From: a virus
Length of the DNA: 64,000 nucleotides
IMG/VR virus record: IMGVR_UViG_3300002131_000090
Coordinates: 32,001-96,000 of that record
Direction: 5' to 3' (one strand)
Shown here: positions 1-64,000 of the stretch, in pieces
Layout of the letters: every line of letters begins with the position of its first letter
How positions within the stretch are numbered: the stretch's first letter is position 1
Made by a program: the position numbers and the translations under genes
The notes under the pieces: generated by a model
The model's database searches: none
What the model was told of the DNA's origin: nothing
What the model saw: only the letters and a program-made list of their open reading frames with translations

Positions 1-486
1 ATGTATAAAGACGGATGGCAACCGGATTACATTGTAGGTATTACACGAGGTGGGTTGCCGTTGGCAACCGTTCTTAGTCATAAAATTGGGTGTAGAATGG
101 AAACACTTAAAGTTAAACTACGAGATGCCGAAGATGGCGAAGATTGCGAAAGTAATTGCTGGATGAGTGAAGATGCGTTTGGATATAACTATCCAGAAAA
201 ATCTGGTGTCACTGGCGCACGTTGGGATATTAAACAACGTAAGAACATTCTCATTGTAGATGACATAAATGATACCGGTGCTACATTCAATTGGATCAAA
301 CAAGATTGGCAGAGCAGTTGTTTGCCTGATGAAGATAATTGGAATACAGTTTGGGGTAACAATGTACGCTTTGCTGTAATGACAGAAAATTTAGGTAGTA
401 AGTTTAATGATGTAAACTATTACTACGACGAAGTAAACAAATCAGAAGAAAACATTTGGCTTGTATATCCATATGAGGCAGAGTAA
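1..486 (+). CDS. Type I phosphoribosyltransferase (purine PRTase-like); may begin upstream of the window
   Basis: IVGITRGGLPLA N-terminal motif and PRPP-binding loop ILIVDDINDTGATF; C-terminal WLVYPYE as in Gpt/Hpt-type enzymes. Confidence 0.85.
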   Translation: MYKDGWQPDYIVGITRGGLPLATVLSHKIGCRMETLKVKLRDAEDGEDCESNCWMSEDAFGYNYPEKSGVTGARWDIKQRKNILIVDDINDTGATFNWIKQDWQSSCLPDEDNWNTVWGNNVRFAVMTENLGSKFNDVNYYYDEVNKSEENIWLVYPYEAE

Positions 487-701
487 TGAGCAATGTTATA
501 AAATTTGAACCAAAAGAAAAGATGTGGACACTGAAGTTTATTTGTCCACAAGTCGTTAGTGTAAACAAAACTAAGGATGACGATTTTGCTATTGAGTTGA
601 ATAGAGGCGCAGGCACGGCTTGGGTACCAGCTAAAACTAAAGTAGAAGCAAAACGTAAATTACACGCTGTTATTAAAATTACGGAATGGATTGATGATTA
701 A
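486..701 (+). CDS. Hypothetical protein
   Basis: 71-aa ORF with TAATG coupling to the upstream gene. Confidence 0.6.
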   Translation: MSNVIKFEPKEKMWTLKFICPQVVSVNKTKDDDFAIELNRGAGTAWVPAKTKVEAKRKLHAVIKITEWIDD

Positions 702-927
702 AGATTGGTCCGTTACTGATATTACGAATCATATAAGTAAAATTGCTTGGGCTGAATCAGATAAACACATGGACGGATTTGTCACTTGGGGTTGTAAACA
801 AGACCTTTATCAAATACTTTGGTTTGTAGAAAACAAACTTAGAAACTGTAGTACTTACGCAGGCGAAGAAGAGTTTGTCGAACAACACAATAAAAAAGAA
901 ACTTGGAGAATACTAAGTGAGAAATAA
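691..927 (+). CDS. Hypothetical phage protein
   Basis: 78-aa ORF overlapping its neighbours in a tight operon. Confidence 0.6.
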   Translation: MMIKDWSVTDITNHISKIAWAESDKHMDGFVTWGCKQDLYQILWFVENKLRNCSTYAGEEEFVEQHNKKETWRILSEK

Positions 928-1099
928 ATATGCAATCAAAGTATTTCTTGACAAAACTGATTGGATTTATCTAACCGAAGCTGGAGGTACTATGTTTGAA
1001 GTAGTACCTAAGTTATTTAAAACTAGAAAAGAAGCAGAGAAATATTCCGAACTATTTAATAACATAGAAATAGTAAGATATAGAAATAAAAATAATTAA
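917..1099 (+). CDS. Hypothetical protein
   Basis: 60-aa ORF with GTG start preceded by GGAG. Confidence 0.5.
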   Translation: MRNKYAIKVFLDKTDWIYLTEAGGTMFEVVPKLFKTRKEAEKYSELFNNIEIVRYRNKNN

Positions 1100-1103
1100 C
1101 CCG

Positions 1104-1132
1104 TTGACAAATAATCTAAATAATGTTACTAT
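1104..1132 (+). promoter_or_regulatory. Sigma70-type promoter for folE
   Basis: TTGACA-17 nt-TACTAT in the intergenic gap; GGAG before ATG 1175. Confidence 0.75.
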
Positions 1133-1174
1133 AAACAATAAGATGACATCCTCGTCTATAACTCGGAGAAGATA

Positions 1175-1858
1175 ATGAAGACAAGTAAAAAAATTAAACA
1201 ACGCATCGAAGCGGCTAAAGGTCGTTATTGGGCAGGCGATAATATTTCGCAATACATTGAAGAAAATGAACTACCAGAACTTATCAACGAACTTGCTAAA
1301 AAGTTTGATGACGTGCTAGATAGTCTTGTAATCGATCGTAAAACAGATCCTAATAGTATGGATACTGGACGTAGACTTGCAAAAATGTATGTTAAAGAAC
1401 TAATGTCAGGACGATACTATCCAATGCCCAATGCAACAGCATTTCCTAATCATGTAGATGATGGGTATGAAGGCATGCTGGTCGTGCGTAGCGAACTTAA
1501 AAGTGTTTGTTCGCATCATCACCAACCAGTAACAGGTGTAGCATATATTGGTATTATTGCAGCAGATAAACTGATTGGTCTTAGCAAGTATACACGCATT
1601 GCACAATGGTGTGCTAGACGTGGTACATTGCAAGAAGAACTATGTAACGACATTGCACGTGAGATTATGTCAGCAACAGGTGCAGCAGATGTAGGTGTTT
1701 ATATTCAAGCTACACATGGTTGCTGCGAGAATCGCGGCATTATGGCACATAGTAGTCTAACACAAACTACTGTACTTAAAGGTGCATTTAAAACTGATCC
1801 AGGTACAAAGAAAGAGTTCTTTGACAATATTAAATTGCAACAGGAGTTTGCACGATGA
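1175..1858 (+). CDS. folE: GTP cyclohydrolase I
   Basis: Zn/catalytic motifs SVCSHHHQP, GLSKYTRIA, LQEEL, HGCCENRG. Confidence 0.95.
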   Translation: MKTSKKIKQRIEAAKGRYWAGDNISQYIEENELPELINELAKKFDDVLDSLVIDRKTDPNSMDTGRRLAKMYVKELMSGRYYPMPNATAFPNHVDDGYEGMLVVRSELKSVCSHHHQPVTGVAYIGIIAADKLIGLSKYTRIAQWCARRGTLQEELCNDIAREIMSATGAADVGVYIQATHGCCENRGIMAHSSLTQTTVLKGAFKTDPGTKKEFFDNIKLQQEFAR

Positions 1859-2010
1859 TGAATATTTTAGACATTAAAAGTAAACGAATTGATAATGTAA
1901 ATCGTATTGTTAAAAATACAACGCCAAACTCTTGGGCACATAAACATTGGTCAACTGTTCTTGCTAGTTTATTACGTGATTGGAAACGATCGGTAGGAGA
2001 AGCAAAATGA
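1855..2010 (+). CDS. Small hypothetical protein (51 aa, MMNILDIKSKRIDNV...)
   Basis: Read manually; fills the folE-queE gap with ATGA overlaps at both ends. Confidence 0.55.
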   Translation: MMNILDIKSKRIDNVNRIVKNTTPNSWAHKHWSTVLASLLRDWKRSVGEAK

Positions 2011-2903
2011 AACTAAGATATAGCGAAGCGTTTTACAGCGTACAAGGCGAAGGTAAGTTTGTAGGAGTACCTAGTGTATTCCTGCGTACCTTTGGTTGTA
2101 ACTTCCGTTGCATGAACTTTGGACTTGGTCGTGATGAGCCTAGTCGTGCAGAAAAACTTGCAAACGGACAAAGATACAATCAAGAAGTAAAAGACTTGCT
2201 GGACGGCGGTATATTAGATCGTGTTGAAAAGTTTGAAGACTTGCCTATTATCCATACAGGCTGTGATACATATGCAAGTATCTATCCCGAGTTTAAACAC
2301 TTGGTACATGATGCTACTATTGATGAAGTAGTAGAACACATTCTGTCGCTTACTCCAGAAGGTAAGTGGACAATGGATAATGGACAGGATGTCCATTTGA
2401 TTTTAACAGGTGGCGAACCTTTACTTGCTTGGCAGCGAATGTATATTGAATTGTTTGAACACCCGCGTATGAAGGATTTAAAAAATGTTACTTTTGAAAC
2501 AAACACTACACAATATTTACACGACGATTTCTTTAAATATCTTAACAATCAAGATAGAATTACAGTTACATGGAGTTGCAGCCCTAAACTCTCCGTATCA
2601 GGAGAAAGTTGGGAAGATGCTATCAAGCCTGGCGTTGCTTTCAACTACAGTCTTGTGGACGGTAGTGACATTTATCTTAAATTTGTTGTTGCTGATCGTG
2701 CAGACATTGAAGAAGCTGGCAGAGCTGTTCAAGCATATCGTGACGAAGGCATTGAGTGTCCGGTATATCTTATGCCGCTTGGAGGACGTTCGGAAGAGTA
2801 TAATCTCAACGTTCGAGAGGTTGCAGAAGTTTGTATGGAAAAAGGATGGCGCTTTACCCCAAGACTCCACATTAGCTTATTCGGAAATGCCTGGGGGACT
2901 TAA
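2007..2903 (+). CDS. queE: 7-carboxy-7-deazaguanine synthase (radical SAM)
   Basis: SEAFYSVQGEG...FLRTFGCNFRC, long insertion then GCDT, TGGEP, ETN, SPKL, RLH; ATG at 2007. Confidence 0.9.
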   Translation: MKLRYSEAFYSVQGEGKFVGVPSVFLRTFGCNFRCMNFGLGRDEPSRAEKLANGQRYNQEVKDLLDGGILDRVEKFEDLPIIHTGCDTYASIYPEFKHLVHDATIDEVVEHILSLTPEGKWTMDNGQDVHLILTGGEPLLAWQRMYIELFEHPRMKDLKNVTFETNTTQYLHDDFFKYLNNQDRITVTWSCSPKLSVSGESWEDAIKPGVAFNYSLVDGSDIYLKFVVADRADIEEAGRAVQAYRDEGIECPVYLMPLGGRSEEYNLNVREVAEVCMEKGWRFTPRLHISLFGNAWGT

Positions 2904-2973
2904 ACAAAACGAGCAGTTGCGCAAAGCAATGAAGGCTCCAATAGACTTAGATAAAATTAGAAACGGATTATAA
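2887..2973 (+). CDS. Possible 28-aa peptide (MPGGLKQNEQLRKAMKAPIDLDKIRNGL)
   Basis: Fills the queE-metK gap, and its stop abuts the metK ATG; short, so uncertain. Confidence 0.3.
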   Translation: MPGGLKQNEQLRKAMKAPIDLDKIRNGL

Positions 2974-4068
2974 ATGAACTATATTTTTACTAGTGAAAGT
3001 GTTAGCGACGGACACCCAGATAAGATCGCAGACCAAATCTCAGATGCACTCGTTGATGCAGGGTTAAAGGCAGGTGATACTACTACTCGTGTTGCGGTCG
3101 AAACACTTGTAACTACTAACCATGTTACGTTGGCAGGCGAAGTAAAAAACTTTAATGTGAGCAAGGACGAAGTAAAAGAAATTGTACGCAATAAAGTTAA
3201 AGAGATCGGTTATGAACAGGATGGGTTTCATTGGGATAAACTAAACATCTACAATGAAATCCATTCACAAAGTGCTGACATTGCGCTGGGCACTGATGAC
3301 TTTGGTGCTGGAGATCAAGGCATTATGTTTGGATACGCTTGTAATCATACACCCAGTATGATGCCAGCACCTATTCATTATAGTCATGCGATTCTTAAAG
3401 AACTTAAAGCGTCACGTCTACCAGGCAGTGTACTTGGGCCAGATGCTAAGTCTCAAGTAAGTGTTGAGTATAATGGTGCTAGACGCGAAGGTATTGTTAA
3501 CCGTATCGATCAGATTGTTATTAGTACGCAACACACCGAAGGCGATGTAGAAGTAGCAAGAGATTTAGCTCGATCAGTAGCAACAAGTGTATTAGGAGAT
3601 TTAATTGATGACGAAACTGTATGGCACCTTAACCCAACTGGTAACTTTGTTATTGGCGGGCCTGACGGGGATGCGGGCGTTACTGGAAGAAAAATTATTG
3701 TGGATACATACGGCGGTTTTGCCCCTCATGGTGGTGGTGCTTTTAGCGGTAAGGATCCTACAAAAGTAGATCGCAGTGCAGCATACATGGCACGTTGGAT
3801 TGCTAAGAACGTTGTAGCAGATGAAATGGCAGACTGGTGTAACATTCAGTTAAGCTATGCTATTGGTGTTAAACAGCCTACTAGTATTCTTGTTGATAGT
3901 AATGGACACAACCGTAGTATTGAGCGTTTTATTCGTAAAGAGATTGATTTAAGTCCAAAAGGAATCATTGATCGCTTTGACTTGTTTAACTTCCACGAGT
4001 ACAGTAAGAATTGTGTGTATGGACACTTTGGTGACAAACTTGTACCGTGGGAAAGTATTGGATGGTAA
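2974..4068 (+). CDS. metK: S-adenosylmethionine synthetase
   Basis: FTSESVSDGHPDK, GAGDQG, GGGAFSGKDPTKVDRS signatures. Confidence 0.97.
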   Translation: MNYIFTSESVSDGHPDKIADQISDALVDAGLKAGDTTTRVAVETLVTTNHVTLAGEVKNFNVSKDEVKEIVRNKVKEIGYEQDGFHWDKLNIYNEIHSQSADIALGTDDFGAGDQGIMFGYACNHTPSMMPAPIHYSHAILKELKASRLPGSVLGPDAKSQVSVEYNGARREGIVNRIDQIVISTQHTEGDVEVARDLARSVATSVLGDLIDDETVWHLNPTGNFVIGGPDGDAGVTGRKIIVDTYGGFAPHGGGAFSGKDPTKVDRSAAYMARWIAKNVVADEMADWCNIQLSYAIGVKQPTSILVDSNGHNRSIERFIRKEIDLSPKGIIDRFDLFNFHEYSKNCVYGHFGDKLVPWESIGW

Positions 4069-4076
4069 TGAGTCTG
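4050..4076 (+). repeat. Direct repeat A copy 1 (metK 3' end plus next start)
   Basis: GGAAAGTATTGGATGGTAATGAGTCTG; 26/27 identical to 4687-4713. Confidence 0.9.
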
Positions 4077-4652
4077 CTGATATATCCCACAGGTTCAGGC
4101 GGTCACTTTCTAACTGCACTGTGTGATAATTTTAAAATACCACACACTGTTACTAAAGATAACGAATGGATTATTGATCAGGCATCGGCTTTGTCAGTAA
4201 GCCATTTGTACATTCAGTGTTTTCCATTATCTAAATTTAGACAATTTTTGGATAGTATAGATAATGTATTGGTTATGGATATTGGATCATACCAATATTA
4301 TGTGGAAGAATTAACTGACATTAAACGTGGCAAACATAGTCCCAGTAATTGGATTATGCCACCAGTAAACAGTCGTCGTATCAGCCGTCTTGTCAGCCGT
4401 GAGAACAGGAGGCATTATATTGCTTTCTATAACAGGTTGCAAAGGCTGGGTAAACGTGTTATACTTGTAAATTATAAGAACTTGATTATCAATCAACAGC
4501 ATAATGAAATACAGAAATTTTTTGATTTTGTACATCTAAATGTTGATGACTTTGGTGGGATTGATGCAGTAGCAAGTTTGATTAAGGCGTATCATGACAG
4601 TAACACCAATGTAATGAAAAACAACGGAGCAATAAATTGCTTAAAAAATTAA
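4068..4652 (+). CDS. Sulfotransferase-like / P-loop-fold protein (inserted cassette)
   Basis: Probable ATG at 4068 (TAATG overlap); N-terminal YPTGSGGHFL resembles a 5'-PSB loop; VNYKNL resembles the 'Y-E-D-L' motif. Confidence 0.5.
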   Translation: MSLLIYPTGSGGHFLTALCDNFKIPHTVTKDNEWIIDQASALSVSHLYIQCFPLSKFRQFLDSIDNVLVMDIGSYQYYVEELTDIKRGKHSPSNWIMPPVNSRRISRLVSRENRRHYIAFYNRLQRLGKRVILVNYKNLIINQQHNEIQKFFDFVHLNVDDFGGIDAVASLIKAYHDSNTNVMKNNGAINCLKN

Positions 4653-4686
4653 AAATTGTAACGGGTAACACCCAGTATACAATATA

Positions 4687-4713
4687 GGAAAGGATTGGAT
4701 GGTAATGAGTCTG
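4687..4713 (+). repeat. Direct repeat A copy 2 (orphan metK 3' end)
   Basis: GGAAAGGATTGGATGGTAATGAGTCTG; supplies the start of the 4705 gene. Confidence 0.9.
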
Positions 4714-5229
4714 ATTAGTTATTTTGAAAATAGTTGGAAACCCAATTACGATAAATTTAAATATAGTGGATGGGCCCTTTTAGATAAAGTGCCAGAAGAC
4801 GCTACTATCCTCGATGTAGGGTGCGGATACAATCTTTTTAAACCGCATTTTAAAGAACGTCTATACGGAATTGACCCAGCAAACGATGCAGCAGATGAAC
4901 GAGTCGGAATTGACGAATTTAACTCTAGTAATCAGTGGGATATAGTTTTTTGCTTAGGTAGTTTAAACTTTGGCAAAGAAGATACAGTTTATAAACAAGT
5001 AGAAAAAACTGTAGCACTTACTAAACTTGGTGGTAAAATCTTTTGGAGATGTAACCCAGGTACAGGAGATCACCCGTGGAAAGGTGTAGAACAAATACAA
5101 TTTTTTCCATGGACTGAAGATTTACATTATACATGGGCAGAAAAACTAGACTGTACAGTTATAGAATGCAAATGGGATACTGGAAATCGAATTTACGCCG
5201 AATGGCAAAAAAATAAAAAGGAAAATTAA
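4705..5229 (+). CDS. Class I SAM-dependent methyltransferase
   Basis: ILDVGCG motif I, GID motif II, WDIVFCLGSLNF. Confidence 0.8.
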   Translation: MSLISYFENSWKPNYDKFKYSGWALLDKVPEDATILDVGCGYNLFKPHFKERLYGIDPANDAADERVGIDEFNSSNQWDIVFCLGSLNFGKEDTVYKQVEKTVALTKLGGKIFWRCNPGTGDHPWKGVEQIQFFPWTEDLHYTWAEKLDCTVIECKWDTGNRIYAEWQKNKKEN

Positions 5230-5232
5230 AAA

Positions 5233-6699
5233 ATGGATATAACGACATTGTTTCCGCTGTTTGAACCCACAGTTGGAATAGGAGTTTTATTAGTATATGG
5301 ACTATTTGCATTTGCTATGACTTATTGGTATAGCAAAGGTTACAATTCTGATAAAACTAGTTTCTTAGTTGCAAGACGTGAACTAGGAACTTTTCAAGGT
5401 AGTTTAAGTGTTGCAGCAGCATGGCTCTGGGCACCTGGACTATTTATTAGTACACAACAAGCGTATGTAAACGGACTGGTTGGACTGTTTTGGTTTTGTT
5501 TAGGCAACTTCTTAACACTAGGTGCATTTGCATACTTTGCAAAACTAATAAGAGATAGAGAACCAAATGGGTTTACATTTAGCGGATACTTGCGCACTCG
5601 TATGAGTCCAAGAGTACAATGGCTATTTGTTGTAGAAATGTTGATCCTTGCAGTTTGTGCATTTGCTATTAACTTGATTGCAGGATCAACTACTGTAGCA
5701 ACACTAACTGGTATTAACTATTCGCTTGCAACAGTGCTCATGGCTTCTATTGCAATACTTTATAGTTTCCGTACTGGTCTTAAAGCAACTGTTATTACAG
5801 AAGTTATTAAGATTATAGTTGTATGGACTGGTGTTATTATTCTTGTTCCATGGGCTATTAGTGCAGGCGGCGGCTGGGAGACAGTTGTGGCAGGGCTTGG
5901 CGGTAAGTCAGGTCAGGGTGCAAGTATATTTGGAACACCGTTTTCATGGGGTGTGTTTACTGGCTTTGGCGCGGCAGCGTTCTTAGGACATATGGGCGGA
6001 CCGTGGGGTGATAACAGTTTTTATCAACGTGCATTTAGTATTAAATCTAAAAGCATTATCCCTAGCTACATAATTGCTAGTTTTGTATTCATTGTAATTC
6101 CAATTATGATGGGACTACTAGGGTTCCTAGCAGCAGGCGCCGGACTGGAAATTCCGAACAACATGGTAGGCAATACTAATGCCATTGTTATTGGAACATA
6201 CTTACCAGGTTATGCAGCAATACTATTTGCATTTATGATCTTTGCGGGTCTTGTAAGTATACTTGATAGTCAGTTTGCAAGTGTAGCAAACATGACAGGA
6301 CATGACATTTATAACCAATTCAAACAAGGCAATGACGAAAACGGTGCAGTAACATATGCTCGTTACGGCATGATTGTACTAGTAATTGCAGCACTAATTG
6401 TTGCTAATCTACCAGGAATGAGTATGGTATATTTGTTCTTATTCTTTGCTATACTAAGAGCTGCTGTTTGGCTACCTAGTATGATTGCGTTATTACGCCC
6501 AACTTGGGTTACAGAAGCAGGAATGTTCTGGGGTATACTAATAGCAGCTATTCCAGGAGAATCAATGTACATATATGCTAAACTATATGGCGGCGGGAAT
6601 GATATTGCGTTTGCAGGTACATTGCTTGCTATATTTGGTGCTCCTTTGTTTACTTTGATTTTAAGTAAAAAGGACAGAGGATCAATTGCAGAAGCCTAA
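5233..6699 (+). CDS. Sodium:solute symporter family transporter (DUR3/PutP-like)
   Basis: About 13 hydrophobic segments; FLVARR, SVAAAWLWA, GLKATVITE, DNSFYQRAF motifs. Confidence 0.85.
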   Translation: MDITTLFPLFEPTVGIGVLLVYGLFAFAMTYWYSKGYNSDKTSFLVARRELGTFQGSLSVAAAWLWAPGLFISTQQAYVNGLVGLFWFCLGNFLTLGAFAYFAKLIRDREPNGFTFSGYLRTRMSPRVQWLFVVEMLILAVCAFAINLIAGSTTVATLTGINYSLATVLMASIAILYSFRTGLKATVITEVIKIIVVWTGVIILVPWAISAGGGWETVVAGLGGKSGQGASIFGTPFSWGVFTGFGAAAFLGHMGGPWGDNSFYQRAFSIKSKSIIPSYIIASFVFIVIPIMMGLLGFLAAGAGLEIPNNMVGNTNAIVIGTYLPGYAAILFAFMIFAGLVSILDSQFASVANMTGHDIYNQFKQGNDENGAVTYARYGMIVLVIAALIVANLPGMSMVYLFLFFAILRAAVWLPSMIALLRPTWVTEAGMFWGILIAAIPGESMYIYAKLYGGGNDIAFAGTLLAIFGAPLFTLILSKKDRGSIAEA

Positions 6700-7285
6700 A
6701 TTACTAATAGTTACCGGGCCACAGGGGTCCGGTAACCACTTGTTTAGTAAAATACTAAGCAAGCACCCTTTAGTACAAGGGTGGAGGATGCAGTCTTATT
6801 GGGAAGGGCATCATACAGAACCATTTAATGACTATTGGCAAAACCCAAACAACCTTGCAAACTTTGATTGGACACACCAATACTATTTTACTAGTATTAG
6901 CTGTCCGTATGTTAGAGATAAAAAGTTGCAAACTCCTAAATATCAAGAGTTTATAGAGTGTGCAAGCAAATACGCCGATATTAAAGTTGCTATTATAGGC
7001 AGAGATAAAACCATCTTAAATGTGCAGCAAACAAGAGTACGAAAACAGCCTACTACATCTATTGCATTAGACGCTTTTGAATACTTATTTAGACTAGATC
7101 ATGTGTTTATTTCACAGGAATTATATCAATTGTATGGAAATGCCTATTTACAGTCCGTTAGCAAGCAATTAGATTTTCCTATAGCTTATCAGGCAATTAA
7201 AGAGGACGCAAATTCTAAGTATATAAATACCATAGATGAACAACCACTAGACTTAGAGGTATTTAAAGCATGCAAGGAATCTTGA
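6686..7285 (+). CDS. P-loop / sulfotransferase-like protein
   Basis: LLIVTGPQGSGNHLFS N-terminal loop. Confidence 0.55.
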   Translation: MQKPKLLIVTGPQGSGNHLFSKILSKHPLVQGWRMQSYWEGHHTEPFNDYWQNPNNLANFDWTHQYYFTSISCPYVRDKKLQTPKYQEFIECASKYADIKVAIIGRDKTILNVQQTRVRKQPTTSIALDAFEYLFRLDHVFISQELYQLYGNAYLQSVSKQLDFPIAYQAIKEDANSKYINTIDEQPLDLEVFKACKES

Positions 7286-7893
7286 ATAACTATATATTAG
7301 TTACTGGCGCCCCAGGTAGTAAATGGAGCAGCGTTGTTAAAAATATTTATTGGAGTAAAGACGTTGATCAGTCTGATTATTCTGAAGAACGAACCTATTG
7401 GCACGACGCTGATACTCCGGGTACACCTCAGCTAATGCATATAGGCGCATACTGGGACCCAGGAATGGAGTTTGCTATATACGACTGGGACAGCCCTTTT
7501 ACAGGTCATGGCACACGAATTATAAAATCACATACTTTTGCTCATCAATTAGAGCATTTTAAAGATCCAGGTTTTATACAAAAACCACAGTTATACCCGA
7601 TAGTTATGGTTTATAGAAATGATTATGAATGTTATGAGTGGTGGAAACTATGTGGAGAGTTTAACATTACTTATCCACTATATGATCTTTACTATAAAAA
7701 TTTAGATAATATGTGGTTAGAAATTCAAAAACAAAATAAAGATATTTTAACATTTTGTAAAAATAACAAAGATAGAATAACAAGAGTACTAGATAATTAC
7801 CATTTAGCAGATACTATAAACATTACTAGAGAAGGTATTAAAACTAGACATGACTATAAAGCAAAGGGTATAGAAGTATATGTATACAAGTAA
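7270..7893 (+). CDS. P-loop / sulfotransferase-like protein
   Basis: ILVTGAPGSKWS, IIKSH, MVYRN motifs. Confidence 0.55.
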   Translation: MQGILNNYILVTGAPGSKWSSVVKNIYWSKDVDQSDYSEERTYWHDADTPGTPQLMHIGAYWDPGMEFAIYDWDSPFTGHGTRIIKSHTFAHQLEHFKDPGFIQKPQLYPIVMVYRNDYECYEWWKLCGEFNITYPLYDLYYKNLDNMWLEIQKQNKDILTFCKNNKDRITRVLDNYHLADTINITREGIKTRHDYKAKGIEVYVYK

Positions 7894-8530
7894 TTGGGAA
7901 TCAGGTAAAGCACAAAGTGATTATCACTTTGATTGGAAACGACACGAATTAGCAGGACACGATTTTCGTTGGGTTGGACGTTTTAACGGTGAATGGAATG
8001 TTGAATTAGACGAAATTAAAAAACAAGCGCACCCAAAGACTTGGGGGTCAAGAGGTAAGCAATATCACCCAGCTCATCCTGATTTGATTGCAGAAGAAAA
8101 CGATCTTGTTAATGCAGGCATGAGTAAGGACGTAGTTATATTTCGTAAACACTTTGAGTTTGAAGGAATTTGGCGTAATATGATCGATAGTCTCGGAATG
8201 ACTGATACAAAACAAGCATTTCATATACAGTACCCGGGAGAAATGTTAAACTTACATATCGACAAACAATATGAAATGAACGACGATCCTTATAAAGTTG
8301 CTCGCTTTTTTATATTTTTAGAAGACTGGAAACCAGGACAATTTCTGCAAATGGGTACTAGTTTTATGCAATGGCGCAAAGGCGACATTGTATGGTTTGA
8401 TTGGCGTAACATGCCACATGCTAGTGCAAATGCAGGATGGGACCCTCGTTGTCTAATTCAAATTACTGGAACAACGACTCGTATTACCGAAGAATTATTA
8501 TTGGGCAAAGTTAAAATAATTACTTTATAA
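7880..8530 (+). CDS. 2OG-Fe(II)/cupin-type oxygenase
   Basis: HxD (LHID) and distal H (PHASAN) followed by R. Confidence 0.65.
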   Translation: MYTSNWESGKAQSDYHFDWKRHELAGHDFRWVGRFNGEWNVELDEIKKQAHPKTWGSRGKQYHPAHPDLIAEENDLVNAGMSKDVVIFRKHFEFEGIWRNMIDSLGMTDTKQAFHIQYPGEMLNLHIDKQYEMNDDPYKVARFFIFLEDWKPGQFLQMGTSFMQWRKGDIVWFDWRNMPHASANAGWDPRCLIQITGTTTRITEELLLGKVKIITL

Positions 8531-8535
8531 AACTC

Positions 8536-8564
8536 TTGACAACTAATCAATATTGTATTATAAT
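8536..8564 (+). promoter_or_regulatory. Sigma70-type promoter
   Basis: Perfect TTGACA-17-TATAAT; AGGAG before GTG 8585. Confidence 0.85.
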
Positions 8565-8584
8565 AAAACAAATAGGAGATAGCT

Positions 8585-8989
8585 GTGAAAAATTGGCTTA
8601 AAAAAATAACAGGAATTGCTGTTAAAGAAGAAGCGTTAGCTCAAGAACAAGCAATACTAGAAGAAGAAAAACTTGAACTTCTTCGTAAAAAAGACCCTAA
8701 AGAGTATGCTACTAAAAAAGGAGAACCTTGGGTTAGTGTACTCGACGTTAAACTAAACGACGAAAATGTTCGTAATGGATTTTTTGAATTAGACTGGAAT
8801 GAAATCTTTATAAAGCAATTAATTGCAGCAGGATACGGCGAAGAAGCTGATCCTCAAGAAGAAGTTGTAGATCGTTGGTTTAGAGATATTGTTTATAATA
8901 TGTTAGACGAAGAAGGACTTGACACTTCTAGAGGAAGTGGTTATATTAATGTAGTACCAATCTCAAAAGGCAAAAGCGAAGTATCATGA
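8585..8989 (+). CDS. Conserved hypothetical phage protein
   Basis: 134-aa ORF with RBS; GEPWV...NGFFELDWN motif. Confidence 0.7.
   Translation: MKNWLKKITGIAVKEEALAQEQAILEEEKLELLRKKDPKEYATKKGEPWVSVLDVKLNDENVRNGFFELDWNEIFIKQLIAAGYGEEADPQEEVVDRWFRDIVYNMLDEEGLDTSRGSGYINVVPISKGKSEVS
8919..8947 (+). promoter_or_regulatory. Sigma70-type promoter embedded in the upstream CDS, in front of the exonuclease gene
   Basis: TTGACA-17-TATATT, 39 nt before ATG 8986. Confidence 0.6.
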
Positions 8990-9969
8990 GCACTTATATT
9001 TTAGTAGACACAGCAAACACTTTCTTTAGAGCTCGTCACGTAGTACGTGGCGATATCGATACAAAGGTAGGCATGGCACTACACATTACACTAAATAGTG
9101 TAAAGAAAGCATGGACTGACTTTAATGCAGATCATGTTGTATTCTGTTTAGAAGGACGCAGTTGGCGCAAAGACTATTACGAGCCCTACAAACGTAACAG
9201 ACAAGTTGCACGGGACGCTCTTACTGTGCGTGAGCAGGAAGAAGATACAGCGTTCTGGGAAATCTTTGACGAGTTTAAAAACTTTGTATCTGAGAAGACT
9301 AACTGTACTGTTATGCGTCATCCGCAACTAGAAGCAGATGATTTGATTGCAGGTTGGGTACAAGCACATCCTAATGATAATCATGTTATTATTAGTACAG
9401 ACGGTGACTTTGCACAGCTTATTAGTCCTCGTGTACGTCAGTACAACGGTGTTGCTAATATGACTATCACACACGAAGGTTACTTTGACGACAAAGGCAA
9501 GCCTGTAATTGACAAGAAGACTAAAGAAGCAAAGCCTGCGCCTAATCCTGCATTTATGTTGTTTGAGAAATGTATGCGTGGTGATACTAGTGATAATGTC
9601 TTTAGTGCATATCCTGGTGTTAGAACCAAAGGCACTAAGAACAAGATTGGTCTTACAGAAGCATTTGCTGATAAACATACAAAAGGGTTTAGTTGGAACA
9701 ACATGATGCTACAACGTTGGGTAGATCACAACGGGGTCGAACATCGTGTGTTAGACGACTATAATCGTAACGTTGTTTTGTGCGATTTAACTGCGCAACC
9801 TATTGATATTAAAAGTTTAATAAACGAAACTATAAACAATGTAGAATCTAAAGAAATTGCACAAGTTGGAATGAAACTTATGAAATTTTGTGCTAAATGG
9901 GATATGCAACGTATTGCAGATCATGCAGCGCAGTATGCAGAACCGTTAAATGCAAGGTATGTAAAATGA
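8986..9969 (+). CDS. 5'-3' exonuclease / T4 RNase H-like flap nuclease
   Basis: ILVD, YKRNR, LEADDLIA, STDGDFAQL, GDTSDNV acidic motifs. Confidence 0.9.
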   Translation: MSTYILVDTANTFFRARHVVRGDIDTKVGMALHITLNSVKKAWTDFNADHVVFCLEGRSWRKDYYEPYKRNRQVARDALTVREQEEDTAFWEIFDEFKNFVSEKTNCTVMRHPQLEADDLIAGWVQAHPNDNHVIISTDGDFAQLISPRVRQYNGVANMTITHEGYFDDKGKPVIDKKTKEAKPAPNPAFMLFEKCMRGDTSDNVFSAYPGVRTKGTKNKIGLTEAFADKHTKGFSWNNMMLQRWVDHNGVEHRVLDDYNRNVVLCDLTAQPIDIKSLINETINNVESKEIAQVGMKLMKFCAKWDMQRIADHAAQYAEPLNARYVK

Positions 9970-10451
9970 AAGAACAAAAAATTATAGTTAAACCTATATT
10001 AGAGGATAAATTTTGGATTGTAGAAGATTCAGGAGTGCGTATAGGCACACTTAGTAAAGACAATGACACATACGTTTATTCAAGTAAAGGAAAAGTTTCT
10101 TTATATGCAAACGAAAGTCAATTAACTAAGAAGTTTGGAAAAAACTTTCTAACTGCAAAAATTATAAAAAATAACAGCAATAATAGTAATTTTGATGTTA
10201 ACGGGTATACAACTAGATCAAATCCGTATAACAGCATGTATGATATATCTCGAAAGTTACCATTATTCACCAAAAGTCCCAAAAGCACAAGCATTTACTG
10301 TGCAGGGTACTATTTGGTTAAATTTAATGTTAATTGGCTTCGGAGTTTTTGTCCTAAACTAATTACAGTTGAACGTAATGAATATATAGGACCTTTTAAA
10401 ACAGAACTAGAAATGAAAGCAGCACTGAGTAATGTCAATCGATCCAATTAA
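9966..10451 (+). CDS. Hypothetical phage protein
   Basis: Likely ATG 9966 (ATGA-type coupling to the nuclease gene). Confidence 0.65.
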   Translation: MKEQKIIVKPILEDKFWIVEDSGVRIGTLSKDNDTYVYSSKGKVSLYANESQLTKKFGKNFLTAKIIKNNSNNSNFDVNGYTTRSNPYNSMYDISRKLPLFTKSPKSTSIYCAGYYLVKFNVNWLRSFCPKLITVERNEYIGPFKTELEMKAALSNVNRSN

Positions 10452-10677
10452 CACTATACCAATACAGCAATTTATACAACAAGTAAAATCAGCAGACTCA
10501 ACTAATCAAAAAGAAATACGTTTAACTATAGTAGATGCTAAAAATCTTGCATTTACATTAGGAATTGTTATGAGTAGATTACAAGGTGATTTAGAAAAAC
10601 TTGTAAAAGAAAATGCCGGGGCAGGAGTTGACGACTTAATAAAGGTTGAAATAGGATCAACTAGTAGTAACTGGTGA
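10432..10677 (+). CDS. Hypothetical phage protein
   Basis: 81-aa ORF in operon. Confidence 0.6.
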   Translation: MSIDPINTIPIQQFIQQVKSADSTNQKEIRLTIVDAKNLAFTLGIVMSRLQGDLEKLVKENAGAGVDDLIKVEIGSTSSNW

Positions 10678-10696
10678 ATTATCTAATCCAAATTTG

Positions 10697-10703
10697 ATAA
10701 ATA
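10697..10703 (+). promoter_or_regulatory. Possible T4-type late promoter (ATAAATA)
   Basis: gATAAATAtat in the intergenic gap, followed by AAGGA and ATG 10736. Confidence 0.45.
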
Positions 10704-10735
10704 TATACGTAGTTAATTAAAGGACAACGTATACC

Positions 10736-11023
10736 ATGTCTAGACCAAAACCAAAAGTGTTATTAGAATACACCAATAATCGTAATTATAAAACAGAACA
10801 AGTGTTAGATGCAGAAGCAATATGGGCAGTTTTTTATAAAAAACAGCCGTTCAATCTTAAAAGTTCTAATAGTTTAACAAGTTATCCAGGTCCTAAATAT
10901 AAAAAAACCAGTTTCTCAAATCCAGGTCATGCTATTAACTTGGCTAAAAAATTAAATTCTACATTTAAAACCAAAGACTTCGGTGTGTATAAACTAACTT
11001 CGGGCGAAGAAATACAAGAATAA
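10736..11023 (+). CDS. Conserved hypothetical phage protein (basic)
   Basis: MSRPKPKVLLE...GPKYKKTSFSNPGHA; RBS present. Confidence 0.7.
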   Translation: MSRPKPKVLLEYTNNRNYKTEQVLDAEAIWAVFYKKQPFNLKSSNSLTSYPGPKYKKTSFSNPGHAINLAKKLNSTFKTKDFGVYKLTSGEEIQE

Positions 11024-11397
11024 TGAATAAAATTGTCTATACTAAAGTCTTTTTGAAAGAACTAGATAAAAGTACAAATGATGTAGAAGTAAAAGGGTAT
11101 TTGCCATTATGGTGGCAAAATACTAGAGAGAATGGTGGACTAAGGTTAACCGAAGAAGGATTTAATATAATAAATCAAATTGAGTTAACTATGTATGACA
11201 TTCCGTTTCCGTTAGATATGCCAATCACCTCCCAAGTTATAATATTTTTAGACAAATTTATAGACTGCCCTTACTATGTAACCAAAACTAGTATTTGGGT
11301 TACTGGAGAGAGAAAAGCAGTAGAGTTAACTCTATTTTCAGGAGACATCAGAAAGTATGGGCTTGCAAAAGCATTATCGAGATCAAAAGATATTTAA
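11023..11397 (+). CDS. Conserved hypothetical phage protein
   Basis: TAATG coupling; WWQN..GGLRLTEEG motif. Confidence 0.7.
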   Translation: MNKIVYTKVFLKELDKSTNDVEVKGYLPLWWQNTRENGGLRLTEEGFNIINQIELTMYDIPFPLDMPITSQVIIFLDKFIDCPYYVTKTSIWVTGERKAVELTLFSGDIRKYGLAKALSRSKDI

Positions 11398-11431
11398 TTT
11401 AAACTTTTCTGAAAAATAACAAAAAAAACAG

Positions 11432-11476
11432 TTGACATTAACCCTAGATAATGTTATAAACGTACATAGGCACTGA
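11432..11476 (+). promoter_or_regulatory. Sigma70-type promoter plus ATAGGCACTGA element
   Basis: TTGACA-17-TATAAA, then ATAGGCACTGA at 11466-11476. Confidence 0.75.
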
Positions 11477-11500
11477 TTAACAACATAGAAGGAATACAGA

Positions 11501-12586
11501 ATGTCCGACAATACTCGCACCGTTAGTCCGAACAAAGCTAAAAACGCAATTCGTCATGCAATGCTTAAAAAACGTCCACTGTTCCTCTGGGGTCCTCCAG
11601 GAATTGGTAAATCTGATATTGTAGCACAAATCTGCGAGAGCTTTACTAATAGTTATCTTATTGATATTCGTTTGTCGCTTTGGGAGCCTACAGACATTAA
11701 AGGTATTCCGTATTTTGATAGCAACTCGGGTACAATGGTTTGGGGTGCGCCTTCGGAACTTCCTACACAAGAATTTGCAAAACAGTACGATACAATTGTA
11801 CTTTTCCTAGACGAAATGAACTCAGCGGCTCCTGCTGTACAAGCAGCAGCATATCAGTTGATTTTGAATCGTAAAGTTGGCACTTATAAACTGCCAGACA
11901 ATGTAATGATTGTTGCAGCAGGTAACAGAGAAGCAGACAAAGGTGTTACGTATCGTATGCCTGCTCCGTTGTCTAACCGTTTTGTTCACTTAGAACTTTC
12001 TGTAGACTTCGACGATTGGTTTCAATGGAGTATTGACAATAAAATTCACAAGGACGTAGTTGGTTTCTTAACATTTAGTAAGAAAGACCTATACGACTTT
12101 GATCCACGTTCTCCTAGTCGTTCGTTTGCAACTCCACGTAGTTGGTCGTTTGTTAGCGAACTACTTGAAGATGACTTAGACGAAGCTACTACCACTGACC
12201 TAGTTGCAGGTGCAGTAGGTGAAGGGCTTGCGGTTAAGTTTATGGCTCACCGTAAGGTTGCTAGTAGTATGCCAAACCCGTCTGATATTTTAGACGGTAA
12301 GGTAAAAGAGATGAAATCTAAAGAAATCAGTGCCATGTATTCCTTAACGGTTTCGCTTTGCTACGAACTTAAAGAAGCAGCAGATAAAAACGATAAGAAG
12401 TTTGATAACAAAGTACATAACTTCTTACGTTTTGCAATGGATAACTTTGAAACAGAACTAATTGTTATGGGTATTAAACTTGCCCTTACGCAATATGCTC
12501 TGCCAATTGATCCAGATTCCGTTGAATGCTTTGATGAGTTCCATGAGCGCTACGGCAAGTATATTAAAGCAGCTCAAAGTTCTTAA
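11501..12586 (+). CDS. MoxR-like AAA+ ATPase
   Basis: Walker A GPPGIGKS, Walker B LFLDEMN, sensor AAGN, arginine finger LSNRF, TPRSW. Confidence 0.9.
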   Translation: MSDNTRTVSPNKAKNAIRHAMLKKRPLFLWGPPGIGKSDIVAQICESFTNSYLIDIRLSLWEPTDIKGIPYFDSNSGTMVWGAPSELPTQEFAKQYDTIVLFLDEMNSAAPAVQAAAYQLILNRKVGTYKLPDNVMIVAAGNREADKGVTYRMPAPLSNRFVHLELSVDFDDWFQWSIDNKIHKDVVGFLTFSKKDLYDFDPRSPSRSFATPRSWSFVSELLEDDLDEATTTDLVAGAVGEGLAVKFMAHRKVASSMPNPSDILDGKVKEMKSKEISAMYSLTVSLCYELKEAADKNDKKFDNKVHNFLRFAMDNFETELIVMGIKLALTQYALPIDPDSVECFDEFHERYGKYIKAAQSS

Positions 12587-12604
12587 TATACAGCAGAGTC
12601 ATAG

Positions 12605-12637
12605 GAATAGGCAGCAATTCGGAGATGCTGCCTATTC
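12605..12637 (+). terminator. 12-bp stem-loop, possible terminator or processing site
   Basis: GAATAGGCAGCA / TGCTGCCTATTC perfect inverted repeat with a 9-nt loop; no strong U-tract. Confidence 0.55.
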
Positions 12638-12650
12638 TACTATTATGAGG

Positions 12651-12694
12651 TTGACATTATGATTAAATATGTTATATTATAGTATAGGCACTGA
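12651..12694 (+). promoter_or_regulatory. Sigma70-type promoter plus ATAGGCACTGA element
   Basis: TTGACA-16-TATATT (TG extended), ATAGGCACTGA at 12684-12694, GAGG RBS. Confidence 0.7.
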
Positions 12695-12708
12695 AAAAGA
12701 GGTACATT

Positions 12709-13992
12709 ATGTCTGTTAAAAAAACTGCTAGTAAAATTAAAAACTGGGAACCAAATCCTAATCTTACTACAGAAGAACTAGAAACAATGCGTGTAGAAGT
12801 GCTCGATCGTATTGTTATAGCTCGAGTTGGGCTATTGCTTCGTCATCCGTTTTTTGGAAATATGGCAACACGTCTAAAAATACAAGCTGCTGACGAATGG
12901 TGCCCTACTGCTGCGGTAGACGGCCGTACACTTTATTTTAACACTCAATTTTTTAATGCTATGAACAATAAAGAAGTTGAGTTTGTTATTGCTCACGAAA
13001 TTCTGCATTGTGTATTTGATCACTTAGGACGTCGAGATCAGCGTAATCCTAAATTGTATAACATTGCTGCTGACTACATTGTAAACAATCTACTTGTACG
13101 TGATCGAATTGGTGCAAAACCTAAAGTTGTCAATTGTTACCAAGATTTTAAATATGATAAGTGGACTAGTGAAGAAGTATACGAAGACTTGTTTAAACAA
13201 GCAGAAAAAAACGGACAAGACTATCTTGACCAACTAGGCGAAATGCTAGATGAACATTTGGATTTAGAAGGCGATGGCAGCGACGATGGCGATAACAAAG
13301 ATGGCAAAAGTGGCCGTCCCCGTTACAGTAAAGCAGAACTTGATCAGATTAAAGACGAGATCAAAGAAGCTATGTTGAGCGCTGCTCAAGCTGCCGGTGC
13401 AGGTAATACACCTGGTGAGATTGCCCGTATGATTAAAGATCTAACAGAGCCAAAAATGAACTGGCGTGAACTACTACGTCAGCAAATCCAAAGTACTGTA
13501 CGCAACGATTATACATTTAGTCGTCCTAGCCGTAAGGGACAAATGACTGGTGCTATTTTGCCAGGTATGAACTTTGATGAAACTATTGACATTTGCATTG
13601 CACTTGATATGAGCGGATCAATTGGCGACGAGCAAGCACGTGACTTCTTAAGCGAAATTAAAGGCATTATGGACGAATATAAAGACTACAACATTAAATT
13701 GTGGTGCTTTGATACTAAAGTGTATAACGAGCAAGACTTTAGTGCAGACGGCGGCGATGATTTGATGGACTATGAGATCAAAGGCGGCGGTGGCACTGAC
13801 TTTGATGCTAACTGGACATATATGAAAGAAGAAGGCATTGAGCCTAAGAAGTTCATTATGTTTACAGATGGATATCCCTGGAGTAGTTGGGGTGATGAGA
13901 ATTATTGCGACACAATCTTTATTGTCCATAGTCACCCTAACAAAAATCTAGAAGCACCGTTTGGAATGACAGCACACTATGATGCGGCATAG
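12709..13992 (+). CDS. Metallopeptidase-like + vWA domain protein (DUF2201-like), partner of the MoxR ATPase
   Basis: HEILH zinc motif; MIDAS DMSGS, GGGGTDF, FTDG. Confidence 0.85.
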   Translation: MSVKKTASKIKNWEPNPNLTTEELETMRVEVLDRIVIARVGLLLRHPFFGNMATRLKIQAADEWCPTAAVDGRTLYFNTQFFNAMNNKEVEFVIAHEILHCVFDHLGRRDQRNPKLYNIAADYIVNNLLVRDRIGAKPKVVNCYQDFKYDKWTSEEVYEDLFKQAEKNGQDYLDQLGEMLDEHLDLEGDGSDDGDNKDGKSGRPRYSKAELDQIKDEIKEAMLSAAQAAGAGNTPGEIARMIKDLTEPKMNWRELLRQQIQSTVRNDYTFSRPSRKGQMTGAILPGMNFDETIDICIALDMSGSIGDEQARDFLSEIKGIMDEYKDYNIKLWCFDTKVYNEQDFSADGGDDLMDYEIKGGGGTDFDANWTYMKEEGIEPKKFIMFTDGYPWSSWGDENYCDTIFIVHSHPNKNLEAPFGMTAHYDAA

Positions 13993-14278
13993 AGAAAAAA
14001 CTATAAACCCATTAAATGTTTTAAAAATAAGGAAGGTAGAGTTCTGTCCTCCTTATTTTGAAACTATAACTATAGAACTAACTTACAATCTATCAAAGGC
14101 ATTAAACGAATGGATATTTGATAATCTTTCAGGAAGATATTATATAGGAGATTCGATAGGATTGCAAGACAATGACTTTGATAAGAAAATACATAGAAAA
14201 ATAAAAGTAGGTTTTGAAAATTCTAAAGAGATGAGTTACTTTATGTTAGCTTGTCCACTTTTGAAATACAACAAATAA
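13979..14278 (+). CDS. Hypothetical phage protein
   Basis: 99-aa ORF in operon. Confidence 0.6.
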   Translation: MMRHREKTINPLNVLKIRKVEFCPPYFETITIELTYNLSKALNEWIFDNLSGRYYIGDSIGLQDNDFDKKIHRKIKVGFENSKEMSYFMLACPLLKYNK

Positions 14279-14312
14279 AAATAGCATATATAATTTATAA
14301 AAGGAGAAAAGT

Positions 14313-14558
14313 ATGTCTACCCAACCACAACCGGATAACACTAACGAGTTAACAATTCAAGATTTAGCCCTTATGAAAGGTATTATTGATCTTGCAAGTG
14401 AACGCAGTGCGTTTAAACCTGCCGAAATGGCAGCAGTTGGTACAATCTACAATAAACTAACTAACTTTTTAAAAGTTGTAGAAGAGCAATCAAAAGCAGC
14501 ACAAGCAGCACAAGCAGCACAAGTAGAAGATGCAGCACCAGAAAGTGTAGAGGAATAA
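14313..14558 (+). CDS. Hypothetical phage protein with an (AAQ)3 repeat
   Basis: AAGGAG RBS; GCAGCACAA x3. Confidence 0.7.
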   Translation: MSTQPQPDNTNELTIQDLALMKGIIDLASERSAFKPAEMAAVGTIYNKLTNFLKVVEEQSKAAQAAQAAQVEDAAPESVEE

Positions 14559-14559
14559 C

Positions 14560-15195
14560 ATGTCTTTAAAACACGTTGGAAGATTTAAAAATAGCAAAAA
14601 AAGAGTTATTGTAGCATATCGTACTATACCAGGAGACCCTTATAGTGCTCTTGTTGTTGCAACCGAGTCATTGCCTGCTGACGAACACGATTCGTTAATT
14701 AAACTTGTTGAATCAGCTGCTGGGCAAGAAGCAATTGAATTAGCTGATGCAATGTCTAGAACATGGTTTAATGATGGCAGAAATATACTTGCAGGGCTTC
14801 ATAGCACTGGCAAACTTAGAAAAGTAAGTACAAAGGATGTCGAAATGGTTCCTGATTCAAAAACAAACATTGGATTAGATGAACTTAATGAACTTATTGC
14901 AAAACAAAAAGGTATTTCAATAGAAGACCTAGCAATTAAAGCACCTGGTGATACTAGTCCTGCTAAAAAGGTTGAAACAAATGTACAAAATCCAGTAGAT
15001 GCATATACATCTTCTAACATGAATGCAATGGACGAAGTTATTACAACCAGTGAAACTGTATTAGACGACGATTCACTTGCTGCACAATTGCGTAGTCAAG
15101 CAGATGCTATGTTTAAAGAAGCAAAGCGTTTAAGAGAACAAGCAGAAGATCTGGCTCCTACTAAGAAGAAAGCTAAAATTACAGAAGGTGCCTAA
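14560..15195 (+). CDS. Conserved hypothetical phage protein
   Basis: GAGGA RBS; 211 aa with a coiled-coil-like C-terminus. Confidence 0.7.
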   Translation: MSLKHVGRFKNSKKRVIVAYRTIPGDPYSALVVATESLPADEHDSLIKLVESAAGQEAIELADAMSRTWFNDGRNILAGLHSTGKLRKVSTKDVEMVPDSKTNIGLDELNELIAKQKGISIEDLAIKAPGDTSPAKKVETNVQNPVDAYTSSNMNAMDEVITTSETVLDDDSLAAQLRSQADAMFKEAKRLREQAEDLAPTKKKAKITEGA

Positions 15196-15505
15196 AAAGA
15201 AAATAATACTCACTCCAGAACAACAAGAAAGTTGGCACGAAATATTTGACGATATAGAGATGTCTTATCTTCCTATAGAATATATAGACAGATTACTAGT
15301 TAAGTTTAAAGACGGAACCACCTGGGACATTGATATAACTGATAGTAAAAGAAAACAATCGCTCGAGGAAATTGAAGATAGTCTTGAAGAAATGTTTGAA
15401 GAATACGATGAGTTAATTGACGCTTTAGACTTTAGACTAGACATAGATCGTGTAAAACACGACTTGACTAGAAGAGTCTTTAAATTTCTTAAATTAAATA
15501 AGTGA
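15188..15505 (+). CDS. Hypothetical acidic phage protein
   Basis: 105-aa ORF overlapping the upstream stop. Confidence 0.65.
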   Translation: MPKKKIILTPEQQESWHEIFDDIEMSYLPIEYIDRLLVKFKDGTTWDIDITDSKRKQSLEEIEDSLEEMFEEYDELIDALDFRLDIDRVKHDLTRRVFKFLKLNK

Positions 15506-15559
15506 TAAGTTGACTAGAGTGATAAATATATGTAACAATCACTCTAGGAGACTTATCAC
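15502..15559 (+). promoter_or_regulatory. RBS-sequestering hairpin with an internal late-type promoter (ATAAATA 15522-15528)
   Basis: GTGATAAGT/ACTTATCAC and CTAGAGTGAT/ATCACTCTAG pairings; AGGAG lies in the 3' arm, which ends at ATG 15560. Confidence 0.8.
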
Positions 15560-17602
15560 ATGACATTGCGACTAAGACGCGGCACAGATGCACAAAGGCT
15601 AAGTATTACACCAGCCGAAGGCGAAGCAATATACACAACCGATACTAAAAAAGTTTATATCGGCGACGGAACCACTGCAGGAGGCATTCTAGTAACTGGT
15701 GGCGGTTCAGGTGGTGGCGGATTAGCTGCTGTTGTAGATGATACAACTCCAGAGCTTGGTGGAGATTTAGATCTAGCTGGATTTGCAGTAATAGGTTCGG
15801 GTGACATAGCAATTACCGGCGATATTAGCGCTCGCTTTATACAAGCCGATTTTAACGGTAATATAGTAGCTGATGATAGTACAATAATCGTTAACATTGC
15901 TACAAGCAATGCTTCATTCAATAACGTAATTGCAAATAATATGACTGTTGTAGATCAAATTGTAGCAGGAAATGTAATTGAAGCGCCTCTCTTTAACGGA
16001 TCGTTTAACGGCGAATTTACTGGTAGTGTTTTTACAGATAACAGTACATTAATTATAGACGGGACAACTGGGGTAATTGATACAACTAGCGGTCTAAATT
16101 ATAATGGATTTATGACTATAGAATCAACTCGAGAGGGTTTAACTTCTACAGTTGAGTTTATTAATACCGGTGAAGCACAAGAAGTAAACTATGTAAGAAC
16201 AGATGCAGGAACGCAATCTGATGTGCGTATCGGATCAACGTCGTTTTTCCAAGTCGACGATACAGGTACTACACAATACGGAGTTATAAGTGGGTGGCAC
16301 TCGGGCATATATTTATTGGCCTCATCTATCGGAGATGACGTTGAAGAAAGCTATGTAAGTTTTATTGATGGCGCGATTGTTGTTGGAGGTTATTATCCAG
16401 ACGCTAAATTAGATGTACGAGGTGATGCTATTATTACTGGCGGACTTACTGCTGATTTAACCGGTAGTGTGTTTGCTGATGACAGTACTCTATTAGTAGA
16501 TGCTGTTAACGGAACAATCAATCTAGAGAATACTTCAATAGAGACATTGCTTGATGTAAATATAGTAAGTCCTACAACAAATCAAGTTTTAAAGTACGAT
16601 GGTGCAAACTGGGTTAATGCTGCGGACGCTGGTGCTGCTAGTGCAATAAGTATTAATGGTGTAACGCAAGCTGCTACAGGCGTAGTTACAACCGATTCAG
16701 CACACGGATTATATGACGGACAATCAGTTACTATTGTTGATGTAGTTGGCATGACAGAACTTAATGGCAATGATTATTATGCCGATGTATTAACTTCGGC
16801 TACATTTGGGTTGTATTCGGATGCTGCATTAACAACTCCAGTAGACACTAGCGGCTTTACACTTTATGATTCAGCCGGTACTGTTACAGGTGGTGCACCA
16901 ACTAATGCACTTACATTAAACAATCAATCAGCAGCATATTATCTAGCATGGACTAACATTACTAGTAAGCCAACAACAATAAGTGGTTACGGAATTAGTG
17001 ACGCAGTTGCAGATTTTGCCGATTTAGGGGCTACTCCAACTACGTTAGCAGGATACGGAATCAGTGATGCAGTAGCATCAAGTTCTATTTCAGTATTTGG
17101 TGCGTCATTAATTGACGATGCCAATGACACAACAGCAAGAACTACACTAGGATTAGGTACAGCAGCAACTACAGCAGCTACTGACTATGCTACAGCAGCA
17201 CAAGGGTCAACAGCCGACACAGCAGTACAACCAGCAGCATTAGGCAACTTTACATTTACAGGTAGTGTATTAGACAGCAGTGATAGTAGTAGTATTACAG
17301 TCACTCCAGCAGTTACAATGAGCAGCGACTTAACTGTCGAAAATGACTTGCGTGTGACAAATACTGTTTATGCTGAAAGATTTGAAAGCACAAGTACTGG
17401 TACTCCAGAAATTGTTGCTGCAGCAAACTTAGACTTAACAGCAGGAAATGCAGTACGTATTACAAGTAGTGTCCTAAGACTGGCTAGTTTTACCAGTGCC
17501 GAACGTGATGCATTAGCAGCACAGAATGGTGATGTTATTTATAATACTTCATTAAACAAATTCCAAGGGTATGAAAACGGTGCTTGGGCTAACTTAATCT
17601 AA
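15560..17602 (+). CDS. Tail-fibre-like virion protein with an Mtd-type N-terminal domain
   Basis: LRLRRGT...PAEGEAIYTTDTKKVYIGDG N-terminus; G/T/S/D/A-rich; repeats GSVFxDxSTLxxD and PTTxxGYGISDA; C-terminal GDVIYNTSLNKFQGY. Confidence 0.75.
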   Translation: MTLRLRRGTDAQRLSITPAEGEAIYTTDTKKVYIGDGTTAGGILVTGGGSGGGGLAAVVDDTTPELGGDLDLAGFAVIGSGDIAITGDISARFIQADFNGNIVADDSTIIVNIATSNASFNNVIANNMTVVDQIVAGNVIEAPLFNGSFNGEFTGSVFTDNSTLIIDGTTGVIDTTSGLNYNGFMTIESTREGLTSTVEFINTGEAQEVNYVRTDAGTQSDVRIGSTSFFQVDDTGTTQYGVISGWHSGIYLLASSIGDDVEESYVSFIDGAIVVGGYYPDAKLDVRGDAIITGGLTADLTGSVFADDSTLLVDAVNGTINLENTSIETLLDVNIVSPTTNQVLKYDGANWVNAADAGAASAISINGVTQAATGVVTTDSAHGLYDGQSVTIVDVVGMTELNGNDYYADVLTSATFGLYSDAALTTPVDTSGFTLYDSAGTVTGGAPTNALTLNNQSAAYYLAWTNITSKPTTISGYGISDAVADFADLGATPTTLAGYGISDAVASSSISVFGASLIDDANDTTARTTLGLGTAATTAATDYATAAQGSTADTAVQPAALGNFTFTGSVLDSSDSSSITVTPAVTMSSDLTVENDLRVTNTVYAERFESTSTGTPEIVAAANLDLTAGNAVRITSSVLRLASFTSAERDALAAQNGDVIYNTSLNKFQGYENGAWANLI

Positions 17603-17612
17603 GGACTAAATC

Positions 17613-20486
17613 ATGGCTGAAAAAGAATATATCGTAAGTTTAAACAAAGACGTTGATTATGATGCATTTTGGAATCAAATCGAAAATGCTAGCGAAGATG
17701 ACGGATTTGTTCCAACTAGACGAGTCGACATTGTTAACAACAGAGATGGCAGTTTAAGAAGCTGCCATTACAGTTTAACAGACGAAGAAGCGGCAACACT
17801 AGCAAATGATCCTAGAGTCTACAGTGTAGAAATTCCACCAGATCAACGTGATGATATAGAAATTGGACACCACGCTGTACAAAGCGGTACTTGGACCAAA
17901 GACGGCACTATAAGAAGTACAGACTTAAACTGGGGCATGATACGAGGGGCTTATAGCGAAGATAAATGGAATGCTGCAACCAGTATTGCTGCTGAGTTTC
18001 CTTATGTATTAACAGGCAAAGGTGTTGACGTTGTTATACAGGACAGCGGACTAAGTGTTGATCATCCTGAATTCCTTATGGAAGATACTGCCGAATATAC
18101 AAGTACAGCAGTAGCAAGCGATAGTTCAAACGGAGCAGTGTTTGATAGAAGTTTAACAGTACACGGTATAAAAATTGTAGTAGCTGGAGCAGTGGGCGGA
18201 CAACTAACAGTTCCAGCTTTTTGGGCAGAAAAAACAGCAAAGGTTATCCAACTGTTAATTAGTCCAACAGGTACACATATTAATCTAACAGATCAAAAAA
18301 AACTGATAGCAACTCTAAAAGGTGACGCTGGCACAACACACGCTGGTGTACCCGCGGCTCAAAGGATTGGCTACGGAGGTGGTGACAGTTACGATCCTAA
18401 TTGGTTAACAGATGATGGTGCGGCACAGTACGCAGGATACACAGACTTTTTAGACAGTCATGCAGTTAATGACATGGTATGGTATTTAAATACATCAGGA
18501 CCATCACCTTCTACTAGTGATAGAGACATTGAAGAAATTATGGAACACTTGTTCCACACAATACATAACTTTGGTATTCCAGGAGCAGTGGGCGATAGTG
18601 CTACACAAGTTCCAATGGACATGCTACTTTTTATTATGCAAGAAAATCCTAGTTTCTCTTGGACAACGACAGCATTACATCTTGCTATGAAAGAAGCTAT
18701 TGACGCAGGGTTATATGACCCTAGTGGATACGCGACAGATTGGGCAACAGATTATGAAGCGGCAGTTGTAGCATATAAAGAGTACACATATTTGGTCAAC
18801 TGGTCAATGTGGGATATGAGTCAATTCTGGGATGGAGGAAGCCTTTCACCTGAATGGGATGACTCATTAAAAACACGAGCAGGTATGAAAGCTAATAACC
18901 CATTAGGTTATGCTTTGTTTATTAAATATTTCCAACCTGTTTTATCAAAACCTAGCTTTACTACACTCCAAGCAATATTTCAAGATAATGATGCTGGCGA
19001 TTCACAGTATCAAATAAGCAATTCTGGGTATTATAGAGTACAACAAATTGATTGGTACGAAGAAAGCAGTATAATCGGCACACAAAACGCTAACCATTAT
19101 AGAGACTATCACGGACACGGATCTCACTGTGCGGGCACTGTAGCGGGTCGTACAATGGGTTGGGCAAAGGATGCTGCTATATACAGTGTGAAAGTTAGCG
19201 GATTAGAAGGCACAGGCGATGCTACAGGTATTAGTATTACTAATTGCTTCGATGTTATTAAACTTTGGCACAGAAATAAACCCATAGATCCAGTAACAGG
19301 ATTTAAACGTCCTACTGTTGTTAATATGAGTTGGGGATATGGATTTTCACCCGGTACAGCAGACCCAACTACAGGTACGTTTAGAGGAACTCCGTGGACA
19401 TACGGACAACCTAGTTTTAGTACATCAAATGAAGTTTGGGCAAACGCAGGTATTCAGCCTGTCCGAGGGTCATCTAGATCGTTTAATAGTCGTGTTGGAT
19501 CAGTTGATATTGATTTAGAAGAATTAATCGACGAGGGTGTACACGTTTGTATTGCTGCCGGCAACAGTTATTATTATATTGCAAGAGAAGGCGACGACGA
19601 CTACGATAACAACGTAGTTGTTAGTGGATCAACACGATATTATCATAGAGGATCGAGCCCATATAGTACCAATGCATTTGCAGTAGGTAATATGGATATA
19701 ACGTATCAAGGTGGACTAGAACACAAAGCCGAGTCAAGTTGCACAGGACCTGGCGTAGACATATATGCTCCGGGTACAAGTATTACCAGTGTAGCCAGCA
19801 CAGACAAAGCAGGTGCTTGCGATTTAACAGATGGCACAGATGCTAGTGTCGCAACTGCAAATAGTCCATTAAATGCGTCTTACAAGCTGATGAAGATATC
19901 TGGTACTAGTATGGCATCGCCTAACGTAGCAGGTATGATTGCTACTATATTAGAAGCTAATCCAGGCATGACACCTGCAGAAATGAAAAAGTTTATACAC
20001 AATAACTCAACCAAAGGGTTGCTGTATGATGAGGCATTTACTATTGATAGACCTATAAATGTTGCTGTTACTAACAACGGAACATCAACTTGGGTTGTAA
20101 CAGGAGACTTTTCAGGCGAAAATGCTACATTTGGATGTCGAATAGGAGATACTATAAACATTATTAACAATGCAAGTTCTGCACATCCATTGTATATAAA
20201 AATATCACAAAATGTACCAGGTACTGGAGCTCAAGCGTTATATGTGACCAATGCAGGGTGCTACGGCGGCGAAATGCTTACGTGGGTTCCGTATGCAGCA
20301 GGTAGTTATTATTTTCAATGCGGAACACACAGTGGTATGATGGGTACAATTGTTGTTTCAGCAAACAATCCAGCTTGGTCAGATCAAGACGCAACCCTTG
20401 GCGGTCCAAATAGAATATTTAAAACACCGTTTAATCGAGATATAACAAGTAAATTTAATGTATCAGGAAACATAGATGTCAAATAA
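17613..20486 (+). CDS. Subtilisin-like (S8) serine protease with a large internal insertion and a C-terminal cupredoxin-like domain
   Basis: Catalytic D (VIQDSG), H (HGSHCAG), oxyanion N (AAGNS), S (GTSMASP); HPLY...YYFQCGTHSGMMG copper-type motif. Confidence 0.85.
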   Translation: MAEKEYIVSLNKDVDYDAFWNQIENASEDDGFVPTRRVDIVNNRDGSLRSCHYSLTDEEAATLANDPRVYSVEIPPDQRDDIEIGHHAVQSGTWTKDGTIRSTDLNWGMIRGAYSEDKWNAATSIAAEFPYVLTGKGVDVVIQDSGLSVDHPEFLMEDTAEYTSTAVASDSSNGAVFDRSLTVHGIKIVVAGAVGGQLTVPAFWAEKTAKVIQLLISPTGTHINLTDQKKLIATLKGDAGTTHAGVPAAQRIGYGGGDSYDPNWLTDDGAAQYAGYTDFLDSHAVNDMVWYLNTSGPSPSTSDRDIEEIMEHLFHTIHNFGIPGAVGDSATQVPMDMLLFIMQENPSFSWTTTALHLAMKEAIDAGLYDPSGYATDWATDYEAAVVAYKEYTYLVNWSMWDMSQFWDGGSLSPEWDDSLKTRAGMKANNPLGYALFIKYFQPVLSKPSFTTLQAIFQDNDAGDSQYQISNSGYYRVQQIDWYEESSIIGTQNANHYRDYHGHGSHCAGTVAGRTMGWAKDAAIYSVKVSGLEGTGDATGISITNCFDVIKLWHRNKPIDPVTGFKRPTVVNMSWGYGFSPGTADPTTGTFRGTPWTYGQPSFSTSNEVWANAGIQPVRGSSRSFNSRVGSVDIDLEELIDEGVHVCIAAGNSYYYIAREGDDDYDNNVVVSGSTRYYHRGSSPYSTNAFAVGNMDITYQGGLEHKAESSCTGPGVDIYAPGTSITSVASTDKAGACDLTDGTDASVATANSPLNASYKLMKISGTSMASPNVAGMIATILEANPGMTPAEMKKFIHNNSTKGLLYDEAFTIDRPINVAVTNNGTSTWVVTGDFSGENATFGCRIGDTINIINNASSAHPLYIKISQNVPGTGAQALYVTNAGCYGGEMLTWVPYAAGSYYFQCGTHSGMMGTIVVSANNPAWSDQDATLGGPNRIFKTPFNRDITSKFNVSGNIDVK

Positions 20487-20489
20487 ATA

Positions 20490-20518
20490 TTGACTTTATT
20501 GCTTTATTGCTATATAAT
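20490..20518 (+). promoter_or_regulatory. Sigma70-type promoter, leaderless configuration
   Basis: TTGACT-17-TATAAT, then 6 nt, then ATG 20525; no SD. Confidence 0.7.
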
Positions 20519-20524
20519 AATAAC

Positions 20525-21409
20525 ATGTTTCAATATACAAAAAATAATCATATAAAATGTTCGTTTTCAAGTGGCATTCTTAACCTTGAACACGGAAAAT
20601 GTAATTCGCATAAATCGTGGCGAGAAGAATGTAAAAGCGTAGCACAAGAGCTTTATGACTTACACGGTAACAAATTAGTTGTTACACTAAGTGGCGGGTT
20701 AGATAGCGAAGTAGTATTACACAGTTTTATTGCTAACGGAATTATTCCAAAGGTAGTTATACTTAGATATGAACGCAATTTAAATCTTCACGATATAAAC
20801 TATGCTTTACGTATATGTGCTGCTAGGCAAATATCACCTAAAATAGTTGACGTAAATGTTTCAGAGTTTTTTAGAACAGACTTATTAAACTATGCTAATA
20901 TTACAAAATGTAGTAGTCCTCAACTAAACTTGTTAATAAATAGTATCGACAATATAGACGGTATTCCTGTTATAGGAGCAGGCGAAAACTATCTTTCTCG
21001 TAAAGAAGGCAAAAAAGAAGTCTACGATTTAGAAGAAGCTAAGATAGCAGCAATTTATAAGTTTTATGAAAATAAACAACGTGAAATAATACCTGCGTTT
21101 TTTCAATATACTCCAGAATTAATGATTAGTTACTTACAAAAAGAAAGTATGTATCGCTGGGTAGAAACTGCTAAACAACAAAAATATATAAACAGTAAAA
21201 AAATTAAACCAAGTATTATTGCTGAAGACTTTGATATTGAACCTAGAGGAAAACTTACAGGGTTTGAACTTATAGACGAACTTGAAAGGCATCAACGATC
21301 TGTGCTAACTAATGAAAATTTAGGTGATGATGGAGAACAATGGACTAATTTTGAAGATTATATTAAAGAATTTGGTGTTGATTTATTAAGAGATATAAAC
21401 TATGTCTAA
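20525..21409 (+). CDS. PP-loop (N-type ATP pyrophosphatase) family protein
   Basis: VTLSGGLDSE motif; probable start ATG 20525. Confidence 0.65.
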   Translation: MFQYTKNNHIKCSFSSGILNLEHGKCNSHKSWREECKSVAQELYDLHGNKLVVTLSGGLDSEVVLHSFIANGIIPKVVILRYERNLNLHDINYALRICAARQISPKIVDVNVSEFFRTDLLNYANITKCSSPQLNLLINSIDNIDGIPVIGAGENYLSRKEGKKEVYDLEEAKIAAIYKFYENKQREIIPAFFQYTPELMISYLQKESMYRWVETAKQQKYINSKKIKPSIIAEDFDIEPRGKLTGFELIDELERHQRSVLTNENLGDDGEQWTNFEDYIKEFGVDLLRDINYV

Positions 21410-21938
21410 ACACAAACTTATTAAATTTTTAAATAAAAAAAATATTTCATTAGGATTAAGTAACAATACAACCGATCTACGTCCTGTAGAAAATGTAGGA
21501 TATGGAAGATTTGCTACACAAAATATAAACGAAGATGAAATCATTTATCGTGCAGGCGGTATGTGGATAACCGATGAAGAAAGAAATTGTTATGAACAAG
21601 ATTACTTCCATTTAGTTGAAGGATGTTGTTTTTTTCAAGGTGGATTAAAGTATTATCTTAATGGATGTCATAATCATAGTTGTGAACCTAATGCTTACGT
21701 ACAAGAAAATATTATACGTGCATTAAAAGATATTAAGAAAGATGAACAAATTACTATCGACTATGCTAGTTTTATTGATCACGGGTATACTATTTTAGCA
21801 GAGTGTAATTGCGGTAGCAACACATGTAGAAATCACATTACAGGTAATGACTGGCAGTTGTATAATCTACCATTAAAATATAACTATAGGGTTAGCGGTA
21901 GTATACTTAGAAAGTGGCTACTTTCTCAAAAAACTTAA
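21402..21938 (+). CDS. SET-domain protein with a post-SET Cys motif
   Basis: GYGRFA, NHSCEPN, ITIDY, CNCGSNTCR. Confidence 0.85.
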   Translation: MSKHKLIKFLNKKNISLGLSNNTTDLRPVENVGYGRFATQNINEDEIIYRAGGMWITDEERNCYEQDYFHLVEGCCFFQGGLKYYLNGCHNHSCEPNAYVQENIIRALKDIKKDEQITIDYASFIDHGYTILAECNCGSNTCRNHITGNDWQLYNLPLKYNYRVSGSILRKWLLSQKT

Positions 21939-22956
21939 TATAGTTTTTGGCATTGGCTGTAAACATTGGAACAAACAACAATACATCATTATGCTGCCTA
22001 ATTAAGTATCCTTCTTTTTGTAGTTCTCTACGAACATAAATTCCGTCATTAACTTTTATTCCAAAAACTAATCCACGATTAGTATAATCTAAATTGTATT
22101 TTTTTAACTGTGTTATAAATTGCTCCTGTGTATTTTTATTATTAACAGTATTTAATAACTCAATTGTTTTTAGTAAAGTTTGACAAGCAATAGGGTGTCC
22201 AGACATAGTATACCCATGCGAAAAAACACTGTCTGTATTTTTTATATAATTACCTATACTTTCATTTACCATCACAGCACTTAGAGGAAAAAGTCCGTTG
22301 GTTAGTCCTTTACTGGTTATAAGTATATCCGGTTTCCAATCAAAGCTATAGTCTGCTCTTCCAAGGCCGGTTACAGTTTCGTCAAATATTATATTAAAGT
22401 TGTATAGTTTTTTTAACTCAAATAACTGCTGTAACACTTCAGTATCAAACTCTATAACACCTTTTGTGACCATCATTGGTTCTATTAAAACTGCGCTTGT
22501 TTGGTTGTTTACAGCGTCTACAAGCGTCTTGTAGCTATCAAAAACTTGTGCTTGTGTGTTAGATCCATGATAAGCGTCTTTGTACGCTAGTACGTTAGAT
22601 TTACTGTTATAATACTTACTAATATAAATTGCACTATCAATAGCATCGCTGCCACTATGCCCAAAGAATACTCTATTATATCCAAAGTGTTCGCATATTG
22701 TTTTAGCAGCAAGTTCGGTAACATCGGTACTACTCCAAAAATGTGTAGGATAGAAATGTATATCAGTATTAAAAGAATCAGCATAACTAGGATTATTATA
22801 TCCGAAGTTTACATTCCATAATCCACTATTACAATCAAAGTATTGTTTACCGTCTTTATTGTAAACTATATCGTTGTTTCCTGAAACAAATATTTCAGGA
22901 TCTGTAAATCTACTATGATTAGTATACGAGAATATTTGATTAGACATTAAACTCAT
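21907..22956 (-). CDS. Class III PLP aminotransferase (compact)
   Basis: GLWNVNFGY, SGSDA, YHG, IEP, FDETVTGLGR, SKGL, HGYTMSGHP. Confidence 0.9.
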   Translation of the reverse strand: MSLMSNQIFSYTNHSRFTDPEIFVSGNNDIVYNKDGKQYFDCNSGLWNVNFGYNNPSYADSFNTDIHFYPTHFWSSTDVTELAAKTICEHFGYNRVFFGHSGSDAIDSAIYISKYYNSKSNVLAYKDAYHGSNTQAQVFDSYKTLVDAVNNQTSAVLIEPMMVTKGVIEFDTEVLQQLFELKKLYNFNIIFDETVTGLGRADYSFDWKPDILITSKGLTNGLFPLSAVMVNESIGNYIKNTDSVFSHGYTMSGHPIACQTLLKTIELLNTVNNKNTQEQFITQLKKYNLDYTNRGLVFGIKVNDGIYVRRELQKEGYLIRQHNDVLLFVPMFTANAKNYIKFFEKVATF

Positions 22957-23572
22957 CTATTGTATTTTCAATACAATTTCCTATTAAAAAGATAGTGTCG
23001 CACCCTTCTCCTGTTATAACACTATGCGTATATTTTGGATCAAATATAAATGCATCACCTTCGTTGATTATTAGCTTATTGTTGTCATAGGTAAATTCCG
23101 AATGTTTGTGATTTTTACTAATACATTGAACATATCTCAATGGACTATTTTTATCAACATGCATCGGTGTCTCGTGTGGCCCTTTATGAATACTATACCA
23201 CAGATACATAAAATTACGAGTTTTACAAGTACTATAGTATTTCTTTTTGTCGGCAATACTTTCATGACTAACACTATGAAGAGGCACAGTTTTATATCCG
23301 TTTTCAGCTAATACTGTACCATCGGCTCCTGTATGTAAAGTTGTTGTATATGCTGTTTTACCTAAAAATTTATAACTAGGCGTCCAGATATATTCCGCAG
23401 TGGTATTTTTTTCTTTGATGTTCTGATTCTCATCACTATATATAGTAATCATAATAAAGTCGTGTATTACACTGCTAAAAACTTTGTGCAGCTCATGATT
23501 AATTTGTGTATCAAATACGTGTTTAAAATAGATTGGATCAAACAGCGGCTTAATAAATTTTATATTGTTCAT
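22940..23572 (-). CDS. Cupin / 2OG-Fe(II) oxygenase-like protein
   Basis: PMHVD...GDAFIFD...HSV. Confidence 0.6.
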   Translation of the reverse strand: MNNIKFIKPLFDPIYFKHVFDTQINHELHKVFSSVIHDFIMITIYSDENQNIKEKNTTAEYIWTPSYKFLGKTAYTTTLHTGADGTVLAENGYKTVPLHSVSHESIADKKKYYSTCKTRNFMYLWYSIHKGPHETPMHVDKNSPLRYVQCISKNHKHSEFTYDNNKLIINEGDAFIFDPKYTHSVITGEGCDTIFLIGNCIENTIDEFNV

Positions 23573-25335
23573 AGTTTAATAGGTACCTGACTATTTCTCT
23601 GATCTCCGTCTATTGGATACATCCAACTAGTGTTGTATGTCATATTTCCTGTAAGATCGTTGTGTTTTATTAATCCGAGGTGATACTTACCGATCCATTC
23701 AATATTTGATTTATAAACATAGTCAGGTACTATTCCAGAACATAGTGCATCTGTAGCTTCATGATGATTTAATCCAAAACTACGGAGTCTCGGATATGCC
23801 CAAAAACTTACATTATAGTCAGCATGTCTTTCAAACTGTGTTCGAGGATGGGTTTCCATTATAGTTTCCCATCTTAACGCAATTTCTTTAGCTTTAGTTA
23901 AATCCATAGTACCGTGTCTCCAATAGTATTCGGGATCCCATCTTACTTCTTGTATTCCAAATTTGTCAGACTTGTCACTAAAAGCATTGCTTGTACGTCC
24001 ACCAGCATCTGATATGAAAAGTATTTCGTATTGTGCTTTATCAATAACTTGTTGATTAAGTAACCAATCAGCAGTATCCATTAAACTTTCTTCAGTTTCG
24101 CCAGGAAGCCCTACTATAAAACTAGTAAGTATAAAGATTTCGTCTCCTGCCGTTTTGCGAATCCACTCTAGTATTCCTTTGATTTTTTCAGGGTCTAAAC
24201 CTTTACCGGCAATTTTTGCTGCTGTATGATTAAATGTTTCAACGCCAAGGAACATACCTCTACATCCCATGTCTAGCATTTTATCTAACATTTGTGGAAA
24301 TTTGTAAAACATATCCGGTCTAGTATAAGCAATCCACTCGATCTTAAACGGCAAGCTACTAATAACATCATGCATCATATTAATTTTTGCCATACTGTCA
24401 TTTACAGTGTCATCAGTTAATTGATATCCTGTAGTACCAAATGTTTTATAATTATAAATTAATTCTCTTCTTAAACATTCAGCACTTTTAATAACTGTTC
24501 CACTATGATCATAGAAACAGAACTTACATCCAAATCTACAACCTTTTGATATTTCTAATGGAAGCCATTCTCCCGGCTGTACACTATCTAACGGTAACCA
24601 TTTTGTTTGTGTAACTATTGCACCTTTACCTGCTAATGCCGGTTCGTTAATAAATGTCACTCCGTCTTTTATGCGTACTTGAGACGGATTTAATTTTCCG
24701 TTTAAAAAGTCAACAATTGTACTTTCGCTATATCCATGAAAAGCATAATCAACATAATCTATCATTGCTTTAGGCAATATCTTACCTATTTTGCTATGTA
24801 CAAAGTGCTGTTTATATATTGTATCTACTAACGCTCCGCCTATTATTATTTTTGCGTTTGGCGCACGACGTTTTAATTCCTTAAACCATTCGCAACATTC
24901 TTCATGACTAAAATGCCATAAATTAAATTTTCCTTGAGTAGGATTAAAAGGATTATTTAAAAACGTTAAACTTAAAGCAACATACTCAGTATCTGGTGTT
25001 ACTAACTGTTCAAAGAAATCAAAGAAGTTATCTAGTTTAGTAAAATAATCAAAAACTATTGCTTCGTACGTTGTGTGTTCTCTAATATTACTAGCTACAG
25101 TATAAGGCCCCATGTACCTAGTCCAGAAGTTGTACTTACTACTACCTAAATATTTGCCACCTACATAGTTAGTATTTTTAACTGATATCTCAAAACCTGT
25201 TTTGCTATTAACATCCTTGAAGGCACTGCGATACATGTCTTCACGTTCATCTTTTTCAAGAAAGTGCGATCTAAATTTTGTACCACCAGTTCCTCTTACA
25301 TCGTAAATGTCACTTAATATTATTATTCTACTCAT
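23569..25335 (-). CDS. B12-binding-type radical SAM enzyme
   Basis: LEISKGCRFGCKFC, IIIGG, DDT, GVET, IVGLPGET. Confidence 0.85.
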   Translation of the reverse strand: MSRIIILSDIYDVRGTGGTKFRSHFLEKDEREDMYRSAFKDVNSKTGFEISVKNTNYVGGKYLGSSKYNFWTRYMGPYTVASNIREHTTYEAIVFDYFTKLDNFFDFFEQLVTPDTEYVALSLTFLNNPFNPTQGKFNLWHFSHEECCEWFKELKRRAPNAKIIIGGALVDTIYKQHFVHSKIGKILPKAMIDYVDYAFHGYSESTIVDFLNGKLNPSQVRIKDGVTFINEPALAGKGAIVTQTKWLPLDSVQPGEWLPLEISKGCRFGCKFCFYDHSGTVIKSAECLRRELIYNYKTFGTTGYQLTDDTVNDSMAKINMMHDVISSLPFKIEWIAYTRPDMFYKFPQMLDKMLDMGCRGMFLGVETFNHTAAKIAGKGLDPEKIKGILEWIRKTAGDEIFILTSFIVGLPGETEESLMDTADWLLNQQVIDKAQYEILFISDAGGRTSNAFSDKSDKFGIQEVRWDPEYYWRHGTMDLTKAKEIALRWETIMETHPRTQFERHADYNVSFWAYPRLRSFGLNHHEATDALCSGIVPDYVYKSNIEWIGKYHLGLIKHNDLTGNMTYNTSWMYPIDGDQRNSQVPIKL

Positions 25336-26866
25336 ATAAGTTATTTTTCCTCAAGTATTCATTTGCTATTTTTTTATAACTATCAGCGTGTTGTTTAATC
25401 CAAGTAGTATTATACTTATTAGCATTTATTAGTTCATTATGCGTAAATCCTAGGTTACTACATCTACTGTAACCCAAGTAGGATGTCATAATGCGTTTTT
25501 GCCAAGCAGGACTCTTTTGTGCTTCTTCTATAATATTTATCATAGCAGTTTTTGTCATGTCTCCGTTTTGCCATTCCTCGACATATATACCTTTATCATT
25601 AGGCTCAAGTATTACATCGTATCCGTATGTCTTAGGATCCTTTTGTATTTTACTATAATCAATGGTATATGCCTTGTTAGGATCATATCCACCTATGTAC
25701 AACGGAGTTATTTCCCAAGCATTGAGCCAAGGTTGTGATCCAATCCAGTCTACTAACGCTTGGCACGTTTGTAATGTTTCACCTGGCAGTCCTAAAATAA
25801 ATCCGCTGCCCATTACAATACTATCGCCCCAGCTATCTCTACATTTTTGTAAAGCACTTTCAATAATATTTTTACGTGTAACTTTACCTATCAACGGACC
25901 TACAGCATCAGTTACAGTTTCGATACCCCATTGAATACTACGACAACCGCTTTCGGATATCATGTTAATCATTTCAGGTTTTTGATACAGTAAGTCTAAT
26001 CGACCAAATCCTGTCCAAGTAATATCAAATGGTAAGCTAGTAAACACACGATGTATCATAGACATCTTTTCCATATTTTCATTTATTTGAAAATCTGTTA
26101 ACATGTAGTGAGTTGTGCCAAACTTATCGTGGTTTTCTAATAACACGTTGCGTAGATGCGTTTCATCTAATGTCCAACTGTTTACTGCTTTTTTAGGATA
26201 ATCACAAAACGCACACTTAAACGGGCAGCCTCTACTTATTTCTAGTGGTAGTGCTTCACCTGGAAATATAAAGTCGCTTTCGTCCCAATGGATTTTACTA
26301 AACTTAAACTCTTTCTCGGTTATACTTCCGTAATCAGATTCACTCTTAATCTTAAGAGGTACTGTTTTATTACTTTGCAAATCTGTAAGTAATCCAATAA
26401 TACTACGATCGGCCATTCCGCCTACCCAATAATCAACCATTGGATATCTTTTTTGTAGTGCTTGTTTTTGAGCAACTTTTTGTCCACCAACGACAATACG
26501 TATCTGAGGATGTTTATTTTTTGCGTAATCAAACCACTGTGTTATTTCATCTTGCGGAAACGGAAAATATACATTCCACATATTGCTTTTGCGTGTTCTA
26601 CTATCAGCGCTCCAATGTGTTTCCCAGTCTTCCGGCATTAGTGTACTGAAGTGTGTACTACTAAACCCTAGAAATACAGTGTCGTTACTTACATACAAGT
26701 CAATAGCACGTTTAAATCGTTCATAGTTAAAATGACTAAAGAAGTCTATAACTTTAACACAATAACCGTTTTCACGTAATCTACTAGCCACAGTATATGC
26801 GCCGGCATCTCGACCCCAGCCGATACTTCCATTACATTCTGTGAATAGTACTACATCATAATTCAT
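25328..26866 (-). CDS. B12-binding-type radical SAM enzyme
   Basis: RDAGAYTVASRLR..GYCVKVIDF; LEISRGCPFKCAFC; GIET; ILGLPGET. Confidence 0.88.
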   Translation of the reverse strand: MNYDVVLFTECNGSIGWGRDAGAYTVASRLRENGYCVKVIDFFSHFNYERFKRAIDLYVSNDTVFLGFSSTHFSTLMPEDWETHWSADSRTRKSNMWNVYFPFPQDEITQWFDYAKNKHPQIRIVVGGQKVAQKQALQKRYPMVDYWVGGMADRSIIGLLTDLQSNKTVPLKIKSESDYGSITEKEFKFSKIHWDESDFIFPGEALPLEISRGCPFKCAFCDYPKKAVNSWTLDETHLRNVLLENHDKFGTTHYMLTDFQINENMEKMSMIHRVFTSLPFDITWTGFGRLDLLYQKPEMINMISESGCRSIQWGIETVTDAVGPLIGKVTRKNIIESALQKCRDSWGDSIVMGSGFILGLPGETLQTCQALVDWIGSQPWLNAWEITPLYIGGYDPNKAYTIDYSKIQKDPKTYGYDVILEPNDKGIYVEEWQNGDMTKTAMINIIEEAQKSPAWQKRIMTSYLGYSRCSNLGFTHNELINANKYNTTWIKQHADSYKKIANEYLRKNNLYE

Positions 26867-27306
26867 AATTCTTTAATCACGTAACAATTTAATTCACTAG
26901 TTTCAGTTTTAAAGAAGTCACTTGTTTGTTCAAACCCGGCATTTAAATAAGTTTTTAACGCTGTTTTTCTCGGTAGACTCCAACAATACTTTTTATTTTC
27001 TTTAACCGCTAACTGTATTGTATATTCCAATAATAGTTTGCCTATATTATTATTTCTATATTCAGGCATTACATACAACCCTCTACTTCTATAATGTATT
27101 CTACTAGTAGCATGTCCACTATTAACACCTACTACAGTGTTATCAATTATATATCCAAAAAACGTAGGGACGTAATTTTTTAATATGCCTTTATATGCAA
27201 TATCATTATAACGCATAGTACTCATAGGCATTATAATAGCACGATTGGGCCAGAGATATTTCTGCCAAAATTCATAAACTGTTTCATAGTCAAGTTCCTT
27301 AATCAT
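26863..27306 (-). CDS. GNAT acetyltransferase
   Basis: LYVMPEYRNNNIGKLL motif A; YLNAGF motif B. Confidence 0.85.
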   Translation of the reverse strand: MIKELDYETVYEFWQKYLWPNRAIIMPMSTMRYNDIAYKGILKNYVPTFFGYIIDNTVVGVNSGHATSRIHYRSRGLYVMPEYRNNNIGKLLLEYTIQLAVKENKKYCWSLPRKTALKTYLNAGFEQTSDFFKTETSELNCYVIKEL

Positions 27307-28300
27307 ATTGATCTCCTACAATAACGTGTTTTGGAACTAGATATTGATAAATTTTATTTGCACCTTGATTAAATGTATTTCCGCTTGCACCTACTCCACT
27401 ATGAGGCATTTCGATCGGAGTAGTCATAGGCTTATTTACAAATATATTTCCCCAACGAGCGTGTTGTGATACAAATCTTTGTGTTTTTAACTCCGTTGTA
27501 TATAGGTGTAACCCTAATCTATTTGGAAGTTGATTTATTTGCTTTATTAACTCTTGTAGATTATCGTATTGACTCATAGTTGCTTCTGGTCTGAAGTGAT
27601 CAATGTTTGTGAGTTGTTGTTCTTTGACACAATTTAGATTTTCAATTAACTGCGCAAACAAATTACGTTTACAAAAAATGTGTTTAGGACTGGTACAATC
27701 GGCGCCGCCATTATATTTAATACTCCAATCTAGGCTGTTAGCAATAAAACTAATATTGCCGTCATTAACAATAGCAACACTTGCTCCACCTATATCAGCA
27801 ATTACATCATTATGATGTTGTTTAAAAAAATCTGCCGTTGTTTTACTACCAGTAATATCAATAAAGTCATATATGCTAAAGTCAACAGTGTCAACTACAT
27901 TAACTTGTACTTTATTTTTCCAATTAGAAAATATAAATGGTACACTTCCTTTGTTTTTAGGATTTAACTTTACATCAATAGTACAACCAGCAGCAATAGC
28001 CGGAGCAATCTTCCACATAGCAATAACTAATGGATAATTCCACGGTACAACTCCTAGACAATGACCTTTTGGCTCATAACGCATGCTACTAGTACAAGTG
28101 TTATAATACTCATCTTGCGGAGGTGCTGTTATTGTTCGGGAAACACCAGCATAAAAATTGCAGATATCAATTGCAGTATTTACATCAAAATCTGCGTTGT
28201 TTTTAAAGTCAGTTGTTTCGAGCTTAACTATTTTTTTAAAGTTATCTTGTATAAACTTAGATAAAGAGAAAAGAGTATTTTGACGATCTTGTGGTTTCAT
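27299..28300 (-). CDS. Aldehyde dehydrogenase-family protein (shortened)
   Basis: PWNYPL..WKIAPAIAAGC, TGS, DIGG, catalytic Cys (GADCTS), MPHSGVGASG. Confidence 0.85.
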   Translation of the reverse strand: MKPQDRQNTLFSLSKFIQDNFKKIVKLETTDFKNNADFDVNTAIDICNFYAGVSRTITAPPQDEYYNTCTSSMRYEPKGHCLGVVPWNYPLVIAMWKIAPAIAAGCTIDVKLNPKNKGSVPFIFSNWKNKVQVNVVDTVDFSIYDFIDITGSKTTADFFKQHHNDVIADIGGASVAIVNDGNISFIANSLDWSIKYNGGADCTSPKHIFCKRNLFAQLIENLNCVKEQQLTNIDHFRPEATMSQYDNLQELIKQINQLPNRLGLHLYTTELKTQRFVSQHARWGNIFVNKPMTTPIEMPHSGVGASGNTFNQGANKIYQYLVPKHVIVGDQYD

Positions 28301-28305
28301 AACTT

Positions 28306-28334
28306 ACTATACTATACATTTTTACAGTTGTCAA
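28306..28334 (-). promoter_or_regulatory. Sigma70-type promoter, leaderless configuration
   Basis: Minus strand TTGACA-17-TATAGT, then 5 nt, then ATG 28300. Confidence 0.75.
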
Positions 28335-28355
28335 GTTTTTAAATAATTATTTGTA

Positions 28356-28928
28356 TCAAAGGATTACTGCAACTAAATGAATTCTATCTTCTTTACTAGC
28401 ATTAAATGCAGTATGAAGTAATACTGTATTTGTCCAATACCAGTTATTTAATTCTAAATATTTTATTTCATTTTCAATAACCATAAAACACCCGTCTTGA
28501 GTCTTAACAGGGTAATGAATTCTGGTTGAATCATCTCTATGCCAGGACAAGCAAGTTTTTGATTTAGATTTCATCAAACGCACTCGACCTAATTTGTACT
28601 TATTACACAATTGCGTATATACATCTTCAAAAAGAGTATTTTTAAACTGAGAACACAATATTGAAAAGTCTTGTTCGGTATATTTTACTTTATATTCTGG
28701 TATTTCAAAAGACTCATTTCCGTATTCATCTGTTATTGTTTTTGAATTATTCCAATCTAACACTAAACTGCCGGTGCCTAGTAAATAGTTGTCAGGATTT
28801 TGTTCTGTAGTATTAATACAAATCTGATTTTCTTTAGTCCATTCTATTGTTTTATTTTCGATAAGTTTGTTGAGTTCGGAATATAAATCGTATATTGGTA
28901 AATTATCTAAATTTTTAAAATTGTTCAT
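28356..28928 (-). CDS. Asp/Asn beta-hydroxylase-like 2OG-Fe(II) oxygenase
   Basis: RVRLM...SWHRD..RIHYP...HTAFN...DRIHLV. Confidence 0.75.
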   Translation of the reverse strand: MNNFKNLDNLPIYDLYSELNKLIENKTIEWTKENQICINTTEQNPDNYLLGTGSLVLDWNNSKTITDEYGNESFEIPEYKVKYTEQDFSILCSQFKNTLFEDVYTQLCNKYKLGRVRLMKSKSKTCLSWHRDDSTRIHYPVKTQDGCFMVIENEIKYLELNNWYWTNTVLLHTAFNASKEDRIHLVAVIL

Positions 28929-28993
28929 CTAACATGTTCTCCGTTAATTTTTTAAATTTTTATTTTTTTATTCTATATAGTTTAGCTATCAAA

Positions 28994-29767
28994 TTACTTT
29001 AAATAATGAGTAATGCAAAGTCTGTTTACATATCCTCGTTTAAATTTATTATACTTCTTGTTATGATCTAATCCAAAAATTACTGTATCACTAGGAATTA
29101 TGCCTAATTCATTGCATATTTCTATTTGCTTTTGTCTATATTTTTTAAATGTATCATCTGGACCTAATGTATTAATCAGATCATAGTGTATTTTAGCACT
29201 GGATAATAGTTGATAATCCCATTCTTTGTACACTGAAACAGGGTATGTGTCTACAGTATAAATTTTACCTACACGATAATATCCAGTACCAAATGTTTTA
29301 CTTAAACTAAATGCAACAGTATGAATATTTTTATAAAGAGTAAAATCAAAATTGACGTTGGAGCAAATACCAAAGAATGCACAATCAACAAATATAGGTT
29401 TATTAAATGTATCAGCATACGCTAATTTTTCGTGAGCACTCATTCCATCAGCACTAAACGGATGGCTTACTATAATACAATCTGCTGCTTTAAGATTTTT
29501 TGTTAGTCGTTTTTTAGGTAATACTACTTCGTGATACGGATATTCGCCTTCAAAAATGCCTATTTTATTATAGATTGCATAAGTTTGATTAAAAGCATCT
29601 GTTATTCCCGAAACTATGTAGCTATCTTTTGGAAGTCCTTGTACTTTAAAATTAGACTTAAATATCCAATTATCAAAGTCTTGAGAAAAATTATGAAAAG
29701 ATTCCATATCATCTTTAAATTTAGCAATAGGTAATGCAGCTTTTGTTATTAGATCTAAATTATACAT
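28994..29767 (-). CDS. PLP-dependent enzyme (fold-type I, short)
   Basis: VDCAF (PLP Asp) and FSLSKTFG..YRVG (PLP Lys); paralogous to 37927-38856. Confidence 0.7.
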   Translation of the reverse strand: MYNLDLITKAALPIAKFKDDMESFHNFSQDFDNWIFKSNFKVQGLPKDSYIVSGITDAFNQTYAIYNKIGIFEGEYPYHEVVLPKKRLTKNLKAADCIIVSHPFSADGMSAHEKLAYADTFNKPIFVDCAFFGICSNVNFDFTLYKNIHTVAFSLSKTFGTGYYRVGKIYTVDTYPVSVYKEWDYQLLSSAKIHYDLINTLGPDDTFKKYRQKQIEICNELGIIPSDTVIFGLDHNKKYNKFKRGYVNRLCITHYLK

Positions 29768-30785
29768 AGCTATCTGGGCCTCCCTTACGTTTTAAATCTA
29801 GTGTTACACAATGTAACCCGCTATCCCAAAAATATTTATGTCTAAAATTAAACGGAATTCCTTCAATGCCATTTGCTTTAAGCTGCGCATATACGTCTGC
29901 ATCATATCCATTGGTAATAACTGTGTGTTCATCAAGACTGATAACATTAATATCAAATACAGTTTCGTCTACGTAACCAATCCAATGCTGTAACCATTCT
30001 TGTACTGTACTTTTATAAAAATGTTGGCTTTTTATTTTGTGAAAATACTCAGGTAATTCTTTTGTTTTAGCTTGAATGACGGTCCACTTTTTCATTGCCT
30101 TAGGAATATGTTTTTTGTTATAGCACATGACTACACCAGGTTTAAGTAATGCTAGTTTACCATCAGCATGTCCTACTGCTGGAATTTCAACCCAATGAAC
30201 ATCTCTATCAATGTTACGTTTAACCCAATCTAATCCAGCCTTTGTTCCTTTGCCCCAAGTTGTATCATCGTTGTATGGTCTTGTATGTAATAAAGTATCG
30301 CCTGCTTTAAGAACACATGCAGCATGGAACATTATTTGACCTTCCATTTTTTTATATTTTCGATAGTAGGAGTTTAGCAAGGGCTTAGGCATATTGATAT
30401 AGTTTCTTCCCTCTGCATATTTTTTAAGCATAATATCTAAGAAGTAATCGTGTTCTGTATAACGATTACAGTCGCCGCCGGCAGTGCCTAATATAGTATT
30501 GCCATAAACAATGTGAAAGTCACGTGGGCAAATAGCAGGATAAGGATAAGCTGACTGCCAGGTTCTGTGCTGTTCTGCTATTAGAGGAAAATCTCGAGGC
30601 CTATGCACTTTAACATCTGCACTTTTAAACAAATTAGATAATTTTTGGAAATCTTCTTCTGTTTCTTCTAATATTTTACCTAATCCATCAACAAATTCTT
30701 GATCGTCAAATTGTTTTAAAACATCTATATTATATGCTTTACCTACAATAACTTCTTCTAGTTTATCCCATTCTGTATAAATCAT
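29760..30785 (-). CDS. Amidinotransferase (glycine/inosamine-phosphate amidinotransferase family)
   Basis: TEWDKLEEVIVG, CPRD, GHADG, C-terminal GLHCVTLD. Confidence 0.85.
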   Translation of the reverse strand: MIYTEWDKLEEVIVGKAYNIDVLKQFDDQEFVDGLGKILEETEEDFQKLSNLFKSADVKVHRPRDFPLIAEQHRTWQSAYPYPAICPRDFHIVYGNTILGTAGGDCNRYTEHDYFLDIMLKKYAEGRNYINMPKPLLNSYYRKYKKMEGQIMFHAACVLKAGDTLLHTRPYNDDTTWGKGTKAGLDWVKRNIDRDVHWVEIPAVGHADGKLALLKPGVVMCYNKKHIPKAMKKWTVIQAKTKELPEYFHKIKSQHFYKSTVQEWLQHWIGYVDETVFDINVISLDEHTVITNGYDADVYAQLKANGIEGIPFNFRHKYFWDSGLHCVTLDLKRKGGPDSYV

Positions 30786-30871
30786 TTATGTTCCTATAAT
30801 TAAATTTATAATAATTGTTAGGCTAATTATTATAATAATTTGTATTTTTTTTAAATAAGTTTTATTGCAGG

Positions 30872-30922
30872 TTTACGTTTTGTTATTTTACTATCAAAAC
30901 TGCTTACACAACTTTTAGTAAT
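30872..30922 (-). pseudogene. Orphan 3'-end remnant of the radical SAM gene at 32352-33464 (repeat B copy 2)
   Basis: Reads ITKSCVSSFDSKITKRK versus ITDSCVSSADSKIPKRK at 32358-32408 (14/17 aa, 38/51 nt); runs on to a TAA at 30851. Confidence 0.85.
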
Positions 30923-30936
30923 ATATAAAAATACCT

Positions 30937-32352
30937 TTATTCTAAATTTTTTGCTACATAGTTTTCTATAAACTGTTTTGTTTTATCTAACAATAATTCA
31001 TCCTTAAAATCTTTTTCGCGGAGTTCTAATAAATCTTTCATATTACAACGTAGTGTTGTACTAAATTCTCCCAGTTGAAATCCTGCAATTTTTCTATATT
31101 TGTAGGATCTATTATTATTATCTTTTGCTATCTTCATTAATTTAGTATGTACTAAGTCACCATTTGTCCAGTTAACAAAGTTATCATCAGTAAACTTGTA
31201 TCCGTATTTTTCATAGTTTTTTTCAAATTCACTTACCCATTGGTGTTTATTAATAACATTAATAGGATTTATATAAAGAGCCCAGTAATACCAACAACTC
31301 ATATCGTTGTCTATCATCCATTGTAAATCTATTTCTTCTTGTTCACCGGACCATCCCGGAAGTCCAACAATCATACCCATCCACCAGTTAGTTTTTCCTT
31401 TCCATCGGGTTTTTAACTCTAATAGAAATTCTTTAGCATACTGGCCGTTCCAACCTTTTCCTATTGCTTTTGAACCTTGTGCTTGAAAACTTTCAATACC
31501 AAAGAATGCGCTGCGTAAACCCGATTCGGGTAGTAAATCTATCATTTCTGGGTATGTTGCTAACAGATCAATTCTTATATAAGCAATGTACTCTAATTCA
31601 AAAGGTAACGATTTGCTAATACGATAAATCATTTGTACTTTATCCAAACTTTCATTAAGTGTATCATCACTAAAGTAATACTTTTTAATACCAAATCTTT
31701 CATAGTTTTGTATTAGTTCAGTTCTTATATCATTTTCACTTCGAATATTAGTTCCTTTTTTACGACCAGTTAACGGAAATTGACAAAACTTACATTTAAA
31801 AATACACCCTCTACTTATTTCAATACTTAGTGTTTCATAGGGTTGAATATAGTCGTCATTGCTATATACTTTTACAAAGTTTTGTATATCAAATTTTGGT
31901 CTTATTTCAATTTGCCTTGACAAACTATCAAGCATTGCTAATGTTTCGTCTTCGGCAAACTGATGTATACGTATCCAATCATTATCCATTATAGGAGACG
32001 TTGAATTTGATCCACCAAGAATCCATTTTATATTAGGATGAGTATTTCTAAAAACATCTCTTAAATGCTGTACCCACTTCGGATATACAATGCCGCCGAC
32101 TGTTACACTATTTAACTCAATTCCGGTTACTTCCCAAAAGGTAGTACTTACTCCAAAAGCAAGAGTGGTGTTATCGATATGTTTTTTAGCAATCTCTTCT
32201 ATTATATGAGGTTGTAGTTTAAAACAAAAGTCTATTACTTTTACAGTGTACCCAAACGTTCTTAGCCAAGAAGCAAGTTGATATTGGCCACCACTACGCA
32301 CAGCGTAATGCTCCGGTTCTTCCATTCCGGCAAAAATAATAAAATTTGTCAT
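30937..32352 (-). CDS. B12-binding-type radical SAM enzyme (inserted cassette)
   Basis: RSGGQYQLASWLR..GYTVKVIDF; IEISRGCIFKCKFC; DDT; GIES; IVGLPG. Confidence 0.88.
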   Translation of the reverse strand: MTNFIIFAGMEEPEHYAVRSGGQYQLASWLRTFGYTVKVIDFCFKLQPHIIEEIAKKHIDNTTLAFGVSTTFWEVTGIELNSVTVGGIVYPKWVQHLRDVFRNTHPNIKWILGGSNSTSPIMDNDWIRIHQFAEDETLAMLDSLSRQIEIRPKFDIQNFVKVYSNDDYIQPYETLSIEISRGCIFKCKFCQFPLTGRKKGTNIRSENDIRTELIQNYERFGIKKYYFSDDTLNESLDKVQMIYRISKSLPFELEYIAYIRIDLLATYPEMIDLLPESGLRSAFFGIESFQAQGSKAIGKGWNGQYAKEFLLELKTRWKGKTNWWMGMIVGLPGWSGEQEEIDLQWMIDNDMSCWYYWALYINPINVINKHQWVSEFEKNYEKYGYKFTDDNFVNWTNGDLVHTKLMKIAKDNNNRSYKYRKIAGFQLGEFSTTLRCNMKDLLELREKDFKDELLLDKTKQFIENYVAKNLE

Positions 32353-33464
32353 TAAACTTTCCTTTTAGGTATTTTACTGTCTGCACTACTTACACAGCTA
32401 TCAGTTATACAAGGCATTGGTTTGTTAAATAGCGTAAAGCCTGTTTCGATATTACCAAGTGGAACATCGTGACAACTATAACTACGCTTTACGCTGCCGT
32501 CGGGTTCGCGTATGATAATACCTTGATACCCAGCATTACAATGCCATCCTTTAAACTTGTTAAAGTTAAAAGCGTTAAATCGTTCTGCTTGATCCATATA
32601 GTATTTATTACCGTTAGAATCCGCCATTTCAATTTGCATATGCCACGGCACACTAGAATCGTTCTTTTCGTTAATTTCTGTAGGTACTTGAAAATTAGGT
32701 GTAGGACGCTCCGCCCACTTACGCTTGCTTTCTGTGTACGCACGTTGCGGCATACCGTTGTGTAAACGCTTTAGGTTGTCGTCGGTGTAGCCATCTACCA
32801 CTCGACTAGCTGTAGGGTCGCTTTGAGGCTTCAGCGTGACGTTTATACCTTGCTCGTGAAAGAACAATGCATTGTCCCAATCCTTCTCAAACCACTCTGG
32901 TACCATAACCATGTTGATAGTTACTTGTACATCATGCTCTTGACAGAAAATTAACTTGTCTGCAAAATCCTGCATCTTCTCTGGTGTGCTAAGATGTTCA
33001 GTGTGCAAACTTGCTGTAATACTTGCACGGTGAAATGGCGTTACTGCTTCTACGTACTGCTCAAACCACGCCATATTGCGTGAGCAGTTTGATGTCATAT
33101 GAACACTAGTGTAATTAGTATTACCAACATCATTAGCAAGATGTTTGAGAATGTCCAAGTAACCAGGGTGAAAAGTAGGCTCGCCTCCACTAAGACTAAA
33201 ATGAAAGCTATTAAAACCGTTGTCACGTGCCTGCCTTTTTATTTCGTCAATTGTTGTAAGACATAGCTCTGTTGGTCTATGGTCTTTTCGATCAGATCTA
33301 GCGTACGGCCAACAGTAACTACATTTATAGTTACAGAAACGGCCCAATAGCCAACTAACAGTAAAAAGATCGCGGTAAAGAAGAGTCCTTTGCCCGACAC
33401 TAACAATGTCGTCAAACGGGATTTTTGTAAAATCATAATTACTCCATTTTAAATCTTCAGTCAT
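32352..33464 (-). CDS. Radical SAM enzyme with a C-terminal SPASM/twitch-like domain
   Basis: CNYKCSYC, GGEP, C-terminal CNAG...C...C...C. Confidence 0.9.
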   Translation of the reverse strand: MTEDLKWSNYDFTKIPFDDIVSVGQRTLLYRDLFTVSWLLGRFCNYKCSYCWPYARSDRKDHRPTELCLTTIDEIKRQARDNGFNSFHFSLSGGEPTFHPGYLDILKHLANDVGNTNYTSVHMTSNCSRNMAWFEQYVEAVTPFHRASITASLHTEHLSTPEKMQDFADKLIFCQEHDVQVTINMVMVPEWFEKDWDNALFFHEQGINVTLKPQSDPTASRVVDGYTDDNLKRLHNGMPQRAYTESKRKWAERPTPNFQVPTEINEKNDSSVPWHMQIEMADSNGNKYYMDQAERFNAFNFNKFKGWHCNAGYQGIIIREPDGSVKRSYSCHDVPLGNIETGFTLFNKPMPCITDSCVSSADSKIPKRKV

Positions 33465-33469
33465 AGTTT

Positions 33470-33498
33470 ATTATATTACATTCGAGCTGTTATGTCAA
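33470..33498 (-). promoter_or_regulatory. Sigma70-type promoter, leaderless configuration
   Basis: Minus strand TTGACA-17-TATAAT, then 5 nt, then ATG 33464. Confidence 0.85.
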
Positions 33499-33535
33499 GT
33501 TTATTTAATAAATAACTTTAGAACAGGGGTTCCGT

Positions 33536-34516
33536 ATGGATATTGATGAAATAATTGAACTATGTATATTGTATCAAAAAACAAATCATGGTGGAAGGAC
33601 AAGTAGTTATGACAAATGCAGAAGAGATCTAAAACATATTTTAGAAGCTGTTCAAAAAGACATACAGCACAACTCGACTGATTTTATTACAGGAATTGCA
33701 AATTATTTTTGGCAAAATCAAAAACGTATGGTGTTGCGTTATAAAGTCGAACTTGACATTTACCGTTACATGTTAACGTTGCTAAAATCAAAATTTACGG
33801 CAGCAGATTTTAAAAAAGCAGATGCTAGTATTGGTGTACTTTGCGAAATCGTAGAGCACGGCCCGAGGTTAAAATCAAAACAGCTACATACAAGACTCCA
33901 AGATGCTGCAAATCATGCTAATATTTGTCAACGAAACTGGGACTATTCAATAGAAATTCCAGAGAACGACATTAGTGCATTAGTTAATGTTGCTAAACAT
34001 ATGCCAACAAAACAAAACTTAGAATGTTATCAGTTAGTTGTTTCTAACAATAGAGAGTTTAATAAATATTTTTATGAACTATCGTACGACGGAATTAATG
34101 ATAATAATAAATGGCGTAATGGCCAAGTTAATGCACCGTTACTTTTTTTGTGGGTTTGGCCTAATGGAACATGGGAAAGAACTCATGAGATACAAAAAGA
34201 TTTTAATACTGCATGTGGCATTTCATCAGGTGCAGTAGCATTGTCTGCTAACATGTTAGGATATCGTACTGGATTTTGTAGATGTTTTCAAGGCGAAACT
34301 ATAACTAAAGAAATGAATAAATTACTCAATATTAATTCAGACGGAGTATTTCTTGCACTTGGAATCGGATATCCTAATACGAAATACCAAAGTAACGAAG
34401 TTGTTTACTACGAAGGAATATCTTATCTAGGTAGACCTAAACAAGTTAAAAAAGATAAAGGTATTGTAACAACTATTGCACGAGAAGTTAAAGATATAAA
34501 AGTATACAGAGTCTAA
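33536..34516 (+). CDS. Nitroreductase-like protein with an N-terminal helical domain
   Basis: CQRNWD, MPTKQN, NAPLL, ANMLGYRTGFC, LGIGYP motifs. Confidence 0.7.
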   Translation: MDIDEIIELCILYQKTNHGGRTSSYDKCRRDLKHILEAVQKDIQHNSTDFITGIANYFWQNQKRMVLRYKVELDIYRYMLTLLKSKFTAADFKKADASIGVLCEIVEHGPRLKSKQLHTRLQDAANHANICQRNWDYSIEIPENDISALVNVAKHMPTKQNLECYQLVVSNNREFNKYFYELSYDGINDNNKWRNGQVNAPLLFLWVWPNGTWERTHEIQKDFNTACGISSGAVALSANMLGYRTGFCRCFQGETITKEMNKLLNINSDGVFLALGIGYPNTKYQSNEVVYYEGISYLGRPKQVKKDKGIVTTIAREVKDIKVYRV

Positions 34517-35667
34517 ATTTTAAATTCTTCTACAATATCAAACAGACTTTCATCTCTACTTTTATCTAATGCATCAGTATAATCTAAAAATTTATTGTAT
34601 TTGTTACTCCAGTCTTCTGAAAACATATAATCAATAATGCCTTGTACTCTATCTAAATATACATAGGGCTGCAAACGTTGTTGTGCAAGTGTTTTTAAGT
34701 GTTCGGGCAAAACTTTAATATTAAGCTCGTCGGGATGATTTAAAATATTAAAATAAATTTTGTGTCCATATGGTATAGCCCAATCAATAAATTTATAAAG
34801 ATGCAATATATTATACATCTGTACTGTACAGTGTATTTCAATATTAGCATTTTCTAAAGTTCTAATTGTTTCAAAGTTTTCAACAATCTTGTTCCAGTTG
34901 CTAGGGTGTCTTATATATCTATCTAATGCACCAGTTGCGTCAATTGAACAGTTCAACTGGATTTGTTTAAACTTCTTCCATTTTTCTAAAAGATGTTTTG
35001 GAACATTTGTTAAGTTGGTGTTGTATTTTAGTTTGATATTACGAGCAGTTCCGTTTTCAATAAAGTAGTCTAACAGTCTATGCTGTTCTTTAATGATAGT
35101 AGGTTCGCCGCCTGTTAAATATATTTCTTCAACAGTGTTTGCAATACTAAACAAATTCTCCCAAGTTTTTTCAAGCTCGGGCCAATCCATACTACTTAAT
35201 CTTTTGTACTCACTTTCACTTAGCGCATCGTTAATTAAGTTCCATTCTTTAACCCACATGTTACTTGCATATGGATTACACATGCGACATTTTAGATTAC
35301 ACAAGTTTCCTAAGCGTAAGTCAACATATTTTATATCAAACGTTGCATCTGTTGTATACGTTTTATCTTCTTCCCACTTGTTGTTCCATGCTTGTCTTGC
35401 ACTTTTAATACCAACATCTTCTTCTTGAAAGCAGCGTTGACACATTTCAGGACGTTCGTTTGAAAGCATCTGTTTACGAATAGTAGTATAAACTTCACTG
35501 TTCCATGCATCTTCTAAATTATCTTTGTATAACTTATATGGAACGCCGGCGGTGTTGGTTATAAAGTTTTTTCCTGGAGTCGAGTTGCAACATACTCTTA
35601 AATTGCCACTAGCATTAGTTGCAAGATGCATCCAAGGTAAGACACAGAATGTTTTAGAAGTTGACAT
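34513..35667 (-). CDS. Radical SAM enzyme with an N-terminal twitch-like Cys domain
   Basis: FCVLPW..VCC..CQRC, then CNLKCRMC, GGEP; probable ATG 35667. Confidence 0.9.
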   Translation of the reverse strand: MSTSKTFCVLPWMHLATNASGNLRVCCNSTPGKNFITNTAGVPYKLYKDNLEDAWNSEVYTTIRKQMLSNERPEMCQRCFQEEDVGIKSARQAWNNKWEEDKTYTTDATFDIKYVDLRLGNLCNLKCRMCNPYASNMWVKEWNLINDALSESEYKRLSSMDWPELEKTWENLFSIANTVEEIYLTGGEPTIIKEQHRLLDYFIENGTARNIKLKYNTNLTNVPKHLLEKWKKFKQIQLNCSIDATGALDRYIRHPSNWNKIVENFETIRTLENANIEIHCTVQMYNILHLYKFIDWAIPYGHKIYFNILNHPDELNIKVLPEHLKTLAQQRLQPYVYLDRVQGIIDYMFSEDWSNKYNKFLDYTDALDKSRDESLFDIVEEFKI

Positions 35668-36727
35668 ATTGTTGTTTCCTAAGTGTATCACGCAACTGCG
35701 TTTGTTTTTTAAATGTAGCGTTTAGTTTATCGTCGTATTTATTTTCAAGTTCTAAAATGTCTTTTAGATATTCATTTAAGTTTGGATATTTATTATACTT
35801 ATTTTTTATTTTATCTCTATATTCGAGACGGTGTACCCACGGATGTAAATGAGTCGGTTCTTCGACAAATATTAGACTTATTTCCATTCCGCGATTTAGA
35901 AAATATTCTAGCGTTTCAGGAATATAAAACACATTATATGCACTTACAGTTACAAAAATCTTTAATTCAATGTCGCGTTCTAATATTAATTTGTTAAATC
36001 TATTCTCAAAGTTTTTCCATTTACCAGGCCAACGAATATATTCGTACAAGTCGCCTATTGCATCACAACTGATATATAATGTTTTCTTTTTAAATCTGTT
36101 AAGCACTTCTAACTTATCATCACTTATTAATAATGCATTAGTTATAAAAGAAATCTCTATATTTTCTGGGTTATGTAGTGATTTTAAAAATTTCATTATA
36201 TTAGGATTGGCAAACGGTTCTCCACCGGTAAATTTTAGATATTTTAAATTTTCTAATTTGCTAATTTTATCAAATGCAATGGTGACCCAGTCTTCATTGT
36301 AATGTTGGTTAGCAGTCCATAGGTCAGTGTCAGTCCATTCTAGTGCATTTTTTAAAACTTCTTGTTTTAATACAGAACTACTATGCGGTTCGCACATTCT
36401 GCAACCGAGATTACACAAATTACCTAATTTTAAATCAATACTTACAAGCTCGTACGGTTGTTTGTACATTTTTAAAGATTGTTCTCTAAGACTTTCAATA
36501 CCAACGGCTTCTTTTTTCCAGCATATATTACACTCTTTTGGTTTTTTATTATCCAGTAGTTGTGATTTTATATATGTTATTTTATCTGCCTTGGTTTGCC
36601 AACTATCTTGCCAGGAGACTGTTTTTTCATTTTGTTCCCACTTGAATTCGCAACACGGACGATAGTATCCATCCGTTGTACTTGCTGCTTGAGTCCAAGG
36701 TAGAGGACAAAAGGTTTTAGATTCCAT
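35654..36727 (-). CDS. Radical SAM enzyme with an N-terminal twitch-like Cys domain
   Basis: FCPLPW..PCC..CNIC; CNLGCRMC; GGEP. Confidence 0.9.
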   Translation of the reverse strand: MESKTFCPLPWTQAASTTDGYYRPCCEFKWEQNEKTVSWQDSWQTKADKITYIKSQLLDNKKPKECNICWKKEAVGIESLREQSLKMYKQPYELVSIDLKLGNLCNLGCRMCEPHSSSVLKQEVLKNALEWTDTDLWTANQHYNEDWVTIAFDKISKLENLKYLKFTGGEPFANPNIMKFLKSLHNPENIEISFITNALLISDDKLEVLNRFKKKTLYISCDAIGDLYEYIRWPGKWKNFENRFNKLILERDIELKIFVTVSAYNVFYIPETLEYFLNRGMEISLIFVEEPTHLHPWVHRLEYRDKIKNKYNKYPNLNEYLKDILELENKYDDKLNATFKKQTQLRDTLRKQQYVNF

Positions 36728-37163
36728 TTACAATTGTTTCGTAATAGTGCTGTGGCCAACTTTTATAATAATCAGTTGTGTGAAGATACTTGCGTTTTTC
36801 TAATATGTCACTTTTAGATTGTATAAAAATACAATTAGTAAAGTTCTGGGTAAAGAATCCAGAATCAGGAGAACTTATAAAATATAAAAGATTAGTATCT
36901 TTTTTATTATACTCTTCTATTATTTCTTTACAATTTGCAATATTGATATTTTCTCCTAACCAACAAATTCCAATATCGTATCTATTGCTATCAAACATAT
37001 TTAAATTGTCGTTGACTAATACGCTAGCATTAATAAACTGTATTTTATCAGTTAGTCTGGCACGTTTGGCATAAGGACACACAGGAAATCCATCATTCCT
37101 TACAGGTTCAATTTCTTCTTGTATCCACAATACAAACTTTATTTTAAATTCTTCAAATGTCAT
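36717..37163 (-). CDS. Hypothetical protein (CPYA motif, DUF1415-like)
   Basis: VCPYAKRA near the N-terminus; coupled to its neighbours. Confidence 0.55.
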   Translation of the reverse strand: MTFEEFKIKFVLWIQEEIEPVRNDGFPVCPYAKRARLTDKIQFINASVLVNDNLNMFDSNRYDIGICWLGENINIANCKEIIEEYNKKDTNLLYFISSPDSGFFTQNFTNCIFIQSKSDILEKRKYLHTTDYYKSWPQHYYETIVNGI

Positions 37164-37930
37164 TTATGCTCTTTATAAAATTGTATATTAATTGCGTTCT
37201 TCATCCAAGTATAATTATCGCCGGTAAGATTGCAACTAGCATGTATTTGGCAAGAATCAAATACAATTAAGGATCTAATTTTTTGCTCAATAATAATTTC
37301 TTCACTAAATCCTTTAAAGTTGTTTTTAGTTATTTGTGGGTACTTAGTTTCAGTCCACTGATTAAGATCTAGGTTGTCGTCTGTTGGAGTTCCGTTTATG
37401 TCAATCAATCCGTTGTAAGATCTTAGAATTTCGTACATCGAACTTTCGTCTCCGGACAAATAATCTTTATCAAATATTACACTGTAACCAATTCGTCTTT
37501 GATTCATAAACGCAGTACATGCCTGAGAACCTTTTGTTAGAAATAAAGGAATAATAACACTTTTATAAGGTATTAAATTTTCTGTCCATTCATTATTAAC
37601 TTCTTCATCTTGTGAAATTAAATCAACATGAGCGTCATGTAGTTGACTTGTTATAAAATAGTTTCCAGTATGCTGTTCGGCAAAATCGCCTAATAGCTCT
37701 CTGAACCTTACAGATATCTCGGGCAAATCTTTCATCATTTTAGTTATAGATACCACAGGTTGAATATTAGACGAGCTTGGTTGCATCTTTACTCTTTTAG
37801 CGTTCTGAAATTGATACAATCTTAAAGTATCAATTTCTTCAATTGTAAAAAAGTTATCAATTGATTGTGCTTTTGAAAAACGATTAACTATATCATTGTT
37901 ATAGTGTTTGCAGCAATCTATATATTTCAT
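37160..37930 (-). CDS. 2OG-Fe(II) oxygenase-like protein
   Basis: HDAHVD...FDSCQIHAS...K.AINIQF. Confidence 0.55.
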   Translation of the reverse strand: MKYIDCCKHYNNDIVNRFSKAQSIDNFFTIEEIDTLRLYQFQNAKRVKMQPSSSNIQPVVSITKMMKDLPEISVRFRELLGDFAEQHTGNYFITSQLHDAHVDLISQDEEVNNEWTENLIPYKSVIIPLFLTKGSQACTAFMNQRRIGYSVIFDKDYLSGDESSMYEILRSYNGLIDINGTPTDDNLDLNQWTETKYPQITKNNFKGFSEEIIIEQKIRSLIVFDSCQIHASCNLTGDNYTWMKNAINIQFYKEHK

Positions 37931-38856
37931 CCTAGCTTTTCTTTCATTTTTTGATAAAACACGCCGTTTCTTGAATCTAATAACGGAGTTCTAATATTAA
38001 TTCTATTTGTAGTTTTATCTCTATGGAACTCGTTCCATTCAAAGTCTCCTTGTGCAACATGTATAGTATGAGATGGGGTCAATCCAAAGTAATCACATAC
38101 TGTTGCTTGATGTTCTTTATATATGTTTGCACAATTATCTGGTGAAAATTCTTTCATTAATAGCAATCCTGCAAATATGTTAGTATGTATTCCGTGTCGC
38201 CATTCGTACTGTAGTGCTAACGGACCATGATTCCACTTACTAAAACATATTCCAGATCTCCATTGCCCAGTTTGCAATCCTTTTGTTGTACTAAATGTAA
38301 CTACCTTGATACAATCATGATCTAAAGACCAACTAAGATCGTAACATGTTCCAAACCATGCACAGTCAATTAAAACTGGAATATTTAACTTATTACAAGT
38401 TTCCATAATTTCTTCATATAGTGGATGTACTTCGCCTGTACCACTAAATGGTATACTAAGAATAACTGCATCGCCGAATTCTAACGGTCTGTCGTCAATA
38501 AAGTCATCCCAATTCCATGCATATGCATCTCTATTGTAAGGGTATTCACCTCTTAACATTCTCGGTGTCCAGTTATTTCTTGCACATTCGTAATGGAACC
38601 AATCTAAAGTTTGTGTTGCTCCTAGACTTACATATCGATGCGGAAAAGTTTCTAATCCAGTAATCTTAACAGTTTCTGAAGATTCTATCCATTTAGGATA
38701 AAATTCTAAAAATTCATCTTGTACATCGTAGTCGCCATTAAACCATCCGTTTTCCTTTATGTAGTTAGATAAAAATTTTGTACATTCGGAAACTTTAGCA
38801 GAGTTGCCAGTTTTTCCTAAATAGTCTCCATACAAGGATTCAAACTTTTTACTCAT
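37927..38856 (-). CDS. PLP-dependent enzyme (fold-type I)
   Basis: GEYPY, IDCAWFG, FSTTKG..WRSG; paralog of 28994-29767; probable ATG 38856. Confidence 0.7.
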   Translation of the reverse strand: MSKKFESLYGDYLGKTGNSAKVSECTKFLSNYIKENGWFNGDYDVQDEFLEFYPKWIESSETVKITGLETFPHRYVSLGATQTLDWFHYECARNNWTPRMLRGEYPYNRDAYAWNWDDFIDDRPLEFGDAVILSIPFSGTGEVHPLYEEIMETCNKLNIPVLIDCAWFGTCYDLSWSLDHDCIKVVTFSTTKGLQTGQWRSGICFSKWNHGPLALQYEWRHGIHTNIFAGLLLMKEFSPDNCANIYKEHQATVCDYFGLTPSHTIHVAQGDFEWNEFHRDKTTNRINIRTPLLDSRNGVFYQKMKEKLG

Positions 38857-40174
38857 TCCAATATTTCCTATAATTTGGCACAATTTTTAGAAAATCTGTT
38901 TTTCTAATCTTGTCTAATGCATTCATGTAATTCTTAAACATGTTAAATAAGTATGGCTGGTTCTCTGAATCGCCTTCTTTAATAGTTTTAAGTAAAGTTT
39001 TTCTAAACTTGTATATACCTGCAGAATATGTATATGTACTCCCATCATAGGGATAAGGCATTTCATCGTCGATATCTTTTATCATATCGTATGCAGTTTG
39101 TTTCATTTCTTTAGTTAACACTTCGAGACTCAGATATTTTGGTGTTACTACTGTATTTGAAAATGTTATAGTAGCAGTATCTTTGTATTGTTGGAACCAG
39201 TTCCATGTTTGTGCAATATTAAATATATTTGGTGCCATTGTTGTATAAGCTATACACAATTCTATGTTATCAAAAGAAATAAAGTACTGAATCATTTTGT
39301 CTAAGTGATCTTGGTCATAATGTAGGCCGCCTCGACATAGTTGATACAGTTCTCCTATACCTTCAATACTAAGATAGAGTACAATCTTTTTAAATTTTGT
39401 AAGAAGTTCAAAAAATTCAGGATTTATAATTGTTGCATTAGTTGAAATGTCTAAGGTAATACGATCATTCCATCCAAATTCAATTAGCTTTTCTAATATC
39501 TTAATATTTTTATCTTCGTAAAACGGTTCGCCGCCTCTAAATGCAACAAACTGGAGATTTTTAAAATAATCCTTGTTAGAAAATAAGTTTTCTATAACTG
39601 CATCATCAATACTATAATATCCATAAGGATTTTGTTCATTTCTAAAAACTTCGCTGTGTTTCTTTTTTAACTTTTTTTCATCAGGTATCCACGCAGTGCT
39701 TACGTCTCCGTTGCAATGAATACATTTTAAATTACATTTATTTGAAGTGTTAATATCTAAATATATAAAGTCTGGTTTATCAAAGTTTTCAACCTTTGGT
39801 CTACGAATAGGATTATTAAGATTAGGATCACCACGTGTATCAGGGTAGTAGTACTTTTCTTCTAATGTATCTTGTGGTATTCTTGTAGTAAAAAATGTTT
39901 CAAAAAACTTACGTCTACTATGTCCTGCAAACTGTTCTTTTTTAACACAGTTTGAACAACCAATATTATCAGAAAAGTTAATGTGATCTTTTCTTAGGTT
40001 AGACCAGACTTCTCCGTCCCACATTTCGGATAGTGAAGATGTATTAAGATTTCCGAAGTACGGATCTCTAAATATACCGTCTGGCGCTACATTACCAAAA
40101 CTATCGATGCTTAATGCCTTCCACGGTGCAATACATAATGGCTTTGGTATAAGACCTTTCCATTTACTATCCAA
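38849..40174 (-). CDS. Radical SAM enzyme with an N-terminal twitch-like domain
   Basis: LCIAPW..CSNC; CNLKCIHC; GGEP. Confidence 0.88.
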   Translation of the reverse strand: MDSKWKGLIPKPLCIAPWKALSIDSFGNVAPDGIFRDPYFGNLNTSSLSEMWDGEVWSNLRKDHINFSDNIGCSNCVKKEQFAGHSRRKFFETFFTTRIPQDTLEEKYYYPDTRGDPNLNNPIRRPKVENFDKPDFIYLDINTSNKCNLKCIHCNGDVSTAWIPDEKKLKKKHSEVFRNEQNPYGYYSIDDAVIENLFSNKDYFKNLQFVAFRGGEPFYEDKNIKILEKLIEFGWNDRITLDISTNATIINPEFFELLTKFKKIVLYLSIEGIGELYQLCRGGLHYDQDHLDKMIQYFISFDNIELCIAYTTMAPNIFNIAQTWNWFQQYKDTATITFSNTVVTPKYLSLEVLTKEMKQTAYDMIKDIDDEMPYPYDGSTYTYSAGIYKFRKTLLKTIKEGDSENQPYLFNMFKNYMNALDKIRKTDFLKIVPNYRKYWNE

Positions 40175-41240
40175 AGTAATCCTCCTTGGAACCTTCTCTA
40201 ACTAAGTCTTGGGTTACGCAATGTATACCACCGTCCCAGAAGTATTGATGTCTAAATTTCCAATAAATTGGTGTAATGCCGTGGTTTTCCATTCGACGAA
40301 ATGCGTCTTTATTAGTACCAGTACATATTACTGCTTCTTCTGATACACTTAAAACATTTACATCAAATACTGTTTCATCAACACAACCAATCCAATGTGA
40401 GAACCATTCTTCTATAAACCCTTTATAAAAACGTTGTTTACGTATTGATGTAAATTCTGTAGGAAGTTCTGTTTCGCTATCTACTTCAATAATATCCCAA
40501 TGTTTTAATTTTTCAGGGATCCATGATTTCTTCCATGTCATTAATACACCAGGTTTTAACAAGGCAATCTTACCATCGCAATGTCCGCCAACTTCAACTT
40601 GGTTAAATGTAAACTCTTCGCCTAATTCTCGTTTTAACCATTCCAAGCCTGCTGTAGTTCCTCTACCTTTTACTGTATCAACGTCACCCGGCAATGTATG
40701 AAACAAGTCCTTACCACATTTGATAATATTTGCAGCATGGAACAGTATTTGACTATTAGCTAGTGCTTCATAAGAAGTTTTTTTGTTTGGAACTTTTGCC
40801 ATTGGCATTGATAGCCAACGCATACCTCTATCATATAGTCCACGACTAATATCTTGATATGCTAAATTTTCAAACATTCTTCCCGAGTCGCCAGTGTAAT
40901 GCTCAACAATAGTTGATCCAAACACCCCTAGCACATCTCTGGGCATAAGTGGGTGATTAGGATATTCACATTGTAACCAAGGTAAGTCAATTGATTCAAT
41001 TTGAGAAAAGTTAAACAAATTGTTAGGTCTATGAACTTTAATACCCATTCCAGTTAACAATGTTACTAGGTTGTCAAGGTCTTCGGCAGTTTCTTCAAAT
41101 ACTCGTTTTAACAAATCACGGGCTTCTGGATCAGGGATGTTATCAAAGTTGTCAGGGCTAAATGCACTTCCGACAATAACTTCTTTTAAAGGCTGAAATT
41201 CTGTATATGTTGCAGGGCTATTCAATTTATTTCTCTCCAT
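40167..41240 (-). CDS. Amidinotransferase (second copy)
   Basis: TEFQPLKEVIVG, MPRD, GHCDG, GGIHCVTQD. Confidence 0.85.
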   Translation of the reverse strand: MERNKLNSPATYTEFQPLKEVIVGSAFSPDNFDNIPDPEARDLLKRVFEETAEDLDNLVTLLTGMGIKVHRPNNLFNFSQIESIDLPWLQCEYPNHPLMPRDVLGVFGSTIVEHYTGDSGRMFENLAYQDISRGLYDRGMRWLSMPMAKVPNKKTSYEALANSQILFHAANIIKCGKDLFHTLPGDVDTVKGRGTTAGLEWLKRELGEEFTFNQVEVGGHCDGKIALLKPGVLMTWKKSWIPEKLKHWDIIEVDSETELPTEFTSIRKQRFYKGFIEEWFSHWIGCVDETVFDVNVLSVSEEAVICTGTNKDAFRRMENHGITPIYWKFRHQYFWDGGIHCVTQDLVREGSKEDYFG

Positions 41241-42307
41241 CTGTAACCAAGTACGCTACTGTCTTGTTTTCTGTGCTTGTCTAGTATTTTAAAATAGTTA
41301 TAAACACTAGTAAGATTTTCTATATTTCCTGGTTTTTCTACTATGTTTTTAATTTTTCTTGCAGGTTGATAGGTTTCGCATAATTTGTAAAATATGTCTT
41401 TAGAATAACTATTGCAATGAGACGGATTCATAAACCCGGGCGTAATAGTAGTATTCATTAAATGATCAAGACTTTCTTCTTCGGCCCATCTGCACAAGTT
41501 AGGTAACGTATGTAAATTATAACACGAAACTGTAGTAAAGCAACTGATTTTTTTAGCTATTGTCTTGATTTCTTTAATATTTTTTTCTATCTTTGACCAT
41601 TTGCTAGGCCAGCGTATATATTCATTTATCTCTTTATAACCGTCAATACTTAAATCAACATTAACTTTAAAATTTGAAAGTTTCTCTGTTAGTTTTTTTG
41701 GCCAATTATTTGCATTAGTTGTTAAACGTATAGTAGCTTTACTATTGTTTTTTATCAATACGTCAAGAAAGTCAACAAGATAGTTAGAAACTGTTGGTTC
41801 TCCTCCAGTAAAACGTATTTCGTCTCTGTCGCTCATAAACTCAGCTACTTCGGATAATAATTTAGGATCGTCGTACCAATTGCTGTTGTTGCTGTTGCTG
41901 TTGAACAAGGATCTGTTGTTGATAAACTCGTGATCTGCTGTATTTTTTAATGTTCTAATTTCTAAATCAATTAAACTGCTATTAGTAGGACTACACATCA
42001 TACATGCAAGATTACATAAGTTACCAAACTTTACTTCTGCATCTCTTTTGTTAGAGTACTTGTTTATACCAGTGTAACGTAAACTTTCAACGTTGTTTTC
42101 TTCTTCAAATTTACAATCAGCACAGCCAGACGGCCATTCGTTATTATCTAACGTATCCTCTATGGTTTTTACCCATGCACTGTTTGTATATTGAGATATA
42201 TTATCAGTTACATTATATGAATTTCCAGTATTTCTCCAACTACAGCAAGGCCTTAAATCACCATTAACGTCCATACTTACATGATTTTTAAGCCAATTGC
42301 ATTTCAT
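41222..42307 (-). CDS. Radical SAM enzyme with an N-terminal twitch-like domain
   Basis: C..PCC..CADC; CNLACMMC; GGEP. Confidence 0.9.
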   Translation of the reverse strand: MKCNWLKNHVSMDVNGDLRPCCSWRNTGNSYNVTDNISQYTNSAWVKTIEDTLDNNEWPSGCADCKFEEENNVESLRYTGINKYSNKRDAEVKFGNLCNLACMMCSPTNSSLIDLEIRTLKNTADHEFINNRSLFNSNSNNSNWYDDPKLLSEVAEFMSDRDEIRFTGGEPTVSNYLVDFLDVLIKNNSKATIRLTTNANNWPKKLTEKLSNFKVNVDLSIDGYKEINEYIRWPSKWSKIEKNIKEIKTIAKKISCFTTVSCYNLHTLPNLCRWAEEESLDHLMNTTITPGFMNPSHCNSYSKDIFYKLCETYQPARKIKNIVEKPGNIENLTSVYNYFKILDKHRKQDSSVLGYRWREIN

Positions 42308-43515
42308 TAATACATCTCCACTGGTATAATTTTAGTTAAATCTTTTTTTGTAAACTTGTCTAAAGATTTCATTTTAATTAAAAATTCTTTCCAGAATTCA
42401 TTATTTGATTCTTCTGACAATATATGATCAATTATTCGTTTCTTTCCTTCGTTTGATAGTTGCATATTTTTAATCTTATCTATATATAAATCTTTTAAGT
42501 TTGCTGGCATATATGCTAAATTTAGATACTTAGGATATCTAACAAGATCTATGCTTTTTTGATTAAAGTTTTTAGTGTTTATATCGCTTGACATCCAGTT
42601 GGATAATTTATCAAAATGCCAAGTAGTTAATACATTTAAAACAGTATGTATTCCAAATATTAAGTTAGTATTATACAATAAGTTTAATGAATAATACCAT
42701 TCTATATTTTTTTCAATAGTTTTCCAATTACTAAGTGTTCTAGCATAATCATTAACTTCTCCGTAGCCGTCAATACTAAAAATTATATTAACTGTTCCAA
42801 TTTTTTTCCAAATTTCAATTACTTCCAACGGAGGACGTTTTGTAACGTTAGTATGATATATTATTTCTAAAGATTCTAAATTAGGATGTACTCGTTCGAG
42901 CTCTTTTAAAAATCCTACATGCTCTACAGACATCATAGGTTCGCCGCCAAGAATTTTTATTAATGTTAATTTTGATAAATCTATTTCTGTAAAATCGTAT
43001 TGATTCATGCTTATAACATTTGTCTTTGCTTTTCCATTAGCATTAATAGTTTCTCTTGGAACTATATGTTCGTCTCGTATGTTATCTACATAAAAAGTTT
43101 TATTATATAGATTTGCCCAACTAGAACTATCAACTATAGTACACATTCTACAAGCTAGATTGCAAAGATTACTAAAAACAATTTCTAAATACTCTAATTC
43201 AAATTTTTCAACATTAACTGTATTAGCAAACTGCTTATTAAATAGTTGACGCATACTTTCTTTACCGGCAGCTTCCTCGTTCCAACATTTAATGCATCCG
43301 GGAAGTTTTTCTCCATTTTGCATTTTTTGTTGTAGAAGTTTGATATAGTTTTCGTCTTTAATTGCCTCGTGCGGTGGTTGAAAGATGTTATACTCGTTAT
43401 TCTCGTCTTTTCCAATAAAGAATCTGCAACATGGAGTAACAATTGGACCGTCTGGATGAGTGCCTAGTGCAACGTGTTTCCACAATAAAGAACACGCATT
43501 TGGATGTAACGTCAA
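42307..43515 (-). CDS. Radical SAM enzyme with an N-terminal twitch-like domain
   Basis: C..PCC..CIKC; CNLACRMC; GGEP. Confidence 0.9.
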   Translation of the reverse strand: MTLHPNACSLLWKHVALGTHPDGPIVTPCCRFFIGKDENNEYNIFQPPHEAIKDENYIKLLQQKMQNGEKLPGCIKCWNEEAAGKESMRQLFNKQFANTVNVEKFELEYLEIVFSNLCNLACRMCTIVDSSSWANLYNKTFYVDNIRDEHIVPRETINANGKAKTNVISMNQYDFTEIDLSKLTLIKILGGEPMMSVEHVGFLKELERVHPNLESLEIIYHTNVTKRPPLEVIEIWKKIGTVNIIFSIDGYGEVNDYARTLSNWKTIEKNIEWYYSLNLLYNTNLIFGIHTVLNVLTTWHFDKLSNWMSSDINTKNFNQKSIDLVRYPKYLNLAYMPANLKDLYIDKIKNMQLSNEGKKRIIDHILSEESNNEFWKEFLIKMKSLDKFTKKDLTKIIPVEMY

Positions 43516-44915
43516 TTAAAAATTCCTTTCATTTCAGGAAATGTTTCAGCAAATGTAATTCCTCTTTGCTTATCGCACAACTCTAGAAATTCCTTCATCT
43601 CAGGTAAACGTACACTCCAGTCTTCTGATTCCATAAACTGTAACATACCCATTAACCTATCTACGCCGTAACTAGCAGCTCTCCATGTTTCAAAATCAAC
43701 CTTGCCTTTATGCCAGCTAGGAATTCCTTTTTCCCAATTAGCTTCCCACCACGGTATAAATTCTTCATACTTTTTACGGCATTCTTCTTTAAACCATTTA
43801 GGAAGTACTTTGACATTAAGATGTGGAGGATGGTAAACAAAGTGATAGTTTACCCCGCCTGCGCCAAAAGGCCACATATTAATTTTCTTAAAGCCTTGTT
43901 CTAATTTCCATTTAATAAGATCGGGTATGTAATATATGTTTAGTGCTTGTACTGCACATGCAATTGTGATTTCAGTATTGTTTGGAGTTTGCGTGTCTAG
44001 TATATGAAATACTTCTTCCATACGGTTCCATTTACTAGGATAACGAATGTAATCGTTCATTTGCTCAATGCTGTCTATTGAATAATGGAAACGTACTAAT
44101 TTAAAATGACTCCATAACTCGAATAAATCTTCTCTCCATTCAACACCGTTTGAGTTGTAACGTATTTCTAAGTCTTTTGCATAACCCATCTTAATGGCAT
44201 ATTCAAGTATTTCGTAATGTTCTTCAATAATAAGACTTTCACCGCCAGCAAAGTAAATTTGTTGCATACTGGGCATCTGTTCGTAAAATTGTTTCCAAAA
44301 TGTAGGATTTTGCTTATGCCAGTTGTAACTACTGCCGTTGTAACTGCCTTTGTTTTCCCATTGCATTGTTTCTTTAAGAGATTCATTTTTTACAGCAGGA
44401 AAGATTGATTTGTAATCTTTAATCCAACCGCTACTATCATGCGGTGAACACATTACACAAGCTAACTGACACTTTGTGCCAAAACGTAAATCAATGTATG
44501 CTAGTTGTGGCGGAACGCGGCCGTCTTCCTTTGTGTCTGCAAGTATTTTATCAACATCAACACGCTGACTCCAATATTCTGTTTCCCACATACGTTTACT
44601 ATTATGCCCTGCTGCTTCTTCTTTATAACATTTTATACAGCTAGGCGGCTTTTCTCCTGCAAGCATTTGCTTACGCACATTCCTCATATATGTGCTGTTC
44701 CATGCTGTTTCAAAGTCGCTAACATTTAAATTGCTAGGTTTACCATCTTCTGTTTTAAGAATACCAACTTGTCCTCCGTGTACTTTATCATTTGTTGCAC
44801 CAACACTGCTTGCATTAGCTGTACAACATACACGCATACTACCATCTGGGCGTGTACTTAGATGTACCCAAGGCAATAAGCAAAACGTATCAGATGGCAT
44901 CTTTTTATCAGTCAT
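43512..44915 (-). CDS. Radical SAM enzyme with an N-terminal twitch-like domain
   Basis: FCLLPW..VCC..CIKC; CQLACVMC; GGES; probable ATG 44915 after GAAGG. Confidence 0.9.
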   Translation of the reverse strand: MTDKKMPSDTFCLLPWVHLSTRPDGSMRVCCTANASSVGATNDKVHGGQVGILKTEDGKPSNLNVSDFETAWNSTYMRNVRKQMLAGEKPPSCIKCYKEEAAGHNSKRMWETEYWSQRVDVDKILADTKEDGRVPPQLAYIDLRFGTKCQLACVMCSPHDSSGWIKDYKSIFPAVKNESLKETMQWENKGSYNGSSYNWHKQNPTFWKQFYEQMPSMQQIYFAGGESLIIEEHYEILEYAIKMGYAKDLEIRYNSNGVEWREDLFELWSHFKLVRFHYSIDSIEQMNDYIRYPSKWNRMEEVFHILDTQTPNNTEITIACAVQALNIYYIPDLIKWKLEQGFKKINMWPFGAGGVNYHFVYHPPHLNVKVLPKWFKEECRKKYEEFIPWWEANWEKGIPSWHKGKVDFETWRAASYGVDRLMGMLQFMESEDWSVRLPEMKEFLELCDKQRGITFAETFPEMKGIFN

Positions 44916-44988
44916 TTGTCGGCCTTCTATCTTTCTTTTCTTTAATTTTTTTCTCTTGTATGCTTGCTTTGTTGCAACTTTAAACAAC

Positions 44989-46308
44989 TTATAATCCATC
45001 GTACCAGTAATCGGACAATTCTGGAAAATAGTCAAATATATTGTTATTGTTTATTCTATCGCACATATTGAAAAAATTACAAACGTTTTTTGTAAGTTTA
45101 GGATTGTTGTAATCTGAATTTTTTAAAAAGTTATAACAATTAGTTGCATGATGAAGATAGTCTTCAACAAAATAACGGTCAGTTGAATAATCACCAACAT
45201 GTGCTATTGTCCATTCGATATCAGCTAATGCCTTTAATTTTAAGTCATCAGGTAAATGGATTGACGAAGTAGGATTTTTAAGTACTAAACTTGAATGAAA
45301 ACCAAGATCGTTCTCTATCCAGTCAAACATTATGTCTTTCCATCGCAAGGCAGAAAACATATTAAATGTTACAGTTCCAACTATATATCTTCTACTTTTA
45401 CCTTTAAAATAATGACTAAATTTTTTAATATTATCTGTTAGAAGTTCTATGTTACCTTCGGCTCTAAAATAATTATATGTCAAAAAAGATGTATCAATAC
45501 TTACACGTACTATTAATTTATTAAACTTATCCCAGTATTCAAAATATTTTTCGATGTTGTTAATGTTGAAATTTGAATTATAATCAAGATCTTGTTTATA
45601 TGAAGTTTTAGATGTATTAACTAGATAGTCTAGCCATTCTGTATGTTCAGGGGCTAATAATGGCTCGCCACCGGAAAATTGTATTAACTTAGTTGAACTT
45701 AAAAGTTCTTTTATATCTTCTTTATATTTAGATTTACTAGTCAAACCGTTTTTAAAATGATTATTAAAATTGTCAAACGGCACATCAGTGTCACCGTTTT
45801 CAATTCCTACTACATGATCGTATATGTCAAAGTTTTCTTTGACTGATAGTTTTTCAATCCACTTAGTAGACGAATCAGGCCCGCAGTGCATACATCTTAG
45901 ATTACATAATAGACTCGGTCTCATTTCAATACGCACAAAATTTTCAATTTTAGCAGTCAATGGATCTTGTTTAATTCTTGAAATTAATGTATCTTTTTCT
46001 TTTTCATCAAGTCTAAGATTATAATCTTTAAAAAAATCCATTCTTGGAGATATAGCGTTATGCGATTCAGCATACCAACAAGACTGGCAGTTTTTATGCT
46101 GTTTTCCTGTATACAATGCATCTCTTATTTCTTTTGCTTTGTCACTATTAAACACATCAATAAATCGTTCTTCTTTCCAGTTACCTATGTTTTGTTGACC
46201 GCGATAACATGTTCTAACATCGCCTACTTGATCAAGGTCGGTTCCAATATACGGAGCAAAACAAAAGGTTTCAGGATTTAATCCAAGTTTTTTTAATTGT
46301 TGTTTCAT
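44989..46308 (-). CDS. Radical SAM enzyme with an N-terminal twitch-like domain
   Basis: FCFAPY..TCY..CQSC; CNLRCMHC; GGEP. Confidence 0.9.
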   Translation of the reverse strand: MKQQLKKLGLNPETFCFAPYIGTDLDQVGDVRTCYRGQQNIGNWKEERFIDVFNSDKAKEIRDALYTGKQHKNCQSCWYAESHNAISPRMDFFKDYNLRLDEKEKDTLISRIKQDPLTAKIENFVRIEMRPSLLCNLRCMHCGPDSSTKWIEKLSVKENFDIYDHVVGIENGDTDVPFDNFNNHFKNGLTSKSKYKEDIKELLSSTKLIQFSGGEPLLAPEHTEWLDYLVNTSKTSYKQDLDYNSNFNINNIEKYFEYWDKFNKLIVRVSIDTSFLTYNYFRAEGNIELLTDNIKKFSHYFKGKSRRYIVGTVTFNMFSALRWKDIMFDWIENDLGFHSSLVLKNPTSSIHLPDDLKLKALADIEWTIAHVGDYSTDRYFVEDYLHHATNCYNFLKNSDYNNPKLTKNVCNFFNMCDRINNNNIFDYFPELSDYWYDGL

Positions 46309-46315
46309 TATTATG

Positions 46316-46322
46316 TATTTAT
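46316..46322 (-). promoter_or_regulatory. Possible late-type promoter (ATAAATA) 7 nt before ATG 46308
   Basis: Minus strand caATAAATAcataataATG; no SD. Confidence 0.4.
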
Positions 46323-46329
46323 TGACACT

Positions 46330-46365
46330 TTATATAAACTGCGCACTAAATGGATCAAACTCGGT
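46330..46365 (-). pseudogene. Orphan 3'-end remnant of the radical SAM gene at 48843-49910 (repeat C copy 2)
   Basis: Reads TEFDPFSAQFI* versus AEFDPFGEQFK* at 48843-48878 (27/36 nt; stop in register). Confidence 0.8.
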
Positions 46366-47086
46366 CCGAGTCTGACTTTCTGTAAATTACTTCAACCCAG
46401 TCAGTCCTTCCGTTTAGAGGATTTTTACTAATATGTGATATATCATATAGTTCAAAGTTATACGGTATAATAAGTTTTTCAAATTCTAAAAAACTAATAC
46501 GTGTTTCGTATAAATCGTATAAATTTAATTCGCTAACTATTATGTCAGTGTTATTTAAAATGGACGACGCACCTTCTAAAATTAAAAGTTCAGCGCCCTG
46601 TACATCCATTTTTAAAATATCGACCTTTGTAATATTTGAATCTTTTAAACAATTATCAAGCGTATCTACAGCAACCGTTTCAGTAGTATTATTAAAGAAA
46701 TTATGATGTCCTTCTTCGGGGCGATTGACTGCTATTGAATCAGTACTAAGTTTGTTAAGATTAAAAAAACTACTCAACATTATTTGATGATGATTAACAT
46801 TAAACTCACTAGTTCCTTGAAAATTTGATAATGCAATATTATATAATGTTACATCAGTATAGTGTTGTGTATTTTCTTTTAAATAATTAAACGACTGCAA
46901 TACAGGCTCAAAACTATGTATAATTGCCAAAGGCCATAGTGATTTAAAATAGTCAACACTTTGTCCTATATTTGCACCGGCATCAATAATAACAGGATTT
47001 TTAGTATGTACTAAACTTTTTAATAAATTACCTTTATTAAATTTTTCTTTAGAAATTTCACTACGAGTATGTTCCGGAGTATACAT
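46355..47086 (-). CDS. FkbM-family methyltransferase
   Basis: IIDAGANIGQ, HSFEP, ILKMDVQGAEL. Confidence 0.9.
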   Translation of the reverse strand: MYTPEHTRSEISKEKFNKGNLLKSLVHTKNPVIIDAGANIGQSVDYFKSLWPLAIIHSFEPVLQSFNYLKENTQHYTDVTLYNIALSNFQGTSEFNVNHHQIMLSSFFNLNKLSTDSIAVNRPEEGHHNFFNNTTETVAVDTLDNCLKDSNITKVDILKMDVQGAELLILEGASSILNNTDIIVSELNLYDLYETRISFLEFEKLIIPYNFELYDISHISKNPLNGRTDWVEVIYRKSDSDRV

Positions 47087-47607
47087 TAATAAAACTCCTT
47101 TTCTGAAAGCATCAACAACAGTGTACGTCTATTTTCTGTACATTCCAAACTATCAAAATCGTGCCACGTATGATCATTTCTAATAAATCCAGAGCCACGG
47201 TTTGGTAACCAATTGGTAGTTTTGACGTATGTAGTTGTGTCTTTTTCTTTAAATAATTGTGTGCCACTGCCTGTGTTAGATATAGCTAATACAAATGTCA
47301 TAACTTTTAATGGATTATCATTGTGTATTTTATTATATGCCCAGCCAGGCTTAATAACATCAAATTCTATAGCAGGATACAAATTTGTTATATCGTCAAT
47401 ACCTGCAATACTAGCAATTTTGTGTATATACGGAACTAATAGATTATACATTTCGGGGAAGTTATTTGAACGAACCTGTATGTTATTACGATCTCCAGTA
47501 ACTGATATATTTTTACTAAATTCATTAACCCGATCAAACGCATCAATATCTAATAAATTAGTAATTGTAAAATGCTTCCACGGATCATTGTAAAATTCTA
47601 TTTTCAT
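47086..47607 (-). CDS. 2OG-Fe(II) oxygenase-like protein
   Basis: IHND..K, GTQLF, TWHD, NRRTL; ATG 47607. Confidence 0.7.
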   Translation of the reverse strand: MKIEFYNDPWKHFTITNLLDIDAFDRVNEFSKNISVTGDRNNIQVRSNNFPEMYNLLVPYIHKIASIAGIDDITNLYPAIEFDVIKPGWAYNKIHNDNPLKVMTFVLAISNTGSGTQLFKEKDTTTYVKTTNWLPNRGSGFIRNDHTWHDFDSLECTENRRTLLLMLSEKEFY

Positions 47608-48149
47608 TATACTAGTACTTCCTTGTTTTTCCAATTTGAATTTACATAATTCACAATAACACTTGTTCTATCAGATGTTAATGGCGATAATGCATGTATT
47701 TCTGTGCCTGTATTATTAAAAAACCACCCACAGTTAACATGTGTATCAGTGTTAATATTATTAAAATTTGTACTAATATCACTATCACTTAAATAAATTT
47801 GTAATGTAAAAAGTTTAGCTGCATCATCTGTGTGTCCTTCTAGCCAACTTGCTTTGCTGTCTTTACACAATTCGATACGTGTTCTGCACGAACTATAATC
47901 AGTTCCTGTTATATTAGAAAATAACTGCTTTGTTTTGATACTATCAAAATAAGAAGAAAGTTCTTGATAACTACTGTTATTAATTTGATGTGTCCAAATT
48001 CGAGAAATTCTATCAGTTCTCTTACCTGACAATAATGCATACTCGTATTTTTCTGCACACGTAGTTAATTGTAACAGTTTCGCCTTATCAAAAAAATTAA
48101 CAAATTTAAAAATTTTAAATCCAACATCTGCTTCTGTATAATTAAACAT
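47607..48149 (-). CDS. 2OG-Fe(II) oxygenase-like protein
   Basis: GHTDDAAKLFTLQIYL, IHAL, DRTSVIVNY; ATG 48149. Confidence 0.7.
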   Translation of the reverse strand: MFNYTEADVGFKIFKFVNFFDKAKLLQLTTCAEKYEYALLSGKRTDRISRIWTHQINNSSYQELSSYFDSIKTKQLFSNITGTDYSSCRTRIELCKDSKASWLEGHTDDAAKLFTLQIYLSDSDISTNFNNINTDTHVNCGWFFNNTGTEIHALSPLTSDRTSVIVNYVNSNWKNKEVLV

Positions 48150-48846
48150 CAAACATCCATTTCGTTTTTCTTTTATATAATACGCAACTGTCATTAACAT
48201 ACACTGCTTTATTTTTTAATTCAAATTTAACTATAGGATCAAGTTCAAGAGGTAATGCCCACGAATTATTCTTAATGTTTATACACTCTTTATACACAAT
48301 TTCCTGTTCCGCAGCGTTTCTGATACTTCGAGGATGAGTAATTGCAGTACTTGATAGAAAATAAAGATCGTTGCAATTAAACTCTGCAGTTGATATATCA
48401 TTGAAAGATACATCATTAAAATCGGATATTACAGTGTTACTGTAATCAGTAATTATTACGTCTACCTTATCAGTATATTGCCCAAGAAAGGACAATCTAG
48501 TTTGTCCTGGGTGTAATGCAACTTTTTTATTCTTAAAGTAGTGAATATTTAAAGGATGCAGTAGTTTACATCCTTTTTTTAGATCATCTAATATTCGAAA
48601 AAATGAATATAATTTAACTATACTGTCAGTATCAATTGTAGCATTATTACTATAAACTAACGTACTATGTTTAAATACAGAATGTATATCACCAGCTATT
48701 TTCTTTTGAATATTTCTTTTTAAAAAAATATTATTAGTGTCTTCTAACGTTAATTTAGCAATATATGTATTTGTATTATGCATACTATCAAACTCGTTAG
48801 TTAGATTTACGAAATGCAAATAATCATTTAATTTAATTATGCTCAT
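48142..48846 (-). CDS. Hypothetical protein
   Basis: 234-aa ORF with ATGA coupling to the upstream radical SAM gene; HPGQTR motif. Confidence 0.65.
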   Translation of the reverse strand: MSIIKLNDYLHFVNLTNEFDSMHNTNTYIAKLTLEDTNNIFLKRNIQKKIAGDIHSVFKHSTLVYSNNATIDTDSIVKLYSFFRILDDLKKGCKLLHPLNIHYFKNKKVALHPGQTRLSFLGQYTDKVDVIITDYSNTVISDFNDVSFNDISTAEFNCNDLYFLSSTAITHPRSIRNAAEQEIVYKECINIKNNSWALPLELDPIVKFELKNKAVYVNDSCVLYKRKTKWMFDV

Positions 48847-49910
48847 TTAAATTGTTCCCCAAATGGATCAAATTCGGCGCCGCATTTCATTGAGCATACT
48901 TTTAATTTGCCAGAGGCACAACTTGGTTTACTCCAGCTATCTTGTATTCTATCAAATATACCAGTAGCAAATACTGACTCTAATCCGTTACGTGCATCTA
49001 ACACACTTTTATTAGGAATAAAATCCCATATCTGTTCTACTTTAGGATCTTTATGCCACCATTTATACATACGGCCCGCAGTCCAACAACACGGTAATGC
49101 CAGACCTTCTGCTGTAATAAACAAACTGTTGTCTTTTTTAACTTTACAAATAATAGGTGCAGCATCATAGTATGCATCCATACTTCCGTATTTGTTAATA
49201 ATAACGTCTTGTTTTTTAAGTGCAGCATTTTGATATTTTTCATCTGGCTTTTTAAGTTCTGTTGTTTCGTTGCCTTTACGATCAACTGCTTGATGCTTGT
49301 CTTTAGGCTCTACCTTTGATGTAACAAATCTACCAGTTTTTTTAGCAACAAATTTTTCAAATCCCCATTTACTAGCAAGTGCTTCTGCTTCTTCTACTTG
49401 ATGTTGATTGTGTTCAAATATTAAAAAGTCCCAACGTGCTCTGCCGCCTGCTTTAATAAACGCTTTTATGTTGCGCTCTACATTAGTCCAACTAACGCCT
49501 TGACGATATATATGATTGGTGTCTTTTAATCCGTCAACACTAAAAATAACTGCTCCATTGCTGCCGATAGTTTTAGCAAGTGCATGCCACCATATTGTGT
49601 TTTTAGCACCAGCATTAGTGTTCATGCTTAACCACATTTTAGGATTGTGATCTCTAAAATATGTAAAGATTTCTAAAGTATCTCGTGCAATAATAGGATC
49701 GCCTAAGTTTCCGCACATATACATAGTATCTAACTGTGAAATAAATTCTGGCAGGAATATCTTTTTACAATCTTCAATAGTAAGTTCATCTAAATTAATG
49801 TGCGGATTGACACCTTTACCGTTCATATTACGATCACACATAGGACAACTAGCTTGACAGTTTTGCGTAACTTCTAAGTGTATACTTCTAATATCTTCGT
49901 ACTTATACAT
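48843..49910 (-). CDS. Radical SAM enzyme with a C-terminal SPASM/twitch domain
   Basis: CQASCPMC, GNLGDP, C-terminal C..LPCC..CSMKC. Confidence 0.9.
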   Translation of the reverse strand: MYKYEDIRSIHLEVTQNCQASCPMCDRNMNGKGVNPHINLDELTIEDCKKIFLPEFISQLDTMYMCGNLGDPIIARDTLEIFTYFRDHNPKMWLSMNTNAGAKNTIWWHALAKTIGSNGAVIFSVDGLKDTNHIYRQGVSWTNVERNIKAFIKAGGRARWDFLIFEHNQHQVEEAEALASKWGFEKFVAKKTGRFVTSKVEPKDKHQAVDRKGNETTELKKPDEKYQNAALKKQDVIINKYGSMDAYYDAAPIICKVKKDNSLFITAEGLALPCCWTAGRMYKWWHKDPKVEQIWDFIPNKSVLDARNGLESVFATGIFDRIQDSWSKPSCASGKLKVCSMKCGAEFDPFGEQFK

Positions 49911-50172
49911 CCATTACCAACTTTATATCTTTGCCAGGGCCGCCAACACTTGGCAGGAAAAAGTATTCTGCCATATACCACTTGATTACTGCACGATACC
50001 ATTTTTGACTGTCGTGATGTGCTTGTTTATTAAACTGGTGTATATTATTATTAGTGGTCTGCATTGTAGCAAGTGCTCTTGCACTTTCAAGTTGCAATCT
50101 TCTAACTGAAAACTGATCTAACAATACTTCAATACTTTCGTCTCTAAGACGATCACTGTTATTTAAATCCAA
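49903..50172 (-). CDS. Small hypothetical protein (start uncertain)
   Basis: 89-aa ORF overlapping the radical SAM start; its TTG start lies inside the orphan remnant. Confidence 0.6.
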   Translation of the reverse strand: MDLNNSDRLRDESIEVLLDQFSVRRLQLESARALATMQTTNNNIHQFNKQAHHDSQKWYRAVIKWYMAEYFFLPSVGGPGKDIKLVMDV

Positions 50173-50263
50173 TTCTCATAAACCTTGTGTACTTTTCTAG
50201 TTCTAGACTTCCTTTATATAATACATTAGTTAGAGGAGTTTGTCTACTAAAATCTTCAAGATT
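50159..50263 (-). pseudogene. Orphan 3'-end remnant of gene 50958-51803 (repeat D copy 2; 35-aa mini-ORF from ATG 50266)
   Basis: NLEDFSRQTPLTNVLYKGSLELEKYTRFMRIGFK* versus DLNNFSRQTPLNNVLYEGSLELEKYTRFMRIGFK* at 50958-51062; 91/105 nt. Confidence 0.95.
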
Positions 50264-50961
50264 CATTTTAGTTTTATACGACCGTTATTATTATTTAAAT
50301 ACGGGTGTGACAATACAGTTAACATTTTTTCACCCCCTATCTGCCTAAGTCTGTTATAATTAATTAAAATGCTATCTTTTGGCTGAGATTTTTTTATATT
50401 ATTTTTTTTAAATGTCATTGATTGAGTATTAGATAATTTTAAATTCTTATAATCTTTATCATAGTCAAATTTTAAATCTTCGTAATAAACAATTTCATTT
50501 AACAATTTATTTTTGTGATTCCATTCAGCAAGATCTATAATACTTTGGTATCGACTTTCTAATGTAGATAAAAAATAAGTTTCATCTATAACAAATTTTT
50601 CTAAATAAGGAGTATCCGATGCTTGCCATAAATTAGTTTTTTCTGCAATTAGATTACTTATAGTTGATTCAACTAAATCTTGTCTTAATATAGATATTAT
50701 ATACCAATTGTTATTTAAAAACGCAGTTTTGTCAGCATCCGATAATCTTTTGTTGATGTTAGAAAAATGGTCTTTACACACGTTATTAGGAGTTCTTTTA
50801 ATTGTTTTAATAATACGTTTTATATATTTTTGAGAATAGCTTTCCATATGTTCGTAATTAAACGGCTCGGGGTATTTTTTAAATTTTATATTAGAATTTA
50901 CAAACATATTTAGTAAATATGTGCTACCTGTTCTAGACTGAGAAACAATTAAAATATTCAC
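50263..50961 (-). CDS. Sulfotransferase-like protein (Stf0-like, inserted cassette)
   Basis: SQSRTGSTYL PAPS loop, EPF, R..L....S, YYEDL. Confidence 0.75.
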   Translation of the reverse strand: MNILIVSQSRTGSTYLLNMFVNSNIKFKKYPEPFNYEHMESYSQKYIKRIIKTIKRTPNNVCKDHFSNINKRLSDADKTAFLNNNWYIISILRQDLVESTISNLIAEKTNLWQASDTPYLEKFVIDETYFLSTLESRYQSIIDLAEWNHKNKLLNEIVYYEDLKFDYDKDYKNLKLSNTQSMTFKKNNIKKSQPKDSILINYNRLRQIGGEKMLTVLSHPYLNNNNGRIKLK

Positions 50962-51803
50962 TTAAATCCGATCCTCATAAATCTTGTATACTTCTCTAGT
51001 TCTAGACTTCCTTCATATAATACATTATTTAGAGGAGTTTGTCTACTGAAATTGTTAAGATCTGCACTGCAATTTACGTGTTCGTTAACTTCAAAGTAGT
51101 TATTACTTTGCAATACTATTAGTACGTTATAAGGAAGTTTGTCATACCATTCTGCAAAATTTGGAATGTGTTCACAACTTGTATTAATAATAGTATTAGG
51201 CTTGTCTGTTATCGGATAACTCATTCTGTTGTTAGCATTACTCCAATATTGCCAAGTATGTTCATTATAGTCTATATCCATAATGTCTTGAGTTAATGAT
51301 TTAAAACGCCATTGATCAGTAAACCACGGAGCATTAAATACTTCTGCAATATTAACACAAGTAGGATCAATATCAAAACTTCTAATTTTATCTATTCTAA
51401 GATTTTTTTCAAATAACATTGTAGCAAGTGTAGCATACCATCCTGCACAAAGAAATACTGTTCCTAAATAAGGATTAATTCTTTTAAGTTCTTTAACTAG
51501 CCATAGTTTACTTTGTAGCTGTCCTCTACTAAAACAGTCATTCCATATTTCTGTTTTATTTACAAAAAAGTTTTTAAATGCTGCGGTAAATTGTGTATCA
51601 ACATAGCGATCTAACATAGGCCATAGTTTCCAAGTATTATCTTCCATAATCAATTTGCGAAGATCATCTTTATTTTCATCTGTAATTATTCTAAAGATAC
51701 TATGTAAATCGTGATCAATATATGCTCTACGCAAATCAGTTAACTTACTATTAGTTGGATATAATAACTCAAATCTATCCAATAGTTCAAATGTTTGAAG
51801 CAT
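50958..51803 (-). CDS. Putative SAM-dependent methyltransferase-fold protein
   Basis: QLQSKLW, LCAGWY, SFDID, IINTSCEH, LQSNNY. Confidence 0.6.
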   Translation of the reverse strand: MLQTFELLDRFELLYPTNSKLTDLRRAYIDHDLHSIFRIITDENKDDLRKLIMEDNTWKLWPMLDRYVDTQFTAAFKNFFVNKTEIWNDCFSRGQLQSKLWLVKELKRINPYLGTVFLCAGWYATLATMLFEKNLRIDKIRSFDIDPTCVNIAEVFNAPWFTDQWRFKSLTQDIMDIDYNEHTWQYWSNANNRMSYPITDKPNTIINTSCEHIPNFAEWYDKLPYNVLIVLQSNNYFEVNEHVNCSADLNNFSRQTPLNNVLYEGSLELEKYTRFMRIGFK

Positions 51804-53130
51804 AAAACTGTTCCTTTAACCAATCAAAATCATTTATTAATCGTAATGCGTCTGTATTGCCTTTATTAGATTCACCGTATTTTCTGCCAAAATTAGCACC
51901 ACTAATCGCTAAATCGCCAAACGTTCTGTCATTACCTAACGTACACCACGTGTTAAGTCTAATATAAGTTTCCTCTTGTTTTTGTCTATCAATAATATTA
52001 CTGCTTAACTTGACACACTCTCTAAAAGCACTCTTCCACGTATTAAATGGGTCTGTATTAAATGCTGTGATATTAGATACAACATCTACAGTTCTAAATC
52101 GGTTGCTTATGCTAGTTGTCATATCAGGTTTGGTAATATCCATGTTGATTGTTAAATCACGTGGAAATAATTTTATACCACCATATCCATAAACAAGATC
52201 ATTTATTGGATTTTGACTTCTCCATACATGAACAATGTCTTTTTCCCAACGGTGGACCTTGAAATCAAAATCAAAATCATCTACTATTTCGGCATCACCG
52301 TCAACAATCCAAAACATGTCAGTATCACACAACTTTGCAGCAGCAATATGTGCCTGATGTATACCCTTTACTCCATGTACTCGTTTGGCATCTGGTCTTT
52401 TTTCTAAAAGTCTATTATAGTTAACGTCTGCATTAGGTTCTTGATAACTGATAAACACTACATCATAAGGCTTAGGAATACTTCCTATAACATTAATTTC
52501 TTTTCTATTTACAAGATGCTTAAACTCTATTTCTTTTTGTGTCACAGGTTTGTGCTTACTTAATAACCAAAGTCCGTTGTAAAGATCCTCGTCATCTTCT
52601 CTATGTATAAATGCGTGATTTTCATTTCTGTCATAGTTATCGTGATGCGATATATAAAACTGTTCAAAGATTTCTTGACTGACTAGGACATTTTTACTTG
52701 CAGTCCAAAACATTTCAGTAGTAGTATTTTCTAACGCATCTAGATAGTCTTTATACGAATCAACTAGAAATAAGTCAAATGTCTTTGGAGTACTAGCAAG
52801 TATGTCTACTTGTTTCTTTTTTACAAAAAATCTATGATTTATTTCGTTGTCTGTTATTATTGCATGTTTAGGTACTAAACAAACACCGTCATACGAATCT
52901 TTATTTAAAAATATATGTATGTATTCTTTACTCCAGTCATCTGGAATATAATCAAAATCAAAAGATTGTAAAACTACAATGTCATCCCACACTGCCCAAA
53001 AGAAATCAGTTAGACAAACTTTTTGTGCTTGTCTAAATGTTTTTGCATGTTTAGAGATAGGGTAGCGTTTTTTAAATTCTTTGTAATTTGTATCTAAAGG
53101 ATTTGCAGAAATAAAAATAATATCATACAT
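51787..53130 (-). CDS. Glycosyltransferase-like protein (repeated GT-A-like domains)
   Basis: Internal repeats YDIIFIS/YDVVFIS, WAVWDD/WIVDGD (DxD-like), YGYGGIKLFP, WKSAFRECVKL. Confidence 0.6.
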   Translation of the reverse strand: MYDIIFISANPLDTNYKEFKKRYPISKHAKTFRQAQKVCLTDFFWAVWDDIVVLQSFDFDYIPDDWSKEYIHIFLNKDSYDGVCLVPKHAIITDNEINHRFFVKKKQVDILASTPKTFDLFLVDSYKDYLDALENTTTEMFWTASKNVLVSQEIFEQFYISHHDNYDRNENHAFIHREDDEDLYNGLWLLSKHKPVTQKEIEFKHLVNRKEINVIGSIPKPYDVVFISYQEPNADVNYNRLLEKRPDAKRVHGVKGIHQAHIAAAKLCDTDMFWIVDGDAEIVDDFDFDFKVHRWEKDIVHVWRSQNPINDLVYGYGGIKLFPRDLTINMDITKPDMTTSISNRFRTVDVVSNITAFNTDPFNTWKSAFRECVKLSSNIIDRQKQEETYIRLNTWCTLGNDRTFGDLAISGANFGRKYGESNKGNTDALRLINDFDWLKEQFYASNI

Positions 53131-53132
53131 AA

Positions 53133-54653
53133 TTATTTTCCAATGCTTTTATATACATTGTACAACTCAGGAAACGTATTTCTAAAAGATGTGTTTCTTC
53201 TAAAATCGTGTTGATCTAAATACTTTACAAAATTCAATTCGTTTGTCTTTACTTCTTCGGTTGAGATAGTACTTCTATCTAAGAATATTTTTAAATTGCG
53301 TTCTGCTTTTTCAATTTCAAAATCATAAAATCCAACAAAATTATCAGTGTCAATATTTTCTTTCATAAAGTCTATTGCGCTCTGAATGTACGTAGCATAC
53401 TCAACAGGCAGCACATGTATATTTTGCCACTCTGGTTTACGCATAATTGGAATATCAAACCATATGCGCTGACGAGGATGTATCTCATAATCGGGATGAG
53501 TATTGTAAGGATCTACAATAGGAATATGTTTTATACCTTGGTTTGATCTGCTGTATTGATTTCTAAGATTTAAAATATTTTGTAGATATTCTTTAAACTT
53601 TGGTATGCTTAATGCATTAAATGTATTAATAAATGTTACAGTTGTATTTGCAGTTTCATCTAGCACTCTTTGTACATTCTTTTGCATAAGATTGTAATTC
53701 AATCCTGTACGTATGTATTCTGCTTGTTCTCCAACACTGTCTACACTTACAAACAACGCAAAATTCTTTAATGCCATGTTTACATACCAGTTGTTTCCAG
53801 ACCCAGGATTAAATCGTTTCTTATCTTCCCATATCTGAATTTGTTCTAGTTTTTTAAGTTTTTCTATAAACTTATCCATAAGTTCCTCACGCGGAGGACA
53901 CATATTTGTAGTAACACTAAGTTCTAACCAAGTGTTTGGATTTTCGTAAATGTAATCTAATACTTTAAATGTGTTTACATCCATCAACGGTTCGCCGCCG
54001 GTAATTCTAAACACTTCTAATTTTGTGTACAAAGTAGGCCACCAACGCCAGAACGCATCAAGATAAGGATTGTCACTTTGTTTAGTTTTTAAAGGCATTA
54101 ACCCTTGTGCTTCTAATGCAGCAATATTGTTATGTCCGATTGTATTTCCGTATGTATCAAGAATCTTAAAATCGCCATATTGCTTTATTTCATCTTCCCA
54201 AGCTGTACTAAGATGAGGACTGCAATACATACATTTTAAATTACACGCTTGGTTAAAGTTGACTTCCATGTATCGAGGAATGATATTTCCTGTATCAAGT
54301 GCATCAATAATATCGCCGCGACTGTTTTGCGCCCAGTATTCTCCAGATCTATAAATTCTATCACTACGATTTTTGTTATCTTCAATCTTCCAACAATAAC
54401 TGCAACCGTCTGGTCTTACACCAGCAAGCATTTGTTTTCTTTCTGCTTTCTTTTGCTGTGTATTATGCAATGCACTTGGGTTTGTTTTAATTTCTGCTAA
54501 GTCTACTTTGTGCAACGGCGGATGATAACAACTATGTGTCATTCCATTAGTTAAGTGCATTGACACTTGACTCCATTTAGCATAACACATAGTTGGACTA
54601 ATTCTTTTTAATTGAGTTTCTGCAATATCTGCAGAATTTTTATAAATGCTCAC
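53133..54653 (-). CDS. Radical SAM enzyme with an N-terminal twitch-like domain
   Basis: MCYAKW..HSCYHP..CSYC; CNLKCMYC; GGEP; close paralog of 62257-63621. Confidence 0.9.
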   Translation of the reverse strand: MSIYKNSADIAETQLKRISPTMCYAKWSQVSMHLTNGMTHSCYHPPLHKVDLAEIKTNPSALHNTQQKKAERKQMLAGVRPDGCSYCWKIEDNKNRSDRIYRSGEYWAQNSRGDIIDALDTGNIIPRYMEVNFNQACNLKCMYCSPHLSTAWEDEIKQYGDFKILDTYGNTIGHNNIAALEAQGLMPLKTKQSDNPYLDAFWRWWPTLYTKLEVFRITGGEPLMDVNTFKVLDYIYENPNTWLELSVTTNMCPPREELMDKFIEKLKKLEQIQIWEDKKRFNPGSGNNWYVNMALKNFALFVSVDSVGEQAEYIRTGLNYNLMQKNVQRVLDETANTTVTFINTFNALSIPKFKEYLQNILNLRNQYSRSNQGIKHIPIVDPYNTHPDYEIHPRQRIWFDIPIMRKPEWQNIHVLPVEYATYIQSAIDFMKENIDTDNFVGFYDFEIEKAERNLKIFLDRSTISTEEVKTNELNFVKYLDQHDFRRNTSFRNTFPELYNVYKSIGK

Positions 54654-55877
54654 TTAGCTATACTCGCGTTCTAATTTATCGTGGTCAAATAATTTGTCGA
54701 CCCATAAAAAGTTATCTTTAAAAATTACATCATTGTGTTGTTGTATAAAGAGCTCGCGATTATGTTTTGTAATTACCGAAAGTCTAGTGTTTAAATTTGC
54801 AAATTTTAGCGGATTTAACATTGCTAATCTTTCAAACTCATTTGCAATTGCTTGTAGTCTTTTATCATCATCTTCTATTTCGTCATAGCTTTCATCAATT
54901 AACGGGCTAAATGTTTTATACCCTTGCTCTCTTAATTCTTTCATAAAATAAGGAGTTGTAAAGGCAATAAACGGTCTATTTGCTGACATTGCTTTCCACG
55001 TTTTCTCTGTAGGAAATGATGGAGCAAACTCTTGTATCGGTATTGACTGACGTAGTCCTTTGTATGTCCAAAAAGGATCATAATGTGATTCAATTAAAAG
55101 GTGAATATTTCCGGACTGTATAAGGTTATAAGTTTGCATATCCATTTTGTTAGTAATACAATTTTCAGCTTTTACATCATTCACAAAGTAATCACTCATT
55201 GTATAAGGAATGTTACCTATCCATTTTTTTATCTTTTTAGAGTTACTATCATATCCTAGATCAGCTGCATCTTGAAGCATTTGTTCTTCTGATATAATTT
55301 TTAAACCGCCATATGGCAAGATATTGTTGAACGTATAATTAAACTGACTCACTATACTTCTATTAACTAATTCTAAATATATGTTAGTTCTATACAAATT
55401 GTAATTTCTTGATAGTGCAGTAAATCGATGCTTAGGTTTAATATTATCATCAATTATTGCTGTTCGTTTTAACAATAACGAAAATGCTTGTATATTTGGA
55501 ATATTAGGCATTCTTTCTAAGAACTTTTTTTCAGCCCAAGTTTTCCAAAATTCATTTAAAACTACTATGTATACTTGCTTTGGATTTATTTTTTGAGCTA
55601 ATATTGTACGAGCCCAATCAGTTAATTCACTCAAACTAAAATATTCATCGCCAAAGAACAATAGGATTTTTGCAGTTGAATCTGTTTTAATATGATCCCA
55701 ATGCGTGTCGTCAATAAAATTATTAAAAGATTGATTGTACAATACTCTGTCGTGCTGGTCGTACCAATAAACGGCATCTTTTTCATATGTTGCGTGATCA
55801 AGATGCTTCATGTTTTCATGTTTAAAGAGATGATGAAGCCCGGGCTTTTTTTCAAGTATTCTACTATATATTATCAT
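54654..55877 (-). CDS. Putative glycosyltransferase-like protein
   Basis: C-terminal TEKTWK...PFI...GYKTF...DESYD motif shared with 58531-59877; ATG 55877. Confidence 0.5.
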   Translation of the reverse strand: MIIYSRILEKKPGLHHLFKHENMKHLDHATYEKDAVYWYDQHDRVLYNQSFNNFIDDTHWDHIKTDSTAKILLFFGDEYFSLSELTDWARTILAQKINPKQVYIVVLNEFWKTWAEKKFLERMPNIPNIQAFSLLLKRTAIIDDNIKPKHRFTALSRNYNLYRTNIYLELVNRSIVSQFNYTFNNILPYGGLKIISEEQMLQDAADLGYDSNSKKIKKWIGNIPYTMSDYFVNDVKAENCITNKMDMQTYNLIQSGNIHLLIESHYDPFWTYKGLRQSIPIQEFAPSFPTEKTWKAMSANRPFIAFTTPYFMKELREQGYKTFSPLIDESYDEIEDDDKRLQAIANEFERLAMLNPLKFANLNTRLSVITKHNRELFIQQHNDVIFKDNFLWVDKLFDHDKLEREYS

Positions 55878-56584
55878 TATTTTTGATCTCTTTTGTCGTA
55901 CGGTTGGGTTGTTACAGGATCGACCCAATATAAACTTCTGTGCGGCATATCATCTGTTTTGTACTGAGAATCACTTGTATAATAAAATAATCTAAAAGTT
56001 GTACGTTGTAAGTCTTCCGGACAAGTCAACGGTTCTTTGTATCCGTGAAATCCTAATTTATGGTATTGCCAAATTACTGCTCTGTTGAATACACAATCAA
56101 TTGCGTTTACAAGATTGTTATTTTTAAAATCATAAAATCCTAGTGCGCCTCCCCAATCAGGATTCCATTCTGGAGTAAGATAAACAATAAACGATAATGC
56201 TCTGTGTAATTTTAATTTTTCATTCCAGTTAAAGTCAGTGTGAACTTTTAGAGAATCATTTTTAAAACTTTTGCTGTAACCTGCACCTGTTAAATACGGA
56301 TCCGGAATCAAGCTACCAATACCGGTTAGTTCTTCTAACCATAATAGCATTTTAGGACTATGCATATACTCTACAAACTTTGATGCAATTGGTAGTACTG
56401 TTAAGTCTTTACATTCCTTCATATAACTTTTATTTCTAGTAAATTCAGACCAGTGAGTATCATCAACTGTACGAGTTTCGTTGTACATACTTTTAGCAAA
56501 ATCTATATCTAAAAAGTTATCTACACAAGCTGTTGGTACAGGGTCGTTAAATTTTGTTATATTTAAATTATTTGATAAACTCAT
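55877..56584 (-). CDS. 2OG-Fe(II) oxygenase (prolyl-hydroxylase-like)
   Basis: VHTDFN, VYLTPEW...GG.L, FHG, R..FRLFYY. Confidence 0.85.
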   Translation of the reverse strand: MSLSNNLNITKFNDPVPTACVDNFLDIDFAKSMYNETRTVDDTHWSEFTRNKSYMKECKDLTVLPIASKFVEYMHSPKMLLWLEELTGIGSLIPDPYLTGAGYSKSFKNDSLKVHTDFNWNEKLKLHRALSFIVYLTPEWNPDWGGALGFYDFKNNNLVNAIDCVFNRAVIWQYHKLGFHGYKEPLTCPEDLQRTTFRLFYYTSDSQYKTDDMPHRSLYWVDPVTTQPYDKRDQK

Positions 56585-56602
56585 GATGCATCCTTTAAAT
56601 AG

Positions 56603-56630
56603 ATTATAACAGCTAGATATTATTTGTCAA
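56603..56630 (-). promoter_or_regulatory. Sigma70-type promoter
   Basis: Minus strand TTGACA-16-(TGt)TATAAT; AAGGA before ATG 56584. Confidence 0.7.
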
Positions 56631-57543
56631 GCAGTTTCTTGTGTATATACTCTGCTACACGACAATGGTCTAAGTGTCCTGGATGTATTAAGTCTCGTGC
56701 ATCGCATGTAAATTTAAAATAAGTTGATCTTGCAAAACGTGCTGCTGCTGGAAAGTACGAAAACTCAACTAACGGTACTCTGTCTTTACACAGTTGTTTA
56801 AATGATTTTGCTGTATAGTATGTTAACATGTTTTCGTTGTATATGTCTGTGTTTCTATATTGATATAATTTTAATAGTGTTTCTTCTCGTTTACCATTTA
56901 CATTAAAGGCATTCCATAATCCAATTTGCCAATATCCTTCAAATTCAAAATAACGAAAACGATCGCAAGCTGTCCAATTAACTGCAATTGCATGTGGACG
57001 ATCAAATCTTTCTAATAACAATGCTGCTGTATGAAGTAGTAATTCGTTTGATGCACTAGGTATGCCCAAGTTTACAACCTGGCGACCTGTTAATTGTTCT
57101 AATTCATATGCTATTGTTTCGTCATCCGAAACTCCAACACCAAATGTATTCGAGCATCCAATTAGAACAATAGCATCCTTCCAATTTACATCTTTCCACT
57201 CATAAGTTCTAAAACCGTTAGAGTTTAACTTATATGTTACTTTCTTATTTCTATACTTCCAATCCGGAGGCATTTTTTTTAGACTTTCTTGTAATGATGT
57301 AATTGAATCAGTATTACTATACTCGTCTGGGTTGATTCCATTCTCAGGAGTAAATCTCCATAATTTAAAATCAAAAGGCAGTAACGGATCCATTGCATAC
57401 TCAGGAAACGTCGATTGATCTTTAACTAGTTCAATTATGTCACCGTCAAGAATTCTTTGTAGTCGTTGTTCTTGACGTACTTGAGCTTTTGCTTCGAGTC
57501 GTTGTGTTTTTGCTTCGAGTTCAGATAATCTTGATTTTTTCAT
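56620..57543 (-). CDS. SGNH/GDSL-like protein
   Basis: GCSNTFG, NLG..SASN, D..HPG. Confidence 0.7.
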   Translation of the reverse strand: MKKSRLSELEAKTQRLEAKAQVRQEQRLQRILDGDIIELVKDQSTFPEYAMDPLLPFDFKLWRFTPENGINPDEYSNTDSITSLQESLKKMPPDWKYRNKKVTYKLNSNGFRTYEWKDVNWKDAIVLIGCSNTFGVGVSDDETIAYELEQLTGRQVVNLGIPSASNELLLHTAALLLERFDRPHAIAVNWTACDRFRYFEFEGYWQIGLWNAFNVNGKREETLLKLYQYRNTDIYNENMLTYYTAKSFKQLCKDRVPLVEFSYFPAAARFARSTYFKFTCDARDLIHPGHLDHCRVAEYIHKKLLDK

Positions 57544-58565
57544 TGTAGACTTAATATGTGATTATGTAAATATTTAGCAAACAAATCATGTGCTTTTTCT
57601 CCAGGGTGAGCACACGGTGTAATCCATCCATTTGGAGACCTGTTTCCTAAAAATTGGAAATAGTAATCAGTCCTATCTTCTACATCAGGTTCTTGCGATA
57701 ATGCTAATTCTGCAAAAGTTTTCTTGTTAGCAGGAGAAAACATCAATCTCCAAGGAAACTGATTTAATAACTTTCTACTGTGCTTAGGATCCCACGACGG
57801 CTTTAACTCTACAGGTATTGTATTATTGTAGTCGTCTGCTCTTCTTACATCTTGTTTTAATATGTATTCAAAATAGTCTTTGTCGTACCTTTTATCAAAC
57901 CCAGGAGTGATAATTAACTTAGCATTATTGTGTGCTGTACACCACGATAATAATTCTTGAACATGTCCAATTTGTTCAAGAACTCCAAACTTTTCGCTCC
58001 ATAAATTTTTTCCGTAACCTTCCCAAAGAGTTCTTCTGTCAGACGGTTCCATACTTTCGTAATGAGGCCACATACAAACCCATCTAAAATGATCGTCGCA
58101 TGTATCGTTAATAAAGTCAAATCTTTCAAGGCCGCTTGGCATGTATACTACAATAACTTCTTTTGCAAGACTCCACCTAATATCAGGATGAAAATAAAGT
58201 TCTTTAATCGAGCCGCGATTGCCGCAGCCTCTAAGTCCGAGATTTATTGGAGTATATGTATGATTAAAGTATCTGTTACATAGTATATTTACAAATGAAT
58301 TTGCATATTCTAAAAAGGTAAAATCAATGCTGCCGTCTTTTGCCCTTTTTGTAGCGGGATATTGTTTTAATATTCGTTTAACGTCTTTATCCGTTAGCGT
58401 AGGTTTTAACGATGCTCCTTCGCCTTTGTATTCCCATTCAAAGTTATCATACAAGGTATCGTTAATTGCACCCTGTCCTTGTACAAAGGAACACCCGATT
58501 GATATTATTGCTTTACCTGTTTTTTTTAAACTATCGTTTATTTCTTCGACTTGAGAATTGTACAT
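57540..58565 (-). CDS. SGNH/GDSL-like protein
   Basis: GCSFVQG, NLG..GCGN, HPGEKAH. Confidence 0.7.
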   Translation of the reverse strand: MYNSQVEEINDSLKKTGKAIISIGCSFVQGQGAINDTLYDNFEWEYKGEGASLKPTLTDKDVKRILKQYPATKRAKDGSIDFTFLEYANSFVNILCNRYFNHTYTPINLGLRGCGNRGSIKELYFHPDIRWSLAKEVIVVYMPSGLERFDFINDTCDDHFRWVCMWPHYESMEPSDRRTLWEGYGKNLWSEKFGVLEQIGHVQELLSWCTAHNNAKLIITPGFDKRYDKDYFEYILKQDVRRADDYNNTIPVELKPSWDPKHSRKLLNQFPWRLMFSPANKKTFAELALSQEPDVEDRTDYYFQFLGNRSPNGWITPCAHPGEKAHDLFAKYLHNHILSLQ

Positions 58566-59877
58566 CGTTTTCCTTAAAATGATTTGTCAACATGTTAACT
58601 GCAGGACTGACAGTTACTCTAGTATTTAACAAGGTATTACTATTGTGAATTAATATTGATTTTAGTCCTTTAAATAACTCAAACTTTTCATCGTTGTTCA
58701 TAGCGTTCAAACGTTTTAATTCTGTAATTATTGCATACAAACGATCCCATGTTTCTAGTTCATCATATGCTTCGTTTATAAAAGGATGAAATGTTTTGTA
58801 ACCAAGTTCCTTAAGGTGTTTTAACGAATGTCGATTTCCAAACATAATAAAAGGATGATTACATGCTATTGTTTTAAATGTTTTTTCACTTAAAAAACAA
58901 GTATTTGTATTGTCACTGTAGTGTGCTTCGCTGATTACACTTAACCAAGTGTCTAGTGTAATTTGTTCGTTAAAGTTAGTTAAGTAATTTCCACAATCGC
59001 TGTCTGCAAACCCTTCTACATTTTCTGCATTAGGAGGGGTCATAGGCATCAATGGCAACAACTTTTTATAAAGATCGTGCCCAACTTCTTTTCCGTCCAT
59101 ATGAGAATAAAGTTGTGCAAAATGATTCATACTATTAATATTGTTGTTTAGCAAGTCTGCATTATATAGACAACTAAAGAGATGCGCCCTGTGATTTCTT
59201 GGTCTTTTTTGTAAACAATTAAAAGTTTTAATATTTGCTAAGTTGCTTTCTTTATATCTTTTTTGCTGTTTAAAAGAAGGCACCCCTTGACGATATGCTA
59301 TTTCAGCCATTGATGATTCAAAGTGCGGATATGGTATAACTAAGATACGGCTACTGTGTACATGTATAGTTGCCCATTCGTCATATTGCTCTTTACTTGC
59401 CATGTTTCCAGTGACATATATTACTTGCTTAGGATCAATTTTATATTCTGTACACTGATCATGAAACCATTGCCATTGCCATGTTTCTTGATAACCTTCA
59501 TGTGATTGATCTAATAATAAAAATGCCTTTCCAGATTGTAAGTCTTCTAAATAGATTGGATTTAACCAATAAAACACCGACTGCTGGTTCATTGAAAATG
59601 CTTTGCTGTTTGAATAATTTTTAAAGCCGCCGGACCAGTTATCCGGAGAATGTGCAACTCCTGATGAAAGAATATAGTTAAATCCTTTAGACGGTCTATT
59701 TTTTGAAACTACTATATCATCTAGCAACCCATCTACGTCTTGCCCTAATCTTATAAGATGTAATAATAAAGGAGTGGCTGTAAATCTTTTTATGCCAGAG
59801 CTATTAGTATCACCGCATTTTACAAAATTTAAAAATACGTTTGTTTTTTCTTCTATTTCTTCAAACATAAAATACAT
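58531..59877 (-). CDS. Putative glycosyltransferase-like protein
   Basis: R.HR, ISE, LSEKTFK..ACNHPFI, LGYKTFHPFINEAYD. Confidence 0.5.
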   Translation of the reverse strand: MYFMFEEIEEKTNVFLNFVKCGDTNSSGIKRFTATPLLLHLIRLGQDVDGLLDDIVVSKNRPSKGFNYILSSGVAHSPDNWSGGFKNYSNSKAFSMNQQSVFYWLNPIYLEDLQSGKAFLLLDQSHEGYQETWQWQWFHDQCTEYKIDPKQVIYVTGNMASKEQYDEWATIHVHSSRILVIPYPHFESSMAEIAYRQGVPSFKQQKRYKESNLANIKTFNCLQKRPRNHRAHLFSCLYNADLLNNNINSMNHFAQLYSHMDGKEVGHDLYKKLLPLMPMTPPNAENVEGFADSDCGNYLTNFNEQITLDTWLSVISEAHYSDNTNTCFLSEKTFKTIACNHPFIMFGNRHSLKHLKELGYKTFHPFINEAYDELETWDRLYAIITELKRLNAMNNDEKFELFKGLKSILIHNSNTLLNTRVTVSPAVNMLTNHFKENDVQFSSRRNKR

Positions 59878-60879
59878 TTAAATTAATCTTTCCTTCCAGG
59901 TTCTTGGAGTTTTAGAGTTTACTATTTCTAAAGGAAACGTATAATCAAACGGTTTGGTGCCGCGCTTTTTGATATAATCGATTGTACGTTCAACTGCTGT
60001 TTCTAAATCTGTTGTTGTTTTATAGTTTAATACTTGTCTTGCTTTGTCTGCACTACATGTTGCATGTTTAACTTCTTGTGGTCTGTCATCTACATGTATC
60101 GGTTGTAAGTTACAACCGGTTTTGTTAGCTATTAAATTTGCCAAATCTTTAACTGTAATTGTTCCTTCATCTGGTCCGATGTTTATTATTTGTCCTACAA
60201 TATCGTTGTCTAATATAAGTTTTTCAAGACACTGTATACAATCGTCTACATAACTAAAGCATCGTGTTTGTAAACCATCGCCATATATAATAGCAGGCTT
60301 ACCTTGTAAATTTCTGTTTATCATAATGCTCATTACGTTTCTAAACGGATCGTCATAGCGTTGTCTTGGCCCTACAATGTTGTGAGGTACTGCTATATTC
60401 CATTCCATTCCGTGCGTATCACTTAGCATACGCAATGTATCTTCGCCTGCTACTTTTGCAATGCCATATGGATCTACAGGCATAGGCTTCATATCTTCGG
60501 TAAACGGAGTTTGTTGATTTCCATAACGTGCCATACTAGAGCAATATACAAAGCGTCTTACTTTATTTTCTAATGCTGCACTAATTGTAGAGACTGTTGC
60601 TTGAAACACGTTTTTAGTAATAAAGTCGGGGCTTACTACACTTAGACCTTCGTGTGCTGTTGCAGCAGTATGTATTACAACATCGACATTTTTCATTATG
60701 TCTGCCATACGTTCTCTGTTGCAGCAATCTACTTTGTAAAGTGTTGCTTTATGATTTACGTTATCTTCATACCCACCAATTAAGGTATCATTACCTAATA
60801 CGTCGTGTCCTAAATTAATCATTCGATCGGCTAAATGGCTTCCTAGAAAGCCTGCTATACCTGTTATAAAAATTCGCAT
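59878..60879 (-). CDS. NAD-dependent NDP-sugar epimerase/dehydratase (extended SDR)
   Basis: [31 protein letters not shown]. Confidence 0.92.
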
Positions 60880-61568
60880 ATTCTCTCCGCAAAATAACTA
60901 TGTGCTGTTTCTGAAGGATGGAATCTAGGCATAATCCATCCGTTAAGTTCAGGAAACTTTTTATCTGTAAAATGCATTTCCATCATGGAAAGCTCTGCTG
61001 TTGAGCCTGCTTGTTTTACTGTCCAATCAAAGAAGTTAGAACATCCGTCAATAGTTAAAAATCTATCCCATTCAACTGAATTAACAAAGTTACTATTAAT
61101 AATTTTATAGAAATATTCTTTATTATATTCTCGTGTAAATGCAGGAAACATAATAAGGTTATGTCCATTAGCTTTACAAAAATTTTGAATATTAACAATG
61201 CTTACAATTGCATTTAAAACTTCTGTTTTTGCCGAAACAAAAAAAGACAAAGCCTTTTCAAGATTTACAAGTTCAACAGAACCAATGTTAACAGGTGAAG
61301 TATGCGGAAAGACATGCTCAAAGCCGTTGCCGTCGCGTCTAAATAAGTCAACTCTGTTCATACCAGTCGGCATAAAAATTACTGTAGAATTACTAGGAAT
61401 GTCTGCCATTAGTACTCGCGTTACTGCACCTGCATTACCGGATGATTCTTCTCCCAAGTTAATACCGCCAAGGCAATCTATAAAGGACTTGCCTTTTTCA
61501 ATTTCTGCACCTTGCACAAAAGAACACCCAGTGCCGATAATTATTTTATTAAGTTTACGTTTTTTCAT
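60864..61568 (-). CDS. SGNH/GDSL-like protein
   Basis: GCSFVQG, NLG..SSGN, HPSETAH. Confidence 0.7.
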
Positions 61569-61577
61569 ATTGCGTTT

Positions 61578-62264
61578 TTAATGTATATCTAAAAATTCTT
61601 TTAACTGCGGATACATATAATTATTACAATATCTCATGTATGCTTCAAGTCTTGGGTGGTTGCCGTCTTTAAAAAACGGTAATTTATTTTTACGACACCA
61701 ATCAACAATAGGGTTGTTAAAGATGTTAACATTATGTTTAGATAAATGTTCTTCAAATATTATTTTTTGATCGGTTGTAATTACAGTATCCCAGCCATAC
61801 ACTACAAATGTATTAGGTGTCATCTTTTTAGCAGAGATTATGTAAAATAAAAGATCCTCAAGATGCTGTTCAACATCCATTAGATCTCCGCCGGTTTCTT
61901 TTTGAGAAAAATATGAATGAGATAAGAAATCAATTCTTTCTTTTTTATCAAAAATATTTATAGACTTTATAACAGTTGAAGCAAGAGCATTTTTATTTTC
62001 ATTTTTTTGCTGTTTAATAAAAAAAGGAGTCATTGGTTTTCTTAAATAACTACGTTCTGACCCAGTTATTTGCCATATAACTATATCGTTAGTAGTAATA
62101 GGAGTATTAAACATTAGTTCTTGAAATCGACGTTGCTGTAAACCATTGGAACTTGAAGATTGGGCAAGATTTATTAATGGAATTTTCATAGATTCCGAAA
62201 GACACCTTGCCCATCCCACGTGATGTGTAATACTGCAACCTAATGTTATTAATCTATCATACAT
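61578..62264 (-). CDS. SGNH/GDSL-like protein
   Basis: GCSIT, NLA..SSSN, DGNHP. Confidence 0.7.
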   Translation of the reverse strand: MYDRLITLGCSITHHVGWARCLSESMKIPLINLAQSSSSNGLQQRRFQELMFNTPITTNDIVIWQITGSERSYLRKPMTPFFIKQQKNENKNALASTVIKSINIFDKKERIDFLSHSYFSQKETGGDLMDVEQHLEDLLFYIISAKKMTPNTFVVYGWDTVITTDQKIIFEEHLSKHNVNIFNNPIVDWCRKNKLPFFKDGNHPRLEAYMRYCNNYMYPQLKEFLDIH

Positions 62265-63621
62265 AACTTTTGCATAAATTCCAAAATTCTGTCATTTCAG
62301 GAAATGTTTCTAATAAGTTTGTATTCCTTCTACGATCATATTCAGTAAACCAATTGTAAAAATCTTTTCTACCTTCGGTTATTTTATGGTCATCGTATTT
62401 TACAGTGGCAAAATAATTTCTTACTCTGCGAAATCTTTCATATTCTAGGTCACTAAACTTAGTTGTATCGTTGTCATCTTTGTTATCTTTGATAAATTGT
62501 AAGATGTTATCAAAGTAAGGAAGGAATTCTTCCTTAGGAAGTATGTGCATATCGTACTGCAAGGGTTCTTTAAGATAAGGAGTGTCAAATCTAATTCTAC
62601 GTCTCTTTGGATCGTGATACTGTTTTCTCCATTCAAGAACTTTTTCTAAAAAGTCAGTAAAACTAGTGACACTTAAAATGTTAAATGTACACATTACTGT
62701 CAGGTCGGCGCCAGTAATATCGAGGTAATTCTTCATATTACTTTCCCACAACTCTACGTTTAAACCAGTACGCAGGTATTCTGCACGTTTGCTGAATGTA
62801 TCTATACTGGTATACAATTTAAACTTGTTGATTGTATTCGTATCTAGAAGTTCTTTTACGTTGTTAGATAATTTTGTAACTAATCGCGGAGTTACTCCGA
62901 GGTTGCTGTTTAAGTTAAGTTCAAGATTAGGTCTTGGCTCTTCTCTGAGTCTATCAAACAAATTCCAAGTGCTTTTGTGCATAAGTGGCTCGCCGCCGGT
63001 AATGCGTAAAATGTTTAATGTTTTACTTAGCTCGGGCCACCATTCCCACCATGCTTTAATATAAGGATTGTCATCTTCGGGAATTGGAGTAAACCAATCT
63101 ACGTCAAGTGCGTGATTTTTTACAGTAGTATAAGGTCCAAACTTTTTAATTTCAGCATGAAAACTACTACTTGCCATTGGGTGACAATATCCACATTTGA
63201 AATTACATTCATTACTAAATGCAATTTCAACGTATTCAGGATTAACATTAAAATCCCAAGGGTTATCAAGAATTTCTTTTATACGTTCTGGCTTATAGAT
63301 ACTTTCATTACGAATCATTCTATCTGATATATGATCAGTACCTAGCGATTCGACATTCCAACAGTACTTACACCCTGCAGGCTTTTCTCCAATTAACATT
63401 TTTGCACGTTCTTTTTTCTTAATAAGCGTATTATGCAATGCACTTGGATTGTTTTTTATTTCAGCTAAATCAATTGCATGTGGAGCAGGATGATAACAAC
63501 TGTGCGTTTGCCCGGTATGCAAATATATTGTAGTATGATGCCACTTTGCCAAACAGAATGTTGGGCTTATTTCGTCCATTTCAAATGTACGATTTTTTAT
63601 GTTTTCTGTTTCAGATGTCAT
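62257..63621 (-). CDS. Radical SAM enzyme with an N-terminal twitch-like domain
   Basis: FCLAKW..HSCYHP..CKYC; CNFKCGYC; GGEP. Confidence 0.9.
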   Translation of the reverse strand: MTSETENIKNRTFEMDEISPTFCLAKWHHTTIYLHTGQTHSCYHPAPHAIDLAEIKNNPSALHNTLIKKKERAKMLIGEKPAGCKYCWNVESLGTDHISDRMIRNESIYKPERIKEILDNPWDFNVNPEYVEIAFSNECNFKCGYCHPMASSSFHAEIKKFGPYTTVKNHALDVDWFTPIPEDDNPYIKAWWEWWPELSKTLNILRITGGEPLMHKSTWNLFDRLREEPRPNLELNLNSNLGVTPRLVTKLSNNVKELLDTNTINKFKLYTSIDTFSKRAEYLRTGLNVELWESNMKNYLDITGADLTVMCTFNILSVTSFTDFLEKVLEWRKQYHDPKRRRIRFDTPYLKEPLQYDMHILPKEEFLPYFDNILQFIKDNKDDNDTTKFSDLEYERFRRVRNYFATVKYDDHKITEGRKDFYNWFTEYDRRRNTNLLETFPEMTEFWNLCKSYV

Positions 63622-64000
63622 GTTTCGATATCAATGAATTGCTGCTCAGAGTTTCTTGCTGGATTTTGATAAACTGTTTTAAAGAATTTACTGCCGCCGG
63701 CGTCTAACGGCATAACACCTATTGGGAGATCGAGTTCGTGTTTAAGAGTTTCACCAATTGATTCTATTTCGTCAATAAGATTTTCCTCGGTTACTTCCAT
63801 ATTATTCCACATGTTGTTAAGATACTCAAAGTCACGAACGTTGATATAATCCCAATCTGTACACATAGTTTTATACAAACCTTCACGAGCTCCGTAGATA
63901 GCCCATAATCCATTTTCAACATCGGCACCAATCATAAGCCAAATATATAAACGATGCAAGTTTTTCCAATGATTCTTTTTAAATTCATCATAGGATACCT
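63618..64000 (-). CDS. Partial gene (5' part outside the window), C-terminus resembling the GT-like 51787-53130
   Basis: RLYIWLMIG...WAIYGAREG...DFEYL parallels RLNTWCTLG...LAISGANFG...DFDWL. Confidence 0.55.
   Translation of the reverse strand, partial: VSYDEFKKNHWKNLHRLYIWLMIGADVENGLWAIYGAREGLYKTMCTDWDYINVRDFEYLNNMWNNMEVTEENLIDEIESIGETLKHELDLPIGVMPLDAGGSKFFKTVYQNPARNSEQQFIDIET

Follow-up and report, generated by a model that had tools for sequence, protein, structure and literature searches.

Gene-end scars behind four anchor genes in a large marine phage as probable traces of gene acquisition through recombination among related phages

How whole enzyme genes come to be added to the variable island of a phage, and why a short copy of the neighboring gene's end should be left behind at four separate places, are the questions raised by this locus. 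The window analyzed here is a stretch of 64,000 nucleotides (positions 32,001 to 96,000 of IMG/VR record IMGVR_UViG_3300002131_000090) within a 146,632-bp contig that represents the incomplete genome of a large uncultured marine phage. At each site an anchor gene is followed by a cassette and then by an orphan copy of the anchor's 3′ end. The original prediction, that the two copies are alleles from different phage lineages, is supported in its main inference. Very probably the four sites are scars left when related phages, with the anchor in common and different genes after it, recombined and one gained genes from the other, and they offer a direct view of how variable islands in phages gain genes by ordinary recombination alone.

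All four predicted repeat pairs are present. When both strands of the 146,632-bp contig are scanned without gaps, each orphan is the unique best match to the end of its own anchor: 26/27 for orphan 1 and metK (next best 18), 38/51 for orphan 2 and a2 (next best 30), 27/36 for orphan 3 and a3 (next best 23), and 91/105 for orphan 4 and a4 (next best 52). The extents of the pairs stand, except that the resident sequence amounts to 104 nt in orphan 4 (50262-50159) and 35 nt in orphan 3 (46364-46330). The self-comparison that had been proposed, a protein-level scan of all 158 gene ends of the contig, returned only these orphans, the rest being ordinary paralogue C-termini. The first cassette gene overlaps the anchor stop codon as TAATG, TAATG, ATGA, and GTGA at sites 1 to 4, as had been described. 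Cassette proteins have either enzyme domains or no domain at all, and no paralogy was seen between cassette genes and downstream genes. The offset from cassette stop to orphan differs by site (+34, +14, -11, and 0 nt for sites 1, 2, 3, and 4), and self-comparison detected neither a sequence common to the four cassette boundaries nor a recurrent intergenic repeat family. No match to tyrosine recombinases (PF00589; controls positive) or to serine recombinases and resolvases (PF00239) was obtained in the incomplete genome, and the earlier statement that no integrase or att site is visible holds for the whole 146.6-kb contig.

Site 4 is available in both the filled and the empty state. Its anchor, a4 (50958-51803; all features of sites 2 to 4 lie on the minus strand), has a class I SAM-methyltransferase fold. 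The AlphaFold model reaches a pLDDT of 91, and among the top Foldseek matches listed nearly all are SAM-dependent methyltransferases or related SAM-using transferases. The cassette gene c4 (50263-50961), whose GTG start overlaps the a4 stop, encodes a candidate Stf0-like sulfotransferase according to an atlas feature match to sulfotransferase clusters; distant homologues occur at other positions in contigs L107 and L110. Behind it lie orphan 4 (50159-50262), the 104-nt resident end of a4, and d4 (49903-50172; 89 aa), which starts inside the orphan and directly follows a4 in most relatives. In the ENA contigs L346-L350, from five samples, c4 is absent and the C-terminus of a 306-aa a4 equals orphan 4 in 33 of 34 residues. 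Nucleotide alignment of these empty alleles covered L346, L347, and L348. In L346 the last 104 nt of a4 are identical to orphan 4 (104/104) and run directly into d4, past which a3-c3a-d-d3 follows over 5.1 kb at 99.94% identity to the window, and both L347 and L348 match the window's orphan 4 and d4 start at 100% over 141 nt. Between a filled contig (L300) and an empty one (L347) that are 99.5% identical over 5.9 kb, a4 is identical over gene positions 294-779, with 22 differences, all of them in the last 142 nt. Because 9 of the 22 lie upstream of the repeat, the empty form did not arise by deletion between the repeats. At least the last 142 nt of the in-place gene (50958-51099) are foreign, and compared with 49 relatives the window's a4 is typical over codons 1-210 but stands out over its last 70. 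The c4 stop abuts position -104 of the resident a4, and the filled gene lacks resident positions -142 to -105. An AGG Shine-Dalgarno-like codon and a TTG start (TTGG) are found in 47/47 distinct a4 alleles preceding d4 and are present in orphan 4, whereas AGA and ATC are found instead in the in-place copy. Together with an ATG at 50266-50264, orphan 4 forms a 35-codon mini-ORF, listed by gene callers as an ORF of 35 aa.

At site 3, the anchor a3 (48843-49910) encodes a radical SAM enzyme whose last ~89 nt (48843-48931) are a replacement allele. Its cassette (46355-48846) consists of four ORFs: c3a (48142-48846), which overlaps a3 in ATGA, c3b (47607-48200), c3c (47086-47634), and c3d (46355-47086), an FkbM-type methyltransferase by its Pfam match (Methyltransf_21), whose stop falls 11 nt into orphan 3 in a different frame. 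Orphan 3 (46330-46364) is the 35-nt resident end of a3, reads ..EFDPFSAQFI and stop, and precedes d3 (44989-46308), a radical SAM/SPASM enzyme according to Pfam. The cassette is absent from L341, L336, and L338, in which a full-length a3 is directly followed by a d3 homologue. In L341, a3 ends in the sequence of orphan 3 (35/35), followed by the same 21-nt spacer and d3, with 2 mismatches in 100 nt over orphan, spacer, and d3 start. The a3 genes of the window and L341 are identical at 96 of 97 positions until 89 nt before the stop, and at 67 of 89 thereafter; the resident stretch from -89 to -36 is missing from the filled gene. Orphan 3 represents a minority class of natural alleles and is nearer to the alleles of other phages than to the in-place copy.

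Comparison of filled with empty alleles at sites 3 and 4 thus places both junctions. The anchors are near-identical until 89 nt (a3) or 142 nt (a4) before the stop, a breakpoint inside the anchor as had been anticipated, and the other joint lies, again as anticipated, shortly before the resident stop, at a distance of 35 or 104 nt, with at most 1-4 nt common at the joints. The left exchange was therefore homologous and the right joint illegitimate, and the foreign block comprises the anchor's last 89 nt at least (site 3) or 142 nt at least (site 4) together with the cassette. The copies themselves tell of functional descent. Compared with the in-place copies in the anchor frame, orphans 4, 2, and 3 give dN/dS values of 0.17, 0.06, and 0.16, and in the pooled comparison 17 of 34 differences are synonymous versus ~19% expected under neutrality (binomial p = 5e-5), so that the copies diverged as working gene ends. 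The predicted in-frame copies rich in synonymous changes are thus seen for orphans 2 to 4, and dN far below dS, with the empty alleles of sites 3 and 4, bears out functional alleles over a decayed duplication. A lack of empty sites, a remnant nearest to the in-place end, and dN about equal to dS, the outcomes named beforehand as contrary, did not occur.

Under the proposed mechanism, donor DNA consisting of an anchor 3′ end and one to four enzyme genes would replace part of the resident anchor, the left junction arising by homologous exchange within the anchor and the right one by an illegitimate joint that precedes the resident stop codon by 18-104 nt. The route would be homology-facilitated illegitimate recombination or, equivalently, an unequal crossover of co-infecting genomes afterwards trimmed by nearby homologous exchange. 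The anchor would retain a complete and working C-terminus in the form of the imported allele, the new genes would still be translationally coupled to it as in the donor, and the last resident codons would be left downstream as an orphan. This architecture is also seen in the relatives L025/L092, L257, and L239. For this scheme we infer the co-infection setting, the enzymes involved, and selection on start signals. No close donor contig, with an in-place-type anchor end and cassette free of an orphan, was found among the contigs searched; L107, in which a4 is followed by the distant c4 homologue, and contigs of the L141 type, with a2 and c2, indicate that such arrangements exist and nothing further. 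Joints sparing the start signals of the downstream gene were probably favored by selection, since orphan 4 bears the TTG and AGG of d4 and orphan 1 bears the ribosome-binding region and ATG of d1. Orphans 2 and 3 lie clear of the next gene's start, so such selection is not why they survive; they may simply be young or neutral. Empty sites, expected in relatives, were found for sites 3 and 4 but not for sites 1 and 2.

At site 2, the anchor is a conserved core gene, a2 (32352-33464), encoding a radical SAM enzyme (Pfam Radical_SAM); it recurs at 82-92% amino acid identity in >590 IMG/VR loci, and the region downstream of it is hypervariable. It is joined through TAATG to c2 (30937-32352), a 471-aa radical SAM enzyme by its Pfam match. 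Homologues of c2 (74-75% identity) directly follow a2, with no orphan, in L141, L143, L146, and L147. Orphan 2 (30872-30922), whose frame stays open to a stop at ~30851, matches the a2 ends of other phages in up to 40 of 45 positions (e.g. L172) versus 38 of 51 for the in-place copy. The downstream gene d2 (29760-30785) is assigned to the amidinotransferase family from the source names of its homologues; in L286 a d2 homologue lies ~540 nt past a2 and c2 is missing. No empty site was found among the public contigs searched, and a scan of the surroundings of orphan 2 gave no terminator-like site. Comparison of alleles is the evidence that supports a putative scar here.

Site 1 lies on the plus strand, behind an S-adenosylmethionine synthetase gene (metK, 2974-4068; three MetK Pfam domains). 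The metK 3′ end, GGAAAG(T/G)ATTGGATGGTAATG, is kept in many relatives with many different genes next to it. The in-place copy of the repeat (4050-4076) covers the final 16 coding nt of metK, the stop, and the opening 9 nt of c1, the stop and the c1 start sharing one base in TAATG at 4066-4070. The cassette gene c1 (4068-4652; 194 aa), for which no Pfam or PHROG match was obtained, has a weak sulfotransferase-like lead from the atlas. Orphan 1 (4687-4713) provides d1 (4705-5229; a 174-aa call in public assemblies) with its ribosome-binding region and ATG. An in-frame TAG stands before the orphan, which is thus not an ORF, and its AGG codon is the common allele of relatives. In the public contigs read, d1 always stands behind c1. 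The single mismatch of the pair is a within-population SNP, the repeat being perfect (27/27) in L319, L320, L325, and L333. Since the repeat is perfect in some strains and no empty site was found among the public contigs searched, site 1 is uninformative on alleles.

Other explanations of these structures deserve consideration. The repeats could be chimeric joins of co-occurring strains made during assembly, a concern for any metagenome contig and one to which a scaffold with the repeat around a run of N (L295) lends some color. However, the exact c4, a3, c2, c1, and d1 proteins recur in 75-167 blocks of public assemblies, and at every place read, in dozens of independent assemblies from various studies and assemblers, gene order and junctions are the same, with 99.7-99.99% sequence identity; a Tara contig likewise has the architecture. 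Such recurrence shows that the architecture is not an assembly artefact. Moreover, the cassette/orphan joints have no common sequence to mislead an assembler, and the longest exact match of pair 4 is ~20 nt, against the k of 119-141 suggested by contig names; we regard an artefact as vanishingly improbable. A second proposal is that the anchor's 3′ end was copied locally when the cassette was inserted, as a long target-site duplication or by unequal sister exchange, with subsequent decay of the downstream copy. The perfect 27-nt direct repeat in four contigs would fit this proposal, as would the conservation of the metK end across lineages at site 1 and a true tandem duplication of a gene and its upstream gene's end in the relative L120. 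Yet dN/dS is far from the ~1 that decay implies. Other strains have full-length alleles whose ends match orphans 3 and 4 exactly, orphans 2 and 3 are nearer to foreign alleles than to the in-place copies, and the differences between in-place and empty alleles extend upstream beyond the repeat. Identical empty alleles and these upstream differences refute local duplication at sites 3 and 4; it may have operated at site 1, but overall it is extremely unlikely.

Integration of a small circle, formed from an anchor fragment and cassette through flanking repeats, by a single crossover in the anchor's 3′ end had been put forward beside homology-facilitated illegitimate recombination, and only the latter stands at sites 3 and 4. 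Direct repeats around the cassettes could support excision of circles, and T4-type phages make such mini-circles (PMC2839356), but a single crossover keeps all resident sequence. The stretches between crossover and orphan that are missing from a4 and a3 exclude it at both sites, where, moreover, the in-place copy is foreign throughout and the orphan resident throughout; it is possible at sites 1 and 2 and, taken over all sites, very unlikely. Nor is it probable that a dedicated, selected system captures cassettes, with anchor 3′ ends as portable start-signal "landing pads" and orphan mini-ORFs as translational relays to the downstream gene. In its favor, the orphans of site 4, L025, and L120 are open mini-ORFs in the anchor frame that run from an ATG overlapping the preceding stop to the coupling site of the downstream gene. 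In L257 and L025 both repeat copies supply the start of the following gene, and orphans are about 10 times denser here (3-4 in 0.147 Mb) than in relatives (2.48 Mb), a rough comparison, the relatives' loci having been picked around these anchors. Against it, neither the joint position nor the orphan length is constant, orphans 1-3 do not form translatable mini-ORFs, no linked enzyme is encoded in the contig, and most cassette differences among relatives, like one within the population (7288-7888), come without an orphan. A related and speculative idea, doubtful on present evidence, is that in these abundant marine jumbo phages the 3′ ends of conserved enzyme genes, with the next gene's start signals, serve as reusable recombinase-free docking points, the orphan being kept as a relay ORF or start-signal module. 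Were it true, the ~40-kb radical-SAM tailoring island would have grown stepwise by a selected, semi-programmed process and not accidentally, and the orphan, far from being junk, would preserve translational coupling of the displaced downstream gene.

For recombination between related phages, the closest known analogues are the C-terminal displacement of Rhs and T6SS loci and the PeSL shuffling of T4-type phages. Displacement with orphan 3′ ends by homology-facilitated illegitimate recombination is described for Rhs, CDI, and T6SS effector loci (PMC5361080). There, as here, homologous exchange takes place on one side, in a conserved upstream anchor, and an illegitimate joint closes the other; a new 3′ end arrives with its cargo and displaces the old one downstream as an orphan, and arrays grow by repeated events. 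Those loci lie in bacterial chromosomes and acquire new toxin domains, whereas here the setting is a phage genome and presumably one of co-infection, not of DNA uptake, the anchors encode ordinary enzymes (MetK, radical SAM enzymes, and a methyltransferase-fold protein) and keep their function with the imported end, the cargo consists of complete genes for tailoring enzymes, and the orphans measure 18-104 nt and at two sites bear the next gene's start signals. PeSL modular shuffling, for which its authors draw an integron analogy (PMC2839356, PMC4122927), similarly involves gain and loss of small cassettes without a recombinase in hyperplastic regions of phages, flanked by short conserved expression signals. 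PeSLs are intergenic promoter and terminator motifs, many per genome, that undergo homologous exchange, whereas here no motif is common to the sites, the repeats are anchor-specific gene ends, one junction is illegitimate, and circles are excluded at two sites. A promoter and stem-loop of the PeSL type is not found, cassettes 1-4 starting by stop/start overlap and so leaving no room for a promoter. The resemblance to integrons that had been suggested holds as an analogy of outcome, promoterless cassettes accreting stepwise behind a fixed point, but not of machinery: IntI, attI, attC, any other recombinase, att-like repeat, or common recombination site, and a fixed joint position are lacking here. 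Phages that integrate in icd or tRNA genes replace 3′ ends by means of an integrase, and in them too the element brings a substitute 3′ end with synonymous differences and the displaced end lies beyond it; the present elements differ in being only 0.6-2.5 kb, in targeting a phage genome, and in having no integrase or resolvase in the contig and no att core. In the Hendrix-type mosaicism of lambdoid phages and mycobacteriophages, random illegitimate recombination is followed by a selection filter, and the likeness extends to novel joints at gene boundaries or near them, homologous exchange in common flanks, and selection for intact genes. Here, in contrast, the joint falls within a gene, a measurable remnant stays behind, and the filled as well as the empty parental state is recovered at >99% identity.

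Between large marine phages, variable islands differ in the cassettes of radical SAM and other tailoring genes that they carry, and the entry of genes into such islands has rarely been observed directly. Gradual addition of cassettes to pelagimyophage islands was noted earlier, as was cassette-wise gain of radical SAM genes in the variable islands of marine myophages, the mechanism not being given (PMC7029224). The IMG/VR contig considered here (146.6 kb, 34% G+C, 41% complete by CheckV; the window spans its bases 32001-96000) comes from a phage whose nearest cultured relatives, as judged by an ATPase, are PA5oct-type jumbo phages (49% amino acid identity). Genes for FolE, a QueE-like radical SAM enzyme, MetK, a solute symporter, and replication-type proteins lie in the first 21 kb of the window, and beyond about 22 kb the minus strand carries a long array of radical SAM/SPASM enzymes together with an amidinotransferase, methyltransferases, and 2OG-type oxygenases. 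In public assemblies, 75-167 blocks contain exact copies of the phage's proteins, and by this measure the phage is abundant.

The original prediction described four sites at which an "anchor" gene is followed by a "cassette" of one or more genes and then by an "orphan," a short downstream copy of the anchor's 3' end. All four pairs of in-place and orphan copies align as described: metK (4050-4076/4687-4713; site 1, cassette c1), the radical SAM genes a2 (32358-32408/30872-30922; site 2, c2) and a3 (48843-48878/46330-46365; site 3, c3a to c3d), and the methyltransferase-like a4 (50958-51062/50159-50263; site 4, c4), with d1 to d4 as the genes downstream. In ungapped comparisons over both strands of the whole contig, no other sequence matches the anchor end as well as the orphan does at sites 1 (26/27, next best 18), 2 (38/51, next best 30), 3 (27/36, next best 23), and 4 (91/105, next best 52), and the overlap claimed between anchor stop and first cassette start is present in each case (TAATG, TAATG, ATGA, and GTGA, respectively). 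The cassette genes are unrelated to the downstream genes, which excludes tandem gene duplication. When all 158 gene ends of the contig were scanned at the protein level, the orphans of a4, a2, and a3 scored 101, 64, and 43 (null, about 26 ± 3), and the only other matches were paralogue C-termini; blastn-short missed pairs 2 and 3, so that ungapped and protein-level scans were required for detection. Nor is the architecture an artefact of assembly, a concern raised at the outset, since the gene order recurs in Tara contig L290 and in dozens of ENA and JGI contigs at 99.7-99.99% identity. Exact look-ups of a3, d1, and a2 returned filled architectures (anchor, cassette, and orphan) only. An apparent extra 155 nt in L295 was rejected as a variant, being a scaffold gap of N. 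Among GenBank phages, the radical SAM region has no DNA match and a2 no protein match, and metK is matched only by distant Streptococcus and Staphylococcus phages.

The substitutions separating in-place and orphan copies show that the two diverged as coding sequence, as had been proposed. Values of dN/dS, computed by the Nei-Gojobori method, are 0.17 for a4, 0.06 for a2, and 0.16 for a3, and 17 of the 34 differences pooled from these pairs are synonymous versus about 19% expected without selection (p = 5e-5). Orphan 2 shares up to 40/45 positions (L172) with a2 ends from other phages, compared with 38/51 for its own in-place copy, orphan 3 falls in a minority natural allele class, and at 9 of the 14 differing sites of pair 4 the orphan's state is that of most relatives.

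An empty site, in which the anchor runs straight into the downstream gene, was sought and found for a4. One of 120 a4 homologues, P0153 (306 amino acids; five ENA contigs, five samples), agrees with orphan 4 in 33 of 34 C-terminal residues. In L346, d4 comes immediately after P0153 and is followed by a3-c3a-c3b-c3c-c3d-d3, with 3 mismatches to the window over 5104 nt of this tract (99.94% identity), and the final 104 nt of the L346 a4 are identical to the window's orphan 4. The matching filled strain, L300, is 99.5% identical to the empty L347 over 5.9 kb. Their a4 genes are identical over gene positions 294-779 and differ at 22 positions in the last 142 nt, 9 of these upstream of the 105-nt repeat, placing the anticipated crossover breakpoint inside the anchor. 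The filled allele therefore bears a foreign block, made up of 142 nt or more of a4 end together with c4, the right end of which abuts resident position -104. The before and after alleles, both from ocean metagenomes, share >99% identity, which gives single-base resolution of the junctions. Samples ERZ1283843, ERZ27235030, ERZ27235038, ERZ27235039, ERZ1283876, and ERZ1283880 contain filled and empty alleles together. Independent support for an imported a4 end comes from the window's a4 itself, which is typical over codons 1-210 and an outlier over its last 70 codons (rank 1-2 of 49).

The a4 region is also a recombination hotspot in the population (51108-52387). The divergent a4 body of L300 and L290 was considered as the insertion breakpoint and rejected; it is a separate 1.2-kb replacement patch (51159-52387, about 12% divergent) that stops a little upstream of the foreign tract. 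L291, L292, and L296 share a patch of 8 SNPs (51108-51144), and 12 nt (51257-51268) are deleted in L309. The a4 protein (50958-51803) has no Pfam or PHROG match; its model, a confident fold (pLDDT 91) with an N-terminal helical domain, is of the class I SAM-methyltransferase type, with nicotianamine synthase and CntL-like transferases among the structure matches. The repeated segment forms the last two strands of this predicted fold, which would explain the need for an intact C terminus.

At site 3, an empty allele was likewise recovered. L341, which carries a d3 homologue (78% amino acid identity), holds the last 61 codons of a3 followed by the window's own 21-nt spacer and d3 start. Its a3 matches that of the window at 96 of 97 positions up to 89 nt before the stop and then at only 67 of 89, again a breakpoint within the anchor, and orphan 3 is identical to the last 35 nt of this a3, with the unusual ending SAQFI* in both. 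In the more distant phages L336 and L338, a3 is also directly followed by d3. No further a3 remnant was found between d3 and the next gene.

How these filled alleles arose can be judged from what each route would leave behind. At sites 3 and 4, the polarity is that of insertion, as no full-length allele can descend from a truncated remnant that equals its end. Deletion between the repeats, which would make the empty alleles products of the filled ones, is ruled out because the differences between the empty alleles and the in-place copy extend upstream of the repeat. The original prediction had allowed either Campbell-type single-crossover integration of a circle or homology-facilitated illegitimate recombination. 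The former would keep all resident sequence, whereas resident positions -142 to -105 (a4) and -89 to -36 (a3) are missing from the filled alleles, excluding the circle at these two sites. Over their entire lengths, moreover, the in-place copies are foreign and the orphans resident. These observations identify the event as a replacement, homologous at one junction and illegitimate at the other. The left junction reflects homologous exchange inside the conserved anchor and the right an illegitimate joint before the resident stop. The process at sites 3 and 4 is homology-facilitated illegitimate recombination, or an unequal crossover of presumably co-infecting genomes narrowed by a second homologous exchange.

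Action of a site-specific enzyme is argued against by the variable offsets from cassette stop to orphan (+34, +14, -11, and 0 nt at sites 1-4; at -11, the c3d stop sits inside orphan 3 in another frame) and by the finding of no sequence common to the four joints. The claim that integrase and att site are absent was upheld, with no tyrosine or serine recombinase found in the contig. At none of the four sites was a close donor found. Some cassette differences carry no scar: a single-gene indel of 601 nt (7288-7888; gene 7270-7893, 207 amino acids), missing from L326 and L331 in a near-clonal population, has no orphan or direct repeat at its joints.

Persistence of the orphans may be connected with start signals. 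In relatives, d4 starts at a TTG inside the a4 end (..AGG TTT ATG nnA ATT GGA..); the AGG codon and TTG are present in 47/47 distinct a4 alleles followed by d4, and AGA occurs in 15/24 alleles not followed by d4. Both AGG and TTG are retained in orphan 4. The in-place copy carries AGA, ATC, and AAG-TGA, from the last of which c4 takes its GTG start. Orphan 1 holds a GGAAAGGA motif and the ATG of d1. Joints sparing downstream start signals are probably those that survived, and overlapping start signals would limit where new genes can go in. Orphan 4 is an open 35-codon ORF, its ATG overlapping the c4 stop and its end being the old a4 stop, and is a possible relay in translational coupling. L025 and L120 have similar mini-ORFs.

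[quoted passage not shown] The logic is known from bacterial Rhs and T6SS toxin loci and is here resolved to the base in a phage biosynthetic island, suggesting that this route of gene accretion is a general one. PeSL cassette shuffling in T4-type phages (PMC2839356) has a similar outcome, but here there is no shared regulatory motif and its circle route is excluded at two sites. The case is also consistent with the general picture of phage mosaicism. As a search signature, duplicated gene ends located downstream of cassettes offer a simple means of dating and counting recent gene gains in viromes.

The single mismatch of the site 1 repeat is a population SNP (27/27 in four contigs), and the metK end is conserved across lineages. 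No empty site 1 (metK ending WERIGW* directly into d1) was found, and no contig was found with an empty site 2 (a2 ending ..SCVSSFDSKITKRKPAIKLI*, then an AT-rich spacer and d2); an exact-pattern scan of IMG/VR for orphan 2 gave no match. A sliding-window breakpoint search against relatives gave a weak 3'-end outlier for metK and none for a2 or a3. In relatives, metK is followed by many different genes, c1 and d1 not among them, and no d1 relative in IMG/VR adjoins metK. The a2 gene is conserved (82-92% amino acid identity) with a hypervariable region behind it; c2 homologues directly follow a2 in four loci without an orphan, and the nearest d2 homologues (73-75% amino acid identity) come after a different 176-amino acid gene. 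The core order in IMG/VR relatives is up4-a4-d4-a3-...-dd3 (up4 lying upstream of a4, dd3 after d3), with a4 running directly into d4 in most; a d3 homologue was found by protein search, a pattern search of IMG/VR giving no match. Between orphan 2 and d2, the AT-rich spacer contains a perfect 16-nt palindrome (ATTATTATAATAAT-type; 30825-30840), a possible promoter or operator of d2.

Orphans in relatives are rare, about 4-5 in 2.48 Mb. L025 (5920-9159; the same in L092) has the a4 architecture with different cargo, a 409-amino acid radical SAM cassette and then a mini-ORF of 46 codons whose final part is a 44-nt copy (95%) of the a4 end; cassette and next gene both use a TTG inside the repeat. 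A 53-nt repeat in L257 (1393-2860) gives AAGGAGA and an ATGA start to both cassette and next gene, and L239 (5086-5300) has a metK-end orphan 213 nt downstream. L120 (19-2427) is a true tandem duplication of a gene plus the upstream gene's end. In L296, dense differences and small indels at window 55513-55545, within an otherwise 99.7% identical region, split a 407-amino acid gene into two called genes. A resemblance to Stf0-type or other sulfotransferases was seen from language-model features in two of the four cassettes, clear for c4 (50263-50961) and weak for c1 (4068-4652), and c4-family genes lie at three different positions in three lineages.

Follow-up and report, generated by a model that had tools for sequence, protein, structure and literature searches.

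We found that an uncultured marine jumbo myophage carries, at the 3' end of its tail-fibre operon, a flexible accessory island of ~44 kb. This block is an enlarged version of a small, conserved set of genes that is also present in a cultured phage, a relation that the first-pass annotation had missed. The explanation we prefer, at slightly less than even probability, is that the island enzymes build a glycan in the cytoplasm and tailor it by radical chemistry, its likeliest site of attachment being virion or fibre proteins. The evidence favours, without proving, a phage-intrinsic, cytoplasmic target. It may be noted that the 45 genes of the island may not belong to one pathway.

Architecture of the island

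The window (the whole stretch of 64,000 nt that was analysed) is part of a 146.6-kb IMG/VR virus record with a CheckV completeness of 41%. The record is viral and not a cellular contig, as it encodes baseplate wedge and hub proteins, a gp55-like late sigma factor and SbcCD-like gp46/47. The island occupies positions 20507-64000 of the window and ends at 64541, 541 nt of its last gene (63618) falling beyond the window end. Mechanical ORF calling gave 45 ORFs of at least 89 aa in 20507-64000, 42 of them on the minus strand; the median intergenic distance, taken over the whole minus-strand block, was -4 nt. The left boundary is formed by two plus-strand genes, one for a tail-fibre protein convergent with the island (15560..17602; Pfam Mtd_N, E = 5e-11) and one for a protein of 957 aa that contains an S8 subtilase domain (17613..20486; Peptidase_S8, E = 1e-27). 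The earlier description of nearly contiguous enzyme genes after a tail-fibre and a protease gene was thus borne out. Directly upstream of the island the record encodes the baseplate wedge, a fibre-like protein of 4639 aa, and three fibre paralogues in which Collar and Peptidase_G2 domains occur.

No membrane or hydrophobic segment was seen in any island protein, and no flippase, polymerase, ligase or exporter was found among them. The island enzymes are all soluble, and would act in the cytoplasm. This lack of hydrophobic segments and export genes, the tight gene coupling and the fibre-adjacent position argue for a glycan placed on the virion. In agreement with the first reading, family profile searches gave no NRPS or PKS match in the island, and no RiPP-like precursor was seen there. 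One protein of 148 aa (36717..37163, minus strand) matched no family.

Radical SAM enzymes

The CX3CX2C motif was found in 14 island ORFs, exactly the number claimed before, and in one of the ~108 remaining ORFs of the record. Thirteen were assigned by Pfam or by the NF033640 cut-off (170 bits); the other (48843) has the motif and sub-threshold radical SAM matches only. Nine of the 14 reached the Pfam Radical_SAM gathering score, while 42307, 43512, 44989 and 53133 passed the NF033640 cut-off and not that score. The 14, all on the minus strand, divide into nine NF033640 enzymes, three B12-type enzymes and two with extra C-terminal Cys clusters.

The NF033640 enzymes comprise an adjacent pair at 34513..36727 (34513-35691, a core gene, and 35654-36727; 397 and 251 bits), one that lacks a twitch Cys in the alignment (38849..40174; 235 bits), four consecutive genes at 41222..46308 (41222, 42307, the core gene 43512, and 44989; 215, 254, 417 and 219 bits), one at 53133..54653 (301 bits) and the core gene at 62257..63621 (316 bits). 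NF033640 is a circularly permuted radical SAM family whose twitch domain is N-terminal; we know of no characterised member. The proposed analogy to BtrN- and HygY-type enzymes therefore does not hold. The N-twitch paralogues are mutually only 21-34% identical.

Two of the B12-type enzymes are neighbours at 23569..26866 (23569-25335 and 25328-26866; Radical_SAM 59 and 47 bits), their top NCBIfam match being a PhpK-type profile (94 and 84 bits; cut-off, 600). The third (30937..32352; Radical_SAM 53 bits) gave sub-threshold PhpK/HpnJ-like matches. All score far under every curated subfamily cut-off, and the suggested likeness to known C-methylating types was not upheld. The two enzymes with C-terminal Cys clusters, 32352..33464 and 48843..49910 (CX3CX2C at residue 18), are core genes with 75-92% and 61-82% identity in relatives, respectively.

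In other genomes too, N-twitch radical SAMs travel with glycosyltransferases. A seven-gene array on a CPR bacterial contig, from a MAG labelled Candidatus Parcubacteria, lies among GT1, a radical SAM-GT2 fusion, Glyphos_transf/Capsule_synth and carbamoyltransferase-like genes, and metagenomic fusions join an N-twitch radical SAM to an EryCIII-like glycosyltransferase domain or to a B12 radical SAM. This linkage supports a glycan on the virion. Single N-twitch enzymes also occur elsewhere, in other phages between the homologues of SbcD and SbcC, and in the present record beside replication genes; hence the family is not tied to fibres, which counts against that reading.

Such sites in replication and recombination modules would also fit a role of the island in extending phage base-modification chemistry. 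Radical SAM, PLP and GNAT enzymes are known to take part in thymidine hypermodification, and a weakly QueC-like PP-loop ATP pyrophosphatase gene with an SGGLDS motif lies at the island edge (20507..21409, plus strand). However, its QueC match (24.3 bits) covers only the first 73 profile positions, the PP-loop, and the island lies in the fibre operon, away from replication genes. Family searches found no DNA glycosylase, kinase or transglycosylase in the island, and we regard DNA or nucleotide hypermodification as quite improbable.

Sugar-directed and other tailoring enzymes

The gene set is glycan-tailoring-like, as had been proposed (genes below are on the minus strand unless stated). It includes an NAD-dependent NDP-sugar epimerase/dehydratase (59878..60879; Pfam Epimerase, E = 9e-48; GDP_Man_Dehyd, E = 3e-39). 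Adjoining it is a GT10-like (fucosyltransferase-like) protein (58531..59877) with an ESM Atlas lead of 0.78-0.79 and no PDB sequence match; a fused form of both exists in other phages. A possible second GT10-like protein (54654..55928), also a lead, is 46% identical to 58531 over the C-terminal 93 aa, and an E...EK motif is invariant in the pair. The core protein 63618 (63618..64000, on to 64541) is predicted to have a GT-A glycosyltransferase fold (pLDDT 86; Z about 10 to GT-A glycosyltransferases), with D65 and D67 of a DxD motif invariant; nucleotidyltransferases also show GT-A folds, at similar Z. The C-terminal half of a second core protein (51787..53130) is paralogous to it (35% identity) and may, from fold or motif, be GT-A-like as well. 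A Rossmann-like core protein (50958..51803) is by motif a possible methyltransferase, with no Pfam or PDB match.

Four candidate SGNH proteins occur in pairs, 56620 and 57540 (56620..58565; GCS, NLG, SxN and HP blocks) and 60864 and 61578 (60864..62264; by motifs, 60864 being a paralogue of 57540). The structure model was poor, SGNH esterases being the sole matches with a probability above 0.4. An FkbM-family methyltransferase was assigned by Pfam (46355..47086; Methyltransf_21, E = 1.4e-18), and a sulfotransferase-like ORF (50263-50961) has an RTGST motif and a Stf0 match at E = 0.12. Hence, the glycosyltransferase-like, SGNH-like and sulfotransferase calls of the first-pass annotation stand as leads, from fold models or motifs, as does the possible methyltransferase. 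Also against a glycan, the 146-kb record yielded neither a sugar-1-phosphate nucleotidyltransferase nor any GT2 or GT1 at Pfam level.

The two amidinotransferases (29760..30785 and 40167..41240; 42% identical) were confirmed by PDB sequence search, resembling StrB1, HsvA, SxtG and AGAT at E = 1e-13 to 1e-23 (29760: HsvA 9e-20, StrB1 6e-18; 40167: StrB1 1e-23, HsvA 4e-20). Both appear catalytically intact, the cysteine of the HC(V/A)TLD motif being conserved in the 29760 alignment as HCVTLD. Among three claimed PLP enzymes, a short class-III aminotransferase was assigned by family (21907..22956; Aminotran_3, E = 1.5e-40). The short fold-I-like proteins 28994..29767 (FSLSK; no family match; 26% identical to its paralogue 37927) and 37927..38883 (FSTTK; Aminotran_1_2, E = 0.042) are putative, from their SxSK/STTK motifs. 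A set of amidinotransferase, PLP-like protein and radical SAM occurs twice in the island. A GNAT acetyltransferase (26863..27306; Acetyltransf_7/1/10) and a shortened aldehyde-dehydrogenase-like protein (27299..28300; Aldedh, E = 1.4e-38, profile positions 48-289 of 461) were likewise found as described.

These enzymes could together make a diffusible guanidino or aminoglycoside-like molecule during infection, and analogous cyanophage genes have been termed 'antibiotic synthesis genes' (PMC12801897). However, the island yielded no enzyme that would form an aminocyclitol, and likewise no scaffold synthase, exporter or resistance gene. The aminoglycoside analogy drawn earlier fails on the first of these, and such a product is very improbable.

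Of about six oxygenases claimed, two have family matches, an Asp/Arg-hydroxylase-type cupin (28356..28928; Asp_Arg_Hydrox, E = 8e-8) and a P4H-type 2OG-Fe(II) oxygenase (55877..56584; 2OG-FeII_Oxy_3, E = 1e-12). A cupin-like protein (22940..23572; Cupin_2, E = 0.004, under the cut-off) is a possible oxygenase. Three others are candidates by an HxD...H motif, namely 37160 (37160..37930; possibly 2OG-dependent; relatives have homologues of 22-25% identity in the corresponding place), and 47086 and 47607, which with the unassigned 48142 span 47086..48846 and match no family. The plus strand carries a SET-domain methyltransferase (21402..21938; SET, E = 5e-13) and, as the sole such gene within the block, the nitroreductase-fold protein already noted (33536..34516; Nitroreductase, E = 9e-6).

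Proteins rather than sugars are the usual substrates of SET, P4H-type and Asp/Arg-hydroxylase-type enzymes, and peptides are common substrates of SPASM/twitch radical SAMs. With the adjoining S8 protease and the top Foldseek matches of 63618, the peptide S-glycosyltransferases SunS and ThuS, this could mean that the fibre proteins themselves are the substrates of the radical SAMs, B12 C-methylases, hydroxylases and SET, in proteusin/RiPP-like fashion, with little or no glycan. We consider this improbable: no RRE, YcaO or transporter match was obtained in the island, a conserved 89-aa protein (49903..50172) has no Cys and is too evenly conserved over its full length to be precursor-like, and the epimerase, aminotransferases and amidinotransferases would be left unexplained.

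For the preferred glycan pathway, we infer that NDP-sugars would be reshaped by 59878 and the aminotransferases and then attached by the glycosyltransferases. The NF033640 and B12 radical SAMs would then perform C-H chemistry on the sugars (oxidation, epimerisation, deoxygenation, C-methylation), with further groups from amidino-, acetyl-, methyl-, sulfo- and acyltransferases.

Relatives, conserved core and known systems

The island is not unique: in related IMG/VR phages, some of them represented by complete genomes of 330-344 kb, the corresponding site holds 9-14 NF033640 genes. Comparison of synteny separated common anchor genes from inserted cassettes that differ; cassette exchange, as claimed earlier, is real. 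The sulfotransferase-like cassette (50163..51061, minus strand), with 100-nt direct repeats on both sides (repeat family D2, 89% identity), is present in some relatives and absent from others. Such single-gene insertion, strong content variation, the low identity of the N-twitch paralogues and mixed enzyme classes (SET, ALDH-like, nitroreductase) are compatible with a permissive hot spot that collects unrelated functions (anti-defence, metabolism, protein modification). The order of anchor genes is, however, kept across many contigs, the genes are tightly coupled and modules recur; a bin of independent cassettes is thus rather unlikely.

The minimal core was found in the cultured Ralstonia jumbo phage RsoM2USA, where gp350-gp349-gp348 follow the order GT-A-like, N-twitch radical SAM, GT-A-like (46% identity to 63618, 35% to 62257 and 45% to 51787) and gp347 is the homologue of the Rossmann-like 50958. 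A syntenic structural block is common to both phages. In RsoM2USA the homologous block adjoins virion proteins confirmed by MS (PMC8504454). The ancestral module was probably made of these four genes, which inserted cassettes would have enlarged in marine relatives, to 44 kb here. That a soil Ralstonia phage and marine phages have the core in common points to an acceptor intrinsic to the phage, not to one specific to the host. The likeliest acceptor would be the phage's own virion, i.e. the fibre or surface proteins encoded just upstream, and the outcome a strain-specific glycan coat. The four-gene version in cultured RsoM2USA makes this idea testable.

The host envelope is a clearly less likely target: altered NDP-sugars, or host LPS or capsule modified in infection, might for example block superinfection. 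In cyanophage S-SCSM2R an amidinotransferase adjoins KdsA/KdsB and a glycosyltransferase. Against this, no Und-P-linked steps, transport genes or membrane proteins were found in the island, the core is common to phages of unrelated hosts, and a 45-gene surface pathway would bring a lytic phage little gain. The glycan-coated virion remains our preferred reading. The island belongs to known kinds of locus, hypervariable host-recognition islands with radical SAM cassettes and viral glycosylation clusters; the host-recognition islands of pelagimyophages, of ~45 kb, likewise combine fibres, glycosyltransferases and radical SAM cassettes, and O-chain modification has been proposed for them (PMC7029224), a proposal that favours the host-envelope alternative.

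The phage record and its enzyme block

The 146,632-bp record, of which the window forms bases 32001-96000, is linear. With a CheckV completeness of 41%, its full genome would measure about 350 kb. Outside the island are genes for a baseplate wedge protein (phrog_10646, 977 bits) and for baseplate hub/lysozyme proteins, along with a gene for a gp55-like late sigma factor and genes for SbcD/SbcC-like proteins (gp47/gp46). These are the T4-type baseplate, late-transcription and recombination genes of a tailed phage. They exclude a cellular contig, and the region is therefore phage DNA, as the first-pass annotation had assumed.

Between 20507 and 64000 of the window, 45 ORFs of at least 89 aa were found. 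From 21907 on, all ORFs but one lie on the minus strand, and this minus-strand block extends beyond the window, up to record position 134159. The genes are tightly packed: for the 56 as far as the fibre genes, the median intergenic distance is -4 nt, and only eight gaps exceed 40 nt. The GC content of the block is 0.29-0.35, compared with 0.34-0.41 to the left of it. Upstream of the island, on the same strand, are genes for small conserved proteins (64538-68263), three paralogous fibre proteins, a 4639-aa protein and the baseplate wedge protein. On the other side, genes for an Mtd_N fibre, an S8 protein, a PP-loop protein and a SET protein converge on the island, which thus takes up the 3' end of a fibre operon. 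The three fibre paralogues (484, 601 and 668 aa; L056:6198-11503, record 101198-106503, outside the window) have about 220 N-terminal residues in common and diverge at their C-termini, one matching Peptidase_G2, one Collar and one nothing. The 4639-aa ORF (L057:41-13960, record 107141-121060) matches CBM5/12 and FG-GAP, and is 22% identical over 348 aa to ORF361 of Ralstonia phage RsoM2USA, a confirmed virion protein. It may be noted that the window also carries a sodium:solute symporter gene (5233-6699, plus strand; Pfam SSF, E 5e-23; ten hydrophobic segments), a transporter unusual for a phage.

The T4 late-promoter word TATAAATA occurs eight times in the whole record, against about 37 occurrences expected from composition. 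It was not enriched upstream of the island genes and is hence uninformative on the timing of their expression. Despite the encoded gp55-like sigma factor, the late promoter of this phage lineage probably differs from that of T4. DNA runs from five studies (2015-2025) contain the genotype of the record again, with about 99% of the sampled words matching; as these runs were flagged as possible sources of the record's DNA, the recurrence is not independent support. Metatranscriptome contigs (four libraries, two studies) span nearly all of 30901-50900 at 95-100% identity. Since contigs in RNA libraries can stem from DNA, this coverage was not counted as evidence of expression.

Radical SAM, glycosyltransferase-like and other enzymes of the island

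The CX3CX2C motif was present in exactly 14 island proteins, compared with one among about 108 other ORFs of the record, in agreement with the 14 radical SAM (rSAM) enzymes first counted. Nine of them passed the gathering score of Pfam Radical_SAM and four others the cut-off of NCBIfam NF033640 instead; the remaining protein, 48843, has the motif and only sub-threshold rSAM matches. Classified by HMM, as the first-pass annotation had proposed, the 14 comprise nine NF033640 members, three B12-type-like enzymes and two proteins with C-terminal Cys clusters. NF033640 (N_Twi_rSAM, twitch domain-containing radical SAM protein) has a curated cut-off of 170 bits on the whole-protein score. The nine island members scored 215-417 bits, and a tenth copy lies outside the island, at record 7429-8733. 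The two proteins with C-terminal Cys clusters, 32352 and 48843, scored about 41-44 bits and are hence not members. We know of no reaction assigned to this family.

In the NF033640 proteins (N-twitch rSAMs), a SPASM/twitch-like Cys domain stands ahead of the SAM domain. The Pfam SPASM match covers residues ~14-90, and the same region aligns with the C-terminal twitch of BtrN. C16, C84 and C87 do not vary in the alignment of the N-twitch proteins, and C34 hardly does; 38849 is short of one Cys. Identity among the paralogues is only 21-34%, so that the set is old and diverse and did not arise by recent duplication. No close solved structure was found in the PDB (best E 2.5e-9, core only), nor any mention of an N-terminal twitch rSAM in the literature searched.

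The three B12-type enzymes (23569, 25328 and 30937) align best to B12-dependent rSAM families at scores far below every curated cut-off. With PhpK-family P-methyltransferases (TIGR04479, cut-off 600 bits) they gave 94, 84 and 62 bits, which places them outside that family. The rSAM core is clear in all three; a Pfam B12-binding domain was seen in 25328 only (E 0.0024, below the cut-off). If B12-dependent, the enzymes of these genes (23569-26866 and 30937-32352) would imply a host-supplied cobamide, which may constrain the identity of the host among marine bacteria.

Both amidinotransferases of the first-pass annotation are well founded. The two proteins, 40167 and 29760, share 42% identity and match StrB1, HsvA, SxtG and AGAT over their full length (E 1e-13 to 1e-23). 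In 29760 the segments HCVTLD (with the catalytic Cys of HCxTLD) and GHaD line up with the catalytic motifs of HsvA and StrB1. The NDP-sugar epimerase/dehydratase, 59878, matches Pfam Epimerase at E 9e-48. Family-level matches were obtained for a class-III aminotransferase, a GNAT, a shortened ALDH-like protein, an Asp/Arg-hydroxylase-type cupin, a P4H-type 2OG oxygenase, a nitroreductase, FkbM, SET and a PP-loop ATPase. For the SGNH-like, sulfotransferase-like and PLP-like proteins and some of the oxygenases, the motifs first reported are present and the evidence is weaker. An RTGST motif and a Stf0 match at E 0.12 mark the sulfotransferase-like protein, two short PLP-like paralogues carry an SxSK-type lysine motif, and HxD...H occurs in three further proteins. 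GCS, NLG, SxN and HP blocks align across all four SGNH-like proteins. Neither these proteins nor their homologues matched a Pfam SGNH family, and a poor model (pLDDT 55) matched SGNH esterases alone with a probability of 0.4-0.8, at E of at least 0.09. None of the 120 matches listed for gene 57540 carried a Pfam domain. A sequence search of the PDB returned nothing for 37927, and for 20507 only gp120 matches that were judged spurious.

An aminoglycoside-like pathway had also been suggested for the block. In the Pfam results for all 45 island proteins, no cyclitol-forming enzyme (2-deoxy-scyllo-inosose synthase, inositol-phosphate synthase) appeared, which speaks against such a pathway. The only small conserved ORF among those of at least 60 aa, 49903, was considered as a RiPP precursor and dropped, being evenly conserved along its length and free of Cys.

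The evidence for glycosyltransferases (GTs) is structural. Gene 63618 (307 aa, up to 64541) was modelled from 13 homologues (pLDDT 86), and its first ~180 residues form a GT-A fold (VIA Z ~10 to many GT-A glycosyltransferases) with D65 and D67 of the DxD invariant. The best PDB matches in Foldseek were the peptide S-glycosyltransferases SunS and ThuS, the PBCV-1 capsid glycosyltransferase A64R and TarP; in a viral library the matches were nearly all annotated glycosyltransferases, one of them from mycobacteriophage Che8. Nucleotidyltransferases score almost as high, so that the model establishes the fold and not the function. A paralogue of 63618 makes up the C-terminal half of 51787. Genes 54654 and 58531 have a C-terminal E...EK region in common, and ESM Atlas feature scores of 0.78-0.79 provide a lead, no firmer than that, to GT10. 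In the ESM Atlas, phage proteins occur in which a GT10-like domain is fused to an NDP-sugar epimerase/dehydratase, and here 58531 adjoins a gene of that kind. PDB searches returned nothing for the 63618 sequence or for the 58531/54654 and 50958 profiles; 54654 and 58531 had no Pfam match, and tblastn of 58531 against cultured phages found nothing. No Pfam GT family scored over threshold anywhere in the 146-kb record, where PF00483, PF00535 and PF01521 were not found and PF03721 and PF00534 appeared below their cut-offs only, outside the island. If a glycosylation cluster is taken as at least one GT with at least one NDP-sugar-modifying enzyme, the island has 63618, a GT at fold level only, and 59878.

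A conserved core and exchangeable cassettes

When 63618 was searched by tblastn against 50,697 phage records, one full-length homologue was found, in Ralstonia phage RsoM2USA (MG752970, 343.8 kb), with 46% identity. Its neighbours are syntenic with the record: gp354, gp353 and gp352 correspond to 66783, 65944 and 65109 (33%, 33% and 36% identity), and gp350, the homologue of the GT-A-like 63618, is accompanied by gp349 (62257, N-twitch rSAM; 35%), gp348 (C-terminal half of 51787; 45%) and gp347 (50958; 29%). An epimerase-like gp358 and a giant gp361 lie upstream. ORF356, ORF359 and ORF361 of this phage are virion proteins by MS, ORF362 is annotated as baseplate wedge, and the core genes are all annotated 'hypothetical' (PMC8504454). 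Thus gp347-gp354, like their homologues in the record, adjoin a giant fibre-like protein and a baseplate wedge. Unlike the record, RsoM2USA has a single rSAM, no cassette expansion and a soil betaproteobacterium as host. The synteny points to an ancestral unit of GT-A, N-twitch rSAM, GT-A and Rossmann-like protein, placed after the fibre genes. In the window, an insertion of about 9 kb (53133-62264) separates the second member of this unit from the third, and about 29 kb come after the fourth. With the four-gene core in a culturable phage, a question on an island from uncultured metagenomes becomes experimentally testable. RsoM2USA could give a first function to NF033640 and to two families without Pfam entries, the 63618/51787 family and the SGNH-like family.

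Relatives are numerous. The N-twitch gene 34513 has more than 2000 homologues in public metagenomes, the best 120 of them at 70-92% identity. Three metagenomic proteins of ~890 aa (P0121, P0123 and P0124) consist of an N-twitch rSAM, 70-71% identical to 34513, fused to a B12-binding rSAM. Scanning IMG/VR gave 52 related loci, which were compared together with four large relatives, two of them genomes of 344 kb (complete, with terminal repeats) and 330 kb (rated 93% complete). Each of the four has 9-14 NF033640 genes over the cut-off. This comparison of synteny, proposed at first reading, separated anchor genes from variable inserts. In many loci the anchors recur in the order 63618, 53133- or 62257-like, 51787, 50958, 49903, nitroreductase-like, 48843, 43512, 37160-like, several N-twitch rSAMs, 34513 and 32352, and the inserts between them vary from contig to contig. 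Beyond 32352, in reverse orientation, come homologues of window genes 15188 to 10736. The island boundaries in the closest large relative, G002, are identical to those of the window. As in a host-recognition cluster, the island is variable and non-syntenic and lies in the structural module, with fibre genes on both sides.

Direct repeats of 100 nt (50163-50262 and 50962-51061, 89% identity) flank the sulfotransferase-like gene and duplicate the 3' end of the upstream gene 50958; some relatives have this cassette and others lack it. Fixed anchors, varying inserts and a repeat-flanked cassette together give good support to exchange at a fixed site, and hence to the cassette swapping put forward in the first-pass annotation.

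N-twitch genes also occur in other settings. In another set of phages (IMG/VR contigs L031-L039), the SbcD/SbcC (gp47/gp46) homologues have one N-twitch rSAM and one further rSAM inserted around them, with no fibre genes near. Seven N-twitch genes in a row, along with homologues of 48843 and 32352, are found on a 1.27-Mb contig from a bacterial MAG of the CPR that is labelled Candidatus Parcubacteria. Around this array are a GT1 glycosyltransferase, an rSAM-GT2 fusion, a Glyphos_transf/Capsule_synth protein, an AsnB-like amidotransferase, YrdC-like and Kae1-like carbamoyltransferase parts and an aminotransferase; 40 kb of flanking sequence contained no phage-like genes. NF033640 was present in one of 201 sampled genomes of that phylum, so its cellular occurrence there is sporadic. 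A second apparent cellular locus (L061, JANWZV010000008.1, 38 kb, from a MAG labelled Candidatus Dojkabacteria) was rejected, as it looks like a binned phage contig; it carries homologues of window genes 8986, 11501, 12709 and 43512. The pair formed by a MoxR-type AAA ATPase and a DUF2201 metallopeptidase/VWA protein (window 11501-13992, plus strand) adjoins the island in many related contigs, and is found in L061 too. Among longer homologues there are N-twitch/B12-rSAM fusions (three clusters), tandem N-twitch fusions and one fusion to an EryCIII-like glycosyltransferase C-domain. The natural fusions with a B12-rSAM suggest that N-twitch and B12-type rSAMs share one substrate. The RsoM2USA core, the Parcubacteria array and the fusions tie the N-twitch family to glycosyltransferases in three independent settings.

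Possible product and comparison with known systems

None of the island proteins has a hydrophobic segment, compared with ten in the symporter 5233, so that the chemistry would be cytoplasmic. The island has no lipid-carrier, flippase, polymerase, ligase or export step, which weakens the readings of a surface polysaccharide and of a secreted metabolite. Phages with marine hosts and a phage of a soil betaproteobacterium have the core in common, which suggests a phage-supplied acceptor. What the island shows is its gene content, synteny, variability and solubility; the reading we favour is cytoplasmic glycosylation of virion (fibre) proteins, the sugars being tailored by radical and conventional enzymes. 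We give this reading, in which both chemistry and acceptor are deduced, slightly less than an even chance. Counting against it are the search of the 146-kb record for a nucleotidyltransferase, which found none, the motif-level nature of several assignments, the protein-modifying enzyme types in the island (SET, P4H-type, Asp/Arg hydroxylase) and the single N-twitch genes between SbcD and SbcC homologues in other phages.

A bolder proposal, which we consider improbable, is that NF033640 enzymes form a largely phage-borne combinatorial toolkit. They would perform radical C-H chemistry directly on virion-fibre glycans, sometimes teamed or fused with B12 C-methylases, and cassette exchange would yield a strain-specific glycan coat that tunes adsorption or hides the particle. 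Both the enzymology and such an added layer of host-range variation in abundant ocean phages would be new.

Should the product be a virion glycan, as in the favoured reading, marine phage particles would bear variable, radically tailored sugar coats overlooked by sequence-based host prediction. A single phage here holds ten members of an uncharacterised rSAM family that has thousands of relatives in marine metagenomes.

PBCV-1 A64R, the Megavirinae fibril clusters and Che8-type virion glycosylation likewise combine soluble virus-encoded GT-A enzymes with sugar-nucleotide tailoring enzymes, acting there on structural proteins. The fold matches of 63618 include A64R and the Che8 GT, a likeness that is generic to GT-A, and virion glycosylation is a proposal for the island. 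To our knowledge, none of these systems has radical SAM enzymes. Aminoglycoside pathways (BtrN, StrB1, GenK-type) use the same classes as the island, namely twitch rSAM, amidinotransferase, B12-rSAM methylases and aminotransferases. The island differs in having no cyclitol synthase and no export or resistance genes; its NF033640 twitch is N-terminal, that of BtrN C-terminal, and its B12 enzymes fall far below every curated cut-off.

Also comparable are the ~45-kb hypervariable 'host recognition clusters' of pelagimyophages, with fibres, glycosyltransferases and radical SAM cassettes, described by Zaragoza-Solas et al. 2020 (PMC7029224). Like the island, these clusters, also of cyanomyophages, are large, non-syntenic (mean 44.6 kb in pelagimyophages) and inside the structural region, and their tail fibres, glycosyltransferases and rSAM cassettes differ between close relatives. 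The island belongs instead to a phage of an estimated ~350 kb with a RsoM2USA-syntenic structural block, not to a ~150-kb pelagimyophage, and 14 rSAMs dominate it. That study left the rSAMs unclassified and defined no conserved core. Nishimura et al. 2017 reported a T4-like environmental viral genome, TARA_ERS488813_N000010, with 12 rSAM genes (PMC5332604), which like the record is marine and T4-like and carries rSAM genes in double digits. There the rSAMs are treated only as Fe-S cluster consumers; a search of the 146-kb record for the Fe-S assembly gene PF01521 found none. In cyanophage S-SCSM2R, an amidinotransferase, an AHBA-synthase-type aminotransferase and an rSAM are listed as 'antibiotic synthesis genes' (PMC12801897). 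The amidinotransferase of S-SCSM2R adjoins KdsA/KdsB and a GT, and the enzyme also occurs in Campylobacter T4-like phages. An rSAM classification, a defined core and a cultured model are in none of PMC7029224, PMC5332604 and PMC12801897. Hence the kind of island is already known, and the present one is an extreme new version of it with a new experimental handle.
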